Source of the DNA: a bacterium
GTDB taxonomy: Bacteria > JADJOY01
Assembly: GCA_046331705.1 (NCBI GenBank)
Contig: JAXLQJ010000003.1
Coordinates: forward strand, 124,001-188,000
Reading direction: 5' to 3'
DNA length: 64,000 bases
Positions 1 through 64,000 of this stretch are shown in pieces. Within the stretch, counting starts at the first letter, position 1, and every line of letters starts with the position of its first letter. Below the pieces are notes generated by a model. The model was given only the letters and a program-made list of their open reading frames with translations, was not told the DNA's origin and made no database searches. A program made the translations under genes and the position numbers.

Positions 1-2617
1 TGAACTGGGGCGCGTAGCGGCGGCCGGCGAGGTCGATCTTGTCGTCGTCGGAATAGACGAGATCGGTGTCGGGATGCTCGGCGAGGTGAAGCGCGACCTC
101 GCCCAGCGCATCCGGGGCGAGCTCGTCGTCCTGATCGAGGAACGCCAGGAACTCGCCGGTCGCGAGCGCCGCGGCGCTGTTGGTGGCGCGGCTGATGTGA
201 CCGTTCTCCGCGCGGCAAACGAGCCGAATGCGCCGATCGCGCTCGGCCCAGCGCGCCAGCGAGGCGCGCACCGCGGGGTTGGTGCTGGCGTCGTCGGCGA
301 GGCAGAGCTCCCAGCTCTCGTAGACCTGGCTTCGCACCGACTCGATGGCGCGGTCGAGCAGCTCGAGCGGTGGGTCGTAGACCGGCATCACCACCGCGAT
401 CTTGGGCAGCACGTCGCCAGCGCGCTCGAGCCGTAGCTCGAGCTCGCGCGCCGCGTCGGCGTGCCACGCGTTCACGCGGAGCCACGCGGCGTACGCGTCC
501 TCGCGCCTCGGCGGCGCGACACCGGGTGGCAGGCAGCTTCCGGCCGAGACGCGAAAGCGCTCGCGATAGAGCCGCGCGGCGTGCGCCACCAGTGCGGGCA
601 GCCGGCGCAGCGGCGGAACGCCTCCACGGCGGCGGCGGTAGTCGCTGGCGAGCCCGGTCGCGAACCGCACCAGCTCACGAGCGCCTTCGACTCGACGAGC
701 CACCGCGCGCCCGAAGTCGCCGACCCATTCCGGCAGCACCAGGAAGGGCCGCGGAATGGGGTGCGTGAGGACCACGCCGGAAGCCAGCTCGGCCAGGAGC
801 ACCACCGAACGGATTCCGGTCGGCAGACGGATCACGCCGTCGAATCCGCAGCGCACGTCGGGTGCGACGTCCTCGAAGGCTTGCGCGACGTCCGGTCGCT
901 CGAACCCGTAGCGGGTGTCGGTGCGCACCGACCCGGATTGGAGCGCGAGCCGGACCACGCGGTCGCCCGGGCAGAAGCACCAGCCGGCGACGCGTTGACG
1001 CGGGCCAGCCAGGCGCAGCCGGCGCGGCTCGTCGACGTGCGCCCGAAGCTCCGGGCCCGTGCGCTCGATGGGGATCACCGCCACGCGCTCCCAGCGGCCG
1101 CGTCCGCGGTCGACCTCGAAGACCAGGCGCTGGGTGTGCGACGGGATCGTCGTCATCGCGACGAAGCCGGAGGTCGCGGCGCCGGGGATGTGCGGGTGCA
1201 TCGCCGCGACGTCGCGGCGCTCGAAACCGAGCGACGCGGGCGAGATCTCGGCGCCGGCCCACACGCGCAACGCCGAGATCGGCGGCCCATCGACCGTCAG
1301 CACCCAACCGGTGATCTCGCGCACGCCACCCTCGGCGCGTCCCAGCGTCAACGGCGGAGTGGCGAACAGCAGCTCGCTGGTCTCGATCAAGAGGTGACGC
1401 GACGAGCCAGCTCGATGCAACGGCTCCACCGCCCACTCGAGCTCCGCGCACTCGCGGTCGCGCTCCTCGAGCGTCGCGCAGAGCTCGGAGGCGCGCGCCG
1501 TCGCCGCGTCGAGCGCGCGCGCGCTGCGCGCCAGCTCCTCGACGCGCGCCGCGTCACGACGATCGCGCTCGGCGTGCGCGGCGCGGGCGGACTCGATCTC
1601 GCGGCCCAGCTCCTCGAGAATCCCCCGCGCACGCGCGAGCTCCGCCTCGCGCGCGTCGAGCTCCTCGCGCAGCACACGCACCGCCCAGCGGCCGCGGATC
1701 GCGTCGGGCTCGCTCGGATCGCTCTCCCGCTCCGCGGAAGGAACGGGCGATGGCGCGCCGGCGGCGCCCGCACGGACGAGCGGCATCTCGCCGAGCAACG
1801 CGCACGCGCCGGCCACCGAGGGCGCGAGCGCGTCGAGCGCGGCGGCGAGCGGCACCTCGCTCGCGCGGTCGGCGGCTTCGGCGGCGAGCGCCACATGACA
1901 CGCCTCGAGCCAGGGATGCAGCGGCGCCCCCCGATGCGTGGGCCGCGCTCGCTCCAGCGCCGGATCGAGGAAGGCGCGGATGCGCGCGAGCGTCGCCGTG
2001 TCCGGCGCGAGCTCGCGCAGGCCGAGCCGGGCGAGGATCCGCTCGATCTCCGTGTGCGGATCGTCGAGCAGCGCGTGGTAGGAGACGAAGACCCGCGGAT
2101 CGGCCCGGGTCTCGCGCTCGGCGATCAGCATGTGGTCGAGATAGAGGAGCCCCGCGCGCCACGGCGCCAGCCCATCGCGCTCCTCGAGCGAGCGGGCGAC
2201 CTCGCGGGGATCGCGCACCGTGATCACGAACGCCGGCCGCACCGCGAGCTTCGCGAGCACCGGACGCCAGAGCGCGAGCAGCCGGCAGAGCCGGGGATCC
2301 TTGACCACCCAGATCGGCGACGGAGCCAGCTCGCGCGTCACCAGCGCCTCGAGCTCGGCGGCGAGCGCGAGGCTCTCGGCGCGCTCCGTCCAGCCCGCGG
2401 GAAGCGGCGCCAGCCCGCTCCACGCCAGGCCCAGCGACGCGAGCAAGCGCTCGTGGATGCGCACGATCCCGGCGTGCTCGAAATGCCCGGACTCGTTGAA
2501 GGGGCTGGCGGCGACGAGATCGCTACCCAGCTCCGCCCCGAGCATCGACAACGCCCCCGTCACCGCGGAGGTGCCGCTGCGGTGCATGCCGAGCACGATG
2601 ACGGCGCGCGACCTCAA
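1..2617 (-). CDS. Sulfotransferase-family domain + coiled-coil + GT2 glycosyltransferase fusion (3' end runs off the window)
   Basis: Not in the ORF track; both ends translated by hand. TTG start at 2617 after AGGAG, directly behind the wzt stop. N-terminus RAVIVLGMHRSGTSAV...NESGHFE...VVKDPR is a PAPS-binding sulfotransferase-type motif set. An Ala/Glu/Arg-rich helical middle follows. The same frame at 1-150 reads AFLDQDDELAPDAL...VYSDDDKID...YAPQF (GT2, RfbC-like). Confidence 0.88.
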   Translation of the reverse strand, partial: MRSRAVIVLGMHRSGTSAVTGALSMLGAELGSDLVAASPFNESGHFEHAGIVRIHERLLASLGLAWSGLAPLPAGWTERAESLALAAELEALVTRELAPSPIWVVKDPRLCRLLALWRPVLAKLAVRPAFVITVRDPREVARSLEERDGLAPWRAGLLYLDHMLIAERETRADPRVFVSYHALLDDPHTEIERILARLGLRELAPDTATLARIRAFLDPALERARPTHRGAPLHPWLEACHVALAAEAADRASEVPLAAALDALAPSVAGACALLGEMPLVRAGAAGAPSPVPSAERESDPSEPDAIRGRWAVRVLREELDAREAELARARGILEELGREIESARAAHAERDRRDAARVEELARSARALDAATARASELCATLEERDRECAELEWAVEPLHRAGSSRHLLIETSELLFATPPLTLGRAEGGVREITGWVLTVDGPPISALRVWAGAEISPASLGFERRDVAAMHPHIPGAATSGFVAMTTIPSHTQRLVFEVDRGRGRWERVAVIPIERTGPELRAHVDEPRRLRLAGPRQRVAGWCFCPGDRVVRLALQSGSVRTDTRYGFERPDVAQAFEDVAPDVRCGFDGVIRLPTGIRSVVLLAELASGVVLTHPIPRPFLVLPEWVGDFGRAVARRVEGARELVRFATGLASDYRRRRGGVPPLRRLPALVAHAARLYRERFRVSAGSCLPPGVAPPRREDAYAAWLRVNAWHADAARELELRLERAGDVLPKIAVVMPVYDPPLELLDRAIESVRSQVYESWELCLADDASTNPAVRASLARWAERDRRIRLVCRAENGHISRATNSAAALATGEFLAFLDQDDELAPDALGEVALHLAEHPDTDLVYSDDDKIDLAGRRYAPQF

Positions 2618-2627
2618 GGCCCGCTCC

Positions 2628-4031
2628 TCACTCGGCCGCGAGCACGCGCACGCCTGCGGCGCTCGCGGCGGCTGCGATCCCGACCTCGGGCTCGACCAGG
2701 AAGTCCACGTTCCCCGTCGCCGTCAGGTCGACCTCGGGCTGGATGCGGAACGCGAACGCGTCGATGTACCGGTGCAGGAACACTTCTTCTCCGTCGACGA
2801 TGCCGACCACGCCCGCGTTCAGGAAATAAACCCCGGGCGTGAGCAGGGCTTTGAAGCGAAACACGATCTCGGCGATCTGGCCCGGCTCGACGTGATCGAG
2901 ACCCTGCGCGGGAGCGTGGCTGACCGCGCCGCCGAGCTCGAAGCCGGTGAGCGTCTTGATCAGCATGCCGAAGCGCACCTGGAAGGCGGGCGCGCTGAAG
3001 CGCACGCGGTAGGTGTAGAGGTACTCGCGACGGCGCGTGAGGACGTTCACGCGCAGCCCCGAGAGCGTCCGCACCTCGGGGTCGAGGATCTCGGCGCCGC
3101 GCGGCACGTAGGAGAGCGACGACGCGGAGACGAGCCCGGGATCGAAGCGATCGCCGAGCTCTTCGCCGGGCATCTCCGGCGGCGGATCCCCACTCGGCGA
3201 GCCGCGAGCCGCGGCGCCGTCGCGCGCGGCGCTGCGGATCTGCTCGCGGATCTCCGCCTGCCGCGCTGCCGGCGCGAAGAGCAGCTTGTGGTAGTGCGCA
3301 ACGATCTCCTTGGGCGGACCGGCGAGCAAGCGCTCGCCACCGTCGAGCAAGACCGCCCAATCGCATAGCTCCACCACCGCCGAGGCCGAGTGCGACACGA
3401 ACAGGATCGTGCCGCCCCGCTCCTGGATCTCGCGGATCCGCGCGAAGCATTTGCGCTGGAACGCCTCGTCGCCGACGCTCAATGCCTCGTCCACGATGAG
3501 CACGTCCGGTGCCGTGGAGATGGCCACGGCGAACGCCAGACGCACGAACATCCCGCTCGAATAGGTCCGCACGGGCCGATCGAGGAAATCGCCGATGTCG
3601 GCGAACCGCGCTGCGCTCTCGAGGCTGGTCTCGAGCTCGTCGCCGCGCAGACCTTGCAGCGTCGCCTGGAAGATCGCGTTCTCGCGCCCGGTGAACTCCG
3701 GGTTGAAGCCGCTGCCGAGCTCGAGCAACGCCGCGAGCCGGCCGTTCACGCTCACCTCGCCCGCGCTGGCGGTGAGCGTGCCCGCCACCAGCTGCAGGAG
3801 CGTGCTCTTGCCGGAGCCGTTGCGACCGACGATTCCGACCGTGTGGCCGCGCGGGACCTCGAGGGACACGTCGCGCAACGCCCAGAAGAGCGCCGCGCGG
3901 GCACGGCCCGGCCTGAGCAGATCCTTGAGGCGATCCAGGGGCTCGGTGTACTTCGAGTACGCCTTCGAGACGCGGTTCAAGGTGACCGCGGCTGGCTCCG
4001 CGTCGTTGCGTCGCTGCATGGCGGCGATCAC
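2628..4031 (-). CDS. wzt: Polysaccharide ABC transporter ATP-binding protein with C-terminal carbohydrate-binding (Wzt_C) domain
   Basis: FWALRDVSL, Walker A GRNGSGKST, YSSGMFVRLAF, Walker B LIVDEALSVGD, plus a C-terminal Ig-like extension (LTPGVYFL). GTG overlaps the wzm stop (GTGA); alternative ATG at 4019. Confidence 0.93.
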   Translation of the reverse strand: MIAAMQRRNDAEPAAVTLNRVSKAYSKYTEPLDRLKDLLRPGRARAALFWALRDVSLEVPRGHTVGIVGRNGSGKSTLLQLVAGTLTASAGEVSVNGRLAALLELGSGFNPEFTGRENAIFQATLQGLRGDELETSLESAARFADIGDFLDRPVRTYSSGMFVRLAFAVAISTAPDVLIVDEALSVGDEAFQRKCFARIREIQERGGTILFVSHSASAVVELCDWAVLLDGGERLLAGPPKEIVAHYHKLLFAPAARQAEIREQIRSAARDGAAARGSPSGDPPPEMPGEELGDRFDPGLVSASSLSYVPRGAEILDPEVRTLSGLRVNVLTRRREYLYTYRVRFSAPAFQVRFGMLIKTLTGFELGGAVSHAPAQGLDHVEPGQIAEIVFRFKALLTPGVYFLNAGVVGIVDGEEVFLHRYIDAFAFRIQPEVDLTATGNVDFLVEPEVGIAAAASAAGVRVLAAE

Positions 4032-4876
4032 AGGACGTCGGCGAACGCGTGCTTGGTCTTCATGAACCAGGTGTAGCCGAGCACCATCCACGCACCCGTC
4101 ACGCCCGACCAGATCCCGAAACCGGTCCAATCCGGCAGCTGCGCCCACAGCACCACGCGCCGGAAGCTCTCGACCGTCCACGTCATCGGATTGAGCGGCA
4201 TCCAGGCGCGATACGCCTCGGGCACCGCCTCGAGCGGGTAGAAGATCGGGCTCAAGAAGAGCAACACCTGGAGCAGCAAGCCGATCACCAGGCCCAGGTC
4301 GCGCACGAAGACGCCCAGGCTCGCGAGAAACCACGTGAGCCCGAGGGTGAGCATGATCAACGGCAGCGCGACGACCGGTACCAGGACCAGCGTCCACGCC
4401 AGCGTGCGGGTCATCACGAGCGAAGCGGCGACCAGCACCCCCAGGCTCACCAGCGCGTGGAAGATCGCGCCGCCGACCAAGCTGAACGCGAGGATCTCGA
4501 GGGGGAAGACGGTCCGCTTCACGTAGCTCGGCACCGACGTGACGAGCGACGGGCCCCGCGTCCCACACTCGCTCAGCAACGCGAACGGCACCAGCCCGCA
4601 GAAAAGCGTGAGCGCGAAGTCCCCGAGCCCGCGCTGGTCCAGGCCGGGCCAGCGCGACCGGAAGATGCGCCCGAACACGAAGGTGTAGATCGCGAGCAAT
4701 GCCAGCGGCTGGAGAAAGGCCCACAGGCCGCCCAGCAACGATCCACGGTAGCGCGCCTGGATGTCGCGACGGATCAAGCTCGCGACCAGCGTCCGCGCGT
4801 CGATCAACGCGCGCAACGAACCCGGCCGACCACGCGTCGGGTCCGACGGCGCTGTGCTCACTCTCGCAGGCTCCAC
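4028..4876 (-). CDS. wzm: Polysaccharide ABC transporter permease
   Basis: RDIQARYRGSLLGGLWAFLQPL, FLSPIFYP and LNPM motifs; six hydrophobic segments. Confidence 0.93.
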   Translation of the reverse strand: MEPARVSTAPSDPTRGRPGSLRALIDARTLVASLIRRDIQARYRGSLLGGLWAFLQPLALLAIYTFVFGRIFRSRWPGLDQRGLGDFALTLFCGLVPFALLSECGTRGPSLVTSVPSYVKRTVFPLEILAFSLVGGAIFHALVSLGVLVAASLVMTRTLAWTLVLVPVVALPLIMLTLGLTWFLASLGVFVRDLGLVIGLLLQVLLFLSPIFYPLEAVPEAYRAWMPLNPMTWTVESFRRVVLWAQLPDWTGFGIWSGVTGAWMVLGYTWFMKTKHAFADVL

Positions 4877-4885
4877 GGCGCGGCG

Positions 4886-4894
4886 AGTCTAGCA
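4886..4894 (-). promoter_or_regulatory. Possible extended -10 element (TGCTAGACT) for wzm-wzt
   Basis: TGn-TAGACT lies 9 nt upstream of the wzm GTG; no clear RBS, so a short-leader or leaderless transcript is possible. Confidence 0.35.
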
Positions 4895-5384
4895 GGGCGC
4901 CATCGCCCGGCCGCAGGTGGTCGGCCCACCATCGCCGTGGCCGAGCGGCGCCCGCCCGCCCCGAGAAACCAAGGCTCTGGACGCGGCGGACCTGGCCGGC
5001 ACCGAACATGCACGATCTTCGGATGGCTCGATGACGGAACCGGGAGCGCGATCTCAGGAACCGGGCGAATCCGCGGAGTGTCGGCGATGAACGCCAGCCG
5101 GTCGACGAACCCAGCGCCAGGGGTCAGGCGTCGAGTCGGCCCACGAATGGCCCCCGCCGCACGCGTGGTGGGAGTGAACGACCGCGTGGCTCCGCCGCCG
5201 GACCTCCTCTCGAGCGCAGCGTGGCCGGTCCCGACGCCCCGCAACGGGCCGGCGGACGTTCGTTGCGGCTCGGAAACCCGACCGGCGTCCTCCCGCCTCG
5301 CCCCTGAGTCGGACGGGAAACGTCGCCGCGCGACCCGGCGGGCCGCGATCCAACCGACGCGACGGTTGCACTCGTCGAGATTGC

Positions 5385-5414
5385 TTGCGATGATTCGAAC
5401 CTATCCAGTACGAT
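5385..5414 (+). promoter_or_regulatory. Putative sigma70-type promoter of the 5465 gene
   Basis: TTGCGA-18 nt-TACGAT in a locally AT-richer patch about 50 nt upstream of the ATG. Confidence 0.4.
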
Positions 5415-5464
5415 GAGCTGAACGGCCGCCGGTGGACGGCGCCCGGTTCCGAGGCGAGGAACAC

Positions 5465-6127
5465 ATGATCCGTACACACACCCAATGGCGCTCTGCATTT
5501 CTCACCACGGCGATCGTCGCCGCGCTCGTCGCCATCGGCGGCGTCGCGAAGGCCGCGCCGACCCTGAACGTCAATGCGAGCGCCGCCATGGGTGGCAGCT
5601 CGCAGGGGCTCCAGGCCACGCCCGACGGCAGCCTCGATCCGAACGGTGACGTGTACGTTCAGGACGACACGCCTGCCAACGAGGGCCACTACCACTTCAG
5701 CTTCTACTTCGATCCCAACAGCTTCGACCCCGGCGAGGCGCAGAACCACAAGCGCATCCGGCTCTTCATCGGCTACAAGGACAACAGCGGCTCCTTGCAG
5801 CGCGCGATCGTGATCGTGATGATCCGCAACGGCGGCAGCTACACGATCTTCGCGCGGCCCCGTACCGACGACGGCGGCACCGCGGATACGGGCTCGTACG
5901 CCATCACCGACGGACCGCACCTCCTCGACTTCGACCTGACCACGGCCACCAACGGCAGCTCGGCGGACGGCGTGCTCTCGATGTCGATCGACGGCGTGCT
6001 CAAGGAAACCAAGACCGGTATCCAGAACAACCTGCGCAAGATCGACACGGTCCGCCTCGGCGCCATGACCGTGAAGGGCGGCGCGAGCGGATCGATCTAT
6101 CTGGACGAGTTCAAGTCGAACCGCTGA
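5465..6127 (+). CDS. Secreted 220-aa beta-sandwich (jelly-roll/ConA-like) protein; candidate acceptor for the FxDGFExG..W tag
   Basis: AGGA RBS. Signal peptide MIRTHTQWRSAFLTTAIVAALVAIGGVAKA|A. Mature part is beta-rich (YVQDDTPANE..YHFSFYFDPN, LSMSIDG, IDTVRLGA) and ends GSIYLDEFKSNR. Followed by a strong terminator. Confidence 0.85.
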   Translation: MIRTHTQWRSAFLTTAIVAALVAIGGVAKAAPTLNVNASAAMGGSSQGLQATPDGSLDPNGDVYVQDDTPANEGHYHFSFYFDPNSFDPGEAQNHKRIRLFIGYKDNSGSLQRAIVIVMIRNGGSYTIFARPRTDDGGTADTGSYAITDGPHLLDFDLTTATNGSSADGVLSMSIDGVLKETKTGIQNNLRKIDTVRLGAMTVKGGASGSIYLDEFKSNR

Positions 6128-6164
6128 TCCATCGCGATCGTGACGTGCGCTGAGCGGCGCACGG

Positions 6165-6203
6165 GAAAGGGCCCTTCCCACGGAAGGGCCCTTTCGCTTT
6201 CTC
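6165..6203 (+). terminator. Intrinsic terminator hairpin
   Basis: Perfect 14-bp inverted repeat GAAAGGGCCCTTCC-cac-GGAAGGGCCCTTTC followed by GCTTTCTC, about 40 nt after the 6127 stop. Confidence 0.85.
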
Positions 6204-6238
6204 GGCGCGGGCACGACGCGCCTCGCGAGTCCCCGATC

Positions 6239-7780
6239 ATGCTTCCGCATCGAGATCGCGCCCGGCGCCCCACCCCGCACCGCGCCCCACGCCCGCCGAC
6301 GCGTCGACGGCAGCGAGCCCGACCCGAGAACGCCGCCGGCATCGGCACGACGCGGGCGCGCCTCGTGCCTCGCGTCGCCTCGCTCGTCGCGGTCACGCTG
6401 ATCGCCGTCGCGACGCGGGCGTGGGCCGCGGAGCCGACCCCGGCGCCGGCGACGGCGCTTCGCCCGAGCGTGGTTCTGGTCACCGTGGACACGCTGCGCG
6501 CCGACGCGCTCGGCTGCTACGGTGCGGGCGCGGGCGCCACGCCCAACCTCGATCGGGTGGCGGCGGAGGGCGCCCAGTTCCTGAACGCGGCGTGCCCGAT
6601 GCCGCACACGCGCCCTTCCCATTTCTCGATCCTGACCGGGCTCTACCCACGCGACCACGGCGTGGTGAACAACTTGATCGCGCTGCCCGAGCAAGCGACG
6701 ACGCTCGCCGAGGTCTTGAGCGACGCTGGCTACGCGAGCGCGGCGTTCGTGGGCGCCGTGCACCTGAACCGGGCCTCGGGCGCCGCGCAGGGCTTCGACG
6801 AGCTATCGGCTCCCGCCGAGCCGGCGACCTGGACCGCCGATCAGGTGGTGTCGCGAGCGCTCGCTTGGCTGCGCAACGCCGCCAATCAACAGCGCCCGTT
6901 CCTGCTCTGGATCCATCTCTTCGATCCGCACCTGCCGTACGCGCCACCGGCGGCGTTCCGACCGCCGAGCCCCGCCGGCGCGCTCTCCGAGGTCTCTTGG
7001 CCGATCCTGCTCGACGTCGCGCGCCAACATGGCGGCGATGTCCCGGGGGCGGTGCGCGACCGAGCGCGCGCGCTCTACCAGGGCGAGGCGCGCTTCGTCG
7101 ATCACGAGATCGGCCGCGTGATCGAGCTTCTGCGCGAGCACGATCGCCTCGACCGCACGATCCTCGCGGTCACCGCCGATCACGGGGAATGCTTCGATCA
7201 CGGAGTCTTCTTCGATCACTCCGACTGCCTCTACGACGGTGCCATCCAGGTGCCGTTGCTGGTGCGCTACCCGCCCGCGGTGGCCAGCGCGCAGCGCCTC
7301 GGCGGCCAGGTCGAGCTGCGGCGGCTCCCGGCGACGATCCTGCGCCTGGCGGGGATCGCAGCGCCACCGCCCTTCGAGCCCGAGACGCTCTTCGAGCAAG
7401 CCGCGGATCCCCACGCGATGGCGTTCGTGGAGCGCGCGTTCTATCCCGCGGGGAGCGCCGAGCGACGTGACCAGCGCCTCACGACGATCCGCACGGTGGG
7501 CGGCGAGCCGATCCGCCCGCTCGATCCCGAGCAAGACTGGGTTGGTGTGCGCACCTCGGCGTGGAAATACCTGCGAATGGGCGAGCGCCGCGAGCTCTAC
7601 GACCTCACCGCCGACCCGCGGGAGCGAGCCAACGTGAGTGCCGAGCGGCCCGCGATCCGCGACCCGCTCGACGCCGCCCTCACCACCTGGCTCGGCGCCC
7701 ATCCCATTCGCGTCCTCGACGCCGGCCAGATCAACGAGCGACTGCGCGAATCGCTCGAGGCGCTCGGCTACACCCATTGA
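6239..7780 (+). CDS. Sulfatase-like (alkaline phosphatase superfamily) hydrolase/transferase, Thr-nucleophile type
   Basis: VVLVTVDTLRADALGCYG, PHTRPSHFSILTG, HLFDPHLPY, TADHGE, ELYDLTADPRE, C-terminal LEALGY. N-terminal signal/TM segment; start uncertain. Confidence 0.9.
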   Translation: MLPHRDRARRPTPHRAPRPPTRRRQRARPENAAGIGTTRARLVPRVASLVAVTLIAVATRAWAAEPTPAPATALRPSVVLVTVDTLRADALGCYGAGAGATPNLDRVAAEGAQFLNAACPMPHTRPSHFSILTGLYPRDHGVVNNLIALPEQATTLAEVLSDAGYASAAFVGAVHLNRASGAAQGFDELSAPAEPATWTADQVVSRALAWLRNAANQQRPFLLWIHLFDPHLPYAPPAAFRPPSPAGALSEVSWPILLDVARQHGGDVPGAVRDRARALYQGEARFVDHEIGRVIELLREHDRLDRTILAVTADHGECFDHGVFFDHSDCLYDGAIQVPLLVRYPPAVASAQRLGGQVELRRLPATILRLAGIAAPPPFEPETLFEQAADPHAMAFVERAFYPAGSAERRDQRLTTIRTVGGEPIRPLDPEQDWVGVRTSAWKYLRMGERRELYDLTADPRERANVSAERPAIRDPLDAALTTWLGAHPIRVLDAGQINERLRESLEALGYTH

Positions 7781-7788
7781 CCCGCGCG

Positions 7789-9329
7789 ATGGACCAGCCG
7801 CTCAGCGAGCCGCCGGCGCCCCGCCATCCTCCCGCGGCCGCGCGCGGATGGCGCGCCGTGTGGCGTCCCGACCGCTGGACCGCGCTCGCGGCGATGATGG
7901 CGATCGCACATTTCGCGTCGTTCCCCGCGCGCACCCATCCGATCGCGACCGACATCCGCTACTACGTCTACTACGCGGCCGAGTTGGCCCGCGGCCGCGT
8001 GCTCTATCGCGACACGTTCGATCCCAAGGGCCCGTTCGCCCCCGTGGTCGGCGCCGCGCTCCATCGGCTGGCGATGAAGCGGTCGGTGCCGATCCGCCTG
8101 CTCGGTGATCCGCCACGGCTTTCCTCGGCGCTGGCCAGCGTCGGCGCCGTCGGCGCGTTCTTGCTTGCATCGGCATCTCGCGGGCGGCCGCGCTGCCCTC
8201 GCCTTCGTCGGCCTGGCGGCCTATCTCGAACAGGCCTGCTCGGTAGCTCCTGCTCAAGAGGATCGGCAAGATCTGCAAGCTCGGCATGGACGGCGTGCGT
8301 GATCGCGGCGCTCTTCGTCGCACAGCGCGCGTGGCTGCTGGCGGGGATCGCCGCGGGGATCGCCGTTCTCGATCGGCAGATTGGCGCCGTCGCGGTGGCG
8401 GCGACCCTCGCGGCGTCGCTCTGCACCGAGCGCCACGTCCGCGCCGCGGCCGCCGCGCGCGTCGTGGCCGGCGTGCGCTCGCGCTCGCGCCCGTGGTCGC
8501 GGCTTCGCGGTGGCACCACGCTCGGCGACGCGCTTCGCGCACCGGTCGCGGCGTTCGCCCAGCACACCTCGGGGACAAGGCGGCGTGACTGCCGAAGCCG
8601 CGCGCCGGTGGGCGCTGGTGAGCAGTGCGTGCGGCCACCATGGCTCTTCGCTGCCGGGCTCGCGGGGATTCCCGTCTACGCCGGCTCGCTCACCCGGTCG
8701 CGGCGCGATCCCACACGCGCGGCGCCGATGCTCGCGATCGGACTCTGCCAGCTCGCCATCCTCGCGCTCAGCGCGTGGGAGCTGCAGGGCTACGGCGATC
8801 TCTTCGCGCTCCTCCACTGGCGTTCGGCGGATTCGCGCTGATCGCGCTCGGCGACGCGGCGCTCGCGCGCACCGACGCGGCGACCCGCAAGCCACGCCGG
8901 ACGCTCGCGGTGTTCCTGGCGCTGGCGCTCGTCGCCGCGCGGCCGTGGCAACCACGCGGCGAAGCGGCGCTCGCCACGCTCGCGACCCCGCGCGGAGTGA
9001 CGCTCGTCGAGCAGCGTGCCCTCGCTCGCGAGGTCGCGGACCGGCTCGGTGGACGGCGCGCGGCGTATCTCGGCCCGAGCGAGATTCCGTTCTTACTCGG
9101 CGTGAGCAACCCGGTGCCGTTCACGATCTGGCACGCCTCGGCGCACGCGTTCTACGCTCGGCCCGGCGAAGCGAGCTTCGACACCTTGTCCCGCATGTTG
9201 CACGACGCCGGGGTGGAGCTCGTGGTCACCGATCACGGCGTGCCGCCGGCACGGGACGGCGTGTTCGCGTTCCAGGAGACGATCGGCGACCCGAGCCGGT
9301 GTGCCGTCGACGTGTGGCACGTGCCGTGA
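7789..9329 (+). pseudogene. GT-C-fold membrane glycosyltransferase-like gene with multiple frameshifts (decay or sequencing error)
   Basis: Intact N-terminus (TDIRYYVYYA...GRVLYRDTFDPKGP). Hydrophobic TM-like text then switches frames repeatedly at about 8070-8820. After LQGYGDLFALL the C-terminus continues in the 8625-9329 frame. Confidence 0.7.
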
Positions 9330-9392
9330 TCGCCGCTCTCGCGGCGCGGTGACGAGCGCGAGGCCGAGGATCGCTGGCGATCGATCGAACGC

Positions 9393-11576
9393 TCAGCGCG
9401 CCGAGCGCAGCACGATCGAGCCTGCGCCAGCGAGATCGTCCAGGCGGAGCTCCGGCTTGCGATACGACCAGCGCCCGGTGACGCCGACGAGCTCGACCGC
9501 GGCAGGCTCGCCGAACTCGGCGAGGTCGCAGCGCACGTGTCCGCCCTGTCCGTCGAGCCCCACGGTCACGATCCGCTCGCCGCCGCTCGAGGTCTCGCTC
9601 GTCGCCGAGCGGACGCTCACTCCCGTCATGCGTGTGCAGCGAGCGCCGGCCAGGTCGATCGCCGCGCGCTCCCCGGGGATCCCTGCGCTCGGCACCGCGC
9701 TCGTGAACACGATCGGGTTGCTCAGCACCTTGGGCTCGCCCGCGGAGTCGCGCAGCTCGAAGCGCACGGCGACCGGCTCGCCGGACGCGAGCGCGACGGT
9801 GCGCTCGACGGCGGCCCGCGGCGGCGCCGTCACCGGCGTGGTCGCGCTGGTGCGCCCGGACTCGACGAACGCGATCGAGTCGCCCTCGACGGCGCCGTCG
9901 ACGATCGCGCGCACCCCTTGCTCGGTGGCGTCGGTGACCACGATCTGGCCCATGCGAAAGCCCGTGGCGCTGGTGAGATCGAGGGTGCCGCGGAAGCGGA
10001 CCAGGTCGCCGAAGTAGACGCGCCCCGCGGCCAGCCCCACCACGAGATCGGCGCGATCGGGTGACGTCGCGTAGATCCAGCTCAGGAAGTTGTTCGCGCC
10101 CGTGCGCCAGCGTTGGCGCTCGCCACCGTGGGAATCGCTGACGCCGATGCCGACCGGCAGCGAGCCGTGCTTGGCCAGCTCGTCCCACACCCACAGGTGA
10201 TCGGCGAGGTCGTGGCCGCCACGATCGCGGTACCCGACCTCGAGCAGCTCCGCGCCGTAGAGACGGTTCTCGAGCAACCGCGCGAGCAGCGCCTCGCGAC
10301 GGGTGTTGGGTTCGGCGCCCTCGAACGATCCGCCGAACATGTGGTTGTACGAGAGCAAGGTGCCGGCGCGGTGGGCAGCCTGGGCGATGCGCTCGGTGAG
10401 CCGGCCTCGGGTGGCGATGCGGATGTCCAGGTCGTTGAGCGCGCGCAGATCGTCGCTCCCGAGCAGCGCATCGTAGTCGACGAGCCGCGGATCCGCGCTG
10501 AGCACGTTGAGGTGGCGCGAGCTGTACGAGAGCTCGAGCCCCTGGTGCTCGACGAGCCGTGGATAGCGCTTCGCGACCGTCCCGATCACCTCGCGCTGCT
10601 TCGCGAACGCCGCCTCGCCGCTCAGCGCCTGGCGAATGCGGAAGCGATCGAAGAGCGCCGCGGCGGTGGCGCCCCGCCGCGCTTCCACGCCGAACGCCAC
10701 GGAGACGAGGCTGTTGTCCTCGCCCACCACCCACGGGAACCCGGCGCTCGCGTCGCGCGTGACCGGAAGCGAGACCCGGCACCACGCGCCCGGGGCGCAC
10801 CGGAGTGGGACGTAGTAGGTGTTGCCCACCCGCGCCGGCGGGACCTCGCCGTCGCTCACGAAGTAGCGCAGATAATGCTGCGCGATGCCGCCGCCCTCGT
10901 GCGGCGCGTGCTCCGAGAGCGCGATGTCGACCACCGCGCGCGCGTCGGCCCCGGCGCTTTCCGGGCGAATCGAGAGATCGAGCACGACGTCGGAGGCGAG
11001 CGGCCGCTTGACGAGCCCGCGGGCGGCGAAGAGCGGGATCAGCCGCGTGGCGAACTCCGGCGCGTCGCCCGTGCCGCGCACGCGCAGGCTGCGGGCACCG
11101 TCGTCAGCGGCATCGCTGGTGAGCTCCTCCGAGCCGTTCGTGAGCGCGCCCATGGGCCGTCGCAGCAAGCCCTTGCTGACGCGCGGCTCGACGAGCTCGG
11201 GCGTTCCCCACGGCTCGTCCTTGCCGAGCGGCTCTTCCCAGTCCTCGAAGTCGTAGATCGAGGCGTGGCGATACGAGGTGATGCGGAAATCGTGGTCGCT
11301 CCACCAGATCACGTCCGCGCCCACGTCGCTGGCCTCGAAGCTGTGGGAGTCGATGCTGCCCACTCCCTCGCTGAACGAGCCGTGGACGTGAAGCTGCACC
11401 GACCAGGCGCGCTCGTGGGCCGCGGCGGTCTCCACCGAGGTGCGCGGGCGCGACGCACAGCCCGTGCCCGGCACGCCGCGGGCGCCATCGCAACCGACGA
11501 CGAGGAGCCCCGCCAGCAGCGCGACGGTCGCGCGCGGGCCCGCCGGCCACGACGGGGCGCGCGCCCGCCGACTCAC
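9393..11576 (-). CDS. PHP-domain (CehA/McbA-like) metallohydrolase lipoprotein with an inserted CBM-like domain
   Basis: Lipobox LVVGC. PHP motifs QLHVHGSFSEG, WWSDHD, GLELS..H, YNH and GVSDSH. GTG overlaps the upstream stop. Confidence 0.8.
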   Translation of the reverse strand: MSRRARAPSWPAGPRATVALLAGLLVVGCDGARGVPGTGCASRPRTSVETAAAHERAWSVQLHVHGSFSEGVGSIDSHSFEASDVGADVIWWSDHDFRITSYRHASIYDFEDWEEPLGKDEPWGTPELVEPRVSKGLLRRPMGALTNGSEELTSDAADDGARSLRVRGTGDAPEFATRLIPLFAARGLVKRPLASDVVLDLSIRPESAGADARAVVDIALSEHAPHEGGGIAQHYLRYFVSDGEVPPARVGNTYYVPLRCAPGAWCRVSLPVTRDASAGFPWVVGEDNSLVSVAFGVEARRGATAAALFDRFRIRQALSGEAAFAKQREVIGTVAKRYPRLVEHQGLELSYSSRHLNVLSADPRLVDYDALLGSDDLRALNDLDIRIATRGRLTERIAQAAHRAGTLLSYNHMFGGSFEGAEPNTRREALLARLLENRLYGAELLEVGYRDRGGHDLADHLWVWDELAKHGSLPVGIGVSDSHGGERQRWRTGANNFLSWIYATSPDRADLVVGLAAGRVYFGDLVRFRGTLDLTSATGFRMGQIVVTDATEQGVRAIVDGAVEGDSIAFVESGRTSATTPVTAPPRAAVERTVALASGEPVAVRFELRDSAGEPKVLSNPIVFTSAVPSAGIPGERAAIDLAGARCTRMTGVSVRSATSETSSGGERIVTVGLDGQGGHVRCDLAEFGEPAAVELVGVTGRWSYRKPELRLDDLAGAGSIVLRSAR

Positions 11577-13087
11577 GGCTCGACCGCCACGCGCGCGAGC
11601 CGGAACACCACGCAGTCGCGCAGCTCGGGGCCCGCATAGCCCCAGTCGCGCGCCACGAATCGAACCGAGAAGCGGTCGCGATCGCGCACCGTCGCCGGCA
11701 ACGGTCCCGCCAGCCGCATCGGCCTTCCCGGCTCCACGCGCAGGCTGCCGAGCCGCGCGTCGTCGACGAAGACCTCGACCTCCACCTCGGCGAGCTCGGG
11801 TCGCTCGAGCGCCGTCCCCTCCACCGCGAGCGACGTGCCGCCCGCGCGCGCCAGAAGCACCGACGCGTACGGGCTCACCAGGCCGGCAGCGTCGATGCCG
11901 CCGTGGATCTGCTCGAATGCACGCGCCCGATCGCTGCTGCCCTCCGCGAAGTCGAGCCGCGAGAGCAGCTCCGGCGCAGGCGCAGGCGCCTCGGCGGCGA
12001 GCGCCTCGCCCTCGGCGGCGACGCGGCGGTAGAGCTCCGCCGCCTCGGGCCAGTCGCCGAGCGTGAGCCCCGGCAGCATGCCCTTCGCCACGATCCAGCC
12101 GTAGAGAAACCGTGCGATCTCCTCGTTTCCGTGGCGGTTCCAATGGATGTTGCGCTCGCTCACGACCCGATCCGCGGCACGCGCGAAGCTCGCGGGCAGA
12201 TACGCGTGCTCGACGCCCGGAAGCCGCGTCACGAGCTGCTCGCGCGCCAGCGAGGTGAACTGGAACCAGTGCACGAGCAGCGCGTAGCGACCGCTCGTCC
12301 GATCCAGGTCGACCCTCAGACGCTGGATCGCACTCGCCGCCTCGTCGTAGCGATGGCGGCTCTCGTAGTCGAAGCCCTTGATGAGGTGACGCTCCGCCTC
12401 CGGTGCCAGACCGAGGCGGCGCGCTCGATTGCCGGCGACGAGGCTGCCGGCGACGTCCCAGCGCTGCGAGCTGAAGCCGGCCAGCGCGCCGAAACCGCGC
12501 GCGCTCACCGAGTCCGCCAGGTCGTTCGGCACCACCACGTGCACCACGAGATCGGGCGCCAAGAGCGCGAGCTGGCGGCGCAGATAGCTCGCCTCGGCGC
12601 GGATGTTCCAGCTGCTCACGCCGATCTGCAGACACTCGACGGCGACGCTCGCTCGCGAGCGCTGCCGCAGCCACGGCTCCAGGAACGCGCAGATGCGATC
12701 CTCGGCGTTCACGCCATCGCCGTACACGTAGGAGTCGCCGAGCAGCACCACCCGCACCACGCCGCTCGGCTTGGGAAGCGCGTACGCCCGTTCGCGCATG
12801 CCGTAGGAGTTGGTGACGAGCCGCGTGCCATCGGCGAGCGTCTTGTCGAGGTTGGGGATCAGCACCCGACCCACGTCCGGATCGGCGAACGTGTCGTAGA
12901 TCCCAGGGCTCTGCGCCGCCAGCTCGCGAACCACCTGCTGCCGCGCGCTCGCCTCATCGCCCTCGGCCAGCGCGGCCCGCGCTCGAGCGAGCCGCGATGC
13001 CAGCACGCCACAGGCTGCCGCGAGCGTCACCACCACGAGCGCCAGACCCGCGATCCAGCGGTAGAGCGTCCGCGTGCGAGGTTCCAT
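11573..13087 (-). CDS. Membrane-anchored SGNH/GDSL hydrolase-family protein
   Basis: N-terminal TM, TNSYGMRE, VVLLGDSYVYG, GVSSWN, VVPNDL, IHWNRHG. Confidence 0.8.
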   Translation of the reverse strand: MEPRTRTLYRWIAGLALVVVTLAAACGVLASRLARARAALAEGDEASARQQVVRELAAQSPGIYDTFADPDVGRVLIPNLDKTLADGTRLVTNSYGMRERAYALPKPSGVVRVVLLGDSYVYGDGVNAEDRICAFLEPWLRQRSRASVAVECLQIGVSSWNIRAEASYLRRQLALLAPDLVVHVVVPNDLADSVSARGFGALAGFSSQRWDVAGSLVAGNRARRLGLAPEAERHLIKGFDYESRHRYDEAASAIQRLRVDLDRTSGRYALLVHWFQFTSLAREQLVTRLPGVEHAYLPASFARAADRVVSERNIHWNRHGNEEIARFLYGWIVAKGMLPGLTLGDWPEAAELYRRVAAEGEALAAEAPAPAPELLSRLDFAEGSSDRARAFEQIHGGIDAAGLVSPYASVLLARAGGTSLAVEGTALERPELAEVEVEVFVDDARLGSLRVEPGRPMRLAGPLPATVRDRDRFSVRFVARDWGYAGPELRDCVVFRLARVAVEP

Positions 13088-13342
13088 CCTTGCGTCTCTC
13101 GGTGCCGATGGCGCGCGGGCGCACCGATTCGCGCCCGGTCTAGCCGATCCCGGCCCGTCCGGCGACGACGACGGCGTCGACGGATGTTGCCGCCCGCCGG
13201 CGCGCCGGATCGCGCGCTTCGCACGGCGGGGACCGTCGCGTCGTCACGGCGAACGGCGTGCCGACCGGATGCGCGAAGGCCACCGCGACCTCGACGCGGA
13301 CGGCTGCGGTAGAGTCCGCGCCGTGCCAACGGATCCGTGCCC

Positions 13343-14767
13343 ATGAGCGACGCTCCGCGAACCGCCACACCAGCCCCGATCTCGTGGCGTTGGCTGGCGC
13401 TCGTCTGGATCGTGGCCCTCGCGGTGCGGCTCGCGGGGTTCGCGGCGATCGGCCCCACGCGGCTCGTCGGCGACGAGCATCATTACCTGACGACAGCGCG
13501 CTCGATCGCGTCGGGCGCGGGGCATTGGAACGGAACGCTGCGCACCGCCGCGCAATGGCCACCGGGGCAAGCGGCGTTCTTGGCGCTCGCGAGCGACGGC
13601 GCGACGGCGTCCGTCGCCGACGACACACCGGCACCCCGCGCCGCGGTGCTCGCGGAGATCCTCGCCGGAAGCGTGATTCCCGTGGCCACGTGCTTGCTGG
13701 GCGCACTGCTCTTCGGCCCGTCGGCGGGGCTCGCCGCGGGTGTGATCGCTGCGGTTCACCCCGAGCTGGTCGCCTATTCGCAGTTCCTGTGGTCCGAGAA
13801 CCTCTTCACGGCGCTCGTGACACTCGCTGCTGCCATCGCGCTCTCCGGCGCCACGCCCCCCGAGGCAGGCGCCCGCCCGCCTGGGCTCCGATCGGCGCTG
13901 ATCTCCGGGCTGCTCTTCGGACTCGCGATCCTCACGCGCGAGGAGGGAGCGCTGGTGGCGTTGGCGGTGTTCGCCGCCTCGCTCACGGGCAACGAAGCGC
14001 GCGCCCGCGCAGCCCGCCGGATCGCCCTCGTCTCGGTGGTCACGATCGCGGTCGTGGCGCCGTGGAGCGTGCGCAACGCGCGGCTCCTCGGCCGCCTGGT
14101 TCCGGTCTCCACCGTCGGCTGGATGGGTGCCGCCGAAGGGAACGTGATCGGCAGCTCGTGGCTCCACCGCGAGCCGGGCGCGGTGCGCGCGTGGCGTGAG
14201 CGCTACTTCGCCATCGACGGCGACGTGGCGCGCATGGACTTCGCTCGCGCCAGCGCCATCGCGGCCATCGCCGACGCGCAGCCGACGTGGATCGTCCGGA
14301 AGCTCGTCCTCAACCTGCCGCGACTGTGGTCTCCCGACTCGTTCCTGTTTCGCAAGCTCGGCGTGCGGACAGCGGACGCGCCCGCGCTCGGTTGGCTGCG
14401 AGCCGCGCTGGTTACGCAGGTGATCGCGCACCTGACGGTCGTCGGCCTCGCCATCCTCGGCCTCGCCGGCGAACGCGATCGACGCCGCCGCTCCTTCGGC
14501 GCGCTGACGATCGCGTCGATCACCGCGTTGCACGTCGTCGCGAACGCGTCGTCCCGCTATCGCCTGCCGCTCGTGCCGATCTTGACCGTCTACGCCGCCG
14601 CCGCGCTCGTGGACATCCCGACGGCGATGCGGAACCTCGGCCGCCGCCAGCGCGCGCTCGCGATCGCGCTCCTCGCCGGATTGGTGCTCTGCAGCGCGAG
14701 CTTCGCGCCGAAAGCAGCGCAGCTCTGGATGCACGGGGTCGGCGCGACCAGCGCTGCCGCCGAGTGA
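13343..14767 (+). CDS. GT-C-fold membrane glycosyltransferase (ArnT/PMT-like)
   Basis: GDEHHY after TM1, WPPGQ, WSENLF, LTREE, PWSVRN, SSRYRLP; multiple TM helices. Confidence 0.85.
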   Translation: MSDAPRTATPAPISWRWLALVWIVALAVRLAGFAAIGPTRLVGDEHHYLTTARSIASGAGHWNGTLRTAAQWPPGQAAFLALASDGATASVADDTPAPRAAVLAEILAGSVIPVATCLLGALLFGPSAGLAAGVIAAVHPELVAYSQFLWSENLFTALVTLAAAIALSGATPPEAGARPPGLRSALISGLLFGLAILTREEGALVALAVFAASLTGNEARARAARRIALVSVVTIAVVAPWSVRNARLLGRLVPVSTVGWMGAAEGNVIGSSWLHREPGAVRAWRERYFAIDGDVARMDFARASAIAAIADAQPTWIVRKLVLNLPRLWSPDSFLFRKLGVRTADAPALGWLRAALVTQVIAHLTVVGLAILGLAGERDRRRRSFGALTIASITALHVVANASSRYRLPLVPILTVYAAAALVDIPTAMRNLGRRQRALAIALLAGLVLCSASFAPKAAQLWMHGVGATSAAAE

Positions 14768-14790
14768 AACGCGGCCCGCGCAAGCGCGTC

Positions 14791-16062
14791 TCAGCTCGGC
14801 AACGCGATTCGCCAGCGGCGCTCGATCGGGCCGGAGACGCGCAGCTGCGCCACGGCCGCGGCGATCACGAAGCCGGCGAAGGGGATGACGACGTGGAAGC
14901 GGCGCACGATGCCGTGGATCGGCGTCACCGCGAGGAAGACCAGCAGCAAGGCCCCCAGCGCGGCGAGACGAAAGTTGCGGCGAAACCCGAGCCAGACGAT
15001 CGAGGCGAGGAAGAGCGCGAACACGCTCGGAGTCGTCACGTCGTAGGCGGCGAGGAAGCGGCTGTCGAGCGCACTGTTCGCGCCCTGGCGCAGTCGCCCG
15101 GTGTGGACGTAGCGGTGCTCCTCGGGATGCGCGAGCGTGCGGAGGTTCTCGCCGACTCGATCGAGACCCACCACCGATCCCAAGAGCGGCGTGCTCGGGT
15201 CGCGGATCTCGGCGACGAAGGCGATCGGATCGCAGCAGCACGTGAACACCGCGCTCGCCACCCCGAGCGAGAGCAGCGCGGATGCGACCATCCGCCGGGC
15301 CGACAGCGCGCACGGCAGGATCGCGGCGAAGCACGCGAGCAACGGAAGGCCGACCAGGCTGGTTTCCTTGACCAGCCACGAGAGGCCGACGAGCGCACCG
15401 AGGACCGCGAAGCGGCCCGGGCTCGGCCGCGCGCGCACCGCGGCTGCGTAGAACGCCACGCTGGCCACCACGAAGGCGGTCGCTGGCGCATCGAGGTACG
15501 CGAGCAGGCCGAAGAGCGACGCGTACGGCAAGAGCGTGTAGACGGCCGCGACGACGCGAGCGAGCGCGCGGCCGAACGCGGCGCGCAGCAGCACGTAGAG
15601 CGCGATCGCACCGGCCGCGTCGAGCGCCACCACCACGGTGCGCGCGACGTGCACCGCCCGATCACCCGCCAGCAGCCAGGGAGTGGGAACGCACGCCATC
15701 ACCGCGCCAACCAGGAGCGCGAAGAGCGGCGGATGACCCGCCCGCGGCACGGTGCCGAGCCGGTCGCCGGCGGTCGGATAACCGATCGTCGACGTGCCGT
15801 GCTGCCGGATCTCGTTGCGGCCGGGGTCGTAGAACGAGTGCGGCCGGACGTGCTCCCAGACCAGCGCGCGGAACACCTGCGCGGCGGGCAGATCCGCCTT
15901 CACCCAGAGTCCGTCGTAGGCATAGTGGCGCTCGTCGTCGTGGACCTGCATGGACCAAGCGAACGGCAGCCGGACGATCACCAGGCAGGCCAGCAGCCAG
16001 GGAAACCAGTCGCCGCGACGCGCGGCCGGCACGCGAGCTCGAGGCGCGTCGGGCGTGCTCAT
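14791..16062 (-). CDS. GT-C-fold membrane glycosyltransferase (ArnT/PMT-like)
   Basis: HDDERHY, GHPPLF, AYLD, LVKET; ATGA overlap with the upstream gene. Confidence 0.82.
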   Translation of the reverse strand: MSTPDAPRARVPAARRGDWFPWLLACLVIVRLPFAWSMQVHDDERHYAYDGLWVKADLPAAQVFRALVWEHVRPHSFYDPGRNEIRQHGTSTIGYPTAGDRLGTVPRAGHPPLFALLVGAVMACVPTPWLLAGDRAVHVARTVVVALDAAGAIALYVLLRAAFGRALARVVAAVYTLLPYASLFGLLAYLDAPATAFVVASVAFYAAAVRARPSPGRFAVLGALVGLSWLVKETSLVGLPLLACFAAILPCALSARRMVASALLSLGVASAVFTCCCDPIAFVAEIRDPSTPLLGSVVGLDRVGENLRTLAHPEEHRYVHTGRLRQGANSALDSRFLAAYDVTTPSVFALFLASIVWLGFRRNFRLAALGALLLVFLAVTPIHGIVRRFHVVIPFAGFVIAAAVAQLRVSGPIERRWRIALPS

Positions 16063-17663
16063 GGGTTCTCGGGTCCGCGCGGAACGTCGGCTCGCTCGGC
16101 CGCGGCCTCGAGGGCCACCACCGCGTAATGGCCGAGATCGCGAACGGCGCCGGCGCGTTCCGCGGCGGCGCTGACGAAACCCTCGAGCGCCCCACCCCGC
16201 TCGGCCACCAACACGTCGATGTGGCTGCGGGCGAGAGCCTCCCCGAGCATCTCGGGGCGGCGCCGCAGCATCGCGCGCAGGCTCAGCACCGGGCGGTCCG
16301 CGAGCAGTCCGTAGATCGCGCCGTGATCGCCGGCGACCACCTGACGGGCGCTGGTCTCCGTCCGCAGGTAGCGCGCCATGCGAACCAGGTCGTAGTACGC
16401 GATTCGCTTGCCGAGCTCGGCGGGATCCGGCCCGCGCTCGCCCACCGTCACGCACACGAGCGTGGCCGCCAGCAGCGCCTCACCGAGCCGAAGCGGCAGC
16501 ACGCGGGCGACGAGATCGCGCACCGCCTCCAACGCGACGGCCACCAGCAAGACATGCGCGGGCAGCAGCAGCCGCGACTGACGCGCGAAGTAGAGGAGCA
16601 GCTCGGCCAGCTCGATGCCGACCACCCAGTCGAGCACGCTGCGCCGCTTGGCGAGCCGCGCGAGCCACGCCGCCACGAGCGCCGCGCTGATCGCGAGCGA
16701 GGCGCCCGAGAGCTCCGTGGACCCGAGGTCGCTGCCCACCAGCGCCGCGTAGAGCGTCGCGTTCTCTCCCACGCGCGTGATCCAACCGCTCACGCCGAGA
16801 CTTCCCGAGCGGGTGTCGATGGGGTCCGCGCGGCTCATCGACTGCCAGTAGGAATCGAAATCGATGCCACCAGGCTCGGCCGTGGAGCCCACCCGCGCCG
16901 AGTAGACGAGCCACGGCCCGTAGAGCGCGGCCGCGACCGCGACGGACGCGACCACGCCCGCGACGCGCCGCCGAAGCGCCGCGCGCGAATCGCTCGAATC
17001 GCCACACTCGCGGACCGCGCCCGCGTCTGGCGCCGCGCGCAGCGCCCCCAGCGCGAGCGCGGGAAGGAGCGCCAGGTGCGCCGTGCGCAGGTACGCGGCG
17101 ACCGCCACCAGCACACCCACGGCGACGTCGCGGCCACGGGAGGGCTTGCGATCGCGCGCCTCGATGGCGAGCAACGCGATGGCCAGCGCCGCGAATCCCG
17201 GCACGTCCGCCATGATCTCGCGACACAGCCGGATGCGCTCGGGATGAAACCAGAACCAGAGCGTGAGCGCGCCGGCGAGCGGCGTCCCCAGCCGCGCCCG
17301 GAAGAGCAGGAAGAGCGCCGCGGCGGCGACCAGCGCCGTCGCTCCCGTGAAGATCTCGAGCGCTCGGAAATCGAGGCCCACGAACGCCGTCATGGGAGCG
17401 AGCAGTACGCTGAAGCCCGGCGGGCGCAGCGTGAACGGCTGACCCAGATAGGTGTAGCCTTCGCCGCGCGCCAGCGAACGCGCCGTGGCGAGATAGCGCG
17501 CGGCGTCGGGCCGCGGGCTCCACTCGGGTTGCGCCGACACCACCAGATGGACCGAGCAGACGAGCAGCAACCCGAGCAGCGGCGCGAGCGCGCTCGCGAG
17601 ACGGCGACGGCCGAGCGCGGCGTGCGAGCGTGACTCGGCCGGCACCGCGGGATCGTCGCTCAT
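16059..17663 (-). CDS. GT-C-fold membrane glycosyltransferase (ArnT/PMT-like)
   Basis: PDAARYLATARSLARGEGY, RPPGFS, IMADVP, YLRT, SRLLLP; C-terminal periplasmic domain. Confidence 0.83.
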   Translation of the reverse strand: MSDDPAVPAESRSHAALGRRRLASALAPLLGLLLVCSVHLVVSAQPEWSPRPDAARYLATARSLARGEGYTYLGQPFTLRPPGFSVLLAPMTAFVGLDFRALEIFTGATALVAAAALFLLFRARLGTPLAGALTLWFWFHPERIRLCREIMADVPGFAALAIALLAIEARDRKPSRGRDVAVGVLVAVAAYLRTAHLALLPALALGALRAAPDAGAVRECGDSSDSRAALRRRVAGVVASVAVAAALYGPWLVYSARVGSTAEPGGIDFDSYWQSMSRADPIDTRSGSLGVSGWITRVGENATLYAALVGSDLGSTELSGASLAISAALVAAWLARLAKRRSVLDWVVGIELAELLLYFARQSRLLLPAHVLLVAVALEAVRDLVARVLPLRLGEALLAATLVCVTVGERGPDPAELGKRIAYYDLVRMARYLRTETSARQVVAGDHGAIYGLLADRPVLSLRAMLRRRPEMLGEALARSHIDVLVAERGGALEGFVSAAAERAGAVRDLGHYAVVALEAAAERADVPRGPENP

Positions 17664-17730
17664 GACGCAGCTACGCGAGCTCCGCGCGTCGGCGCGCACG
17701 GATTCGAGGCGCCTCGGCGGCGCGCGCTGG

Positions 17731-19101
17731 ATGCGCGAGCACGAACGCGCGTGCCTGTGGGGGCTCGTGGTGCTCGCCGTCGCGACTCGCGCGCTCCTGA
17801 TCGCTCACTCGCCCTTCCCCTGGGGGTACGCCTGGGACCCGTACTTCGAGGGACCGCTCGAGCTCTTCTCGCTCGGCCGACTGCCGCGCGCGAGCGATTG
17901 CTCGCAGTGCTATCACCCACCGCTCTTTTACCTCGTCGGCTGGCCATTCGTATGGCTCGGGCACGCGATCTCGTCGGGCGGCAGCGCAACGGGGACGAAG
18001 GCAACGTCGATCCGGTGTCTGAGCGCCGTGCCGCTGCTGTGCGCGGCCATCTCCACCTGGGCGACGTTCCGGCTGCTGCGCCTCTTCCGTTGGCGGGGCG
18101 AGAGCCTGGTTTGGGGAGTGGCGATGAGCCTCTTCCTGCCGGTGTCGTTCTTCGCGTCCTACGGAATCGAGGCCGACGGGCTGGTGTGCGCGCTCGTCGC
18201 CGTGTGCTCGGTCGAGCTGGCACGCGGCTTCCTGCGTCGCGAGAATCGCACGCTGCGCAATGCCATCGCCGTGGGCGTGCTCTGCGGGCTGGCGCTCGCG
18301 ACCAAGTACAGCGGCGCCGTGGCGCTGGTGACGGCGGAGATCACCGCGCTCGCTCGTCTCGCCGGGCGACCGCGACGGCGCACGGCGATCCGCGACGGGC
18401 TCGTCGTTCTGGCGCTGGCGCTCGCCATCGGCGGCTGGAAATACGTCGCGAACCTGCGCGAGCACGGCACCCCGCTGGTGGCCAACGGTAGCGCTGCCGC
18501 CGGCTTCACGGTGCAGCGCTCGCTTCGCCTCGATCGTTACCGCTTCCTGGACTTCGATCTGCGCGCCGTGCTCGCCACCATGGATCCCGTCCACGGTCCC
18601 GCCGGACGGCTGACCCGGCTCGACGTCTACCGCAGCGTGCCGAGCGCGTTCTACGGGCTGACCTGGACGGACATGGGATTCTTCTCGTTCGGCGGCCGCA
18701 ATGGCGTCTCGACGCCCGGCTACCCGCGCCGTGCGATCGCGCTGTGGATGCCGGCGAGCGTCCTGGTGCTGGGCCTGGTGCCGTCGGTGCTCGGCGCCGT
18801 GGGTGCCGCGCTATCGCTTCGACGGCGCGCGATGCTGCCGCTCAACGTGCTGGTCGCGGTCTCGATCGCGGTCTACGGGCAGTGGATGCTCGCGCAGCCG
18901 AACTGGGCGATCAAGCCCAAGTACCTGACGTTCCTCGCGCCGATCGGCATCGCGTACGTCCTCACCGCGATGCGCTGGATCGAGCGGCGGCTGCCTTCAC
19001 CCTGGCCGCGGGTCGCGTGGTCGCTGCTCTGGCTCTGCGTGCTCGCGTGCGTCGTGTACCTGACCCAGTTCGCGATCGCCACGACCGCCACCACGAGCTG
19101 A
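17731..19101 (+). CDS. GT-C-fold membrane glycosyltransferase (ArnT/PMT-like)
   Basis: YAWDPY, YHPPLFY, IEADGL, ALATKYSG, KPKYL. Alternative start at 17662. Confidence 0.82.
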   Translation: MREHERACLWGLVVLAVATRALLIAHSPFPWGYAWDPYFEGPLELFSLGRLPRASDCSQCYHPPLFYLVGWPFVWLGHAISSGGSATGTKATSIRCLSAVPLLCAAISTWATFRLLRLFRWRGESLVWGVAMSLFLPVSFFASYGIEADGLVCALVAVCSVELARGFLRRENRTLRNAIAVGVLCGLALATKYSGAVALVTAEITALARLAGRPRRRTAIRDGLVVLALALAIGGWKYVANLREHGTPLVANGSAAAGFTVQRSLRLDRYRFLDFDLRAVLATMDPVHGPAGRLTRLDVYRSVPSAFYGLTWTDMGFFSFGGRNGVSTPGYPRRAIALWMPASVLVLGLVPSVLGAVGAALSLRRRAMLPLNVLVAVSIAVYGQWMLAQPNWAIKPKYLTFLAPIGIAYVLTAMRWIERRLPSPWPRVAWSLLWLCVLACVVYLTQFAIATTATTS

Positions 19102-19146
19102 GCGCGCGCGCTGCGACGCGCGACGAACCGCGGCGAGCGCGCGGCG

Positions 19147-19893
19147 CTACGGAGAGCTGGCCGACCAGCCGTCGAGCGCGCCCGCCTCGAAGCCGTGGAC
19201 GAACACGAGCGCGGCGTCGAGATCGCCGACGACGCCGGCGTTGTTGCCGGGCGAGGGCGCGCCGGAATCGAAATCGGCGGCGCTGTCGTCGGTGTCGTCG
19301 TTGGCGCCGACGATGGCGCACTCGAGGGTGGTGGCACCGCCAGCGACGGCGAGATCGCGCACCGCCGTCACGCCAGGCAACAGGCCGGTGGCTGCAGCGA
19401 ACGGCGTTCCGACGGCGGCGTCCGGCAGGTTCGAGTAATTCCCCCACGCGATGCAATCCACGCCGAAGCTCGGATCGAAGCAGACCTTGCCGCCGGACGG
19501 CACCAGATCCGCCGGCATGCGCAGATCGGCGCTGACGTGGAACGCCGCCTCCGCCGAGGACGTGGCCACCAGCACGCGCGACTGCGACGCGCCGTGCGCC
19601 AGGTCGCCGCCGAACGAAACCGAGCCCAAGACCGCGCCGGTCTTCGAATAGAAGGTGACGGGGTGCTGATCGACGAGATTCTGATTCGCGGTGCACATCC
19701 GCAGCTCGACGAACTGCGCGTCCGGATGCGTGACGTCGCCGGCGTAGACCTGGGTGATCCGCATCAGGTGGAACGTCGCGTGCGCGGACGTCGCGCACGC
19801 GAGCACGGTGCCGACGACGCCAGCGACGAGTCGCGCGCGGGCCCCGGCGCCGGGCCTTGGCCGCGAGTTGGGAGCGCGCTGTGCCGCATCCAT
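19147..19893 (-). CDS. Secreted lamin-tail-like beta protein with C-terminal FxxGFExG..W tag
   Basis: GGAG RBS. Signal peptide ending SAHA|TFHLMRITQVYAG..AQFVEL (LTD-like), DTDDSAADF..PSPG, C-terminus LVFVHGFEAGALDGWSASSP. Confidence 0.8.
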   Translation of the reverse strand: MDAAQRAPNSRPRPGAGARARLVAGVVGTVLACATSAHATFHLMRITQVYAGDVTHPDAQFVELRMCTANQNLVDQHPVTFYSKTGAVLGSVSFGGDLAHGASQSRVLVATSSAEAAFHVSADLRMPADLVPSGGKVCFDPSFGVDCIAWGNYSNLPDAAVGTPFAAATGLLPGVTAVRDLAVAGGATTLECAIVGANDDTDDSAADFDSGAPSPGNNAGVVGDLDAALVFVHGFEAGALDGWSASSP

Positions 19894-19933
19894 GTCCGCT
19901 CCGAGCGGGTCCGCGCGAGAGGGTGCGCCGAAG

Positions 19934-21451
19934 CTACTCGACGTAGCCGAGCGAGCGCAAAAGCTCGTTCGGTGCCTCGGGCCGCGAGGACGTCCCATCG
20001 CTCGATCCAGCAGGGCTACCGCGCCAGAGGTCGAGGCGGGCACTCATGGCGGCGAGGCGCTCGGGCTGATCGAGCACGGGTGCGCGCTCGGCGGGATCGA
20101 CGTCGAGATCGAAGAGCTCGAGGGACCGCGCGCCTGCGATTCCCGGATCGTGAAGAACGAGCTTGAAGCGACCTTCGCGAAGCGCGTACGCCTCGTAGCG
20201 GATCTCCGACGGCAGCCGGTAGTACGCGTGAATCGGTGCCGTCCGCGCCGCGCCGTCCCCGGCTCTCGGCAGTCGTGGCAGCGCGGCGAGCTCGTCGCCC
20301 GCGCCGAGCACGTCGAGCAACGTGCCCGCGAGCGCGACCGTCGACACCGGCGCATCGACGACGACGCCGCGCACGCCTCCCGGAGGGCGCACGATCAGCG
20401 GCACGTGCAGCACCTCCTGGTACACGTCCATGTGCATGAAGAACCGATGCTCACCGAAGGCCTCGCCGTGGTCCGCCGTGAACGCGAGCGCGGTGCCTGC
20501 ATCGAGCGCTCGCCCCCGCAATCCTTCGAGCAGTCGGCGCACGCCGTCGTCGACGTACGCGACGCCGCCGTCGTAGAGCCGTGCGAGCGTGTCCGCCGCG
20601 TCAGCGGGCAGCGTGAGCGGTGCGGGTAACGCGCGCCCGTCGACGAGCGCGTGATCGAGCGCCCACAAGAAATCCTGCGCGTGGCCGAGTCCCGGCGCGC
20701 CCCAGCTGAACGAGCGCGCGCCACCCTCGCCGAGGAAGCGTGAGCGGTACGGCTCGGGCTTGTCGTAGGGGAAGCAACGGGGATCGTCGCACGCCGCGCC
20801 GCGCGGCACCGCATGGGCCGACTTGGTGTGCAGGAAGAGGAAGAACGGGCGCGAGCGATCGCGTGTGTCGAGCCAGGCGAGTGCCGCCGCCACCGTGGCG
20901 CGCACGTCGTACTTGAAGACCGGCGGCAGCCCGGTGACGTGCGGAGCGTGCTGGTAGACGTCGAAGCCGCGCGCGAAGCCCCAGCGGCTGCCGACGAATC
21001 CATCCGGCGCCGAATCCACGAACGCCGCCGTCTGATAGCCGCGCCGGTGCAGGATCTCCGCGAGCGTGGTCGCCGGGGCGGGAATCTCGGCGGGATCACC
21101 GCGCAACCCCAGCTCGTACGGGTGGCGGCCCGTGAGCAACGCCACGTGGGCGGGGAACGTCCATCCCGCCGGCGACACGGCCTCGGCGTAGCGGATCGAC
21201 TCGGCGGCGAGAGCATCGAGGTTGGGCGAGGTCGGCAGCGAATGGCCGTAGCAGCCGAGGTGATCCGCGCGCAACGTGTCGATCGAGACGAGCACGAGAT
21301 TGGGAGGCGCAGCCGGTGCCGGCGCGGGCATCGCGCCTGGCGCGGGCTCCGAAGACCGGGCACAGGCTGCAGGGGACCCGAGCAACACGACGGCGAGGAG
21401 CACGGCCGCGAGGCGGCCCTCGCCCTCCGAATGCCGTTGCCCTGGCTTCAT
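19934..21451 (-). CDS. Sulfatase-like hydrolase/transferase, Thr-nucleophile type
   Basis: NLVLVSIDTLRADHLGCYG, GWTFPAHVALLTG, TADHGE, ELFDLDVDPAE, C-terminal LRSLGY. Confidence 0.9.
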   Translation of the reverse strand: MKPGQRHSEGEGRLAAVLLAVVLLGSPAACARSSEPAPGAMPAPAPAAPPNLVLVSIDTLRADHLGCYGHSLPTSPNLDALAAESIRYAEAVSPAGWTFPAHVALLTGRHPYELGLRGDPAEIPAPATTLAEILHRRGYQTAAFVDSAPDGFVGSRWGFARGFDVYQHAPHVTGLPPVFKYDVRATVAAALAWLDTRDRSRPFFLFLHTKSAHAVPRGAACDDPRCFPYDKPEPYRSRFLGEGGARSFSWGAPGLGHAQDFLWALDHALVDGRALPAPLTLPADAADTLARLYDGGVAYVDDGVRRLLEGLRGRALDAGTALAFTADHGEAFGEHRFFMHMDVYQEVLHVPLIVRPPGGVRGVVVDAPVSTVALAGTLLDVLGAGDELAALPRLPRAGDGAARTAPIHAYYRLPSEIRYEAYALREGRFKLVLHDPGIAGARSLELFDLDVDPAERAPVLDQPERLAAMSARLDLWRGSPAGSSDGTSSRPEAPNELLRSLGYVE

Positions 21452-24045
21452 GCCGAAGGCGCTCGCTTTCGCCGGGCAAGCGCGAGCCCGCCGCTACCGA
21501 GCAACGCCGTCGCTGCGCTCAGCGCGACACCCCACCGCAGCGACGCCGGCTCGTAGCCGAGCACGACCCGATGCTCGCCGGCCGGCACCACGACGCCCCG
21601 GAACGCCGTGTTCACGAGGACGACCGGCGCCGGATCGTCGTCGATCCGCGCTTGCCAACCTGGGTAGTCCACCTCGCTCGAGGCCAGCAGCGCCGCGCGT
21701 GGCGACGAGGTCGCGAGCTCGATGCGGTTGGCTCGGTAGCTCACGATCTGGATGCGCGCGTCGTTGCCGAGCGGCTCACTGGACGGCGGCAGGCCGCTCG
21801 CGCGCCCCGCGGGAACCAAGACGGCGTGACGGAGATCGAACGCGGGCTCGAAGAGTCGCGCGCGCCCCTCCTCGTCGGAAGCGTAGGTCTCGATCCGCTC
21901 CGCCCAGAAGAAGCGCTCGAGCGGCTCGGCGTTTCGGTAGACGTGCACGCCGCCCCCACCCCACACCGTCTCGAGCGGCAGCGGGGCGTCGGCGAGCACG
22001 TAGCCGACGCCCAGCAGGTCGAGGAGACGCCCGGTGCGCTCGGACCACGAGTGGAAGGCGAGGAAGTACTTGTCGCCGACCACCACGCCTGGCTCGGCGG
22101 CTTCGACCAACCGACCGAAGCGATCGAGGGCGGCGGCGCTCGATCCGTGGATGTCGAAGATCCGGGCGAGCTGCGGAGTGTTCGCTGGATAGAGGAGCCC
22201 CGCACGCGCCTGGACCCGCGCGATCCGCTCGGGGGAAGCCAGCAGCGATTCGAGACGGGTGGTCGGCACCAGCGGCATCGACTGCGCCGGGTTGAACGCC
22301 CAGCCGAATCTCGCCGCCGGCACGAACGAGAGCACCAGCGTCGCTGGCAGCGCGAACCGCCGAAGGCTCGGACGGAGCGGTGCCGCGGCCACGAGCGCGA
22401 GCACCAGGATCGCGGCGCCGCATTCGACCAGCGCCGCACCCACCAGCGCCGGATCCGCGATCAGCCGATGGCCGATCCGCGTCAGGACCTCGAGCGTGCC
22501 GCCGCGCACTCGTTCGTCGGCGACGACGGGCGCCACCGTCGCCGCAGCGAGCAACACCACCGCGAGCATCACCAGTGGCCTGCCGACGCGGGGCGCTTCG
22601 CCGGCGGGCGCGTCGCCGGCCAGGCGGGCATAACCATGCGCCGCGAGCACCGCGATCGCGGCGATGTAGACGAAGCTGATCCGATCCGGCCGCGAGAACC
22701 GAAACCCCGGCACGATCCAGTAGACCAGCGTCAGCAGCGGAGTCCCGAGCAGCACCGCCAGCGCGGCAATCGCCAGCAGCGCGAAGAAGATCGTGCGCGC
22801 GTCGCGCGGCCGCACGACCGCCACGAGCGCGAGCAAGAGCGGCAAGAGCCCCGTGTACAGATTCTCGCCGCATGCGTTGAGCCCCCAAACGGCGGGTGCC
22901 TCGGGATGCGCCACGAGCCGGATCGCGACCTCGTCGAGCCAGTAGCTGCCGTCGACAGGGCTTCCGAACACGTTCGGCAGCAACGCCTGGACGATCCCCA
23001 CCGCCGGCAACGCGGCCCGCGCCGCCGAAGCGAGCGACACCGGAGCCCGGAGGCTGTGCGCGACCAGCTCCGCGAACGGGACGAGCTGGAATCCCGCCAG
23101 CGCGAGCCCGGCTGCGCTCGCGACCGCGAAGGCAACCACCGGCGCGACCGCCGAGACGAGCCTCGGGCGCCCCCTCCTCTCCCCGGTCGACACCGCCGAA
23201 CCGGCGCCCACCGCTCGCATCAGCAGGTACGCGAGCGCGACTCCCGCCGACAGCGTCCACACCTGCGGATGGGCGCCGAGAAACCCCAAGAACGCGGCGC
23301 CGGTGACCAGCGCGATGCCGCGCCGGCGCCGCGCCGGCCCGGCGAGCTCCTCGGCCCCCAGCAGCCAGAGCGGCAGCCACGTGCCCGTGTACACGTAGCT
23401 CGGCGCGCCGAAACGCACCAGGAAGAAGCCGTTGAGCGCGAACGCCGCGCCGCCGACGAGCGCGGCATCGCGACCGAGCCCGGTGCGCCGCAGGAACGCG
23501 AACGTGAGCAGACCGGCGAGCGCCACGTGAAGCGCCAAGCTCATGCCGATGCCCCGCACCGGCGCCGCGAGATTGAACGGCAACGAGAGCGGATAGAGCG
23601 CGTTCGATTGGATGAGCGCCAGGTGTGGATAGCCGCAGAAGATGAACGGGTTCCACAGCGGCAGCTGCCCCGCGCGCAGCTGTTCCGCGTTCCACGCCCA
23701 CCACGGCACACTGAGCAGCAACGCGTCGGACATCAGCTCGTTCGAGCGCGCTGGCGACGGCGACCCGCTCGTCGCTCCCAGCGACCACGGAAAGACGGTC
23801 TTGGGATCGATGGGCGAGAGCACCCGCCCAGGTGCCAGGTAGGGCGCGAAGAAGCCGAGGCTCAGCACCGCGAAGACGACCAGCGCCGCCAGCCGCTCCC
23901 GCCACACGACGCGCCTGCCGACGAGGGCCTCGGCAGCAACGCCGCCGCGCGTCCCCAACCCATCCGGCCCCGGCGGATCGCGGCGATCCGACGCGCTGGC
24001 GGAGGGCGCCGCGCCGTCGGAACCGTCCGCCGTATCGCGCCGCAT
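21448..24045 (-). CDS. YfhO-family membrane glycosyltransferase (GT-C)
   Basis: GQLPLWNPFIFCGYP, LYPL, GAHPQ, ENLYTG, and C-terminal SEVDYPGWQARID...FRGVVVPAGEHRVVLGYEP plus TM. Confidence 0.9.
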   Translation of the reverse strand: MRRDTADGSDGAAPSASASDRRDPPGPDGLGTRGGVAAEALVGRRVVWRERLAALVVFAVLSLGFFAPYLAPGRVLSPIDPKTVFPWSLGATSGSPSPARSNELMSDALLLSVPWWAWNAEQLRAGQLPLWNPFIFCGYPHLALIQSNALYPLSLPFNLAAPVRGIGMSLALHVALAGLLTFAFLRRTGLGRDAALVGGAAFALNGFFLVRFGAPSYVYTGTWLPLWLLGAEELAGPARRRRGIALVTGAAFLGFLGAHPQVWTLSAGVALAYLLMRAVGAGSAVSTGERRGRPRLVSAVAPVVAFAVASAAGLALAGFQLVPFAELVAHSLRAPVSLASAARAALPAVGIVQALLPNVFGSPVDGSYWLDEVAIRLVAHPEAPAVWGLNACGENLYTGLLPLLLALVAVVRPRDARTIFFALLAIAALAVLLGTPLLTLVYWIVPGFRFSRPDRISFVYIAAIAVLAAHGYARLAGDAPAGEAPRVGRPLVMLAVVLLAAATVAPVVADERVRGGTLEVLTRIGHRLIADPALVGAALVECGAAILVLALVAAAPLRPSLRRFALPATLVLSFVPAARFGWAFNPAQSMPLVPTTRLESLLASPERIARVQARAGLLYPANTPQLARIFDIHGSSAAALDRFGRLVEAAEPGVVVGDKYFLAFHSWSERTGRLLDLLGVGYVLADAPLPLETVWGGGGVHVYRNAEPLERFFWAERIETYASDEEGRARLFEPAFDLRHAVLVPAGRASGLPPSSEPLGNDARIQIVSYRANRIELATSSPRAALLASSEVDYPGWQARIDDDPAPVVLVNTAFRGVVVPAGEHRVVLGYEPASLRWGVALSAATALLGSGGLALARRKRAPSA

Positions 24046-24058
24046 CCGATCTCCCGGC

Positions 24059-25486
24059 TCAGGGCGTGTAGCCGAGCGCGCGCAAGCGCTGCTCTTCCTC
24101 GCTGGGCAGCGCGGGCAACATCGCCTCGCCCACCGGCGTCGCGGCTCGCCAGCGCGCCAGCCGCTCGGCCAAGTCCTGGACACGCGCCGGTTCCGCTTGC
24201 GCGAGGTCGGTGCGCTCGGCGGGATCGCGCGCGACATCGAAGAGCTGTCGGCTCCCTTCCTCGGGTGCCTCGATGTACTTCCACGGACCGAACCGGATCG
24301 CGAGCTTGGGACCGCTCACCGTGAACCCGTCCACCGGCGACGTCTTGTAGAGCCGCCGCTCCATCACCACGGCGTGCTCGGGAGCCGGAGCGCCCCGCGT
24401 GAGCACGGGCGCGAGGCTCACGCCCTGCAGGGGCCGCGGAGCCGACGTGCCGCCGGCCAGTGCCAGCACCGTGGGCATGAGATCGACGAGACCCACCGGT
24501 GCCGCCACCCGCGCGCCAGCGTGAACCTGTCCGCTCCAGCGCACCAGCCACGGCACCCGCACTGCTTCCTCGAAGAGCATGAGGCCATGGTGCATGTGAC
24601 CGTGGTCCATGAGCCCTTCGCCGTGATCGCCGACCACCACGAGCAACGTGTTGCGGGGATCGAGGACCCGATCGAGCGCGCCCACCAGACGCGCCAGCTC
24701 GGCGTCCGTGAAGGCGATCTCGCCGTCGTACGCGGCGACGTCCCGGGCCAGCGCATCCGCCGCCGGCGCGCTCGGCGCGAAGCGCGTGCGGTACGGCTCA
24801 GGCGGCTCGTAGGGGTCGTGGGGATCGAAGTAATGCACCCACAGGAAGAGCGGTTGAACGGCAGCGGGCGCGCTCGCGGCGCCCTTCGCTCCCGTGCCGC
24901 GAGCCTCGAGCCACGCCACCACCTTGCTCGTCACCTCGTCGGCGCGTCGATCGAAGGTCCCCTCGACCGTCATCCCCTCCCACTCCGGGGACTTGAACGA
25001 GGCATTGGCGCCGGTGAAGTCGTCGTCGAAGCGGTCGAAGCCGCGCGCCAACCCGAAGCGCGCGTTGAGCACGTACGAGCTGACGAAGGCGGCGGTCTCG
25101 TAGCCCGCGCCGCGCAGCACCTCCGCGAGCGTGGGAATCGTCGCTCCGAGCACCAGGCCGTTCTTGACCACGCCGTGGGAGCGAGGATGGAGACCCGTCA
25201 GCATCGTCGCATGCGACGGCGACGTCGTGGCCATGGGCGCATACGCCGCCTCGAACGTGGTGCCCGCGCGCGCCAGCGACTGCAGGCCCGGCGTGGTCGG
25301 CCTCGAGTAGCCGTAGACCGAGCAATGATCGGCCCGCACCGTATCGAGCGTGACCAGCACCACGTTCGGCCGCGTCCCAACCGCACCGATCGGCTGCCGA
25401 GAGCACGCGCCCACGAGCGCGGCCAGCGCGGTCATCGCCGCGAACAGCGCACCGCGCACCGCGCGCCCTCGCGCACCCGCACTCAT
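24059..25486 (-). CDS. Sulfatase-like lipoprotein, Thr-nucleophile type
   Basis: Lipobox LVGAC, RPNVVLVTLDTVRADH, ATTSPSHATMLTG, HYFDPHDPY, VGDHGE, C-terminal LRALGY. Confidence 0.9.
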   Translation of the reverse strand: MSAGARGRAVRGALFAAMTALAALVGACSRQPIGAVGTRPNVVLVTLDTVRADHCSVYGYSRPTTPGLQSLARAGTTFEAAYAPMATTSPSHATMLTGLHPRSHGVVKNGLVLGATIPTLAEVLRGAGYETAAFVSSYVLNARFGLARGFDRFDDDFTGANASFKSPEWEGMTVEGTFDRRADEVTSKVVAWLEARGTGAKGAASAPAAVQPLFLWVHYFDPHDPYEPPEPYRTRFAPSAPAADALARDVAAYDGEIAFTDAELARLVGALDRVLDPRNTLLVVVGDHGEGLMDHGHMHHGLMLFEEAVRVPWLVRWSGQVHAGARVAAPVGLVDLMPTVLALAGGTSAPRPLQGVSLAPVLTRGAPAPEHAVVMERRLYKTSPVDGFTVSGPKLAIRFGPWKYIEAPEEGSRQLFDVARDPAERTDLAQAEPARVQDLAERLARWRAATPVGEAMLPALPSEEEQRLRALGYTP

Positions 25487-25529
25487 GGCGCCACGCTCGG
25501 GAGGCGGTGCGAGCGAGCGAGGGCTCGAA

Positions 25530-28500
25530 TCAGTTGCACACGCGCGGGGGCGACGCCCTGGTCCACGCACAGGTATCGCCCAGATCGAAGCCATCCGAGA
25601 AGATCTCCGGGTTCATCGGTTGGAACTTGGCGATCACGTGGAGCGACGCACCGATGGGCACCACCAGAGGGTTCGCCGTCGAAACGACGTCACCGAGCCA
25701 TCCGACGAACTCGAACCCCTCGTTCGGGCTCGCGAGCAGCTTCGCATTCGTTCCCGCTTGGTAATCGGCGAGTCCGCACGTGGGGCTCGAGCCGACGACC
25801 GTGCCGCTCTCCGCGGGATCCGAATCCAAGGCCAGGGTGTAGCACGGTGCGCCCTCGCACGCGTTGCCGCGGCCGTCCCCGTCGTCGTCCGCCTGATCGG
25901 CGTTGCCATCGAGGGGACAGTTGTCCTCCGATTCACACACGCCGTCACCGTCGCCGTCGTTCTCGGGATCGTACGGACAGGGATCGAGCGGGGCGCACGC
26001 TCCGTCCGCGTCCAGATCGTCGTCGTAGTCGCCGGGACACGGATCGCACACATCCCCGTTTCCGTCGTCGTCCGAATCGGTCTGGATGGCGGGCGAGGCG
26101 TGCGGGCAGTTGTCGCAGAGATCGGGTGCCCCGTCCGCGTCGGCATCCGCCGTCGGCGAGGACGCGATCGTGATCTCGGTCGACGCCAGATGGCCCGCGC
26201 CCGCCGCACCCGCGCCAACGGCGTCCAGCAGGTGCGAGCCGAGGGTACCGAGGTCGACGGGCAACGCGATGGACGCGTCGAGCGCACCCTGACCGTCGGC
26301 ATGGAGCGTGCCGAGCTGGGTGACCACACCGAAGGTCTGGGACTTCACGCGCACGTACACGAGGTCTCCTGCGGCGAATCCGGAGGCACGCAGGCGCAAG
26401 GTCTGGCCCCGCGCGAACCAACCTGGGCGCGTCACGCACGGCGGCGCCGGATCGGCCGAGACCTCGAGGTCCGTCCACGTGGGCGCCACCAGCACGGATG
26501 GCGTGACCGCCATCGCCGCGGGTTGCCGAGCGGCGCCTTCGGGCGGATTCCTGGGAAGCCCGTTGCAGAGGAAACCGTGCTCCCAGCCCTGGTTCCTCTT
26601 GGCTTCCAGGTACGACATCAGCGCCCTGCCGTACTCGAGCTGGCCGCGCTCGTTCGGGTGGAAGCTCGCGGCCTTCGGGCTCTTCGCGCCCGAGATCCAC
26701 TCCTGCCCCTTCGGTGCGCACACCTCGTGGCCGCGGAATCGCTGGCTGACTTCGCCGACGAACTGGACCCCCGCCGCCGTCGTCGCCGCGCGGATCGCAT
26801 CGTCGAGCGCCTTGCCGGCGCTCACGATGAAGAGCCGCTCGGCCTGGCTCAGACCGAACCGACCGAAGGTGCCCAGACAGCTCGCGTCGCCCACCAGAAC
26901 CGGATAGTTGAGGACGAACACGGCGGCATCCTGCGCGCTGCTCCGGATGTCGCGGTAGACGCTCTCGAGGTCCGTTCGCGCCTGCGCGACACGGGCGGCG
27001 AGCACCTCTGGCCACGTTCCGGTGCCGTAGGGCAGGTGCGCTTGCTCGGTGGTGCAGTCGCCGAAGAGGCAGCGCTCCACCGCCGGCCCGAACGCAACGT
27101 CGTTCCCGCCGATGGTGATGGACACCATGTTGGTGGTGTCCATCACGACGCCCTGATCGAGCTGCGGCGGCTCCGTGAAGCGCCACACGCCGCCTTTCGC
27201 GTACGGCTTCACGTTCTTCGTCTCCGCACCGCTGCACGCGATGAACTTCCAGTCGAACTCCGGATCACCGACCGCCAGCTGCCAGACGGTCTCGGTATTC
27301 CCGGGCGTGCGGATCTTGGTCGCGTAGGCGTTCTCGGAGCGGTGGCATTGGTCCGTCTCCGTGTCGGTGCCGAAGAAATAGTCCGGCACGTTCTCGCCCG
27401 AGGAGTAGGAGTCGCCGAGGGCCGCGTAACGAACCGGGCAATGGATTCCATGGTGGTCGAAGATCGGAAGCAGCGGCGTCGCCGGATCGCGAGGCTTCAC
27501 AAACGCATCGTGAAACGCGCAGACGTCGGCGGGCCGCTCCGCCGCGACCGTCGACCAGATCGGCTCCAATCCGAACGCCACCGCATCCCAGCCTTCCGCA
27601 TCGAGCGGCGTGTCGAAGACGTCCCATAGCGTCGCCGCAACGGCACCCTCGTCCTTGCGATCCGCCGCGGGAGGCACCAAGGACTCGAGATCGCGCAGAT
27701 GCGTGATCTCGCCGCCCGGCGCGGCGGTGTCGACGAACGTGCGATCTCGCTGCATCGCCGCTTGCAGGAAGTACGACCAGCCGTGCACCCAGGCGCAGCC
27801 CGAGCTGGAAGGCGTCCCCCACTCGTGCGTGAGACAATTCGGGGTCGCGGGCGGGACGCCCCCGTAGAGCAGGTAGAGCACGTAGAGCGCGTACATGCGC
27901 AGCACCACGTCGTCGTCCTGCTGATCTCCGGAAGCGATCTGCACGATGCGCGAGGGGATCGAGAACCCGGTGGAGGCATCCGGGAAGCGCACCTGGAGCC
28001 GGCCGTCGTTCACGAAGCCGACATCCGCCTCGAGCGTGTCGAAGGCTTCGTTCGCGAGCAGATCGAAGACGTGCTCGGCACCGCTCGAATCCGCGCGGCG
28101 GTCCGCGAGATTCCATTCGACGGTTCCCGTGCACACGTCGCGCGCCGGCGAGCTGGAGGTGTTCACGTTGTAGATCGTGTTGGTCGAGGTGGTCGCCACC
28201 ACCGAGAACTCCGTCGGCGCGCCCGCGAGCGAGCCGCAGCGATCGCCCACGCCATCGCTGCACGTCTGCGACGACACGAACAGGTCCACCGAGTTGCCCG
28301 GCGGGTTGTAGAGGCAGAACACGAAATCGCCGGCCGCATCCGTGGTCGTCGCGTCGAAGTACTGGAACGTGAAGCTCTCCTTCACCCAGAGCTCGACGCG
28401 CGAGCGTCGGAGCGGCGCGTCCTCGCATCCCACTCGCACCGGATCCAGCGCGTGCTCGCGCGTGACCGTCGGCGTAAGCCCCGAGCACGTGATCTCGGAG

Positions 28501-28811
28501 GCGAAGTCCCGGATCACCGATCCGTCGCTGCAACCGGGCGGTGCGTACCCAACGCTTCCACGCACGACCAGATTGGTGTCGCCGCCGCAGCGCGGATCGA
28601 CGACCGAAGGGGCCGCACCTGCGTCGAGACTCCGCGGATCGTTCACGCGCAGACCCGTGCGGCCAGCATGCGCGGCGGCGGGCCCCGCGGTGTCGAAGGC
28701 GGGCTCGTCGTCGAACGACGCGAGCTCGCCTGCAGCGGCTCGGCCACCGGCGACCGCGAGCACCAGGGCGATGGCAACCCTCCCGAGCGCCGCTCTTCCT
28801 GGAATCACCAT
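25530..28811 (-). CDS. Large secreted multidomain protein: degenerate zincin-like domain, SEST-like SGNH esterase, Ig-like domain, thrombospondin type-3 repeats, InlB-B-like repeat, C-terminal tag
   Basis: Signal peptide. YAALGDSYSSGE..CHRSENAY, IACSGA, TIGGND and SFHPN (SGNH). DxDxDG..D.CD.CP repeats. SPNEGFEFVGWLGD. Ends IFSDGFDLGDTCAWTRASPPRVCN. Confidence 0.85.
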   Translation of the reverse strand: MVIPGRAALGRVAIALVLAVAGGRAAAGELASFDDEPAFDTAGPAAAHAGRTGLRVNDPRSLDAGAAPSVVDPRCGGDTNLVVRGSVGYAPPGCSDGSVIRDFASEITCSGLTPTVTREHALDPVRVGCEDAPLRRSRVELWVKESFTFQYFDATTTDAAGDFVFCLYNPPGNSVDLFVSSQTCSDGVGDRCGSLAGAPTEFSVVATTSTNTIYNVNTSSSPARDVCTGTVEWNLADRRADSSGAEHVFDLLANEAFDTLEADVGFVNDGRLQVRFPDASTGFSIPSRIVQIASGDQQDDDVVLRMYALYVLYLLYGGVPPATPNCLTHEWGTPSSSGCAWVHGWSYFLQAAMQRDRTFVDTAAPGGEITHLRDLESLVPPAADRKDEGAVAATLWDVFDTPLDAEGWDAVAFGLEPIWSTVAAERPADVCAFHDAFVKPRDPATPLLPIFDHHGIHCPVRYAALGDSYSSGENVPDYFFGTDTETDQCHRSENAYATKIRTPGNTETVWQLAVGDPEFDWKFIACSGAETKNVKPYAKGGVWRFTEPPQLDQGVVMDTTNMVSITIGGNDVAFGPAVERCLFGDCTTEQAHLPYGTGTWPEVLAARVAQARTDLESVYRDIRSSAQDAAVFVLNYPVLVGDASCLGTFGRFGLSQAERLFIVSAGKALDDAIRAATTAAGVQFVGEVSQRFRGHEVCAPKGQEWISGAKSPKAASFHPNERGQLEYGRALMSYLEAKRNQGWEHGFLCNGLPRNPPEGAARQPAAMAVTPSVLVAPTWTDLEVSADPAPPCVTRPGWFARGQTLRLRASGFAAGDLVYVRVKSQTFGVVTQLGTLHADGQGALDASIALPVDLGTLGSHLLDAVGAGAAGAGHLASTEITIASSPTADADADGAPDLCDNCPHASPAIQTDSDDDGNGDVCDPCPGDYDDDLDADGACAPLDPCPYDPENDGDGDGVCESEDNCPLDGNADQADDDGDGRGNACEGAPCYTLALDSDPAESGTVVGSSPTCGLADYQAGTNAKLLASPNEGFEFVGWLGDVVSTANPLVVPIGASLHVIAKFQPMNPEIFSDGFDLGDTCAWTRASPPRVCN
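25855..26150 (-). repeat. Thrombospondin type-3-like Ca-binding repeats (about 5-6 units) within the 1093-aa protein
   Basis: DADADGAPDLCDNCP / DSDDDGNGDVCDPCP / DLDADGACAPLDPCP / DGDGDGVCESEDNCP / DDDGDGRGNACE. Confidence 0.8.
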
Positions 28812-29088
28812 CGGCTGCCTCGCCGACGCCGCGCCAGCGCGCCGAGGGTCTCGCGGCCTACCCCGAGCGGGATCGAGACAGCGCTCGAACGAAGATGGGA
28901 CGAGGCGGCGGCGAGATCGTCAGGCCTCGAGACCACGAGCACTCCCGCGTGGGTACCCGCTGAAACCCGGCAGACCTACGGAAAATTGGGGATATCCCGA
29001 GTCTACGTCCAGACGCTCGAACGGCGTCAAGCCGTGGGCAGGCGGTTGCGCTGCGGTGCCGAGACGAGCGCGGTCGTTCGGCGCGGGC

Positions 29089-30372
29089 TCAACCGGACGC
29101 GCGCGCACACGTCTTGGGCGGCACGGACGACGTCCAGCTACACACCGACCCGTCGTCGAATGCACCGGTGAAGACTGGCATGTCGCATCCCCGGAGCGAC
29201 CATTTGTAGGGATTGCCGACGAGATCGGGCTGATCGATGAATCGCAGCGTCAGCACGTAGTTCCCGGTGGACGGGAGCTTCGTGGAGATCGAGTAGCCGG
29301 CGACGAACGGATCGGGACTCGCCTCGGTTCGCAAGCTCGCGTAGAAGCGCGGCCCACGGTAGGAGCGGATGTGAACCGCCTGGCCCGCCACACCGTGGAA
29401 GCGATATTGATCGATGTCGTCCACGGTCTGGAACGCGCCGACGAGGTTGTCGCCGAGACGCACCAGATCCGTGTCGCCACCGCCATTGGTGTCGGTGGAG
29501 GTCACGTTACCGATGCAGACGTCGTCGACGTACCAACCCTCGTAGCCGACCGTGGCGTCACACACGAATCCAAATCGGATCACCGTGTTCGGCCCGGTGT
29601 AGCCCGAGAGATCCACCACCGCGGGGCGAAATCGACCGAACGTGAAACCGTCCGGCAGCCCGCCGAGCGGCCCGAACGACTGGCTCGACGCGATCGGCGT
29701 GAACGTCGCGCCGCCGTCCGTCGAGACCTCGACACTGGCCGTGTCGTAGGAGAATCCCTCGGCGTCCAGGAAATGATTGAAGACGAGGCCAGGGCTCGAG
29801 AGGCTCGTGGTGTTGACGACAGGCGACGTCAGCGTGGCACCTTCCGCGAATCCCGTGCCGTAGCTGAAGGTCGCGGGATCGCCCCAGTAGAACGACGTGC
29901 TCGGCGAATGCCCGGGCGTCGCCGCGCGGTTCGTCACCCGCTGCCAGGTGAGCTGGCGCTGCACGTGGCCAGCGGTGAAGCCACCCGCATCCGCCTCGAA
30001 ATCCTCCGACAGCACCGAGCAGTCGGCGTCGACGAAATCGCTGTCCGCGACCGTGGTCGAGGTCCAGGGCTGCTCGGTGCAGCTGCTCGACGACGAGAGC
30101 GCGGCCATGTCGCGCCATTCGCTCTCCAGGCGTGCGCGCATGCCACCTGGCTTGGCGCGCTGATGGCCGTTCGGGCCGTCCGTGCCAGCCGCCGGCGTGC
30201 CCGGGTAGCGCCGCACCAGCGCGGTCGTGGCCTTCGCCTTGGAGCGCTCGCCGCCACGCTGGAGGGCGGCGGCCTCCGAGGGCAGGAACTGCTCCATCAC
30301 CGCGAGCGCCGCCCCCGTCATCAAGACGGCCATGAGGACGAAGCCCAACGCGTGCTGCTTGGCTCGAGCCAC
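29089..30372 (-). CDS. Secreted protein: MAM/immune-inhibitor-A-like jelly-roll + PPC-like domain + C-terminal tag
   Basis: Hydrophobic N-terminus (start may be 30333). VLSEDFEADAGGF...LTSPVV...VEVSTDGG...EGWYVDDV. DDIDQYRFHGVAGQAV (PPC-like). Ends VFTGAFDDGSVCSWTSSVPPKTCARASG. Confidence 0.8.
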   Translation of the reverse strand: MARAKQHALGFVLMAVLMTGAALAVMEQFLPSEAAALQRGGERSKAKATTALVRRYPGTPAAGTDGPNGHQRAKPGGMRARLESEWRDMAALSSSSSCTEQPWTSTTVADSDFVDADCSVLSEDFEADAGGFTAGHVQRQLTWQRVTNRAATPGHSPSTSFYWGDPATFSYGTGFAEGATLTSPVVNTTSLSSPGLVFNHFLDAEGFSYDTASVEVSTDGGATFTPIASSQSFGPLGGLPDGFTFGRFRPAVVDLSGYTGPNTVIRFGFVCDATVGYEGWYVDDVCIGNVTSTDTNGGGDTDLVRLGDNLVGAFQTVDDIDQYRFHGVAGQAVHIRSYRGPRFYASLRTEASPDPFVAGYSISTKLPSTGNYVLTLRFIDQPDLVGNPYKWSLRGCDMPVFTGAFDDGSVCSWTSSVPPKTCARASG

Positions 30373-30451
30373 GCCACCTCCGATCGGATCTGACGCAATG
30401 GCTCTCGGGTGATTTCTTTAGCACGCGATTTTCGGCAGGTGCAACGTCGCC

Positions 30452-32224
30452 ATGCGGCCAGGCCCATCCCCGCTCGGACGCCAGATCCGGCCATGGATCG
30501 CGGTCGCCATCGTCGCGCTCGCCGCCATCGTTCCCTACCTCGGCACCTTGCGCCACGGGTTCGTGTGGGACGACGGGATCCTCGTCGAGAGCGACCACCG
30601 CATTCGGTCGCTCGGCGCAGCATTGGGCGCCTTTCGCGAGGACTTCTTCGGCGATGCCGGCCACATGGGGTACTACCGCCCTGTCGTGACACTCAGCTTC
30701 GCGCTCGATTACCGCCTCGGACGATCGAACCCGTTCGGGTATCACCTCACGAACGTCTCGCTGCACGCGCTGGTCGCGCTGCTGGTGCTGGCGACGCTTC
30801 GTCAGTGGGGGGCAGCGCCGCGGGTCGCGTGCGTGGGCGCGGTGCTCTTCGCGGTGCATCCCGCGCACACGGAGAACGTCGCGTGGATCTCCGGTCGCAC
30901 GGACATCCTCGCCGCCGCATTCGCGCTCGCGAGCGTGTGGTTGCTGGGGATCCACGACGCGCGCGCCAGCGCGCGCGCCTCTCCCGAATCGCGCTGGCAC
31001 CGACTCGCGCGCGCCGCGTTGCTCGTCGGCTCCGCGGGTTGCTGCGCGCTCGCCTTGCTCTCGAAGGAGATTGCCCTGGCGCTGCCCGTGGTTCTGGTGC
31101 TGGACCGCTGGCTTCGGCGGCCACGGGATGGGCGATCGTCCCTCGCGATTCTTCCGCACCTGACCATCACCGTCGGCTACCTGCTGGTGCGCGTCCTGCT
31201 GGTGCCCCCGGCCATGACACGGGTGCCCCTGGACGCGACCCTGCGCTCGTTTCTCGCATCGCTCCCGAAATACCTCGGGCTCTTTCTCGTCCCTGCCGAG
31301 CTGACCGCGTACCGCCGCAATCCCTACTCCGGGTGGAGCGATCCGCTGTGGATCCTCGGCGCGATCGGCGCCGCGGGGATCGCGTTTGCAGCGCTGCGTC
31401 CCCGCACGCGGTGGCGCCCCGCCGAGCGTCTCGCGGTGCTCGGCACGCTCGCCACCTTCGCGCCGCTCTCGAACCTGATCCGGGTGAGCTCTCCGGCCGA
31501 CATGGGCTTCACGATGGCGGACCGCTTCCTCTACTTCCCGTCCATCGGGCTTTCGGCCATCGCCGCATCACTGCTCGTGTCGGCTACCGCGAGCCTGTCC
31601 GGCCGAGCGCGCACGGGGTGCAAGCTCGCGATCGGGGCGAGCATCCTCGGCCTCGCGATGACGACCCTCGGCCGCAATCGCGTCTGGCAGAACGACGTGA
31701 TGCTCTTCGAGGCGACACGCGCGACCACCGACGACGCCTTCCTGGTGGACGTCAACTACGCCATGGCGCTGAGACGAGACGGCGACCTCGCACGTTCCAT
31801 CGCCCTGCTCGAGGAGAAGGACGCAGCGACCCGGCCCGGCTCGCGAAACGAACAAGCCGTCCGGCTGGCGCTGGCGGGGGCGTATGCGGCGAACGGCGAA
31901 ACGGAGCGCGCGCGCCAGATGCTGCTCGCGCTGCGGGGAAGGACCCGTGAGCCGGCCCCGGTGCTCTACGACCTCGGGCTCCTCGACGAGAGCGCGGGGC
32001 GTGGCCGCGACGCGCTCGCGTGGTACCGGTCGGCCGCCGAGGCCGATGCCAAGCACATTCCCACCTGGGTCCGGGTGGTGCGCCTGGCGGACGAGGTCGG
32101 CGAGCGGGACGTCGCCTGCGCCGCACTCGTACGCCTGCGCGTCCTCGACCCACACCGCACCGACTGGGCGGAGCTGGATCCGGGCTGCCCATCGGCCTCG
32201 GCTGCTCGGAACGCGTCGCGCTGA
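30452..32224 (+). CDS. TMTC-like (DUF1736) GT-C protein O-glycosyltransferase with C-terminal TPR repeats
   Basis: FVWDD, YYRP, HPAHTENVAWISGRTD, LLSKE, ADRFLYFPS, RNRVWQND..LF, then TPR-like helices. Confidence 0.88.
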   Translation: MRPGPSPLGRQIRPWIAVAIVALAAIVPYLGTLRHGFVWDDGILVESDHRIRSLGAALGAFREDFFGDAGHMGYYRPVVTLSFALDYRLGRSNPFGYHLTNVSLHALVALLVLATLRQWGAAPRVACVGAVLFAVHPAHTENVAWISGRTDILAAAFALASVWLLGIHDARASARASPESRWHRLARAALLVGSAGCCALALLSKEIALALPVVLVLDRWLRRPRDGRSSLAILPHLTITVGYLLVRVLLVPPAMTRVPLDATLRSFLASLPKYLGLFLVPAELTAYRRNPYSGWSDPLWILGAIGAAGIAFAALRPRTRWRPAERLAVLGTLATFAPLSNLIRVSSPADMGFTMADRFLYFPSIGLSAIAASLLVSATASLSGRARTGCKLAIGASILGLAMTTLGRNRVWQNDVMLFEATRATTDDAFLVDVNYAMALRRDGDLARSIALLEEKDAATRPGSRNEQAVRLALAGAYAANGETERARQMLLALRGRTREPAPVLYDLGLLDESAGRGRDALAWYRSAAEADAKHIPTWVRVVRLADEVGERDVACAALVRLRVLDPHRTDWAELDPGCPSASAARNASR

Positions 32225-32234
32225 GCGCGACCGC

Positions 32235-34370
32235 TCAACGCGGCCCGGTCGTCGCCGCCACGGTGGCGGGATCGAGCTCGAGCACGGCGAGCGTCGCGCC
32301 GCACTCGACCACGGCCTCGGGAACTCGATCCACGGCACCCTCGACGCATCGCGACCGCCACTCCACGGCACCGCGATCGGCCACCGGAATCCGCGCGAGG
32401 AGCGTCGCCGGCGGCTCGCTGGCTTCGCCGAGCCAATAGACGCGAGCGCCGCGAGCGCGCCACGCACGGATCGCCGGAAGCGGACGAAGCTGTCCCGCAG
32501 GCGAGGACTCCACCAGGAACGGCTCGCACGCTCCCCACGTCCAGAGCGGCGCGGCGAGCCGTGGCCCGTCGTTGCGCCGATCGATCAAGCACACGGAGCT
32601 CGGCTGCATCGCCGCCGCCAACGCCTCGACCGCACCGGTGGCGCCCTCGAGCTCGCGCGTGCCCCGAAACCGAAGCGAGTCGGGTGCCAGGCGCAGCACC
32701 AGCGCCACCGCGAGCACCACGCTCAGCGCGGTCCGGGCCCGTCGATCGCGCAAACGACACGACACGAGATCGACGAGCAACGCGAGCCCGGCGAAGACAC
32801 CGGGCAAGGCGCCAGGCAGCAGCCGGCGCGATGCCCAGAGCTGCTCGCGTGCGAACGCCTGTGGAACCACGATCCACTCGAGGGCGCTCGCGAACGCCAG
32901 GACGATCAGCACCGCGCGCGGCGTCCCCCCTGCTCGCGCGCCGACGACGAGCCCGAGCGCGCTGCCCACGAGGATCACGGGGCCCACGTAGAGCTTCAGC
33001 ATCGGCACCAGCGGGCTCACGGACGAAGAGAGCGCCACGCCGCCGATCGCCACGAGCGCCGCTGCACCGCCGAGCCAGCGCACGCGCGTCGCCGTGATCC
33101 TTCCGGACCGACGCAGCCACCGCCGCACGCGCACGAAGGCCATCCCCGCCGACGCGACGCCGGCCGCTCCCGCCAGCGCGGCGACGACGAGCCACGGATG
33201 CCGCAGCGCCAGCACCCCCCAGACCGCACGGTTGCTCGACGCATGCCTGCTCGCGTCGGTGAGCGCCTCCAGAAACCAGCGCTCGTGCAGGGCGATCGCC
33301 AGCGTGTCGAGGCTGTAGGCCGTGGACACGAAGGCCGCGTGCAGGAGCCCGTGGATCGCCGGCGGCAGGAAGCCCGCGAGGACCGCGGGCGCGTGCCGAG
33401 GCCGGAGGGCCAAGAGCGCCACGACCACGAGACCCGCGAGGAGCGCGCCGTCGACCTTCGTGAGAAGAATCTCCCCCCACGCGATCCCGGCGAGGACGAG
33501 CCAGCCGCACCCGCCGCGGCCATCACCGTGCAAGAAGCAAAAGGCCCCCGCCCAGAGCAGTGCCTGACACAAGACCTCGGCGGACGGCACGCGCGCGTGC
33601 CAGGTCTGCACCACGCACGCCACCAGGCCGACGCTGCCGACGAGGGCGGCGGCGGGGCGCACGGAACGAAAGAGCGAGAGGGCGAAGAGCATGGCGCCGA
33701 GCGCCGCCACGAGCGGCGTCGTCCAGAGCGCACCGCCGACTCCTCCCAGGCTCGCGAAGATGGCGATCCACACCGGGAAGAGATGCAAGCCATGCGGCAC
33801 GATCTCGCTCTGGGTTCGCTCGCGGATGTAGAAGCCGGCCAGGCGGGAGGGGCGGCTCCACACGCGCTCGAAGCCGTACCGAATCTTGGGCCGGTCGCGA
33901 ATGAACGCGTCCTCGAGGCCCGCTCGCTGCAAGAACGCGAGCTCGGGATCGTCGAAGCCGATCGACCCGTGCTTCGCGATCCGAATCCCCGTGTTGACGT
34001 AGACACCGGGGTCGCGGGCACCGATCACGTATTCGGACGGCGGGCCGTTCCACGCCAGGACGGCCACGGCGATCACGCCAGCGAGGATCACGCGAGCCGC
34101 GCGATCCCCCGCCTCGGGCTCCACCCCGTCGCGCGCAGCGCGCCGCCGCCGAATCAGCCACCACGCCGCCACCACCGCGACCGCCGCGCTGGGCGCGGAC
34201 CACGCGCGATACCAACCCAGCGTCGCAACGCAGAGGCACCACCAGCCGACGAACAAGAAGAGCGCGAGCGCCAGCGCGAGAAGTCCCGGCGGCGGATGCT
34301 GCTCCGCATGCGATGGGGAAGGTTCGTCGCGCGGCGCGCGGGCACTCGTCCCTGCCACCGCTCGGCTCAC
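32235..34370 (-). CDS. GT-C-fold membrane glycosyltransferase
   Basis: GARDPGVYVNTG, HLFPVW, SAEVLCQ, LTKVDG, WASRRLLP; many TM helices. GTGA overlap with the upstream gene. Confidence 0.8.
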   Translation of the reverse strand: MSRAVAGTSARAPRDEPSPSHAEQHPPPGLLALALALFLFVGWWCLCVATLGWYRAWSAPSAAVAVVAAWWLIRRRRAARDGVEPEAGDRAARVILAGVIAVAVLAWNGPPSEYVIGARDPGVYVNTGIRIAKHGSIGFDDPELAFLQRAGLEDAFIRDRPKIRYGFERVWSRPSRLAGFYIRERTQSEIVPHGLHLFPVWIAIFASLGGVGGALWTTPLVAALGAMLFALSLFRSVRPAAALVGSVGLVACVVQTWHARVPSAEVLCQALLWAGAFCFLHGDGRGGCGWLVLAGIAWGEILLTKVDGALLAGLVVVALLALRPRHAPAVLAGFLPPAIHGLLHAAFVSTAYSLDTLAIALHERWFLEALTDASRHASSNRAVWGVLALRHPWLVVAALAGAAGVASAGMAFVRVRRWLRRSGRITATRVRWLGGAAALVAIGGVALSSSVSPLVPMLKLYVGPVILVGSALGLVVGARAGGTPRAVLIVLAFASALEWIVVPQAFAREQLWASRRLLPGALPGVFAGLALLVDLVSCRLRDRRARTALSVVLAVALVLRLAPDSLRFRGTRELEGATGAVEALAAAMQPSSVCLIDRRNDGPRLAAPLWTWGACEPFLVESSPAGQLRPLPAIRAWRARGARVYWLGEASEPPATLLARIPVADRGAVEWRSRCVEGAVDRVPEAVVECGATLAVLELDPATVAATTGPR

Positions 34371-36316
34371 GGAGCCTCCGCGGGCCGCTGGGCGAGCGAA
34401 TCGGCGGAGTCGTCGAGCGCTTCGGTGCCCGATGGATCGAGCGCGAGCGCCCGCGCCGCCGCGGCAGCGGCCTCTGCCGATCGACCGGCTCGAGCGTAGG
34501 CATCCCTCAGCCGGTGCTCGACGGCCGGTGAGGTCGGATGCGCGAGCCGCGCCTCCTCCAGAAGCCCGATCGCTCGTTCGACATCGTTCGACCGCAACGC
34601 CAGCTGCGCTTCCGACTGGAGCCGAATCGCTTCGCGAATGGCCCACCACGAGAGCGAATCGGACGCGAACGAGCGGCCACCGGATGCGCTCGAATCCCGC
34701 ACCACCACCCGAAGGTCGGCCCCGGGGCTCACCATGGCGCCGCGCTCCGCGGTGACGATCTCGAAGACCGCGCTCGTGTGCGGCGCAAGAACTGGCGGAC
34801 CCTCGCGCGTCTCCCAGCGCAACGGCTGCCAGTTTCCGCGCTGCACGTCGAACACCGGTGTGAGTGGCTCGGTCGAGCGATTCTCGACCCGCACGCGAAT
34901 GGAGCAGATCCATCCCTGACAGGCGCGATTGCGCACCCGCAGCACTTCCGCGAGCCCGGGGGCGTCGGCGGCACCACCCGCGCGCACCCACACGAGCGCG
35001 GCGACGACCAACCACCCGCCGACCACGGCCACCGTTCCGAGCACCCTGCCACGGGAGGTCCGCGACGACGTCGCCAGCGCGTCGGCGGCGTCCTGGTCGC
35101 CCCAGTTCTCGAGGATGCCGAGCACCGCGATCGGCAACCACGCCACCCAATAGCTGTGAAAGCCTCGGTGCGAGAACCAGAGCAGCACGACGGGCGCCAC
35201 CCACGGCAGGCCGCGCGTCCTCGGATGCCAGAGCACCAGGATCGCCAGCAGCAGCATCAGCGTCGCCAGCATCAGCGCCGCGTATTCGCCGCGCCCGAGC
35301 GAGGCTACGCCGTGCTGACTGAGGAGCGAGAGCCCCTCACCGAAGGTCACCATCGGCAATCGAACGTTCGCGAACACCGCGTCGCTGAAGGCGCGCGGGT
35401 CCGCCCACAGAAAAGCCGCGTTGGGAACGAGGAACGCTGCGGCGGTGACCGCTGCGAAGCGAGCGGCGCTCCACGCGCGCCGGGTCGGCGATCGTCCGTG
35501 CTCCTCCAGAAACACGCGAACGAGCACGAACGGCAACGCGAGCCACGGCGGTTGCTTCACGGCGCACGCCAGCCCGAGACAGCACGCCGACCACGCCCAT
35601 CGTCGCCACGCCACGACGCACGCCGCCATCGGAAGCACCCAGACGAAATCGGTGACGGAAGCCGCGGCGAAATCGATCGTGGTGTGATCGATCGCCAGCG
35701 GCAGGAGCGTCCACGGACGCAGCGCGGCGGGCGTGCGTCGATGAATCAGGAGCAAGGTGGCGAGCTGAAAGAGCAGCACCGAATAGCGAAGGTCCGTTCC
35801 GCCCAGCCAGAGGTACGGGACGTGCGCCAGGAAATTGAGCGCCGGGTAGGTCACGTGGTCCACCAGTCCGCCGGACTCGAGCGGCGTGACCAGCTCGCGC
35901 GGAAGATGGAATCGCTCGTAGGCCGGGCTCAGATCGACCGGGTACGGGTTCTGCCCTTCGAGCACGAGCGCCGCCGCCTCGTGCGACAGCACGATGCTGT
36001 CGGTGCGATAGCCGACCCACTGATACTCGGCGACGATCGCGACCCGAATCGCGACTCCCACGATCAGCGCCAGCGACGCGACGCTCCCCAGGCGACGCGT
36101 CGTCGTCGGCACGACGGAAGCGATCAGGAAACCGCTGCCGGCCAGGAAGAGAACGAGCGCCAGCGCCACGAGCCAGGGATGTCGCGCCAGCGGCACGTGC
36201 TGCCAGAGCACCCAGAGAATCGCGTAGTACGACGCCGCGACGCCCACGGAACCGAGGCGCGCCACGGGTGGCTCGGCGCCCTCGTCGCGCCGTATCGGCT
36301 GGCCTTCCTCACGCAT
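34367..36316 (-). CDS. GT87-like GT-C membrane glycosyltransferase with periplasmic Ig-like and TPR C-terminus
   Basis: YRTDS..A..VLEGQNPY, TYPALNFL, VTDFVW, AVKQPPW; C-terminal TPR (AIGLLEEARLAHP...ARALALDP). Start uncertain (36316 or 36436). Confidence 0.78.
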   Translation of the reverse strand: MREEGQPIRRDEGAEPPVARLGSVGVAASYYAILWVLWQHVPLARHPWLVALALVLFLAGSGFLIASVVPTTTRRLGSVASLALIVGVAIRVAIVAEYQWVGYRTDSIVLSHEAAALVLEGQNPYPVDLSPAYERFHLPRELVTPLESGGLVDHVTYPALNFLAHVPYLWLGGTDLRYSVLLFQLATLLLIHRRTPAALRPWTLLPLAIDHTTIDFAAASVTDFVWVLPMAACVVAWRRWAWSACCLGLACAVKQPPWLALPFVLVRVFLEEHGRSPTRRAWSAARFAAVTAAAFLVPNAAFLWADPRAFSDAVFANVRLPMVTFGEGLSLLSQHGVASLGRGEYAALMLATLMLLLAILVLWHPRTRGLPWVAPVVLLWFSHRGFHSYWVAWLPIAVLGILENWGDQDAADALATSSRTSRGRVLGTVAVVGGWLVVAALVWVRAGGAADAPGLAEVLRVRNRACQGWICSIRVRVENRSTEPLTPVFDVQRGNWQPLRWETREGPPVLAPHTSAVFEIVTAERGAMVSPGADLRVVVRDSSASGGRSFASDSLSWWAIREAIRLQSEAQLALRSNDVERAIGLLEEARLAHPTSPAVEHRLRDAYARAGRSAEAAAAAARALALDPSGTEALDDSADSLAQRPAEAP

Positions 36317-36644
36317 CGCCGAACGGCATACCGCGCGCGCATGGCTCGAAGCCACCATCGGACGCGACCCACGGCGTCCGCCCGCGAGGAGCGCACCGTC
36401 CGCACTCGGGGCTTCGCGAGAGGACAGCTGAGCCATCGCGGGGATCGTCGCGACGAGGCGCAAGCGGCCACGGATGCCGACGCCCTCCACGAGCGCGTGT
36501 CAGCGCGTTCGAGCGATTCCGCGAACCCGTCCGCGGCGGAGCCGTCGAAGAGGGGCGTCGGCTCCACGAACGCGTCCGGATCGATCCCGTGCCCGCGGAG
36601 GCGACCCGGGATGGATGGGGGGGAGGCGCGGCGAGGGGTGGGCT

Positions 36645-36653
36645 TGCTACCAT
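36645..36653 (+). promoter_or_regulatory. Possible extended -10 element (TGCTACCAT) for the 36742 gene
   Basis: TGn-TACCAT about 90 nt upstream of the ATG in the divergent intergenic region. Confidence 0.3.
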
Positions 36654-36741
36654 GAAGCAGTGCGTCACCACGCGCAGGCAGGGGGGCCGCGAACGTTCAC
36701 CGACGACCCGTCGGTGCGGGACGGTCGACGCCGGAGGCTTC

Positions 36742-37521
36742 ATGAGACGCTCAACGGGTGAGACGAACGACTCGTCGCACATGCCCAGAAGCCGCGATCG
36801 CCACGCGACATCGCGCCACGCGCTCGCGGTCGCGGCGCTGGGCGCGCTGCTCCACGCCGCGGCCGTGCCGGCGTCGGCGACGCTCTACACCTCCCTCACG
36901 ACTCCCCTCGCGCCGGTGCCGGGCCCGAACAACCAGGCGCTGCTCACCCTCACGAACGTGACCCCGGTGGCCTGCAATCCAACGTGCCCGAGCGATACCG
37001 ACACGTCCTTCGTGACGGCGGGCAGCGCCATCGGCGTCACCTACGACACGCGAACCCGAACGGTGACGATCACCAGCGCGTCGCTGGCCATGACGGACGT
37101 ATCGCTCAAGGTCGGCGCGTTGCCGACGATCGCCGTGACCGACGTCGCGTTCGAGCTCGATCCGAACGCGCCAGCGGTCCAGGGCGTCGTGGACCCGGTG
37201 ACTCACGAGCTCGCGCTCACGATTCCCGCGATCGTTTCCGCGACCGCCCTCGGCCAGACCTTCGGCGGGGCCGTCGACGTGCCCGTCAGCGGCACGTTCC
37301 TCGTCGACATCCCGCCGGGCGGCACCGAGAACACCATGCTGCTCACCAACCCGTCCACGCCCATCGCTCCCGATCCATTCGACTTCCAGATCGGCCCGAT
37401 CACGGTGACGTTCCAGCTCACCGGCACGGTGACGTTCAACTTCCGCGGCACCTTCACGGCGCTCTTCGACGACACGTTCGAAGGCGGCACCCTCGACGCC
37501 TGGGTCGGTCACGTGCCGTGA
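36742..37521 (+). CDS. Secreted Thr-rich beta protein of unknown family with C-terminal tag
   Basis: GGAGG RBS (alternative ATG at 36781). Signal peptide ending VPASA|T. Thr/Val-rich alternating strands. Ends LFDDTFEGGTLDAWVGHVP. Confidence 0.8.
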   Translation: MRRSTGETNDSSHMPRSRDRHATSRHALAVAALGALLHAAAVPASATLYTSLTTPLAPVPGPNNQALLTLTNVTPVACNPTCPSDTDTSFVTAGSAIGVTYDTRTRTVTITSASLAMTDVSLKVGALPTIAVTDVAFELDPNAPAVQGVVDPVTHELALTIPAIVSATALGQTFGGAVDVPVSGTFLVDIPPGGTENTMLLTNPSTPIAPDPFDFQIGPITVTFQLTGTVTFNFRGTFTALFDDTFEGGTLDAWVGHVP

Positions 37522-37552
37522 CGACACGAGCGTGAACGATCCGACTCGGCGT

Positions 37553-38170
37553 TCACGGCGCCGCGCGAGCCCATAGCCAACGGGGCGCGGCGGCGGCGAC
37601 GTCGACCACTCGGATCTCGACGCGTTCGTCGCCGAGACCGAGCTCGAGGCGCGCGCCGGACGGCGCGTCGATCTCCCCCGCGAGCGCCTCGCCGCGGGTG
37701 AGCACCGGTGCCACCAGGAGGTCGAAGGTGGTGTCCTGATTGCCCGCCCACACCAGCGATTCCTCGCTCCACGGCTCACGCGGCAAGGCCGCCCACCGCT
37801 CCGGGAAGCGATCGTGGGGGGGGCGGATCCCGGCTCGCCGTCGTGAGCGCGGGCATCGCGTGGCGGGTATTCGCCGTGATCCGCCATCCAACCATCGAAA
37901 CCGCGCTCGCGAGCGCGTCGCAACCGCCCCTTCATCCACACGCAGCCAGCCGGATGCGTGAGGTCGATCCGGGCGACCTCGCCGTTCGCCGCGACCGCGC
38001 GCGCATCGCCCCCCCCGACGCGCGCCTCAGCGAGCATCTTGCGCCGCGCGCGACCGGAACGTCGCCGATGTCGGTACGGACAATCGGGTAATCGTGGGCA
38101 AGAGAGCGGGTGTGCTCGCGGCGGCGGGAGCGCGAGGGCGAGATCCGTTCCGCCACCGTGAACGTAGATA
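37553..38170 (-). pseudogene. Degraded fragments of a GH31 alpha-glycosidase (YihQ/sulfoquinovosidase-like)
   Basis: IDLTHPAGCVWMK..GFDGWMADHGEY in one frame; HDRFPERWA..VWAGNQDTTFD in another. Far too short for a GH31 enzyme. Confidence 0.6.
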
Positions 38171-38263
38171 GACGACGCCACCGATCGGGGGTGCGAGCGA
38201 TTCTCGAACGCGCGCGCACCCCGACCCCTCGCTCTACGGACCCGCCCCGATGGAGGAGAACTC

Positions 38264-38935
38264 GTGATCCTCGTCCACCACCTCGAGCACTCGCGCTCGC
38301 AGCGCATCCTCTGGCTTCTCGAAGAGCTGGGCGTGCCGTACGAGGTGAAGCGCTACCCGCGCGACGCCAAGACGCAGCTCGCCCCGCCCGAGCTCAAAGC
38401 GATCCATCCGCTCGGCAAGTCGCCGGTGATCAGCGACGGGGAGCGCACGATCGCCGAGTCGGGCGCGATCGTCGAGTACCTCGTCGACCAGCACGGGCAG
38501 GGCCGCTTTCGCCCCGCTCCCGGCAGCGCCGCGTTCGAGCGCTATCGCTATTGGATCCACGCCGCCGAGGGCAGCGTCATGCCGCTGCTGGTGATGAAGC
38601 TCGTGTTCGCGAAGACCACCCAGCCTCCGGTGCCGTTCGTCGTCCGGCCCATCACACGCGCCGTCGCCGCCGAGGTGGGCCGCTCCTACATCGAGCCCGG
38701 CATCCGCGCGCACCTCGCGCACATGGAGGACGCGCTGGCGCACAGCACCTGGTTCGCCGGTGACGAGCTGAGCGGCGCCGATTTCCTCATGAGCTTCCCG
38801 GTCGAGGCGGCCGCGAGCCGGGTCGACATGGCGCCCTACCCGCGCCTCGAGGCCTTTCTCGAGCGCGTGCAGGAGCGGCCGGCCTATCGGCGCGCCCTCG
38901 AGCGCGGCGGCCCCTACCGGATCCTCGACTCCTGA
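38264..38935 (+). CDS. Glutathione S-transferase
   Basis: GGAGGAG RBS; HHLEHSRSQRILWLLEELG, HPLGKSPV, AESGAI, FAGDELSGAD. Confidence 0.95.
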   Translation: MILVHHLEHSRSQRILWLLEELGVPYEVKRYPRDAKTQLAPPELKAIHPLGKSPVISDGERTIAESGAIVEYLVDQHGQGRFRPAPGSAAFERYRYWIHAAEGSVMPLLVMKLVFAKTTQPPVPFVVRPITRAVAAEVGRSYIEPGIRAHLAHMEDALAHSTWFAGDELSGADFLMSFPVEAAASRVDMAPYPRLEAFLERVQERPAYRRALERGGPYRILDS

Positions 38936-39215
38936 GCAAACCGACGCCGCTCTCGCTGGGGACGCCGGAGGGGATCCGTTCGGCTCGACATCGCGAGCTC
39001 TTCCTCTCGGATCGAGCGTTCATTCCCCGAACGACGCCATGCGTCCTCGTTCGGGATCCGTACTCGTCAGGTCAAAAAGAGACCATCGAATACACGGTTC
39101 ATCCTAGGCTCGCGCGTTGCATGAGATCCGTCCGCGGGTCGGCGGCACGCCGACCCGCGTCAACCGAACCACGGCAACGAGCTGTGGTCGCACGCGCTCG
39201 GCGGAGGAGCCCTCG

Positions 39216-40571
39216 ATGGATCCGATTCTGTTCTGGAACGAAGTTGCGCTCGAGGTGCATCGGCGGGATTTCGCGTTCGACAAGGACGCGAGCGACAACG
39301 AGATCAGCCCTCAGCAAGGCGGCCCCACGCGCACCGCGCGAGCGCTCGCGATCGTGCACGTCGCGATGTACGACGCGTGGAACGGCGCGAAGGCGACGGG
39401 CAAGCACTACTTGCCGATCGCGGCGCTGCCGACCGCGCCGACAGGCACGAGCGCCGCCGTGCTCGCCGCGGCCGCAGTGGCCGGTGCCGCGGCGTCATCG
39501 CTCAAGGCGCTGTTCAATCGACAGTCGGCGTACATCGATCAACGGATGGCGGGATTCGTCGCGAGCGCGCTGCCCGCCGGTGCGATCGCCGCGGACATCT
39601 CGTCCGGAGAGCAATACGGGCGTGCCGTGGCGTACGCCATCCTCGACGCCCGCAAGAACGACCACGCCGACGCCTCTGACGTCTACGCGCCCGGCGGCGC
39701 TCCGGGCGACCACCGACCGGATCCCTATCATCCAACGCAGGGATACCTCGGGCCGCGCTGGGGGTCAGTCACCCCCTTCTGCGTCTCCTTCGGCGCCATG
39801 GACACCGAGGAGTACCTGCCGCCACCGCCCGCGTTCGGCAGCGTCGAGTACCGCAACCATTTCGAGGAAGTGCGCGACCACGGCGCTCGCACGCGGGGGG
39901 CACGCTCGGCCGAGCAGGAGGTAACGGGGCTCTACTGGGCGTACGACGGCGCCAAGGGCCTCGGAACACCACCGCGGCTCTACAACCAGATCGTCCGCGT
40001 CATCGCGACTGCGCAGGGCAACGACGCGGACCAGAACGCGCGCCTGTTCGCGCTCGTCAACGCGGGCATGGCCGATGCCGGCATCGTCGCGTGGCGGGCG
40101 AAGTACCGCTACAACCTGTGGCGGCCGGTCGTCGGCATTCGCGAGGACGACGCCGGAACCGGGCCGTCCAGCCTCGGCACCGGGGCACCGTCGGCCGGCG
40201 ACCCGTTCTGGGAGCCTTACGGCGCGCCGAGCTCGAATCGACCGGGCACCAACAACTTCACGCCGAACTTCCCCGCCTATCCCTCCGGCCATGCGACGTT
40301 TGGCACCACGGTGTTCGAGATCGTGCGTCGCTTCTTCGCACCGACGCCTGTCACCTTCGAGCTCACGTCCGACGAGCTCGACGGCAAGACCGTCGACATC
40401 GACGGCTCCGTGCGAACCGCCATCAAGCGGACCTACACCCTCGACGAAGCGATTCAGGACAACTTGGAAAGCCGCGTCTGGCTCGGCGTTCACTGGCGCT
40501 TCGACGGCAACGGCGGACGCCAAGCGGGCGAGAAGGTCGCCGAGAAGGTGTTCCAGGGCTTCTTCCCGTGA
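39216..40571 (+). CDS. Vanadium-dependent haloperoxidase (chloroperoxidase-like, PAP2 superfamily)
   Basis: GGAGGAG RBS; YWAYDG..LGTPPRLYNQIVR, AWRAKYRYNLWRP, FPAYPSGHATFG, SRVWLGVHWRFD. Confidence 0.9.
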   Translation: MDPILFWNEVALEVHRRDFAFDKDASDNEISPQQGGPTRTARALAIVHVAMYDAWNGAKATGKHYLPIAALPTAPTGTSAAVLAAAAVAGAAASSLKALFNRQSAYIDQRMAGFVASALPAGAIAADISSGEQYGRAVAYAILDARKNDHADASDVYAPGGAPGDHRPDPYHPTQGYLGPRWGSVTPFCVSFGAMDTEEYLPPPPAFGSVEYRNHFEEVRDHGARTRGARSAEQEVTGLYWAYDGAKGLGTPPRLYNQIVRVIATAQGNDADQNARLFALVNAGMADAGIVAWRAKYRYNLWRPVVGIREDDAGTGPSSLGTGAPSAGDPFWEPYGAPSSNRPGTNNFTPNFPAYPSGHATFGTTVFEIVRRFFAPTPVTFELTSDELDGKTVDIDGSVRTAIKRTYTLDEAIQDNLESRVWLGVHWRFDGNGGRQAGEKVAEKVFQGFFP

Positions 40572-40656
40572 TCGACGGACGGGCGCCCCGTGCCAGCGAA
40601 CGCTGCTCACGGGGCGGGATCACCGCCCAACCGAACCGACGCCGAACCGACGCCGC

Positions 40657-41025
40657 TCAGCCGCCGGCGCGTTTCGCCTTCCAGCCGCGTGCGGCGAGCG
40701 CCGCCAGGATCTTGTCGCGGTGATCGCCTTGGATCTCGATCACGCCGTCCTTCACCGTGCCGCCCGAGCCGCACAGCACCTTGAGCTCCTTGGCGAGATC
40801 GGCCAGGCCGGCGGCGTCGAGCCTGACTCCGGTCACGAGTGTCACGCCCTTCCCCTTGCGTCCCTTGGTCTCCGAGCCGACGCGGACGAATCCGTCGCGC
40901 GGCTGCGCCGGCGACGGCGAGGGCGACCGCATCCGGGAGTCCTTGCAGCTGCACGCCGCCTCGGGGCGCCCGCAGCGGACGCAGAGCCGCCCGTGCTCCG
41001 TGGAATAGACCGGTCGACCGCTCAT
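40657..41025 (-). CDS. yciH: SUI1/YciH translation initiation factor-like protein
   Basis: VYSTEHG, ETKGRKGKGVT, LKVLCGSGGTVKDGVIEIQGDHRD. Confidence 0.93.
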   Translation of the reverse strand: MSGRPVYSTEHGRLCVRCGRPEAACSCKDSRMRSPSPSPAQPRDGFVRVGSETKGRKGKGVTLVTGVRLDAAGLADLAKELKVLCGSGGTVKDGVIEIQGDHRDKILAALAARGWKAKRAGG

Positions 41026-41148
41026 CGTTGACCTCCTCGCGCGGGAGCGCGCGGCGCCCGGGAAGCCGGGCGGCCACCGAATCTGCCACAGTCACGGGCT
41101 TCACTCGCGCCGCCAAGTGGCGTCGGCGCCCGTCCCGCGGAGTCGGTC

Positions 41149-42243
41149 ATGGCCCTTCAAGCAGGCATCGTCGGTCTTCCCAACGTCGGCAAGAGCACGC
41201 TCTTCAACGCGCTCACCTCGGCGAAGGCGGAGTCGGCCAACTACCCGTTCTGCACCATCGAGCCCAACGTCGGCATCGTCGCGGTACCCGATCCGCGCCT
41301 CGAGCAGATCCACACCAAGATCGCCACCGAGAAGATCGTGCCGGCGGCGGTGGAGATCGTCGACATCGCCGGGCTGGTCCGCGGGGCCCACGACGGCGAA
41401 GGGCTCGGCAATCAGTTCCTCGGCCACATCCGCAACACCGACGCGATCCTCGAGGTCGTGCGCTGCTTCGACGACCCCGACGTCACCCACGTCGACGGCA
41501 GCATCGATCCGCAACGCGACATGGAGACCATCGGGATCGAGCTGATCTTCGCCGACCTCGACACCGCCGAGCGGCGGTTCACGCGCTACGCCAAGGTTGC
41601 CCAGGGCGGCGACAAGGAGGCGAAGGTTCACGCGGTGGTCGCCGAGAAGGCGCTCGCGCTGCTGCGCGCCGGCAAGCCGGTGCGCGCCGGCGAATGGGTC
41701 GGGGAGGAAGAGACGGCCCTCAAGGCCGCGCAGTTCATCACCGCCAAGCCGGTGCTCTACGTCTGCAACGTGGACGAGCAGGGCCTTGCCGCGGAGAATG
41801 CGTACGTTGCCAAGGTCCGCGCGCAAGCCGCCATCGAGCACGCGGGCGTGGTGGTGCTCTGCGCCAAGCTGGAGGCCGAGATCGCCGAGCTCGACCCTGC
41901 CGATCGCGCGGGTTTCCTCGCCGACCTCGGCGTCGACGAACCCGGGCTCAATCGACTCGCGCGCGCCACGTACGCGCTGCTCGGGCTCGAGACCTACTTC
42001 ACCGCGGGCCCGAAGGAGATCCGCGCGTGGACGATCCACAAGGGCACGAAGGCGCCACAGGCGGCCGGCGTGATCCACTCCGACTTCGAGCGGGGCTTCA
42101 TCCGTGCCGAGGTCTACTCGGTCGAGGATCTGCTGAAGCACGGCACCGAAGCGGCGATGAAGGCCGCCGGTGTCCTGCGTGTGGAAGGCAAGGAATACGT
42201 CGTGCAAGATGGCGACGTGATGCACTTCCGATTCAACGTGTGA
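41149..42243 (+). CDS. ychF: Redox-regulated ATPase YchF
   Basis: [50 protein letters not shown]. Confidence 0.98.
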
Positions 42244-42394
42244 CGGACGACCCCGAATCGCGGTGCGCGCGACGATCCTCCGGGCCGGCGGCCTTCGGGC
42301 CGCCAGCCGCGGACGCGCCCGATTCCCGGCGGGCTGATCCTCGCCGCCACCCACACCGCGCGCTCGGCGTGACTCGTCTCACCGAGAGGTCACG

Positions 42395-43357
42395 ATGAAG
42401 GCGATGGCGCAGCGTTCGTGGGGCGCGGCAGAGCCGCTGACCCTGGTCGATCTCCCCAGTCCCGTCGTGGGCGCGCGCGACGTGCGCGTGGCGGTGAAGT
42501 TCGCGGGCGTGAACCCCGTGGACTGGAAGATGCGCGAAGGCGGTCCGCTCGGCCTGGCGGCGCGCATCGTCGGCCCGCCGCCCCCGGTGGTCGTGGGCGT
42601 GGACTTCGCCGGGATCGTCGACGCCGTGGGCCCACGGGTGACGGCGGTGAAGGTCGGCGACCGCGTCGTGGGCGGCACCGACTTCTCGCGGCGCCAGCGC
42701 GGCAGCATGGCGGACACCGTGGTGGTTCGCGACGATCAGCTCTGCGTCGTCCCCGCCGCGGTGCCGCTCGACGTCGCCGGCTCGCTGCCGGTCGCCGGCG
42801 TCACGGCCTGGCGGGCGGTGATCGAGCTGGGTCGCATCACGGTGGGCAAACGCGTGCTGATCCTCGGTGCCTCCGGAGGCGTGGGCCAGCTCGCCGTGCA
42901 GGTCGCCAAGAACGTCCAGGGCGCCTTCGTCGCCGGAGTGTGCTCGGCCAAGAACGTGGCGCTGGTGCGCAGCCTGGGCGCCGATCACGTCATCGACTAC
43001 GGCGCCGGCGAGGCGCTCGGTCAGGCGCGCCCGCTGGGACCGTTCGACGCCGTCATCGACTGCGTCGGCGGCTACCCGGGCTCGCGCTGCCGGGCGCTGC
43101 TCGCTCCCGGCGGGCGGCACGTGATGGTGTCTCCGCACACGCCCGACGAGTTCCTACAGCTGGTGCTCGCGCCGCTCACGAGCCGCACCCTTCTCGGCCG
43201 CGCCGGCGGCGCGGCGATCCGACTCGTCGTCGAAGCGGTGGCCGCGGGGAAGCTCGCGGTGCGGATCACCGATCGCTTTCCCCTGGAACGTGCCGAGGAA
43301 GCGCACCGCCTCAGCCGAACCGGGCGCGCGACCGGCAAGATCGTCCTCGAGATGTGA
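42395..43357 (+). CDS. NAD(P)-dependent MDR oxidoreductase (quinone reductase-like)
   Basis: GVNPVDWK, GVDFAG, LPVAGVTAW, GASGGVG, GKIVL. Confidence 0.92.
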   Translation: MKAMAQRSWGAAEPLTLVDLPSPVVGARDVRVAVKFAGVNPVDWKMREGGPLGLAARIVGPPPPVVVGVDFAGIVDAVGPRVTAVKVGDRVVGGTDFSRRQRGSMADTVVVRDDQLCVVPAAVPLDVAGSLPVAGVTAWRAVIELGRITVGKRVLILGASGGVGQLAVQVAKNVQGAFVAGVCSAKNVALVRSLGADHVIDYGAGEALGQARPLGPFDAVIDCVGGYPGSRCRALLAPGGRHVMVSPHTPDEFLQLVLAPLTSRTLLGRAGGAAIRLVVEAVAAGKLAVRITDRFPLERAEEAHRLSRTGRATGKIVLEM

Positions 43358-43481
43358 GGCGCGAGCCCGGCCCGCGCCGGCGCACGAGGTCCGTCGGGAT
43401 CGGACCCATCGTTTAAGCCGCAGCATCCACCTCTCATTATCTATTTGCGCCGCGACCGATCCGGCGACAACCTCGCTGGCC

Positions 43482-43781
43482 ATGAAGATCCGTGGCCTTC
43501 GAGAAAACCGATGGGATCGCTTTCGAAGTGGCTTGGGGCGCGCGGTGATCGCCATCGGCATCGCGGGGATCGTGATCCCGATCCTGCCCGGCACGCCGCT
43601 GTTGCTGCTCGGCGCGTGGATGCTCGGCCCCGACCATCCCGCGGCCCGCAGCGCGCGCCGCTGGCTGGGCTCGCTCGGGACGCGCCGTCACCCCGACGGC
43701 GCGGATCCGCGCACCCCCGCCCCGCCGGATCCCCGGACCTCCACGAGATGGCTGCCGCCCCTTTCCAACGGTTCGATCTGA
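43482..43781 (+). CDS. Small membrane protein (DUF454/PGPGW-like)
   Basis: IAIGIAGIVIPILPGTPLLLLGAWML hydrophobic hairpin. Confidence 0.55.
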   Translation: MKIRGLRENRWDRFRSGLGRAVIAIGIAGIVIPILPGTPLLLLGAWMLGPDHPAARSARRWLGSLGTRRHPDGADPRTPAPPDPRTSTRWLPPLSNGSI

Positions 43782-43792
43782 AGGAGACGATC

Positions 43793-44080
43793 ATGCGCCC
43801 CACGACCCCGACCAAGCCCTCGCCCGCCAGCGCCAGAGGGACGGGCAAGACCCGCGCTCCCATCGCGCACTCCGGCGGCAACGGCACGTCGGCGGCGCTC
43901 TGTCCACGCTGCCGCGGCTCGTTCGTCCTCACCTGCATCCGCGACGGACGCGTGAGCGTCGAGTGCCCGCTGTGTGGAAGGCTCTGGGCCGAACCGATGC
44001 GTTACGGCGCGCGCTCGCGGAGGTCGGCATCCACCTCGACCTCGGCGGCCACCGGGCCCGTCGCCGGTGCCGCCGCGTAG
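43793..44080 (+). CDS. Small zinc-ribbon protein
   Basis: AAGGAG RBS; CPRC-x16-CPLC; the 3' end overlaps the convergent wzt by 79 bp. Confidence 0.55.
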   Translation: MRPTTPTKPSPASARGTGKTRAPIAHSGGNGTSAALCPRCRGSFVLTCIRDGRVSVECPLCGRLWAEPMRYGARSRRSASTSTSAATGPVAGAAA

Positions 44081-44805
44081 CGGTCCAGGATCTCGCGCGG
44101 CGCGCCGTCGGCGACGAGGCGGCCGCCGTCGAGCCACAGGCAGCGGTCGCAGTTGGCGAGGATCTCCGCGGGCGAATGGGAGACCAGCAGCACCGTCGCG
44201 CCCGCGCCGCGCAGCTCCTGGATGCGCGCCTGGCAGCGCTTCACGAACGCGGCGTCGCCCACACCGAGGACCTCGTCGAGCACCAGGATGTCGGCGCGCC
44301 ACGCGGTCGCCACCGAGAAGCCCAAGCGGGCGATCATGCCCGCCGAGTAGCTGCGCAGCGGCGAGCGGATCAGATCGCCGAGCCCGCTGAAGGCGTGGAT
44401 GTGGTCGAGCTTCGCGTCGATCTCGCGACGGGTGCGGCCGAGCAGCAACGCATTCAGGTACACGTTCTCGATGCCGGTCAGATCGTGGTCGAAGCCGGCA
44501 CCGAGCGCCAGGATCGGCGCGACCCAGCCGTTGAGCGCGGTGGTGCCGCGGGTGGGTTCCAGCACCCGACACAGGACCTTGAGCAAGGTGCTCTTGCCCG
44601 CACCGTTGCGCCCCACGATGCCGACGCTCTCACCGCGGCCGACCTCGAACGAGACGTCGCGAAGCGCCCAGAAATCCTCGTAGCGAAGCCCGCCCTTCAT
44701 CCAGTGGATCGCGTATTCCTTGAGCGACTGCGCTTGCTGCTTGGCGAGCCGGTAGCAGAGCGACACGCCCTGCATGCGGACCATCGGCTCGGTGGGCGCG
44801 CTCAT
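44002..44805 (-). CDS. wzt: Polysaccharide ABC transporter ATP-binding protein (no C-terminal CBD)
   Basis: FWALRDVSF, GRNGAGKST, YSAGMIARLGF, LDEVLGVGD; ATGA coupling with wzm. Confidence 0.92.
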   Translation of the reverse strand: MSAPTEPMVRMQGVSLCYRLAKQQAQSLKEYAIHWMKGGLRYEDFWALRDVSFEVGRGESVGIVGRNGAGKSTLLKVLCRVLEPTRGTTALNGWVAPILALGAGFDHDLTGIENVYLNALLLGRTRREIDAKLDHIHAFSGLGDLIRSPLRSYSAGMIARLGFSVATAWRADILVLDEVLGVGDAAFVKRCQARIQELRGAGATVLLVSHSPAEILANCDRCLWLDGGRLVADGAPREILDRYAAAPATGPVAAEVEVDADLRERAP

Positions 44806-45566
44806 AGGTAGAACGGGATTCGCCTGCTGGTCCGCGCGAACGACCACGCGCCCGCCGCCAGCGTGGCGATCGCCAGCAGCGTTCCGACCACCAGCTCGCC
44901 GGCGGGCGCCACGTGACCCGCGTAGATCGGATCGCGGAAGACCTGCAGCACGTGCCGCACGGGGTTGAGCGCCACCAGCCAACGGAAGCGCGCGGGCACG
45001 ATCTCCACCGGATAGAAGACCGGCGTGAGATACATGACCGTGGTCAGCACCACTCCCACCATCTCGACGATGTCGTAGAAGAAGACCGCGAGCGGCGCGA
45101 GCACGAGCCCCACGCCGAGCGTGAACAGCGCCGCGAGCACGATCGCGAAGGGCAGGAACCAGAGGCTCGCACCTGGCGCGTGGCCGGTGAGGCACGCGAT
45201 CGCCAAGAGCGGCACCAGCGCCAGCACCAGGTTCACGACGCCGGCGAGCACGGTGGCGAGCGGGAAGACCGCGCGCGGCACCGGCACCTTGAGCAAGAGC
45301 TGCGCGTTGCCGCGCAAGCTCTGCATCGCGGTCACCACGCTCTGCTGGAAGAAGTTCCAGAACACGATCCCGGCGAGCGCGTAGACCGGGTATCCCGGCA
45401 CGTCGAAGCGAAACGCCGTGCTGAACACCACCATCAGCACCAGCATCGTCAGCAACGGCTGGAGCATCGTCCACAGGAAGCCGATCACCGAGCGGCGGTA
45501 GCGGACCTTGAGGTCGCGCGCGACCAGCGCCAGCACCAGATCGCGATAGCGAAGCGGGTTCCCCAT
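44802..45566 (-). CDS. wzm: Polysaccharide ABC transporter permease
   Basis: RDLKVRYRRSVIGFLWTMLQPL, YLTPVFYP, LNPV. Confidence 0.92.
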   Translation of the reverse strand: MGNPLRYRDLVLALVARDLKVRYRRSVIGFLWTMLQPLLTMLVLMVVFSTAFRFDVPGYPVYALAGIVFWNFFQQSVVTAMQSLRGNAQLLLKVPVPRAVFPLATVLAGVVNLVLALVPLLAIACLTGHAPGASLWFLPFAIVLAALFTLGVGLVLAPLAVFFYDIVEMVGVVLTTVMYLTPVFYPVEIVPARFRWLVALNPVRHVLQVFRDPIYAGHVAPAGELVVGTLLAIATLAAGAWSFARTSRRIPFYL

Positions 45567-45649
45567 GACGGCGGCTCGGTTCTACACGCGAGCCCCAGCC
45601 GTGGCTATCGCCGACGGTGCACGGCGTTGCGCGACGCGGAGCGCGCGCT

Positions 45650-47167
45650 TCAGGGCGCCACGTCGATCCGGTAGTCGCCCGCCACCGAGACGTCGAGGCG
45701 CCAGCCGCCGCCGACGCGACGCGCGGCGACCGCGCCGAGGCCATCGCCCGTCACCTGCGGCGCAACGTCGACGTCGGACGGAATCCAGAGATCGGCAGTG
45801 GAGGGGGCCTGCGTGCTGCCGGTGACCGAGAGTCGTCCATCGCAGGCCGGATCCGCGACGCTCGTGATCCGCCCGGGTGCGGCGCGCGCGTATCCCCGCC
45901 GCACGCACGTCGTGACCACGAAGCGCGCGTTGCCGCAGCTCGCCTGCTGATTCGCCACCCACTCGGGCGAGGGCGGCCAGGCGCCGGCGACGTCGTGCGG
46001 GTCGCCGCACTCCTGCTCCCATTGCCACCACGCGCCGCCCGAGCGCAGGTGCTGATCCTCGAGCCGCGCGAATCGCGCCATCCACTCCTCGTTCGCGGAC
46101 GGCGCGGCGAAGCTGCCGTATTCGCCGGTCCAGAGCGTGGTTTGGTAGAGCGCCTGCACCAGGTCGAAGAGCGGGAACGAGAGGTCGAGCAGCCCCGGCA
46201 CGCTCGGGCCGATCGACTCGAAGTAGTTGTGCGACGCGAAGACCACGTTGGGATCCGCGGTCCAGTCGAAGGGCACCAGGCCCGCGAAGACCGTGGGCTC
46301 GAAGAACACGATGTGTCCTGGCGATCCCTGCTGCGCCTCGGCGGCGCGGATGGCGCTCACCGCCGATCGATAGAACGCGGCGAGCCCCGTCACCGTGGCG
46401 TCGGGGTCACCGCTGGTCCCCGGCTCGTTCAGGAGATCGTAGCCCGCGACGCCCGCATCCGCGGCGAACTCTCTCGCGATGAGGCCCCACAGCGCGGCCA
46501 GCTCGTCGCGCACGCCGTCGCGATTCCCGTAGAACGACTCCCACGCCTTGCGAACCGCGGGACTGTCCTCGCGTCCGCCGGGAGTGCACGTCTCGGCGTC
46601 GTCGGTGAACGTGGCCCACGCGGGCGCTCCGTCCCAGCCGATCTGCGGGCGCGTACCCGCGGGGCAGCTTCGGTCGCGTGGCGTGAACACGAACTTCGAC
46701 CACGCGTCCTGGTGCATGTCGATCACGACGTAGAGTCCGCGCGCGTTCGCTTCGGCGACGGCCGCGCGCACGCGCTCGAGATACGCGCCATCGAGCGTGC
46801 CGCGCGTCGGCTGCCAAGCCGACCACGTGGTCACCAGCCGAATCACGCTGGCACCGGTCGCGGCGACGTCGTCCCAGTCGTCGGCAGCGAGCGGCGCGAC
46901 GGTGGGAAGCGAGGGGTCCGACTGGAAGTAATCGCCGAGGTGATTGAAGTTCACGCCCCGCAGCACGACCTGCCTGCCGGCCGCGTCGAAGATGCCCGGC
47001 CGGCTGCCGCGCACCGCCACCAGCCGCGTGAGCGGCGGGCTCGCACCCGGGTCGCTGGTGGGCGGCGGGCTCGAGTCCGGCACGCACGCAGCGGCAGCGA
47101 GGAGCGTGAGCGTCGCCAGGGCGACGCGTGCGTTCGACGCGCGAAGCGCGATGGGCTGACGAATCAT
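45650..47167 (-). CDS. GH5 endoglycoceramidase-like lipoprotein
   Basis: Lipobox LAAAAC; GRQVVLRGVN, VIDMHQD, YDLLNEP (acid/base), WTGEYG (nucleophile), C-terminal YARAAPG beta domain. Confidence 0.88.
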   Translation of the reverse strand: MIRQPIALRASNARVALATLTLLAAAACVPDSSPPPTSDPGASPPLTRLVAVRGSRPGIFDAAGRQVVLRGVNFNHLGDYFQSDPSLPTVAPLAADDWDDVAATGASVIRLVTTWSAWQPTRGTLDGAYLERVRAAVAEANARGLYVVIDMHQDAWSKFVFTPRDRSCPAGTRPQIGWDGAPAWATFTDDAETCTPGGREDSPAVRKAWESFYGNRDGVRDELAALWGLIAREFAADAGVAGYDLLNEPGTSGDPDATVTGLAAFYRSAVSAIRAAEAQQGSPGHIVFFEPTVFAGLVPFDWTADPNVVFASHNYFESIGPSVPGLLDLSFPLFDLVQALYQTTLWTGEYGSFAAPSANEEWMARFARLEDQHLRSGGAWWQWEQECGDPHDVAGAWPPSPEWVANQQASCGNARFVVTTCVRRGYARAAPGRITSVADPACDGRLSVTGSTQAPSTADLWIPSDVDVAPQVTGDGLGAVAARRVGGGWRLDVSVAGDYRIDVAP

Positions 47168-47385
47168 CCGTCCATTGTCGCTCACCCGAGGTCGCGAGCG
47201 AAACGCCGCCCGGGCGGTATCCGGCGATCGACGACAGGCCCGCGCGTGAATAACGCTGACGACGTGCTCGTCGAAAGGACGTCCGCGAGTCTCGATCGCG
47301 CGCCATCCTCCACGGCGCGCCGCCGCGCTCCTCGCCACCCGCCCGACAGGCGACGCAGGCGCAGCCCGCGTCGATCCCCTCTCCG

Positions 47386-49998
47386 ATGAGCCTCGTCGAC
47401 CCGAACCGCGCACGCGCCTCGGAGAGCGCGCCACTGCGCATCGCCTCCAGCCCCTACGCTTCCGCTGCGGGGATCACGCTGCTGCTGGGCGCGGCGAAGC
47501 TCCTCGGCTTCGTCGAGAAGCAATTCCTCGCGTTCCGTTTCGGCGCCAGCGCGTCCGTCGACGCATTCCTGATCGCCTTCGGCCTGATGATGGTGATCTT
47601 CGATCTGGCGCGCGCCGTCATCGGACCGGCGCTGCTGCCGTTGCTCACGCGCGCCGTGAGCACGCACGGCGAGCCGGCGGCCCAGCGCGCCGCCGGCCGG
47701 CTCGCGCTCGTCGTCGCCGTGGTCTTCGCCGCCGTGGCCGCGGCGCTGATGATCGCCGCCTCGCCGCTCGTTCGCCACGTCCTCGCGCCGCGCCTGGACC
47801 CGAGCGCGCAGGCGCTCGTGATCGAGCTCGCGCGCATCCTGCTGCCAGCGCTCGTCCCGCTCGGCGCGGCCCTCGTCACGTACACCCTCTTCCACACCGC
47901 CGGGCGCTTCTTCGCGCCGGCGTGCGGTGAGCTGGCGTTCAAGATGGCGGGCACGGCGGCGCTGTTGGCGATGTGCGTCGCGCCGACGGCGGGGCTCGAA
48001 TGGCTCGCGGTGGGCTATCTCGGCGGTGGTGCCGCCATGCTCGCGATTCATCTCGTGGCGCTCGGCCCCGCGCGCCGGCAGCTGCTCGCGCGCCGCACGA
48101 CGCCCGCCGCGCTCGGACGCGAAGCCTGGTCCGCCGCCTGGCCGATGGGTCTCGCCGCCGTGGCGATCGGCTTGCGGCAGGTCCTGGAATCGGCCTTCGC
48201 GACTCGCTTCGGCGGCGGCTCGGTGGCGGTGGTCGCCTATGCGTGGAAGCTCGTCGATCTGCCGACCGTGCTCGCCGCGGAGCCGCTCGCGGTGGTCTTC
48301 TTCGCGCTGTTCGCGCGTCTCGGCACGAGCGCCGATCCGAGCCAGGCGCGCGTCGCGCTCGCCGGCGCGCTGCGCAGCGCGCTCTGGGTGTCGGCGCCGC
48401 TCGCGGTGGCGCTGGCGGCGCTCGCGGGGCCGATGGTGGAGCTGCTCTTTCGCTGGGGCTCGTTCGACGCACGCGCGAGCGAGTCGGCCACGCGGATCTT
48501 GAGCCTCTACGCGCCGGCGGTGCCGTTCGTGTTCGCGGACCTGCTGCTCACGCGCTTCGCGATCGCGCGCGGGCGGCTGCGCCCCGCGGTGCGGGTCGAG
48601 CTGCTCGCCTCGGCGCTCAACATCCTGGCGTGGCCGATCCTCGGAGCGCGCCTCGGCATCGCGTGCCTGCCCGTCGCCTTCACCGCGGCGCGCGCGATCA
48701 AGCTCGCCGGATTGCTGCTGGTGTTGCGGGCGGAGCTGCGCGCGGGTGATCGACGGGGTGCCGTCGCCTTCGGCGCACGGGTCGCCGCCGCGCTGGTGCT
48801 CGGCTGGCTCGCCCTCGCGGGTGTCGCCGCGGCGTTGCGCGACGGCGACACCGAGGCCGATCTCGTGGAACGCGGCTTGGCGCTCGCGTTGCCGGGCCTC
48901 GCGTTTCTCGGCTGCTACGCCGCCGCGAGCGCAGCACTAGGCATCGGCGAGGTTCGAACGCTCGTCGCGCATCTGCGCCGGCGGTTCGCGACGGCGACGG
49001 TCACCGCCGCGGTGATCGCGCTCGGGGCGACGCTCGCCGCGCCGGCGCGCGCCGCGTCCCCCGGCGCCGATCACGACGCCACGGACGCGAGCGGCACGTT
49101 GGTCCTCGACGACCTCGAGTGGAATCGCGACGCCGTGGCCGCGTTGCCGAGTGCCTTGGCCTTCCAGCGCGAGCGCGACGGCAATCTCGACGTGTACCTC
49201 TTGGATCCACGCAAGCCGGCCCTGCGCCGCCTCACCGTCGAGCCCGGGGCGGACCGCAATCCGGTCTTCGCGCCCGACGGGAAGAGCCTCTACTTCGTAT
49301 CCGATCGATCGGGTGTGGATGGCATCTACCGCGTCGACCTCGCCGGTGGCGGCGTCACGCCGGTCGTGGTCGGCGATGGTCGCGCCGAGGACCCGGCACC
49401 CACTCCCGACGGGCGCTCGCTGATCTTCACGCGCTCACCGCGCGTGGTCGGGTGGAACCTGGTGATCCGCGATCTCGCGACGGGCGCCGAACGCGCCCTC
49501 ACCGACGCCACGATCGCACGCCACGCGCACGCATCGGTGAGCGGCGATGGGACGTGGCTCGCGTGCTCGAGCCATACCGGGGGCGGATGGCAGATCGCGC
49601 GCATCGAGATCGCCACCGGCCGGTCGCGCACCCTCACCCACGACCCGGGTGCCTGTCGTCCCGATGTCTCGCCCACCGATGGCCGCGTCGCGTTCGTGAC
49701 CCAGCGCTGGGACGGGAAAGGCGACATCGCGGTCAGCGACTCCCAGGGCGGCGGCGTGCGCCGTCTGAGCACCACCGACGCGTACGACTACTTCCCCGCG
49801 TGGAGCCGCGACGGGCGCTGGATCGCCTTCGCGACCACGCGCGCCAAGGACAAGGGCCCCGGCCATCGCGGGCCGTGGCACCTGATGCTCGCCGCCAGCG
49901 ACGGCAGCGGCGTGCGCTGGCTCACGCGTTCCGCGGGCAGCGAATGGGAGCCGAGCTTCGCGCCGGCGCCCGCCACCCCGGAGGCGACGCGCGAATGA
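47386..49998 (+). CDS. MurJ/MviN-like lipid II flippase fused to a TolB-like (PD40) beta-propeller
   Basis: KLLGFVEKQFLAFRFGA..DAF, YAWKLVDLP, ELLFRWGSFD (MviN). Then RDGNLDVY, NPVFAPDGK, PAPTPDGR, PDVSPTDGR, PAWSRDGRWIAF, EPSFAP. Confidence 0.85.
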   Translation: MSLVDPNRARASESAPLRIASSPYASAAGITLLLGAAKLLGFVEKQFLAFRFGASASVDAFLIAFGLMMVIFDLARAVIGPALLPLLTRAVSTHGEPAAQRAAGRLALVVAVVFAAVAAALMIAASPLVRHVLAPRLDPSAQALVIELARILLPALVPLGAALVTYTLFHTAGRFFAPACGELAFKMAGTAALLAMCVAPTAGLEWLAVGYLGGGAAMLAIHLVALGPARRQLLARRTTPAALGREAWSAAWPMGLAAVAIGLRQVLESAFATRFGGGSVAVVAYAWKLVDLPTVLAAEPLAVVFFALFARLGTSADPSQARVALAGALRSALWVSAPLAVALAALAGPMVELLFRWGSFDARASESATRILSLYAPAVPFVFADLLLTRFAIARGRLRPAVRVELLASALNILAWPILGARLGIACLPVAFTAARAIKLAGLLLVLRAELRAGDRRGAVAFGARVAAALVLGWLALAGVAAALRDGDTEADLVERGLALALPGLAFLGCYAAASAALGIGEVRTLVAHLRRRFATATVTAAVIALGATLAAPARAASPGADHDATDASGTLVLDDLEWNRDAVAALPSALAFQRERDGNLDVYLLDPRKPALRRLTVEPGADRNPVFAPDGKSLYFVSDRSGVDGIYRVDLAGGGVTPVVVGDGRAEDPAPTPDGRSLIFTRSPRVVGWNLVIRDLATGAERALTDATIARHAHASVSGDGTWLACSSHTGGGWQIARIEIATGRSRTLTHDPGACRPDVSPTDGRVAFVTQRWDGKGDIAVSDSQGGGVRRLSTTDAYDYFPAWSRDGRWIAFATTRAKDKGPGHRGPWHLMLAASDGSGVRWLTRSAGSEWEPSFAPAPATPEATRE

Positions 49999-51840
49999 CG
50001 CGGCGCTGCGTCCAGCGGCCGTGGGTGGGTAGAGGCTGGGAATGCGCACGGCGTCCAGCCCCGAGTACTGAGCGCTCGGGTCGTCGATCGTCGCCTCCCA
50101 GACCTTGACGTCGTCGCTGGGACGGACCTCGCTCAAGCGCATCCACTGGGTGGACTCGCTGCCCAGCGAGCCATCGGTGACGAGCACGTTGCCGTTCGGC
50201 TCGCCTTCCACGTTCCCCGCGAAGTAGCTGAAGAGCGGCGGATCGAACGCCGGATCGATCCATTGCCAGGCCACGTCGAGGAATCCGCCCACGGGATCGA
50301 TGACGAACTCGACCTGGCGCGTCACCTCGTCCGGCACCCGATCGTTGCCGTTGTCGTAGACCAGGAGATTTCCGTTGGGCTTCAGAAACGGGCCGTGCTG
50401 GTGCAGCGGCAAGACGATTCCCGGACCGGCGGGCTCGAGGAACGGCCACCCGTCGTCGCCGCTCGATCCGGGCCAGTCCGAGCCGAGCACCCACACCAAC
50501 TGCTTGGTGGCGCGGCTGATCTTCGCGATCAGATCCTGGTGGCGGCACGACACGATCAGCGAGTCGTCGCTCGGGTCGTGGATGAGCGCATTGCAGTGGG
50601 TCCAGTCGTGCGTGCTGCCGCCGGCGGTGCCGTACCACCAGTTCCAGCTCGCGTCGTTGAACGACTCGCCGCCGCCCGAGTGCAGGTCGAGCAAGGTCCG
50701 GTGCGGGTCGAGCAGATCGAAGAGGTGGATCCGGTCCACGATCTGCCCGTCACGGGTCATCTCGACGAGCTGGTCGCCGACGACGCGACAGGTCGTGCAG
50801 TTCGCGCCGTCGCTCCACTTGAACCCCGGGACGTTGCGCAGCTCGGCGAAGAGCGCGACCAGATGGCCGTTCGGGAGCTCGATGGCGTCGTGGTGCGCCG
50901 GGCCGTCCACCGCCGGGTCCATCCCGAGGTTGTCGACGTTGAAGGAGTGGACCTCGCTCCCCAGCAGATCGATCTCCGAGATCGAGTAGGAGAGATAGAG
51001 GATGTGACCGTTCGCGAGCTGGCGCACCCGACTGATGGGAACGAAGGGATCGCCCGGCGCGGGCAACGGGTCCTGGTGGTACCAGACCACGTTGCCGGCG
51101 GCGTCGATGGCGTAGATGCGGCTGTTCGAGGGCAGTCCCACCCGCGTGGCGGCGAAGAGCGTGAGCCCCGGCTGCATGGCCGCGGGCTGCGCCGTCGTCA
51201 CCTGAACCGGCGGCGGGCCGAAGCCGGCGATCTCGGAGAACGCAGCTGGCCGATGGGTGATCGATGGCCCAGTCACGGTCTGCGCGCCGGCGGTGGCCTT
51301 CGCGGTGAACGTGTAGGTCACGCCCGCGCGCAGCCCGACGACCGCCACGGTGTGCGTGGTCGCGGGGATCGGCGTGAGCACACCGCTCGCCGGCACGGTC
51401 CAGGTGCCCTCGGGTCCGGAGACCTCGAGGAGCGGCGTCGCCGGCACCGTGCTCTCGAACGAGACCAGCGCGCTCAAGTGGTTCCTCGGATTGATCGCCA
51501 CCACGGGCGCGCCGAGCACGAGATTCGCGAGCCTGTGGTTCCCCGCGTCCATTCGAGCGCCGAAGAGCAGCAGCTCGACGCGGTAGACACCGGTCGGCTT
51601 GTCGGTCGGCAGGCTCGCCACCACGGCCGTGTCCGACCACGACACGATCGGGATCGGCTGGCCGTCGTAGAGCACCGCCGCGCCGGGACGCGGGGTGGCC
51701 TCGAAACCGGTGCCGTCGATGGTGAGGAGATCGCCCGGCGCGCTCACCGACGGATGCAACCCGACCACGGTGGTGCAAGCCGTCGCGAGCAACGACCCGA
51801 CCACCACCCAGCGCACGCCACGACGCGCCACGCCCCGCAC
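49435..51840 (-). CDS. Arylsulfate sulfotransferase (ASST family) lipoprotein with N-terminal IPT/TIG domain; recognisable part ends near 50030
   Basis: Lipobox LATAC; IPT-like region (PGDLLTIDGTGF..SWSDT); NPRNHLSA; AHHDAIELPNG, DWTHCNAL..DDSLIVSCRHQ, HQHGP, YDNG. No stop after SLYP until 49437. Confidence 0.82.
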   Translation of the reverse strand: MRGVARRGVRWVVVGSLLATACTTVVGLHPSVSAPGDLLTIDGTGFEATPRPGAAVLYDGQPIPIVSWSDTAVVASLPTDKPTGVYRVELLLFGARMDAGNHRLANLVLGAPVVAINPRNHLSALVSFESTVPATPLLEVSGPEGTWTVPASGVLTPIPATTHTVAVVGLRAGVTYTFTAKATAGAQTVTGPSITHRPAAFSEIAGFGPPPVQVTTAQPAAMQPGLTLFAATRVGLPSNSRIYAIDAAGNVVWYHQDPLPAPGDPFVPISRVRQLANGHILYLSYSISEIDLLGSEVHSFNVDNLGMDPAVDGPAHHDAIELPNGHLVALFAELRNVPGFKWSDGANCTTCRVVGDQLVEMTRDGQIVDRIHLFDLLDPHRTLLDLHSGGGESFNDASWNWWYGTAGGSTHDWTHCNALIHDPSDDSLIVSCRHQDLIAKISRATKQLVWVLGSDWPGSSGDDGWPFLEPAGPGIVLPLHQHGPFLKPNGNLLVYDNGNDRVPDEVTRQVEFVIDPVGGFLDVAWQWIDPAFDPPLFSYFAGNVEGEPNGNVLVTDGSLGSESTQWMRLSEVRPSDDVKVWEATIDDPSAQYSGLDAVRIPSLYPPTAAGRSAASFARRLRGGGRRREARLPFAARGTREPAHAAAVAGGEHQVPRPAMAGALVLGARGREGDPAPVAAPRGEVVVRVGGAQTAHAAALGVADRDVAFPVPALGHERDAAIGGRDIGTTGTRVVGEGARPAGGDLDARDLPSAPGMARAREPRPIAAHRCVRVACDRGVGEGAFGARREIADHQVPPDHAR

Positions 51841-52063
51841 CCGGCCTCCACCACCCGCCACACCCGCGCAATCGCTCCGCTCGGCGGCACGTGACCGTCT
51901 GGCAGGATTCGCGCCAACGGCGTGAGCGCGCGCGGCGCGAGGCTTTCGCAGCCTCGCGTCCTTCGCCGAGGTGAGATTTGCACCACCCGAATTGCAGCGT
52001 GCAACTGCGTTGCGAAGGCGGCCGACCGCCGCGCGGCCCGCAACGCAGAGGGCGCGCGACCTC

Positions 52064-52570
52064 CTACTTCTTCGCCCCCTTCTTGGGCGCCTTGGCGGCA
52101 CCGCCAGACTCCAGCGTGCGCGTCAGGTTCTTCAGGTACTGGGCGATCAAGCCCTCGAACTCGCGGGTGACGAAGGGAGTCACGAGTGCCTTCACCAGCG
52201 CGGGAAACGGGAACTGCATCTCGCCGCGATTGACGAGGTGAAGGCGAGTCTTGCCATCGGCCGTGGCGGTCACCTCCCAGCTTCCCGAGACCAGCGCATT
52301 GCCCTCGCCGCGAATCGGAGTCCAGGTGACGGTCTTCTTCTTCGCGTCGTGGGTGTACTGGCTGGCGTAGATCGTCTGCAGGCTGTACTTCTCGACACCG
52401 ATCTTCTCGGTCTCGAGCCGATACGCGCCGCCCCCGAGATCGGTGAGCCGCTCCACCTTGGGCAGATGGCTCACGGACTTCGGCACGTCGGAGACCAGCG
52501 CGAAGGCGCTGGCCACGTCACACGCCACCTCGATGCTGCGATCGACGTTCACGGACACGGTGAAGGCCAT
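52064..52570 (-). CDS. SRPBCC/CoxG-family protein
   Basis: GGGAGG RBS; IEVACDVASAFALVSDVP..HLPKVE; helix-grip pattern with a C-terminal helix. Confidence 0.82.
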   Translation of the reverse strand: MAFTVSVNVDRSIEVACDVASAFALVSDVPKSVSHLPKVERLTDLGGGAYRLETEKIGVEKYSLQTIYASQYTHDAKKKTVTWTPIRGEGNALVSGSWEVTATADGKTRLHLVNRGEMQFPFPALVKALVTPFVTREFEGLIAQYLKNLTRTLESGGAAKAPKKGAKK

Positions 52571-52605
52571 GATTCCTCCCCTCGACGCGCGGCGAGACGC
52601 CGCCG

Positions 52606-54129
52606 TCACACGTGCTTCTTCAGGACCTTGGGTAGGAGCAACGGCAAGCGGGCGATCGCGAGCAAGCTGCCGCCGAGCTGCGCCACCACCGTGCGCATCA
52701 AGGCCGCCAGCTCGTCGCCGTACGGATACCACCACGTTTCCTTGGCGCCGCTGCTGCGATCGGTGAGCACGAAGGCCGGGCGCGTCATCTCGAGGAGCCC
52801 GTATCTCGAGTTGGTCACGCCGTGCCCGGTTTCCTTGACACCGCCCCACGGCGCCGAGGCCAGAGCGCCGGTGAAGACGCAGTTGTTGAGGGTCGCGACG
52901 CCCACCTCGAGCCGTCGCGCCAGCGCTTCCGCGCGCTCGAGGTCCGCCGTCCAGATCGAGCCGGTGAGGCCGAACTTGGCGCCGTTGGCCTCGCGGATCG
53001 CCTCGTCGGCATCCCGTACCCGCACCACCGGCAACGTGGGGCCGAAGGTCTCCTCGATCATGAACGTGGCCTGGCGATCGGCCACCTCGATGACCGTGGG
53101 CTGGAAGAAGAGCGAGCCCGGCACGCGCTCGCCGCCGGCGAGGATGCGGCTGCCAGTCTCGCGCGCGTTGCGCACGTGCTCTTCCACCAGCCGCATCTGC
53201 TTGTCGTTGCGCAGCGGTCCGACGTCGTCGCCGATCCGCAACCGCTTCACGCGCTCGACCAGCGCCGGCACGAAGCGGTCGTAGATCGCATCCTCGACGT
53301 AGAGCCGCTCGATCGAGGCGCAGTTCTGGCCGGCGTTGGTGAACGCACCCCACAGCACGCCGTTGAGCGTGCGCTCGAAGGGCGCGTCGGCGAGCACGAT
53401 CGCCGCGTCCTTGCCGGAAAGCTCGGTCGAGCACGGGATCAGCCGCTCGCCGCAGCGCTTGGCGATCTCCTTGCCGACGGCGACCGAGCCGATGAAGTTG
53501 ACCTTGTCGGCCCGCTCGATGACCACGCCCGACACCTCGCGTCCGCCGAAGCCGACCACCAGGAGGTCCGCGGGCAACGTCTCGGTGAACACCGCCGCGA
53601 GCTCACGGCCGATCAGGCTGGCGTCCACCGACGGCTTGAACGCCACCGCGTTGCCCGCCACCAGCGCCGGCACGATCGCGCGCATCGGCAACGCCACCGG
53701 GTAGTTCCAGCTGCTGAGCACCCCCACCACTCCCAGCGCCCGAAGCTCGATCACGCCGCGCTTGCCCGGGTAGTTGAGCGGGTTGATGGGCACCCGCTCG
53801 GGCGCGAGCAGCCGGGCGGCGTTGCGGATGTAGAAGTCGAAGAGCTCGAGATTCGCGATGATCTCGCCGCCCAGGATCTCCGGCATGGGCTTGCCCGTCT
53901 CGGCGCGCACGGCCTCGACGAGCTTCGGCACGCGCGCATGGAAGGCCTGCCGGCAGCGCCTCAAGGTGGCGATCCGCTCGCCGATCGGAAGCGCGGCCCA
54001 CGCGGGTTGCGCGCGGGCGGCGGCGGCGATGCGCGCCTCCATGTCGGCGGGTGCCGTGCGCGGGATCTCGGCGACCAGCTTTCCGTCGAGCGGGGACACG
54101 ACGCGCAAAGGACCGAGCTCGGTGCTCAT
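52606..54129 (-). CDS. Aldehyde dehydrogenase family protein
   Basis: SWNYP, FKPS, FIGSVAVG, ELSGKD, NAGQNCASIER, EETFGP, WGGVKETGHG. Confidence 0.95.
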   Translation of the reverse strand: MSTELGPLRVVSPLDGKLVAEIPRTAPADMEARIAAAARAQPAWAALPIGERIATLRRCRQAFHARVPKLVEAVRAETGKPMPEILGGEIIANLELFDFYIRNAARLLAPERVPINPLNYPGKRGVIELRALGVVGVLSSWNYPVALPMRAIVPALVAGNAVAFKPSVDASLIGRELAAVFTETLPADLLVVGFGGREVSGVVIERADKVNFIGSVAVGKEIAKRCGERLIPCSTELSGKDAAIVLADAPFERTLNGVLWGAFTNAGQNCASIERLYVEDAIYDRFVPALVERVKRLRIGDDVGPLRNDKQMRLVEEHVRNARETGSRILAGGERVPGSLFFQPTVIEVADRQATFMIEETFGPTLPVVRVRDADEAIREANGAKFGLTGSIWTADLERAEALARRLEVGVATLNNCVFTGALASAPWGGVKETGHGVTNSRYGLLEMTRPAFVLTDRSSGAKETWWYPYGDELAALMRTVVAQLGGSLLAIARLPLLLPKVLKKHV

Positions 54130-54326
54130 GCGATCTTCTCCTTCCGGCGAGGCATTGCCCGAAGTCTGGCAGATGTGCTCGGCGCTCCACGTCTTTACGC
54201 TGCGCGCCGCGCCGTTCACACTCGCCCATCCGCTCGCGACCGCTAAGGCGCCGGCGAGCGACGACGCATCGCGAGAGCCACCATGCGCACCTCCCATCCG
54301 CGTGCACGCGCCCGGGCAGCCGCCTG

Positions 54327-54971
54327 ATGACCGAGCTGGTCGCGGCGCTGCTGCTCGGCATCCTGAGCGGGACGATCGGCTCGGTCCTGGTCGCGGGACC
54401 GATCTCGATCCTGGTCGTGAGCCGCATCGCCCAGGGCCACGATCGCGAGGGCCTGAGCCTGGCGGCGGGCGCGGCCGTGGCCGAAGGCACGTACGCGGCG
54501 CTCGCCGGCCTCGGCGCCAAGCTGCTGGTCGGCATCGAGGGCGCGACGGCGATCGGCGCGCGCGCGTTGGGCGCCGTGCTGCTGCTGAGCCTGGGCGCGT
54601 TGCTGGTTCGGACCAGCCGTGGCGGCGGAACGCCGCGCGCGCCGCGCCGTCAGCGCACCGGACGAGGATTCTGGCTCGGTTTCATGGTCGCGGCGCTCAA
54701 TCCGGCGCTGGCGGCGGGTTGGGCGGCGGCGATCACCGCGCTCGTCTCGTGGGGCTTGCTCGCCGGCGGGCACATCGCCGCGGTGGTCTTCGGCACGGGC
54801 GTGAGCGTCGGCGTGATGCTGTGGTTCAGCGTCGCGATCACCGGCCTGCGCGGGCTCCGCGAGAAAGTCCGCCCGACGACCGCCCTCAAGGTGCGTCAGG
54901 GAACGGGCGCCATCCTGATCGCGATCGGCCTGGTGCTCGCCATCAAGGTGGTGTGGACGGAGCTCTTCTGA
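54327..54971 (+). CDS. LysE-family transporter
   Basis: AGPISILVV, FWLGFMVAALNP; six TM segments. Confidence 0.8.
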   Translation: MTELVAALLLGILSGTIGSVLVAGPISILVVSRIAQGHDREGLSLAAGAAVAEGTYAALAGLGAKLLVGIEGATAIGARALGAVLLLSLGALLVRTSRGGGTPRAPRRQRTGRGFWLGFMVAALNPALAAGWAAAITALVSWGLLAGGHIAAVVFGTGVSVGVMLWFSVAITGLRGLREKVRPTTALKVRQGTGAILIAIGLVLAIKVVWTELF

Positions 54972-57900
54972 GCTCCGCGGTGAAGCGCGCGAGATCTCTG
55001 CGCGCGTCCGCCGCGCGGGGATCGTGCCGGGCCGCGTAACAGCGGCTGCGAGATTCGAGCAGCGCCTCACGCCACGGCACCCACGGCTCGAGCGGCGCGA
55101 GCGCGTCGACGCAAAGCGCGTCGAAATCCGCGCCCATGCCGACCTCGGCGCGCAGCGTGCGGCGAGTGTCGTCGAGGATCGACACGGCGAACGGCTCGGC
55201 GAGCGCGGCGAAGAGCGCGCGCCCGAACGCAGCGTCGCCCTGCGCGCGACCGTAGAGCGCCGAGAGCGTGCGCAGCAGCAGCGGCCGGTGGACCCACGGG
55301 TCGCGACGGAGCACGCGCAGCGCCTCGAGGCCGTGGGCCGCGACACCGGCGGGGTCGTGGCGAGCGTCGGCGAGCAGCGTCCACAGGCATTCGGCGGTGG
55401 CGGGACGGCGCGCGCCGATGGCGTCGATCCAGTCGCGAGCGCGCTCGTCCGCGCGGCTCGCGAGCAGCTCGGCCACCACCACGCGATCCATCGGCGCGTG
55501 CTCCTCGGCCGGGCCGGCACCGGCCACACGCTCGAGCTCGGGCCAGAGCCAGGCCGCCCGCGCGACATCGCCGCGGGCGTAGGCCTCGCGCGCGCGGCGA
55601 CGCGCTTCGCGGCGCGGGTCGGGATCGGCGCTCGCGAACGCAGCGAGCGGCGCCTCCTCGGCGAGCGCGCGGGCCGCGCGCAGCTCGCGGACCCGATCCC
55701 AGCGGATCGTCTCGCTCGCCACCACGGGCCGCGCGGCGTTGGCGGAGGCGGCGGCCGCCCGGAGCTCGGCCACCGAGACGCGATCGCGGTGGCCGAGGCT
55801 CCGCGCGGCCGCGAACTCGAGCGCGTTGCGATCGTCGGTGTTGGGACGGATCGGTCGCGGTGCGCCGCTCACGAGCGTGCGCGCGAGGCGCGGAGATCCC
55901 AGAAATCCCGTGTAGAAGCCCTCGAGCCCGTCGACGCCCCACACCCACTCGAGGGCCGACGCGAACGGCTCCGTCGCCAGGCGGGCGCCGAGGCGCACGC
56001 GCTCGTGATCGAGCGGCATGGCGCTCGCCACCAGCAAGAGGTCGGTGTCGAGCTGGGTCTCCCAGGTCTCGACCTCCGCGAAGGCCGCGCCGATCGTCGC
56101 GTACACGAGCCTGAGCGACTCCGCGTCGAGGTCGTAGACCTGCAGCCACTCGGCGAACAGGCCGCCGGGCGCGAGCCGTGCGGCGGCCTCGCGGAAGAAG
56201 TCCACGGTGAAGAGGCTCGCCACACCGGCGCGATAGGGATTCGACGGCTCGGAAAAGATCACGTCGTAGTGATCGGTGAGCTCGCCGAGCGATTCGCGGG
56301 CGTCGCCGAGGACCAGTCGCACGCGCGGGTTGGCGAGCACGTCGTGGGTGATCGCGGCACCGCGACGCGCCAGCTCGAGCACCGCGGGCTCGAGCTCCAG
56401 CACGTCGACGCGCTCGATCCCCGGCACCTGCGCGAGCCACGCGGCCGTCGAGCCCGTGCCGAAGCCGATCACCAGCGCCAGCCGCGGGTTCGGATGGAGC
56501 GCCGCGGGAATGAGACCTCCCATGGCGTGGGTGGCGGCATCGCTGCGGATGTTGCCGTCGGATTTGCCGTTGACCAGCAGCGCATCGCCGTCCGCGCTCG
56601 AGATGCCGATCGCCGACTCGCGTCCGTCGCGCTCCCACGTCAGCGTGCGCCGCACCGCGTTGGCGTAGTCGTGCGCGGCTGCACGATTCGCGAAGGTGCG
56701 CGGAGTCCCGCCGACGCCGATCGGCTGATGACGCCATGCCGCCGTCGGGCCGGGAGCGAACGAGAGCGCGGCAACCAGCGCGGTCACGCCGAACGCGGTC
56801 CACGCCCAACGCCGCGCGGGGTCTCCGGCACGAATTGCAGCGGCGCTGGAGGCCAGCGCCAAGGACGCCAGCGCCCACACCGCGGCCCTCCAGGTCGCCA
56901 CGGCGCCGATCCGGGGAATCGCGAGCAACCCGCCGCCCAACGCGCCAGCGAGATTCCCCGCCGCGTTCCACGCGAAGACCCGCCCGCTCTCGCGCCCCGC
57001 GGCGCGTCCGCCCTCGCCGGCGAGCGCCACGAAGAGCGGAAACTGATAGCCGCCGACCAGCGCGGCCGGCACGACCACCAGCGCGGCGATGCCGAGCCAG
57101 ACGCAGACCAGCGGCCCGAAGCCCCGATCGCCGAAGCCGCGGGTGGCGATCGCCAGCTCGGCGACGCGATCTCCAGCCGCCAGCGGCGCGAGCGCCGCCA
57201 GCGCCTCGATCGCGCTCACCAGCGCCAGCCACGCCGGCGTGGGGCGCGCGCCGCGCCGATACGCGCCGTACGCGAGCCCGCCGAGGCCGACGCCGGCGAG
57301 CGCGAGGGCCAGGATCAAGCCGAACGTATAGGTCGAGCCGCCGAGCAACGGCGCGAGCATCCGGTACCAGACGAGCTCGAGCATCCCGAAGCCGAGGCCC
57401 GCGAGCCCGGCGCCCGCGAACGCGAGGACGCGCGACGCACGCTCGCCGTCCGGTGGCGCCACGCGCGGACGCGCCGCTGCCGGTGGCTCCTCCGCGCGCG
57501 GCGCGCGGCGCGCGGGCGCCGCCACGGCCGCCACGGCGGCACCCACGCCCGCGCCGACTCCGAGCGTCGCGCGCGTGCCGAGACGCTCGAGCAACAGCAG
57601 CGTCGCCGCCAGCGTGCCAGCGAGCGCGCCCAGCGTGTTCGCGCCGTAGAGCAGACCGGCGCGCCGGCGCGCGCCGTCGTCGTCGCCCTCGACGGCGCGG
57701 CTCGCCGCCGGCAGCGCGCCGCCCATGAGCATCGTCGGCGCCGCCAGGACCGAGAGCGTGATCACGAGCCGCAACGCCGTGCGGCCCGGCGCTGCCAGAC
57801 CGAGCTCGACGGCGAGCGCGTGATAGGGAGGCTCGAGCCGCGCGATCAGCCAGGGCGTGCACGCCGCCGCGAGCGCGGCACCGAGCTCCAGCGCGGCGTA

Positions 57901-58182
57901 GAGCCGCAACGGGCGCGACGAGCGGTCGGCGCGCGCGCCGAGGAACCAAGCACCCACGCCCAGGCCCCCGAGAAAGCACGCGACCACCGCGGCGTGCGCC
58001 GCCGTCGAGGCGCCGAAGACGCTGCGGAAAAGCCGGAACCATGCGGTCTGGTAGACGAGACCGGCGAAGCCCGACGCGGTCACCAGAAACGCGACCGCGA
58101 GCACGGGCTGGCGCGCTGGCTCGAGACGTGCGACGCCGCGCTCGATCGCCGCTCGCGCGGTGGGCTCGTCGCTCGGCCGCAT
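54943..58182 (-). CDS. Fused MFS-like membrane domain / spermidine synthase-like SAM-binding domain with helical C-terminus
   Basis: SGFAGLVYQTAWFR, LYGANTLG, LVNGKSDG, LVIGFGTGST, VLELEPAV, YDVIFSEPSNPY. Confidence 0.9.
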   Translation of the reverse strand: MRPSDEPTARAAIERGVARLEPARQPVLAVAFLVTASGFAGLVYQTAWFRLFRSVFGASTAAHAAVVACFLGGLGVGAWFLGARADRSSRPLRLYAALELGAALAAACTPWLIARLEPPYHALAVELGLAAPGRTALRLVITLSVLAAPTMLMGGALPAASRAVEGDDDGARRRAGLLYGANTLGALAGTLAATLLLLERLGTRATLGVGAGVGAAVAAVAAPARRAPRAEEPPAAARPRVAPPDGERASRVLAFAGAGLAGLGFGMLELVWYRMLAPLLGGSTYTFGLILALALAGVGLGGLAYGAYRRGARPTPAWLALVSAIEALAALAPLAAGDRVAELAIATRGFGDRGFGPLVCVWLGIAALVVVPAALVGGYQFPLFVALAGEGGRAAGRESGRVFAWNAAGNLAGALGGGLLAIPRIGAVATWRAAVWALASLALASSAAAIRAGDPARRWAWTAFGVTALVAALSFAPGPTAAWRHQPIGVGGTPRTFANRAAAHDYANAVRRTLTWERDGRESAIGISSADGDALLVNGKSDGNIRSDAATHAMGGLIPAALHPNPRLALVIGFGTGSTAAWLAQVPGIERVDVLELEPAVLELARRGAAITHDVLANPRVRLVLGDARESLGELTDHYDVIFSEPSNPYRAGVASLFTVDFFREAAARLAPGGLFAEWLQVYDLDAESLRLVYATIGAAFAEVETWETQLDTDLLLVASAMPLDHERVRLGARLATEPFASALEWVWGVDGLEGFYTGFLGSPRLARTLVSGAPRPIRPNTDDRNALEFAAARSLGHRDRVSVAELRAAAASANAARPVVASETIRWDRVRELRAARALAEEAPLAAFASADPDPRREARRRAREAYARGDVARAAWLWPELERVAGAGPAEEHAPMDRVVVAELLASRADERARDWIDAIGARRPATAECLWTLLADARHDPAGVAAHGLEALRVLRRDPWVHRPLLLRTLSALYGRAQGDAAFGRALFAALAEPFAVSILDDTRRTLRAEVGMGADFDALCVDALAPLEPWVPWREALLESRSRCYAARHDPRAADARRDLARFTAELRRAPSTPP

Positions 58183-58322
58183 GGGCTCGGCAACCTGCCC
58201 AAACTCGAAACCCCAAGCAACACCGCAACGCCAGGCGCGGCGAAGCGGGCCCGCTCGCGCGCGGCCACGCTGTTACGCTCGCAGCGCGCGCCGCAACCCG
58301 CGCGCGACACCCCGCGACGGCG

Positions 58323-59102
58323 ATGAGCTACCTGGGCTGGCTGATCACGATCTCGCTCGCGTTCGTCGTCCTCGAACGCGTGCGGCCCGCGCGCCGGGAG
58401 CAACCCGCGTGGCGTCCCCAGCTCCTGAACGACCTCGCGTATCTCGCCTTCAACGGCCACCTCTACGCGCTGCTCACCGCGCCGCTGGTGGCCGCCGTCG
58501 TGAGCGCGGTGTCGAGCACCCTGGCGCGGCTCGGCTGGCGGCCCGAGCACGCGGCGCTCGCGGGGCTACCGTTCGCGGTCCAAGCGCTGACGTTCCTCGT
58601 CGCGTGCGATCTCGGCCAGTGGTGCGTCCACAACCTGCTCCACCGCGTGCCATGGCTCTGGACGTTCCACAAGGTGCACCACTCGGCGCGCACCATGGAT
58701 TGGGCGGTGAACTTCCGCTTCCACTGGATGGAGCTGGTGGTCTATCGCTCGGTGCTCTACTTGCCGGTCGCGTGGCTCGGCGGAGATCCGGGGCCGCTGC
58801 TCGCCGCGGCGGTCTTCGGCACGTTCTGGGGTCACCTCAACCACGCCAACGTCGACCTCGATCTCGGCCCGTTCGGCTACGTCATGAATGGACCGCGCAT
58901 GCACCTGTGGCATCACGACGCGTCCCCCGAGGGAGGTCGCCACGGCAAGAACTTCGGGATCGTGCTGAGCGTGTGGGATTGGATCTTCGGTACCGCGTAC
59001 TGGCCGCGCGATCGCGTGCCGGCACAGCTCGGCTATCCGGGCGACGACGAGATGCCGCGCGACTGGCCGCGCCAGCTGGTCTTCCCGCTCGCGCGCGATT
59101 GA
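58323..59102 (+). CDS. Sterol desaturase / fatty acid hydroxylase family protein
   Basis: His boxes HNLLH, HKVHHS, HLNHAN, HLWHH; NFGIVLSVWDWIFGT. Confidence 0.93.
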   Translation: MSYLGWLITISLAFVVLERVRPARREQPAWRPQLLNDLAYLAFNGHLYALLTAPLVAAVVSAVSSTLARLGWRPEHAALAGLPFAVQALTFLVACDLGQWCVHNLLHRVPWLWTFHKVHHSARTMDWAVNFRFHWMELVVYRSVLYLPVAWLGGDPGPLLAAAVFGTFWGHLNHANVDLDLGPFGYVMNGPRMHLWHHDASPEGGRHGKNFGIVLSVWDWIFGTAYWPRDRVPAQLGYPGDDEMPRDWPRQLVFPLARD

Positions 59103-59161
59103 GCCCGCGCCGGGCCGAGTCGCGTCGCGAGGGAACGTGACGCCGCCCAGCGATCGCGCGG

Positions 59162-59659
59162 CTACTGCGCGCCGACGCGCAATCGGTCGCGCGCCCAGCG
59201 CGCGGCGAAGAATCCCCACAGCGGGAAGAGCACGAACCACTGCATCACCAGCCCGCCCGTCGCGAGACCCGCGGTACGGGCAACGCTCGTGAGCACCGGC
59301 CCGCCGCCCCGCGCCGCCGCGAGCGGCGGCAGCACGGTGAGCGCCAGCTCGACCAGCAGCACCACGCCGAAGGCCGGCACCCAGCGAACGCTGCCGCGGA
59401 GAAACGCGATGCCGATGCCGAGCAGCGCGACGAAGCAGCTCGCGGCCAGCGCGGCACCAACCACGAACGCCTCGACGGCGAACGGGGCCTCGGCCGTCGC
59501 CGCGCGCAGCTCGCTCGCCGCCGGGCGGAAGAACGCGAACACCGCCGCGGCGCTGAAGAAGAGCCCGATCGTGCCGAAGAGGAGGTCGAGAACTCCAAGC
59601 GCACGCAACATGCGCGCGGGCTCGGGTCCCGCCGGTCGCGACGTCGACGTGGTGGTCAT
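59162..59659 (-). CDS. Hypothetical membrane protein (about 4 TM)
   Basis: GGGAG RBS downstream of uup; four hydrophobic segments. Confidence 0.6.
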   Translation of the reverse strand: MTTTSTSRPAGPEPARMLRALGVLDLLFGTIGLFFSAAAVFAFFRPAASELRAATAEAPFAVEAFVVGAALAASCFVALLGIGIAFLRGSVRWVPAFGVVLLVELALTVLPPLAAARGGGPVLTSVARTAGLATGGLVMQWFVLFPLWGFFAARWARDRLRVGAQ

Positions 59660-59674
59660 CCGCTCTCCCGTCGC

Positions 59675-61570
<1,896 letters not shown>

Positions 61571-61794
61571 GGCGAGAGTGAGGTGAGCTGGCGCGAAGGC
61601 GGTGCGTTCGAAAACCCACAACGATGGTCGAAGTGCCCGCCGCTGTCGAGCCACGAGGTCGAGACGCGACCCAACGCGGTGCTCCGAGGCTGCTCGAGGC
61701 CTCGACCCGTTCTCGTTTGCGGTCGCTCGCAGGGCGTTGGTAGGATCCGCGCGCCCATCGTTCCGCTCAGGCTCTTCCCAGCGGACAGGCGCCG

Positions 61795-64000
61795 ATGCGA
61801 GCGCACGTCGCACATCCATCCGCCTCGCGATCGGCCGCTCGTCTCTTCGTCTTCACGATCACCCTCGCCGCCTGCGGCGGCTCGCGCGGCGGCGGCGTCG
61901 CCGTCGACCCCAGCACGCCGGGCCCGGTCGCCACCCACGAGCTGCTGTGGGGAGGCGAGGGCAATCGCCTGCGCCGCTACGACCTCGACACCGTGCGGCG
62001 TCCGCCGCTCGTCCAGGACGTCTTCATCCCCAGCGACGACGACGGCACGGCGACACCATCCGACGCGATCCTGCGTCCGCGCGCGCCCGCCAAGGACATC
62101 AACGGACAGATCTGCCTGCTCCACGACGGCAGCGCGTTCGTCGCCGGCGAGGACACCCATCAGCAGCACCCGCCGGCGGGCTGGGGGATCTTCGACCGCA
62201 CGGGCACGCAGATCGGCAAGCTCTCCGCCACCTACTACGTCGAGGGGCCCGAGCCATTCGGATGCGTGGTCGATGCCGATGGCCGCCTCTTCACCACCGA
62301 GGTCGGCAACCAATCGTTCGGGCACCCGCAGGGACAAGTCATCCTCTGGTTCCCGCCCTTCGACGGGTTTCCCGGTCCCGCAGGCGCCTACCCGAACACC
62401 GACGAGCGCAGCTCGAACTACTGCAAGCTCGCGACCGACCTGAGCACCGCCTCCAATCTGGCGGTGGACGAGCAAGGCCGCATCTACGTGACCGAAGCGG
62501 GTGCGTTCACCGTGCGTCGCTACTCGCCGCCCTTCCCCACCTCGCCCGACGCCGCTGGCGGCTGCGGCAAGCGCGACGCGCTCGGCTCACCGCTCGCCGA
62601 CGAAGTCCACGAGGAGACGTTCATTCGCGATCCCGGCCACCTGCTGACTCCCGCGGGCCTGGCTCGGGCACCCAACGGCAACTGGTACGTGTCGAGCGTG
62701 TTCACGGGAGTGATCGCCGAGTACGACCGCGATGGGCAGTTCGTGCGCGACATCCTCAACCCTGGCCCGCTCGCGATCCTGAACCTGCCGATCGCGACCG
62801 GCCACCCCAACGGGCTGGCGGTCGATTCCCAGGGCGACCTCTACTACGCCGACATCCGGCTCGCGATCACCGCCGGCGGCATCGACCAGCAATCGGGTGG
62901 CGGCAAGATCTGGCGGATCGGCTTCGTCGACGGCGAGCCCCAACCACCGCAGCTCCTGCGTGAGGGTCTCGACTTTCCGGATGCCGTCTCCATCCTGCCC
63001 GGCGACCTGGAAGACACCGCCGCCGATTGGCCGACGCTCTCGGGCGGACCGCGGCGGCTCTTCTTCAACGACTTCGACGACACCTGGAGCGCGAACGCCA
63101 TCCTCGACGAGCGCGGCGGCTCGCGGGTGCGTGAGGCGTGGGAGCATCCCACGGGCGCGATCGTGACCAACTCGCCCTCGATCGCGCGTATCGCGCTTCC
63201 CGAGGAAGGCGTCGTGCCCGTGGTGTTCCAATCCTCGTGGGACGGCAACGTGTACGCGTTGCGACTCGCCGATGGCCGCGAGCTCTGGCGTTTCACCACC
63301 GAGCCACAGCCCGGCGCCACCTTCCCGTCCGCGGGGTCGGCGCACGTGGAGAACGTCGACGGCGAGACGCGGGTGTTCGTGGCGGGGGGTGAGACGATGT
63401 ACGCCCTCGACGCCGTGACCGGCGCGGAGCGGTGGCGCTTCCACGCCGGAACCGGCTGCCTGGGCGTCGCCGGCTGCGGTTTCGACAGCGAGCGGAACGA
63501 GATCGAATCCACGCCCGCGTTCGCCGAGGGCAAGGTCTTCTTCGGCATGGACGTGAACACCGACCCCCTCGGCAAGGGTGGGCTCTACGCGCTCGACGCG
63601 CGCGATGGCCGGCTCGCTTGGTTCTTCGACCTGGAGAGCGGCCAGACCTGCCGTCCCAACGCCGACGACACGATCCGCGCCTTCGACGGCTACCACAGCG
63701 AGGCCGAGCTGGGGCTGCCCGCGGGCTTCCTCGCCACCCGCGCGGGCTGCGATTTCCCTCGCAACAGGACGGGGTGCGAGGGGATCTGGTCGTCGGCCGC
63801 CGTGGACCTCGAGCGGCGCGCTCTCTTCACCGCCTCGACCAACTGCTACACCGACGACGATCCGACGACGTCGATTCCATCGCCGCCCATGCCTCCGTAC
63901 GACGAGGCGCTCTTCGCCATCGACCTCGACGGCAACCCGCTGTGGCGCTGGCGCCCGCGAGAGGTCGATCCGAGCGACCTGGCGTTCGGCGCCGTGCCCA
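61795..64000 (+). CDS. Lipoprotein with NHL/SMP-30-like and PQQ-type beta-propeller repeats (3' end outside the window)
   Basis: Not in the ORF track (no stop). Hand translation gives MRAHVAH...ITLAAC (lipobox), GLAVDSQGDLYYAD, SWDGNVYALRLADGRELWRF, YALDAVTGAERWRF, YALDARDGRLAWFF. Confidence 0.8.
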   Translation, partial: MRAHVAHPSASRSAARLFVFTITLAACGGSRGGGVAVDPSTPGPVATHELLWGGEGNRLRRYDLDTVRRPPLVQDVFIPSDDDGTATPSDAILRPRAPAKDINGQICLLHDGSAFVAGEDTHQQHPPAGWGIFDRTGTQIGKLSATYYVEGPEPFGCVVDADGRLFTTEVGNQSFGHPQGQVILWFPPFDGFPGPAGAYPNTDERSSNYCKLATDLSTASNLAVDEQGRIYVTEAGAFTVRRYSPPFPTSPDAAGGCGKRDALGSPLADEVHEETFIRDPGHLLTPAGLARAPNGNWYVSSVFTGVIAEYDRDGQFVRDILNPGPLAILNLPIATGHPNGLAVDSQGDLYYADIRLAITAGGIDQQSGGGKIWRIGFVDGEPQPPQLLREGLDFPDAVSILPGDLEDTAADWPTLSGGPRRLFFNDFDDTWSANAILDERGGSRVREAWEHPTGAIVTNSPSIARIALPEEGVVPVVFQSSWDGNVYALRLADGRELWRFTTEPQPGATFPSAGSAHVENVDGETRVFVAGGETMYALDAVTGAERWRFHAGTGCLGVAGCGFDSERNEIESTPAFAEGKVFFGMDVNTDPLGKGGLYALDARDGRLAWFFDLESGQTCRPNADDTIRAFDGYHSEAELGLPAGFLATRAGCDFPRNRTGCEGIWSSAAVDLERRALFTASTNCYTDDDPTTSIPSPPMPPYDEALFAIDLDGNPLWRWRPREVDPSDLAFGAVP

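What the first reader, a model, noticed from the sequence alone, without database searches (positions are those of the whole stretch)
5465..37521. Candidate new surface-display system: a split jelly-roll 'catcher' protein and cargo proteins carrying its missing strand as a C-terminal tag
Seen: four unrelated secreted proteins end in [ILV]F-x-[DHG]-[GAT]-F-[ED]-x-G-x4-W. The 220-aa secreted protein at 5465-6127 has a mature N-terminus starting TLNVNASAAMGGSSQGLQA...YVQDDTPANE..Y.F.FYFDPN and ends GSIYLDEFKS.R. Recalled knowledge, not verified here: surface proteins of Chloroflexota/Acidobacteriota carry a complete domain reading IFADGFESG.LSAWS...DLSV..AA..G..GL...YV.DD.P..E..Y..RFYFDPN...Y.D.FES.R. 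In CBM/MAM-type jelly-rolls the first 'FE..G' strand and the last 'Y.D' strand are adjacent and share a Ca2+. The 29089 protein shows this internally (VLSEDFE...GWYVDDV). Inference: the 5465 protein is that domain minus its first strand, and the cargo tags supply the strand in trans (donor-strand complementation, probably Ca2+-locked). This would dock enzymes and adhesins onto an abundant scaffold or S-layer subunit without a sortase. I am not aware of a described function for this tag.
Basis: partly seen in the sequence, partly recalled or inferred. Interest (0 to 1): 0.93.

Follow-up and report, generated by a model that had tools for sequence, protein, structure and literature searches.

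The report
Split lectin-fold tag-and-catcher docking system
About sixty unrelated exported proteins of this uncultured bacterium end in a 20-residue peptide that is the missing first strand of one small secreted jelly-roll protein, which points to an undescribed way of plugging many enzymes and adhesins into one shared receptor module.

Summary
Four window ORFs, and 60 in the 8.2-Mb genome, end in [ILV]F-x-D-x-F-E-x-G-x4-W-[ST]-x3-P-stop. The 5465-6127 protein is single-copy. It is a signal peptide followed by a Cip1/PL20-like jelly-roll that starts exactly after the strand with which its fused homologues begin (75 of 77 fused copies show it; the other two are cut off by contig ends).

A complex model places the tag between the catcher's last strand and its DDTP loop: score 0.91, best control 0.00. 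This may partly reflect the model's memory of the fused domain.

Among 649 genomes, all 8 tag-rich genomes (at least five families, two phyla) have a stand-alone, strand-less, signal-peptide catcher. I found none in the other 641. Sister genomes lack both parts or carry only fused domains.

In the solved relatives Cip1 and PL20, the equivalent N-terminal segment, the C-terminal strand and the loop share a Ca2+.

Cargo are surface-type proteins: FG-GAP, beta-helix, proteases and 'choice-of-anchor' domains. Catcher genes often sit beside polysaccharide genes.

Binding, location and the function of the completed domain are untested. This scan noted the same idea earlier in three Acidobacteriota genomes. 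I found no paper describing it.

The parts
5465..6127 (+). Catcher gene: 220-aa secreted jelly-roll protein that lacks the first strand of its domain family; single copy in the genome
   Evidence: Translation. One tblastn hit in the genome. No Pfam or NCBIfam hit. Aligns to fused domains from their second strand onward. AF2 of the mature part: pLDDT 96.0. Contigs from RNA libraries of 4 studies match it at 99% or more.
5465..5554 (+). Signal peptide of the catcher (residues 1-30, predicted cut after AKA). It occupies the place where fused homologues have the strand.
   Evidence: Read from the sequence and from the alignment columns. The same layout is seen in six other catchers. The cleavage site is inferred by eye, not by a predictor.
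19147..20043 (-). Cargo 1: secreted protein of no known family, with a likely start near 19893
   Evidence: ORF. No Pfam or NCBIfam family. Signal-peptide-like stretch seen by eye.
19150..19206 (-). C-terminal tag of cargo 1 (VF-x-H-G-F-E ... W-S-x3-P-stop)
25530..28811 (-). Cargo 2: 1093-aa secreted GDSL lipase/esterase with thrombospondin-3 and InlB B-repeat modules
   Evidence: Pfam PF13472 (E 3.3e-13), PF18998 and PF02412. Signal peptide by heuristic.
25533..25604 (-). C-terminal tag of cargo 2, two-cysteine variant (..C.W....P..C.)
29089..30372 (-). Cargo 3: 427-aa secreted protein with a MAM-like jelly-roll
   Evidence: Pfam PF20773 (E 5.9e-7). Sequence.
29092..29175 (-). C-terminal tag of cargo 3, two-cysteine variant
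36781..37521 (+). Cargo 4: roughly 246-aa secreted protein of no known family (start revised from 36268)
   Evidence: GC3 profile and signal peptide. Coordinate. No Pfam or NCBIfam hit for 36268-37518.
37462..37518 (+). C-terminal tag of cargo 4 (LF-D-D-T-F-E-G-G ... W-x4-P-stop)
4028..4876 (-). Context: ABC-2 (Wzm-type) polysaccharide-export permease, divergent from the catcher
   Evidence: Pfam PF01061, E 1.1e-24.
6140..7780 (+). Context: sulfatase gene starting 13 nt after the catcher's stop, probably the same operon
   Evidence: Pfam PF00884, E 5e-41. A sulfatase also flanks the catcher of the unrelated genome G552.

Best explanation
This is a natural split-domain 'tag and catcher' pair.

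Origin. The ancestral unit is a roughly 210-residue ConA-like jelly-roll of the Cip1/PL20 kind. It sits, whole, at or near the C-terminus of large extracellular proteins of Chloroflexota and Acidobacteriota. It always begins with the segment [ILV]F-x-D-G-F-E-x-G-x4-W-S.

The split. In this lineage the domain has been cut in the loop after that segment.
- The body is made once, as a small Sec-exported protein (5465-6127).
- The 20-residue first segment has been placed at the very end of about 60 unrelated exported proteins, and at the N-terminus of a few.

Proposed mechanism. Outside the cytoplasm the tag inserts as two short strands. One pairs with the catcher's last strand (..YLDEFKS.R). The other pairs with the YVQDDTP strand and loop. 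This completes the sandwich. By analogy with Cip1 and PL20 it also completes a Ca2+ site whose ligands would come from the tag's D and E, the catcher's C-terminal D, and the loop. Each cargo thereby gains, non-covalently and without a sortase, the module that its counterparts elsewhere carry covalently.

Proposed function. The completed module most likely binds a cell-envelope or matrix polysaccharide and so tethers enzymes and adhesins near the cell.

Shown here: the tags, their number and position; the strand-less architecture and its conservation; strict co-occurrence in the genomes examined; the fold class; the cargo types.
Predicted only: the binding mode.
Inferred: the Ca2+ dependence, the place of assembly, and glycan binding as the output.
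For: Tag.
- 45 of 48 strict motif hits lie 3-14 aa before a stop.
- 60 tagged ORFs in the genome.
- No Pfam or NCBIfam model covers the tag.

Catcher as the domain minus its first strand.
- Alignment A1.
- Of 77 fused copies in named genomes, 75 show the strand (72 by regex, 3 variants) and the other 2 are cut by contig ends. The only strand-less loci in that set are 2 orthologues of the window protein.
- The complete homologue P0006 models at pLDDT 93.7 with its first strand at residues 10-13. Mature P0001 models at pLDDT 96.0 with 13 strands matching strands 3-16 of P0006.

Binding model.
- ipSAE 0.91 in 3 runs, best of 3 controls 0.00, 100% contact agreement, partner pLDDT 70.
- Tag residues 22-25 contact catcher 216-219; tag residues 35-40 contact catcher 64-70.
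- The mark was reached by 58 of 80 solved complexes and 2 of 110 mismatched pairs.

Co-occurrence.
- A C-terminal-specific DNA pattern was run on 401 genomes of about 274 families. It is positive only in G000 (23 hits), G001 (16), G002 (22), G005 (29) and the unrelated G390 (7).
- The domain profile on the same 401 genomes finds stand-alone strand-less ORFs in exactly those five. G237 has only strand-bearing fused copies.
- In 251 genomes of G390's phylum the pattern has 2 or more hits only in G390, G505 (12), G552 (41) and G563 (2). Each of these has one 210-235-aa signal-peptide, strand-less ORF.
- G517 is in the same family as G505, has no tags, and carries only fused strand-bearing copies.
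- The G528 copy is a frameshifted fusion.
- G003 and G004, in the same genus as G000, have neither tags nor catcher.
- Five genomes with complete domains have 0 C-terminal tags.

Portability. Two FGE-sulfatase proteins carry the motif N-terminally, right before a domain that is not a jelly-roll.

Fold and Ca2+.
- Foldseek best hit is 2zzj (PL20), E 4.8e-9, TM 0.68; also 3zyp (Cip1).
- In Cip1 the Ca2+ lies between strand 15, the N-terminal loop Phe6-Trp15 after strand Ile2-Asp4, and loop 32-41. Its ligands are the Asp5 main-chain O, Glu7, Ser37, Asn40 and Asp206 (PMC3764139, passages).

Cargo. FG-GAP 7, beta-helix 5, DUF5122 3, subtilase 2, and others, of 60. Choice-of-anchor Q 8, choice-of-anchor J 2, CSLREA N-terminal 5, rhombotarget-A-like 5, of 60.

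Catcher neighbours.
- Polysaccharide genes flank 5 of 7 catcher loci. G000: ABC-2 permease and sulfatase. G390: PMT_2. G552: sulfatase and sulfotransferase. G563: GT4. G005 locus L121: GT2.
- In G005 a tagged FG-GAP gene ends 40 nt before a catcher gene.

Conservation and expression.
- The catcher gene is more conserved between G000 and G001/G002 (88-89% nt) than its flanks (75-81%).
- RNA-library contigs from 4 studies cover it at 99% or more.
Against: - No experiment. The complex score may simply reproduce the fused fold that the model and the alignment know; the tool itself warns of this.
- AF2 folds the catcher confidently without the tag (pLDDT 96.0; 89 with unrelated partners). The models therefore give no sign that the strand is needed.
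- The catcher has no anchor, lipobox or repeat, and the organism has an outer membrane (BamA 673 bits). Surface display is therefore not shown, and the pair may meet in the periplasm.
- One catcher gene would have to serve about 60 cargo at 1:1.
- The DNA pattern is strict: it needs D, E, W, four codons, P, then TGA or TAA. 'Tag-negative' means 0-1 hits of that pattern, and related genomes are not independent. The counts amount to perhaps five or six independent contrasts.
- Two weak domain matches, in G323 and G369 (671- and 955-aa frames), were not inspected for the strand.
- Two of the 7 catcher loci have no polysaccharide neighbour: G505 has an ECF sigma, an anti-sigma and a methyltransferase, and G005 locus L120 has a cargo gene.
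- Glycan binding rests on fold class and neighbourhood only. The family fails Pfam PF14099's cut-off (18 bits against 29.9) and has no sequence match in the PDB.
- The RNA runs were chosen because they hold this stretch, and such libraries can contain DNA.
Confidence: 0.68

Rival explanations
1. The binding is the same but the purpose differs. The catcher is a periplasmic escort or export handle. It caps the tag in the periplasm, and the completed jelly-roll is the common folded signal by which an outer-membrane secretion machine (for example a type II system) or a quality-control step recognises about 60 otherwise unrelated substrates. It would not be a tether.
For: - The organism is diderm (BamA above cut-off). 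Both partners have only Sec signal peptides, so they first meet in the periplasm.
- The catcher is small, soluble and unanchored.
- One gene serves many cargo.
- No exosortase was found in the 95.7%-complete genome.
Against: - The complete domain is common on proteins from Chloroflexota genomes, usually after Pro/Thr-rich linkers and often as the last domain. In 61 of the 150 best representatives the best stretch ends 12 aa or fewer from the C-terminus. From general knowledge, not tested here: most Chloroflexota are regarded as lacking a classical outer membrane, which would favour an extracellular job for the whole module.
- Catcher genes sit with polysaccharide genes, not with secretion genes, in 5 of 7 loci.
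- I made no search for a secretion system that co-varies with the tags.
Confidence: 0.2
2. The tag is a sorting or processing signal read by some other, unidentified machine (a protease, transpeptidase or glycosyltransferase). The strand-less protein would be an unrelated lectin or lyase that merely shares ancestry with the tag's source domain.
For: - The cargo families are those that elsewhere carry enzyme-processed C-terminal signals: choice-of-anchor Q and J, CSLREA, rhombotarget-like, MtsC-like.
- GT-C/PMT_2 glycosyltransferases crowd the window and flank the G390 catcher.
- The conserved terminal Pro could be a processing mark.
Against: - Strict co-occurrence of tags with a strand-less catcher in 8 of 8 tag-rich genomes, and none found in the 641 others.
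- The cut in the catcher falls exactly where the tag ends.
- The tag also works in an N-terminal position before FGE-sulfatase domains, unlike C-terminal enzyme-read signals.
- The tag has no transmembrane helix or basic tail.
Confidence: 0.08
3. The tag has no partner. It would be a self-contained Ca2+-binding hairpin or a protective C-terminal cap left over from domain decay.
For: AF2 folds the catcher well without it. The two-cysteine variants could be small autonomous loops.
Against: - Sixty copies are kept in register at chain ends on unrelated folds.
- The same architecture is kept in lineages whose catchers are only 23-31% identical.
- Tags and catcher are lost together in G003 and G004.
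- Decay would not conserve F, D, F, E, G and W.
Confidence: 0.04

Closest known systems
The same jelly-roll as an undivided C-terminal domain of large extracellular proteins (uncharacterised family; Cip1/PL20-like fold)
   Same: It is homologous. P0001 is 23-49% identical to the other rows of alignment A5, which holds fused and stand-alone copies. The conserved YV.DD.P..E, FYFDPN and YFD.F.S.R blocks are the same. The family has 5023 cluster representatives at E of 1e-3 or less.
   Different: There the first strand is part of the same chain. Here it is on other proteins, and the body has its own signal peptide.
Cip1 (PDB 3ZYP) and PL20 glucuronan lyase (PDB 2ZZJ) of Trichoderma/Hypocrea
   Same: The fold matches (Foldseek E 1.2e-6 and 4.8e-9). 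So does the N-terminal I.DDFE...W segment which, with the C-terminal strand and a loop, forms the conserved 'grip' Ca2+ site (PMC3764139, passages read).
   Different: No detectable sequence similarity to any PDB chain. Those are single-chain proteins. No lyase activity or sugar binding is known for the family studied here.
Donor-strand complementation in chaperone-usher pili, archaeal cannulae and Tat-dependent bundling pili
   Same: A beta-sandwich that lacks a strand is completed by a strand from another polypeptide. In cannulae the fold is a jelly-roll and Ca2+ takes part (10.1101/2024.12.30.630787; title and start of abstract in the search listing only).
   Different: Those systems join like subunits into filaments. 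Here a generic tag on many unrelated proteins would fill one monomeric receptor. No chaperone or usher is implied, and none was searched for.
Cohesin-dockerin (cellulosome)
   Same: At system level: many different secreted enzymes share a terminal docking module that fits one receptor type, with Ca2+ dependence (general knowledge).
   Different: A dockerin is a folded module of about 70 residues that binds a complete cohesin. Here 20 residues complete an incomplete fold. No Dockerin or Cohesin family appears in the first 25 of the 28 cargo Pfam families shown, nor in the catcher.
Tripartite C-terminal sorting signals (LPXTG/sortase, PEP-CTERM/exosortase, MYXO-CTERM, GlyGly-CTERM/rhombosortase)
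   Same: The position at the chain end and the kinds of cargo are the same. The 60 cargo include choice-of-anchor Q (8) and J (2), CSLREA (5) and rhombotarget-like (5) proteins.
   Different: The tag has no hydrophobic helix and no basic tail. No exosortase was found. The predicted reader is a binding protein, not an enzyme. The tag also occurs N-terminally.
SpyTag/SpyCatcher and split-GFP (engineered)
   Same: A short peptide tag restores a split beta-rich domain (general knowledge).
   Different: Those are man-made, use different folds, and SpyCatcher forms an isopeptide bond. Nothing here suggests a covalent link.

Membership tests
Cip1/PL20-like ConA-type jelly-roll (Pfam PF14099 Polysacc_lyase and relatives) | Two-sheet jelly-roll fold | tested here: met
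   AF2 models at pLDDT 93.7 and 96.0. Foldseek: 2zzj E 4.8e-9, TM 0.68; 6kcw; 8q2a; 3zyp.
Cip1/PL20-like ConA-type jelly-roll (Pfam PF14099 Polysacc_lyase and relatives) | Score above the Pfam gathering cut-off | tested here: not met
   P0001 has no hit at E of 0.1 or less. P0006 scores 18 bits against a cut-off of 29.9. Of the 6 other homologues scanned, 3 show weak sub-threshold hits and 3 show none. No PDB sequence match.
Cip1/PL20-like ConA-type jelly-roll (Pfam PF14099 Polysacc_lyase and relatives) | Structural Ca2+ site formed by the N-terminal D/E segment, a C-terminal-strand Asp and a loop | tested here: inconclusive
   The motifs correspond: D and E in the tag, the near-invariant D214 in the last strand, and the DDTP loop. 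The site is described in PMC3764139. No metal was modelled.
Cip1/PL20-like ConA-type jelly-roll (Pfam PF14099 Polysacc_lyase and relatives) | Lyase catalytic residues or sugar-binding cleft | not tested
   Model coordinates cannot be read with these tools.
Donor-strand complementation systems | A subunit that lacks a strand of its fold | tested here: met
Donor-strand complementation systems | The strand is supplied by another polypeptide | tested here: inconclusive
   Prediction only: score 0.91 against a best control of 0.00, plus co-occurrence.
Donor-strand complementation systems | Polymer of like subunits, with a chaperone and usher or self-assembly | not tested
   The catcher has no tag of its own, so no polymer is expected. 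Chaperone and usher genes were not searched for.
Cohesin-dockerin | Dockerin (about 70 aa, two Ca2+ loops) on cargo and a cohesin on a scaffoldin | tested here: not met
   Neither family appears in the first 25 of the 28 cargo Pfam families shown. The catcher has no Pfam hit. The tag is about 20 aa.
Enzyme-read tripartite C-terminal sorting signals | Signature motif, then a transmembrane helix, then a basic tail | tested here: not met
   The chain ends 3-14 residues after the W, with no hydrophobic stretch.
Enzyme-read tripartite C-terminal sorting signals | A cognate sortase-like enzyme in the genome | tested here: not met
   Exosortase EpsH (PF09721) was not found in the 95.7%-complete genome. 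Other sortase types were not searched.
T9SS C-terminal domain | A folded C-terminal domain of about 80 aa, with a T9SS present | tested here: not met
   The tag is about 20 aa. No CTD model appears among the 25 most frequent NCBIfam families of the 60 cargo; only 25 of 52 were shown. T9SS genes were not searched.

The most novel reading that the evidence does not exclude
A Ca2+-locked, non-covalent natural 'tag/catcher'. A C-terminal glycan-anchoring jelly-roll has been split, at least twice independently, into one secreted body and a portable 20-residue strand. Dozens of exoproteins per cell would then share a single anchor module that tethers them to a (possibly sulfated) envelope or matrix polysaccharide. 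That would be a new class of bacterial protein-sorting system, and a ready-made orthogonal peptide tag for biotechnology.
Probability: 0.3. Interest if true: 0.95.

Novelty: categorically new. Interest (0 to 1): 0.88.

Why it matters
If the tag really docks by completing the catcher's fold, this would be a new kind of bacterial protein sorting or docking system. Known systems use an enzyme that reads a C-terminal signal, a whole folded docking domain, or strand exchange between like pilus subunits. Here one small receptor would serve 10-80 unrelated cargo per genome through a 20-residue peptide.

It would explain a common, unannotated C-terminal motif in Acidobacteriota and in this candidate phylum from activated sludge.

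It would also show a route by which a domain can be economised: about 190 residues saved per cargo.

It would give a small natural peptide/protein pair, probably switchable by Ca2+ or EDTA, for protein engineering.

It makes a concrete, cheap experiment possible: catcher plus tagged GFP.

Tried and rejected
- Orthologue comparison failed. I tried to compare cargo orthologues between tag-bearing and tag-free species of the genus. The 29089 protein has no match at E of 1e-10 or less in G001-G005. The 25530 protein matches only through shared repeat modules.
- Synteny did not help. G003 and G004 have no locus syntenic with 2600-9000, so no 'empty site' could be shown.
- A search at 'phylum' level for this genome covered only 6 genomes and added nothing.
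- My signal-peptide heuristic is crude: 28 of 60 tagged ORFs against 793 of 3800 GC3-rich ORFs of 250 aa or more (tagged ones excluded). I judged at least 13 more by eye. No proper predictor was available.
- A PDB sequence-profile search gave only a spurious 44-residue hit.
- Literature searches for the motif string found nothing relevant. Searches for strand complementation, sorting signal and split-domain terms also found no description of such a system. Supplements are closed and subscription journals are not covered.
- RNA-library contigs leave the flanks of the catcher gene almost uncovered. Because the runs were picked for holding this stretch, this says nothing about relative expression.
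- The single pattern hits in G522 and G628 have no domain match. I treated them as unexplained singletons.
- The tree is the quick version; the careful search did not finish in 288 s. G390 and G505 are long branches. I therefore claim only 'at least two origins are forced by well-supported branches', and that weakly.
- I considered that the tag might be a WxxW-like C-mannosylation or other glycosylation site for the neighbouring GT-C enzymes. I have no test for this, so I kept it only within the second rival explanation.

Full report
THE OBSERVATION

The window is G000:C3:124001-188000 of an 8.17-Mb, 71% G+C, 118-contig genome.

A six-frame motif scan finds four ORFs carrying [ILVMF]F-x-x-x-F-[EDQ]-x-G. 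In all four the motif starts 19-28 residues before the stop. The stops are at 37521(+), 29089(-), 19147(-) and 25530(-).

Genome-wide figures:
- The strict form F-x3-F-[EDQ]-x-G-x4-W occurs 48 times in 10,938 GC3-rich ORFs of 100 aa or more. In 45 of the 48 the W lies 3-14 residues before the stop.
- A profile of these tags recovers 59 ORFs of 200 aa or more with the tag 11 residues or fewer from the end. With the weaker 37521 ORF that makes 60.
- About six ORFs carry the motif close to the N-terminus instead.

The consensus is [ILV]F-x-D-x-F-E-x-G-x4-W-[ST]-x3-P-stop. A minority form has two cysteines bracketing the W...P part; two of the four window tags are of this form. No Pfam or NCBIfam model covers the tag.

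The fourth cargo gene probably starts at 36781 rather than 36268.

WHAT THE 5465 PROTEIN IS

It has no Pfam or NCBIfam hit and is single-copy in the genome. It has 41 homologues of similar length at E of 0.01 or less, all unnamed metagenomic proteins. A profile search over 1.84 billion cluster representatives finds 5023 at E of 1e-3 or less and 1677 at 1e-30 or less. Most are long multidomain proteins. In 61 of the 150 best, the best-scoring domain stretch ends 12 residues or fewer from the C-terminus.

In the alignment the majority of homologues begin the domain with IFADGFESGxLxAWS....GDLSVS..AAL. P0001, its two close relatives and the distant P0042 instead have a signal peptide running straight into the 'L.V..SAA' strand.

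Among 79 loci from named genomes (mostly Chloroflexota, plus one Vicinamibacteria MAG with seven copies):
- 72 match the strand motif by regex.
- 3 carry slight variants.
- 2 are truncated by a contig end.
- 2 are strand-less orthologues of the window protein.

FOLD

AF2 of a complete homologue (P0006, 43% identical to P0001 in alignment A2) gives pLDDT 93.7 and pTM 0.90. Its first strand is at residues 10-13 (the LIFA of the motif) and a second short strand follows just after the W.

Foldseek places it with PL20 glucuronan lyase 2zzj (E 4.8e-9, TM 0.68). Other neighbours are the TtX122 domains, alginate lyase Aly36B, the calreticulin lectin domain and Cip1 3zyp.

At sequence level the family stays below the cut-off of Pfam PF14099 and matches nothing in the PDB.

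AF2 of the mature catcher alone gives pLDDT 96.0 and 13 strands. These line up with strands 3-16 of P0006. The two N-terminal strands are simply missing and nothing replaces them.

The Cip1 structure paper (PMC3764139; I read the passages found) describes the most conserved part of that fold as a 'grip' holding a structural Ca2+. The ion sits between C-terminal strand 15, the N-terminal loop Phe6-Trp15 that follows strand Ile2-Asp4, and loop 32-41. Its ligands are the Asp5 main-chain O, Glu7, Ser37, Asn40 and Asp206, and PL20 has the same site. That N-terminal I.DDFE...W segment is the tag motif. The catcher's near-invariant blocks, YV.DD.P..E and YFD.F.S.R, are the other two walls of that site.

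DOES THE TAG FIT

The job paired the mature catcher (with alignment A1) with the last 40 residues of a cargo (with an alignment of 24 tags).
- Score 0.91 in each of three runs; best of three controls 0.00.
- 100% contact agreement between runs; partner pLDDT 70.
- The method's mark was reached by 58 of 80 solved complexes and 2 of 110 mismatched pairs.
- Tag residues 22-25 (IFAD) contact catcher 216-219 (the last strand). Tag residues 35-40 (WS..P) contact 64-70 (YVQDDTP). The catcher's new N-terminus (31-36) also touches the tag.

This is the geometry expected if the tag takes the place of the missing strands. The caveat is serious. The model and the alignment both 'know' the fused domain, so the pass shows likeness, not binding.

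COMPARATIVE TEST

This is the strongest evidence.

First sample, 401 genomes of about 274 families. I used a DNA pattern specific for the C-terminal tag: the motif, W, four codons, CCN, then TGA or TAA.
- It hits only G000 (23), G001 (16), G002 (22), G005 (29) and one unrelated genome, G390 (7). Reversed controls give 0.
- The domain profile on the same 401 genomes hits 8 genomes.
- Those five each have a stand-alone ORF of 215-235 aa whose signal peptide runs straight into the second strand.
- G237 has only strand-bearing fused copies.
- G323 and G369 have weak partial matches inside 671- and 955-aa frames. I did not examine these further.

Second sample, 251 genomes drawn evenly from G390's phylum.
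- The pattern has 2 or more hits only in G390, G505 (12), G552 (41) and G563 (2). G522 and G628 have one hit each.
- The profile hits 7 genomes.
- The four tag-rich genomes each have one strand-less, signal-peptide ORF.
- G517, in the same family as G505 but without tags, has six matches to the domain profile in long ORFs. The four I inspected begin with, or are preceded by, the strand motif, one in weaker form.
- G528's copy is a frameshifted fusion whose upstream frame ends in the strand motif.
- G402 has tandem copies inside a 789/861-aa frame.

Combined result. Three genomes are shared between the samples, so 649 genomes were examined. All 8 tag-rich genomes have a stand-alone strand-less catcher, and I found none in the other 641.

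Further points:
- Within the window's genus, G003 (86% complete) and G004 (74% complete) have neither tags nor catcher.
- Five genomes with complete domains have no C-terminal tags.
- Related genomes are not independent. The real number of contrasts is perhaps five or six, but they span two phyla and catchers only 23-31% identical.
- A quick tree needs four changes for the catcher label and at least two by well-supported branches. The catchers of the window's family nest with that family's own fused copies. This hints at repeated fission rather than one recent transfer, though long branches make it weak.

WHAT THE CARGO AND THE NEIGHBOURS SAY

Cargo, of the 60 tagged ORFs:
- Pfam finds FG-GAP in 7, right-handed beta-helix in 5, DUF5122 propeller in 3 and subtilase in 2. 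Single cases include M12 metalloprotease, GDSL lipase, S9 peptidase, BNR, LamG and MAM-like.
- NCBIfam finds choice-of-anchor Q in 8, choice-of-anchor J in 2, CSLREA N-terminal in 5, rhombotarget-A-like in 5, MtsC-like in 5, and extracellular PHA depolymerases.
- From my own knowledge: in other lineages these families carry enzyme-read C-terminal anchors.
- Most have Sec signal peptides: 28 of 60 by a strict heuristic, and at least 13 more by eye.

Two FGE-sulfatase proteins carry the motif N-terminally, immediately before their catalytic domain. The peptide is therefore a portable module that works at either chain end. That suits docking in trans and does not suit a C-terminal secretion or transpeptidation signal.

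Catcher neighbours:
- G000: a Wzm-type ABC-2 permease and a sulfatase.
- G390: a PMT_2 GT-C enzyme.
- G552: a sulfatase and a sulfotransferase.
- G563: a GT4 enzyme.
- G005, one locus: a GT2 enzyme.
- G005, other locus: a tagged FG-GAP gene that ends 40 nt upstream of the catcher.
- G505: an ECF sigma/anti-sigma pair and a methyltransferase.

The window itself is a glycan-assembly region, with three sulfatases, three or four GT-C enzymes and a YfhO.

OTHER FACTS

- The organism has BamA (673 bits) and hence an outer membrane. No exosortase was found.
- The catcher gene is better conserved between G000 and G001/G002 (88-89% nt) than its flanks (75-81%).
- The 5300-6300 stretch occurs in activated-sludge, wastewater and digester metagenomes of 13 studies. 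It also occurs in six runs on record as RNA, from four studies.
- Contigs of four such runs match the gene at 99% or more, for example 633 nt with 3 differences. The runs were chosen for holding this stretch and may contain DNA, so this is only weak support for transcription.

MECHANISM

Shown:
- A conserved terminal tag on about 60 exported proteins.
- A conserved, single-copy, exported jelly-roll that lacks exactly that segment.
- Strict joint presence and absence in the genomes examined.

Predicted: the tag fills the vacant strand positions.

Inferred by homology: a Ca2+ ion bridges the tag's D and E, the catcher's last-strand Asp, and the DDTP loop. Assembly would then be favoured outside the cytoplasm.

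Inferred from fold, neighbours and cargo type: the completed module does what the undivided C-terminal domain does elsewhere, most likely binding an envelope or matrix polysaccharide and so keeping enzymes and adhesins near the cell.

The main rival keeps the binding but makes the catcher a periplasmic escort or export handle.

COMPARISON AND NOVELTY

The principle of donor-strand complementation is known from chaperone-usher pili, archaeal cannulae and bundling pili. The system logic resembles cohesin-dockerin. The cargo resemble those of sortase-like systems.

None of these is a family to which this belongs (see the membership table). I found no paper describing the tag or such a split receptor. 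The library lacks most subscription journals, and supplements were closed.

Earlier notes of this scan (e1-4962957, e1-717854, e1-1928027) reached the same idea in Acidobacteriota genomes. They are unchecked AI notes, not independent evidence. What is added here:
- a second phylum;
- the 649-genome presence/absence table;
- the controlled complex prediction;
- the link to the Cip1 Ca2+ site;
- N-terminal tags;
- the polysaccharide neighbourhood.

VERDICT

Confidence is 0.68 for docking by strand complementation and about 0.3 for the full glycan-tether reading.

Noticed in passing
G000 loci L221 (C16:105445-106509, -) and L222 (C16:10527-11714, +): Two FGE-sulfatase-domain proteins carry the tag motif (two-cysteine form) at the N-terminus, a few residues before the catalytic domain. 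The tag is therefore not restricted to C-termini. With the sulfatases beside the catcher, this gives the system a sulfatase flavour.
   Followed up: partly
window 6140-7780(+), 19934-21451(-), 24059-25594(-): Three paralogous sulfatases (PF00884) end in similar ..L..LGY.. tails. They are interleaved with tagged cargo genes and GT-C enzymes.
   Followed up: no
window 13337-14764(+), 16059-17699(-), 21448-24237(-), 30452-32221(+): A cluster of GT-C-type membrane glycosyltransferases (PMT_2/PMT, one with TPR) and a YfhO-like protein. A PMT_2-like gene also precedes the catcher of the unrelated genome G390.
   Followed up: partly
window 25533-25604(-) and 29092-29175(-); other examples: A two-cysteine variant of the tag (..G..C.W....P..C.) could form a disulfide loop over the part that pairs with the DDTP strand. 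Its meaning is unknown.
   Followed up: no
L120 (G005:C425), 1-1407(+) and 1450-2112(+): In the sister genus a tagged FG-GAP/VCBS protein gene ends 40 nt before a strand-less catcher gene. This arrangement looks like a fused gene cut in two by a stop codon plus a new signal peptide.
   Followed up: partly
L206 (G528:C15), 141-1523(+) and 1357-1965(+): A fused cargo-strand-domain gene is split over two overlapping frames. This is either a frameshift or an assembly error.
   Followed up: partly
window 2600-9000 against G001 and G002: The catcher gene is the best conserved part of the locus: 88-89% nucleotide identity against 75-81% for the flanks.
   Followed up: no
window 5179-6135: Contigs from metatranscriptome libraries of four sludge studies match the catcher gene at 99% or more. 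Two of them begin at 5414-5416, about 50 nt before the ATG. This is too little to call a transcript start.
   Followed up: partly
G000 cargo set (alignment A4): The tagged proteins include extracellular medium- and short-chain PHA depolymerases (NF050057, E 1.1e-91; NF050058). This fits an activated-sludge lifestyle.
   Followed up: no
G000 contig C3: Ten of the 60 tagged genes lie on this one 280-kb contig. Four of them are within 32 kb of the catcher. With 60 tags in 8.17 Mb about 0.24 would be expected in 32 kb. This count was made after the fact.
   Followed up: no
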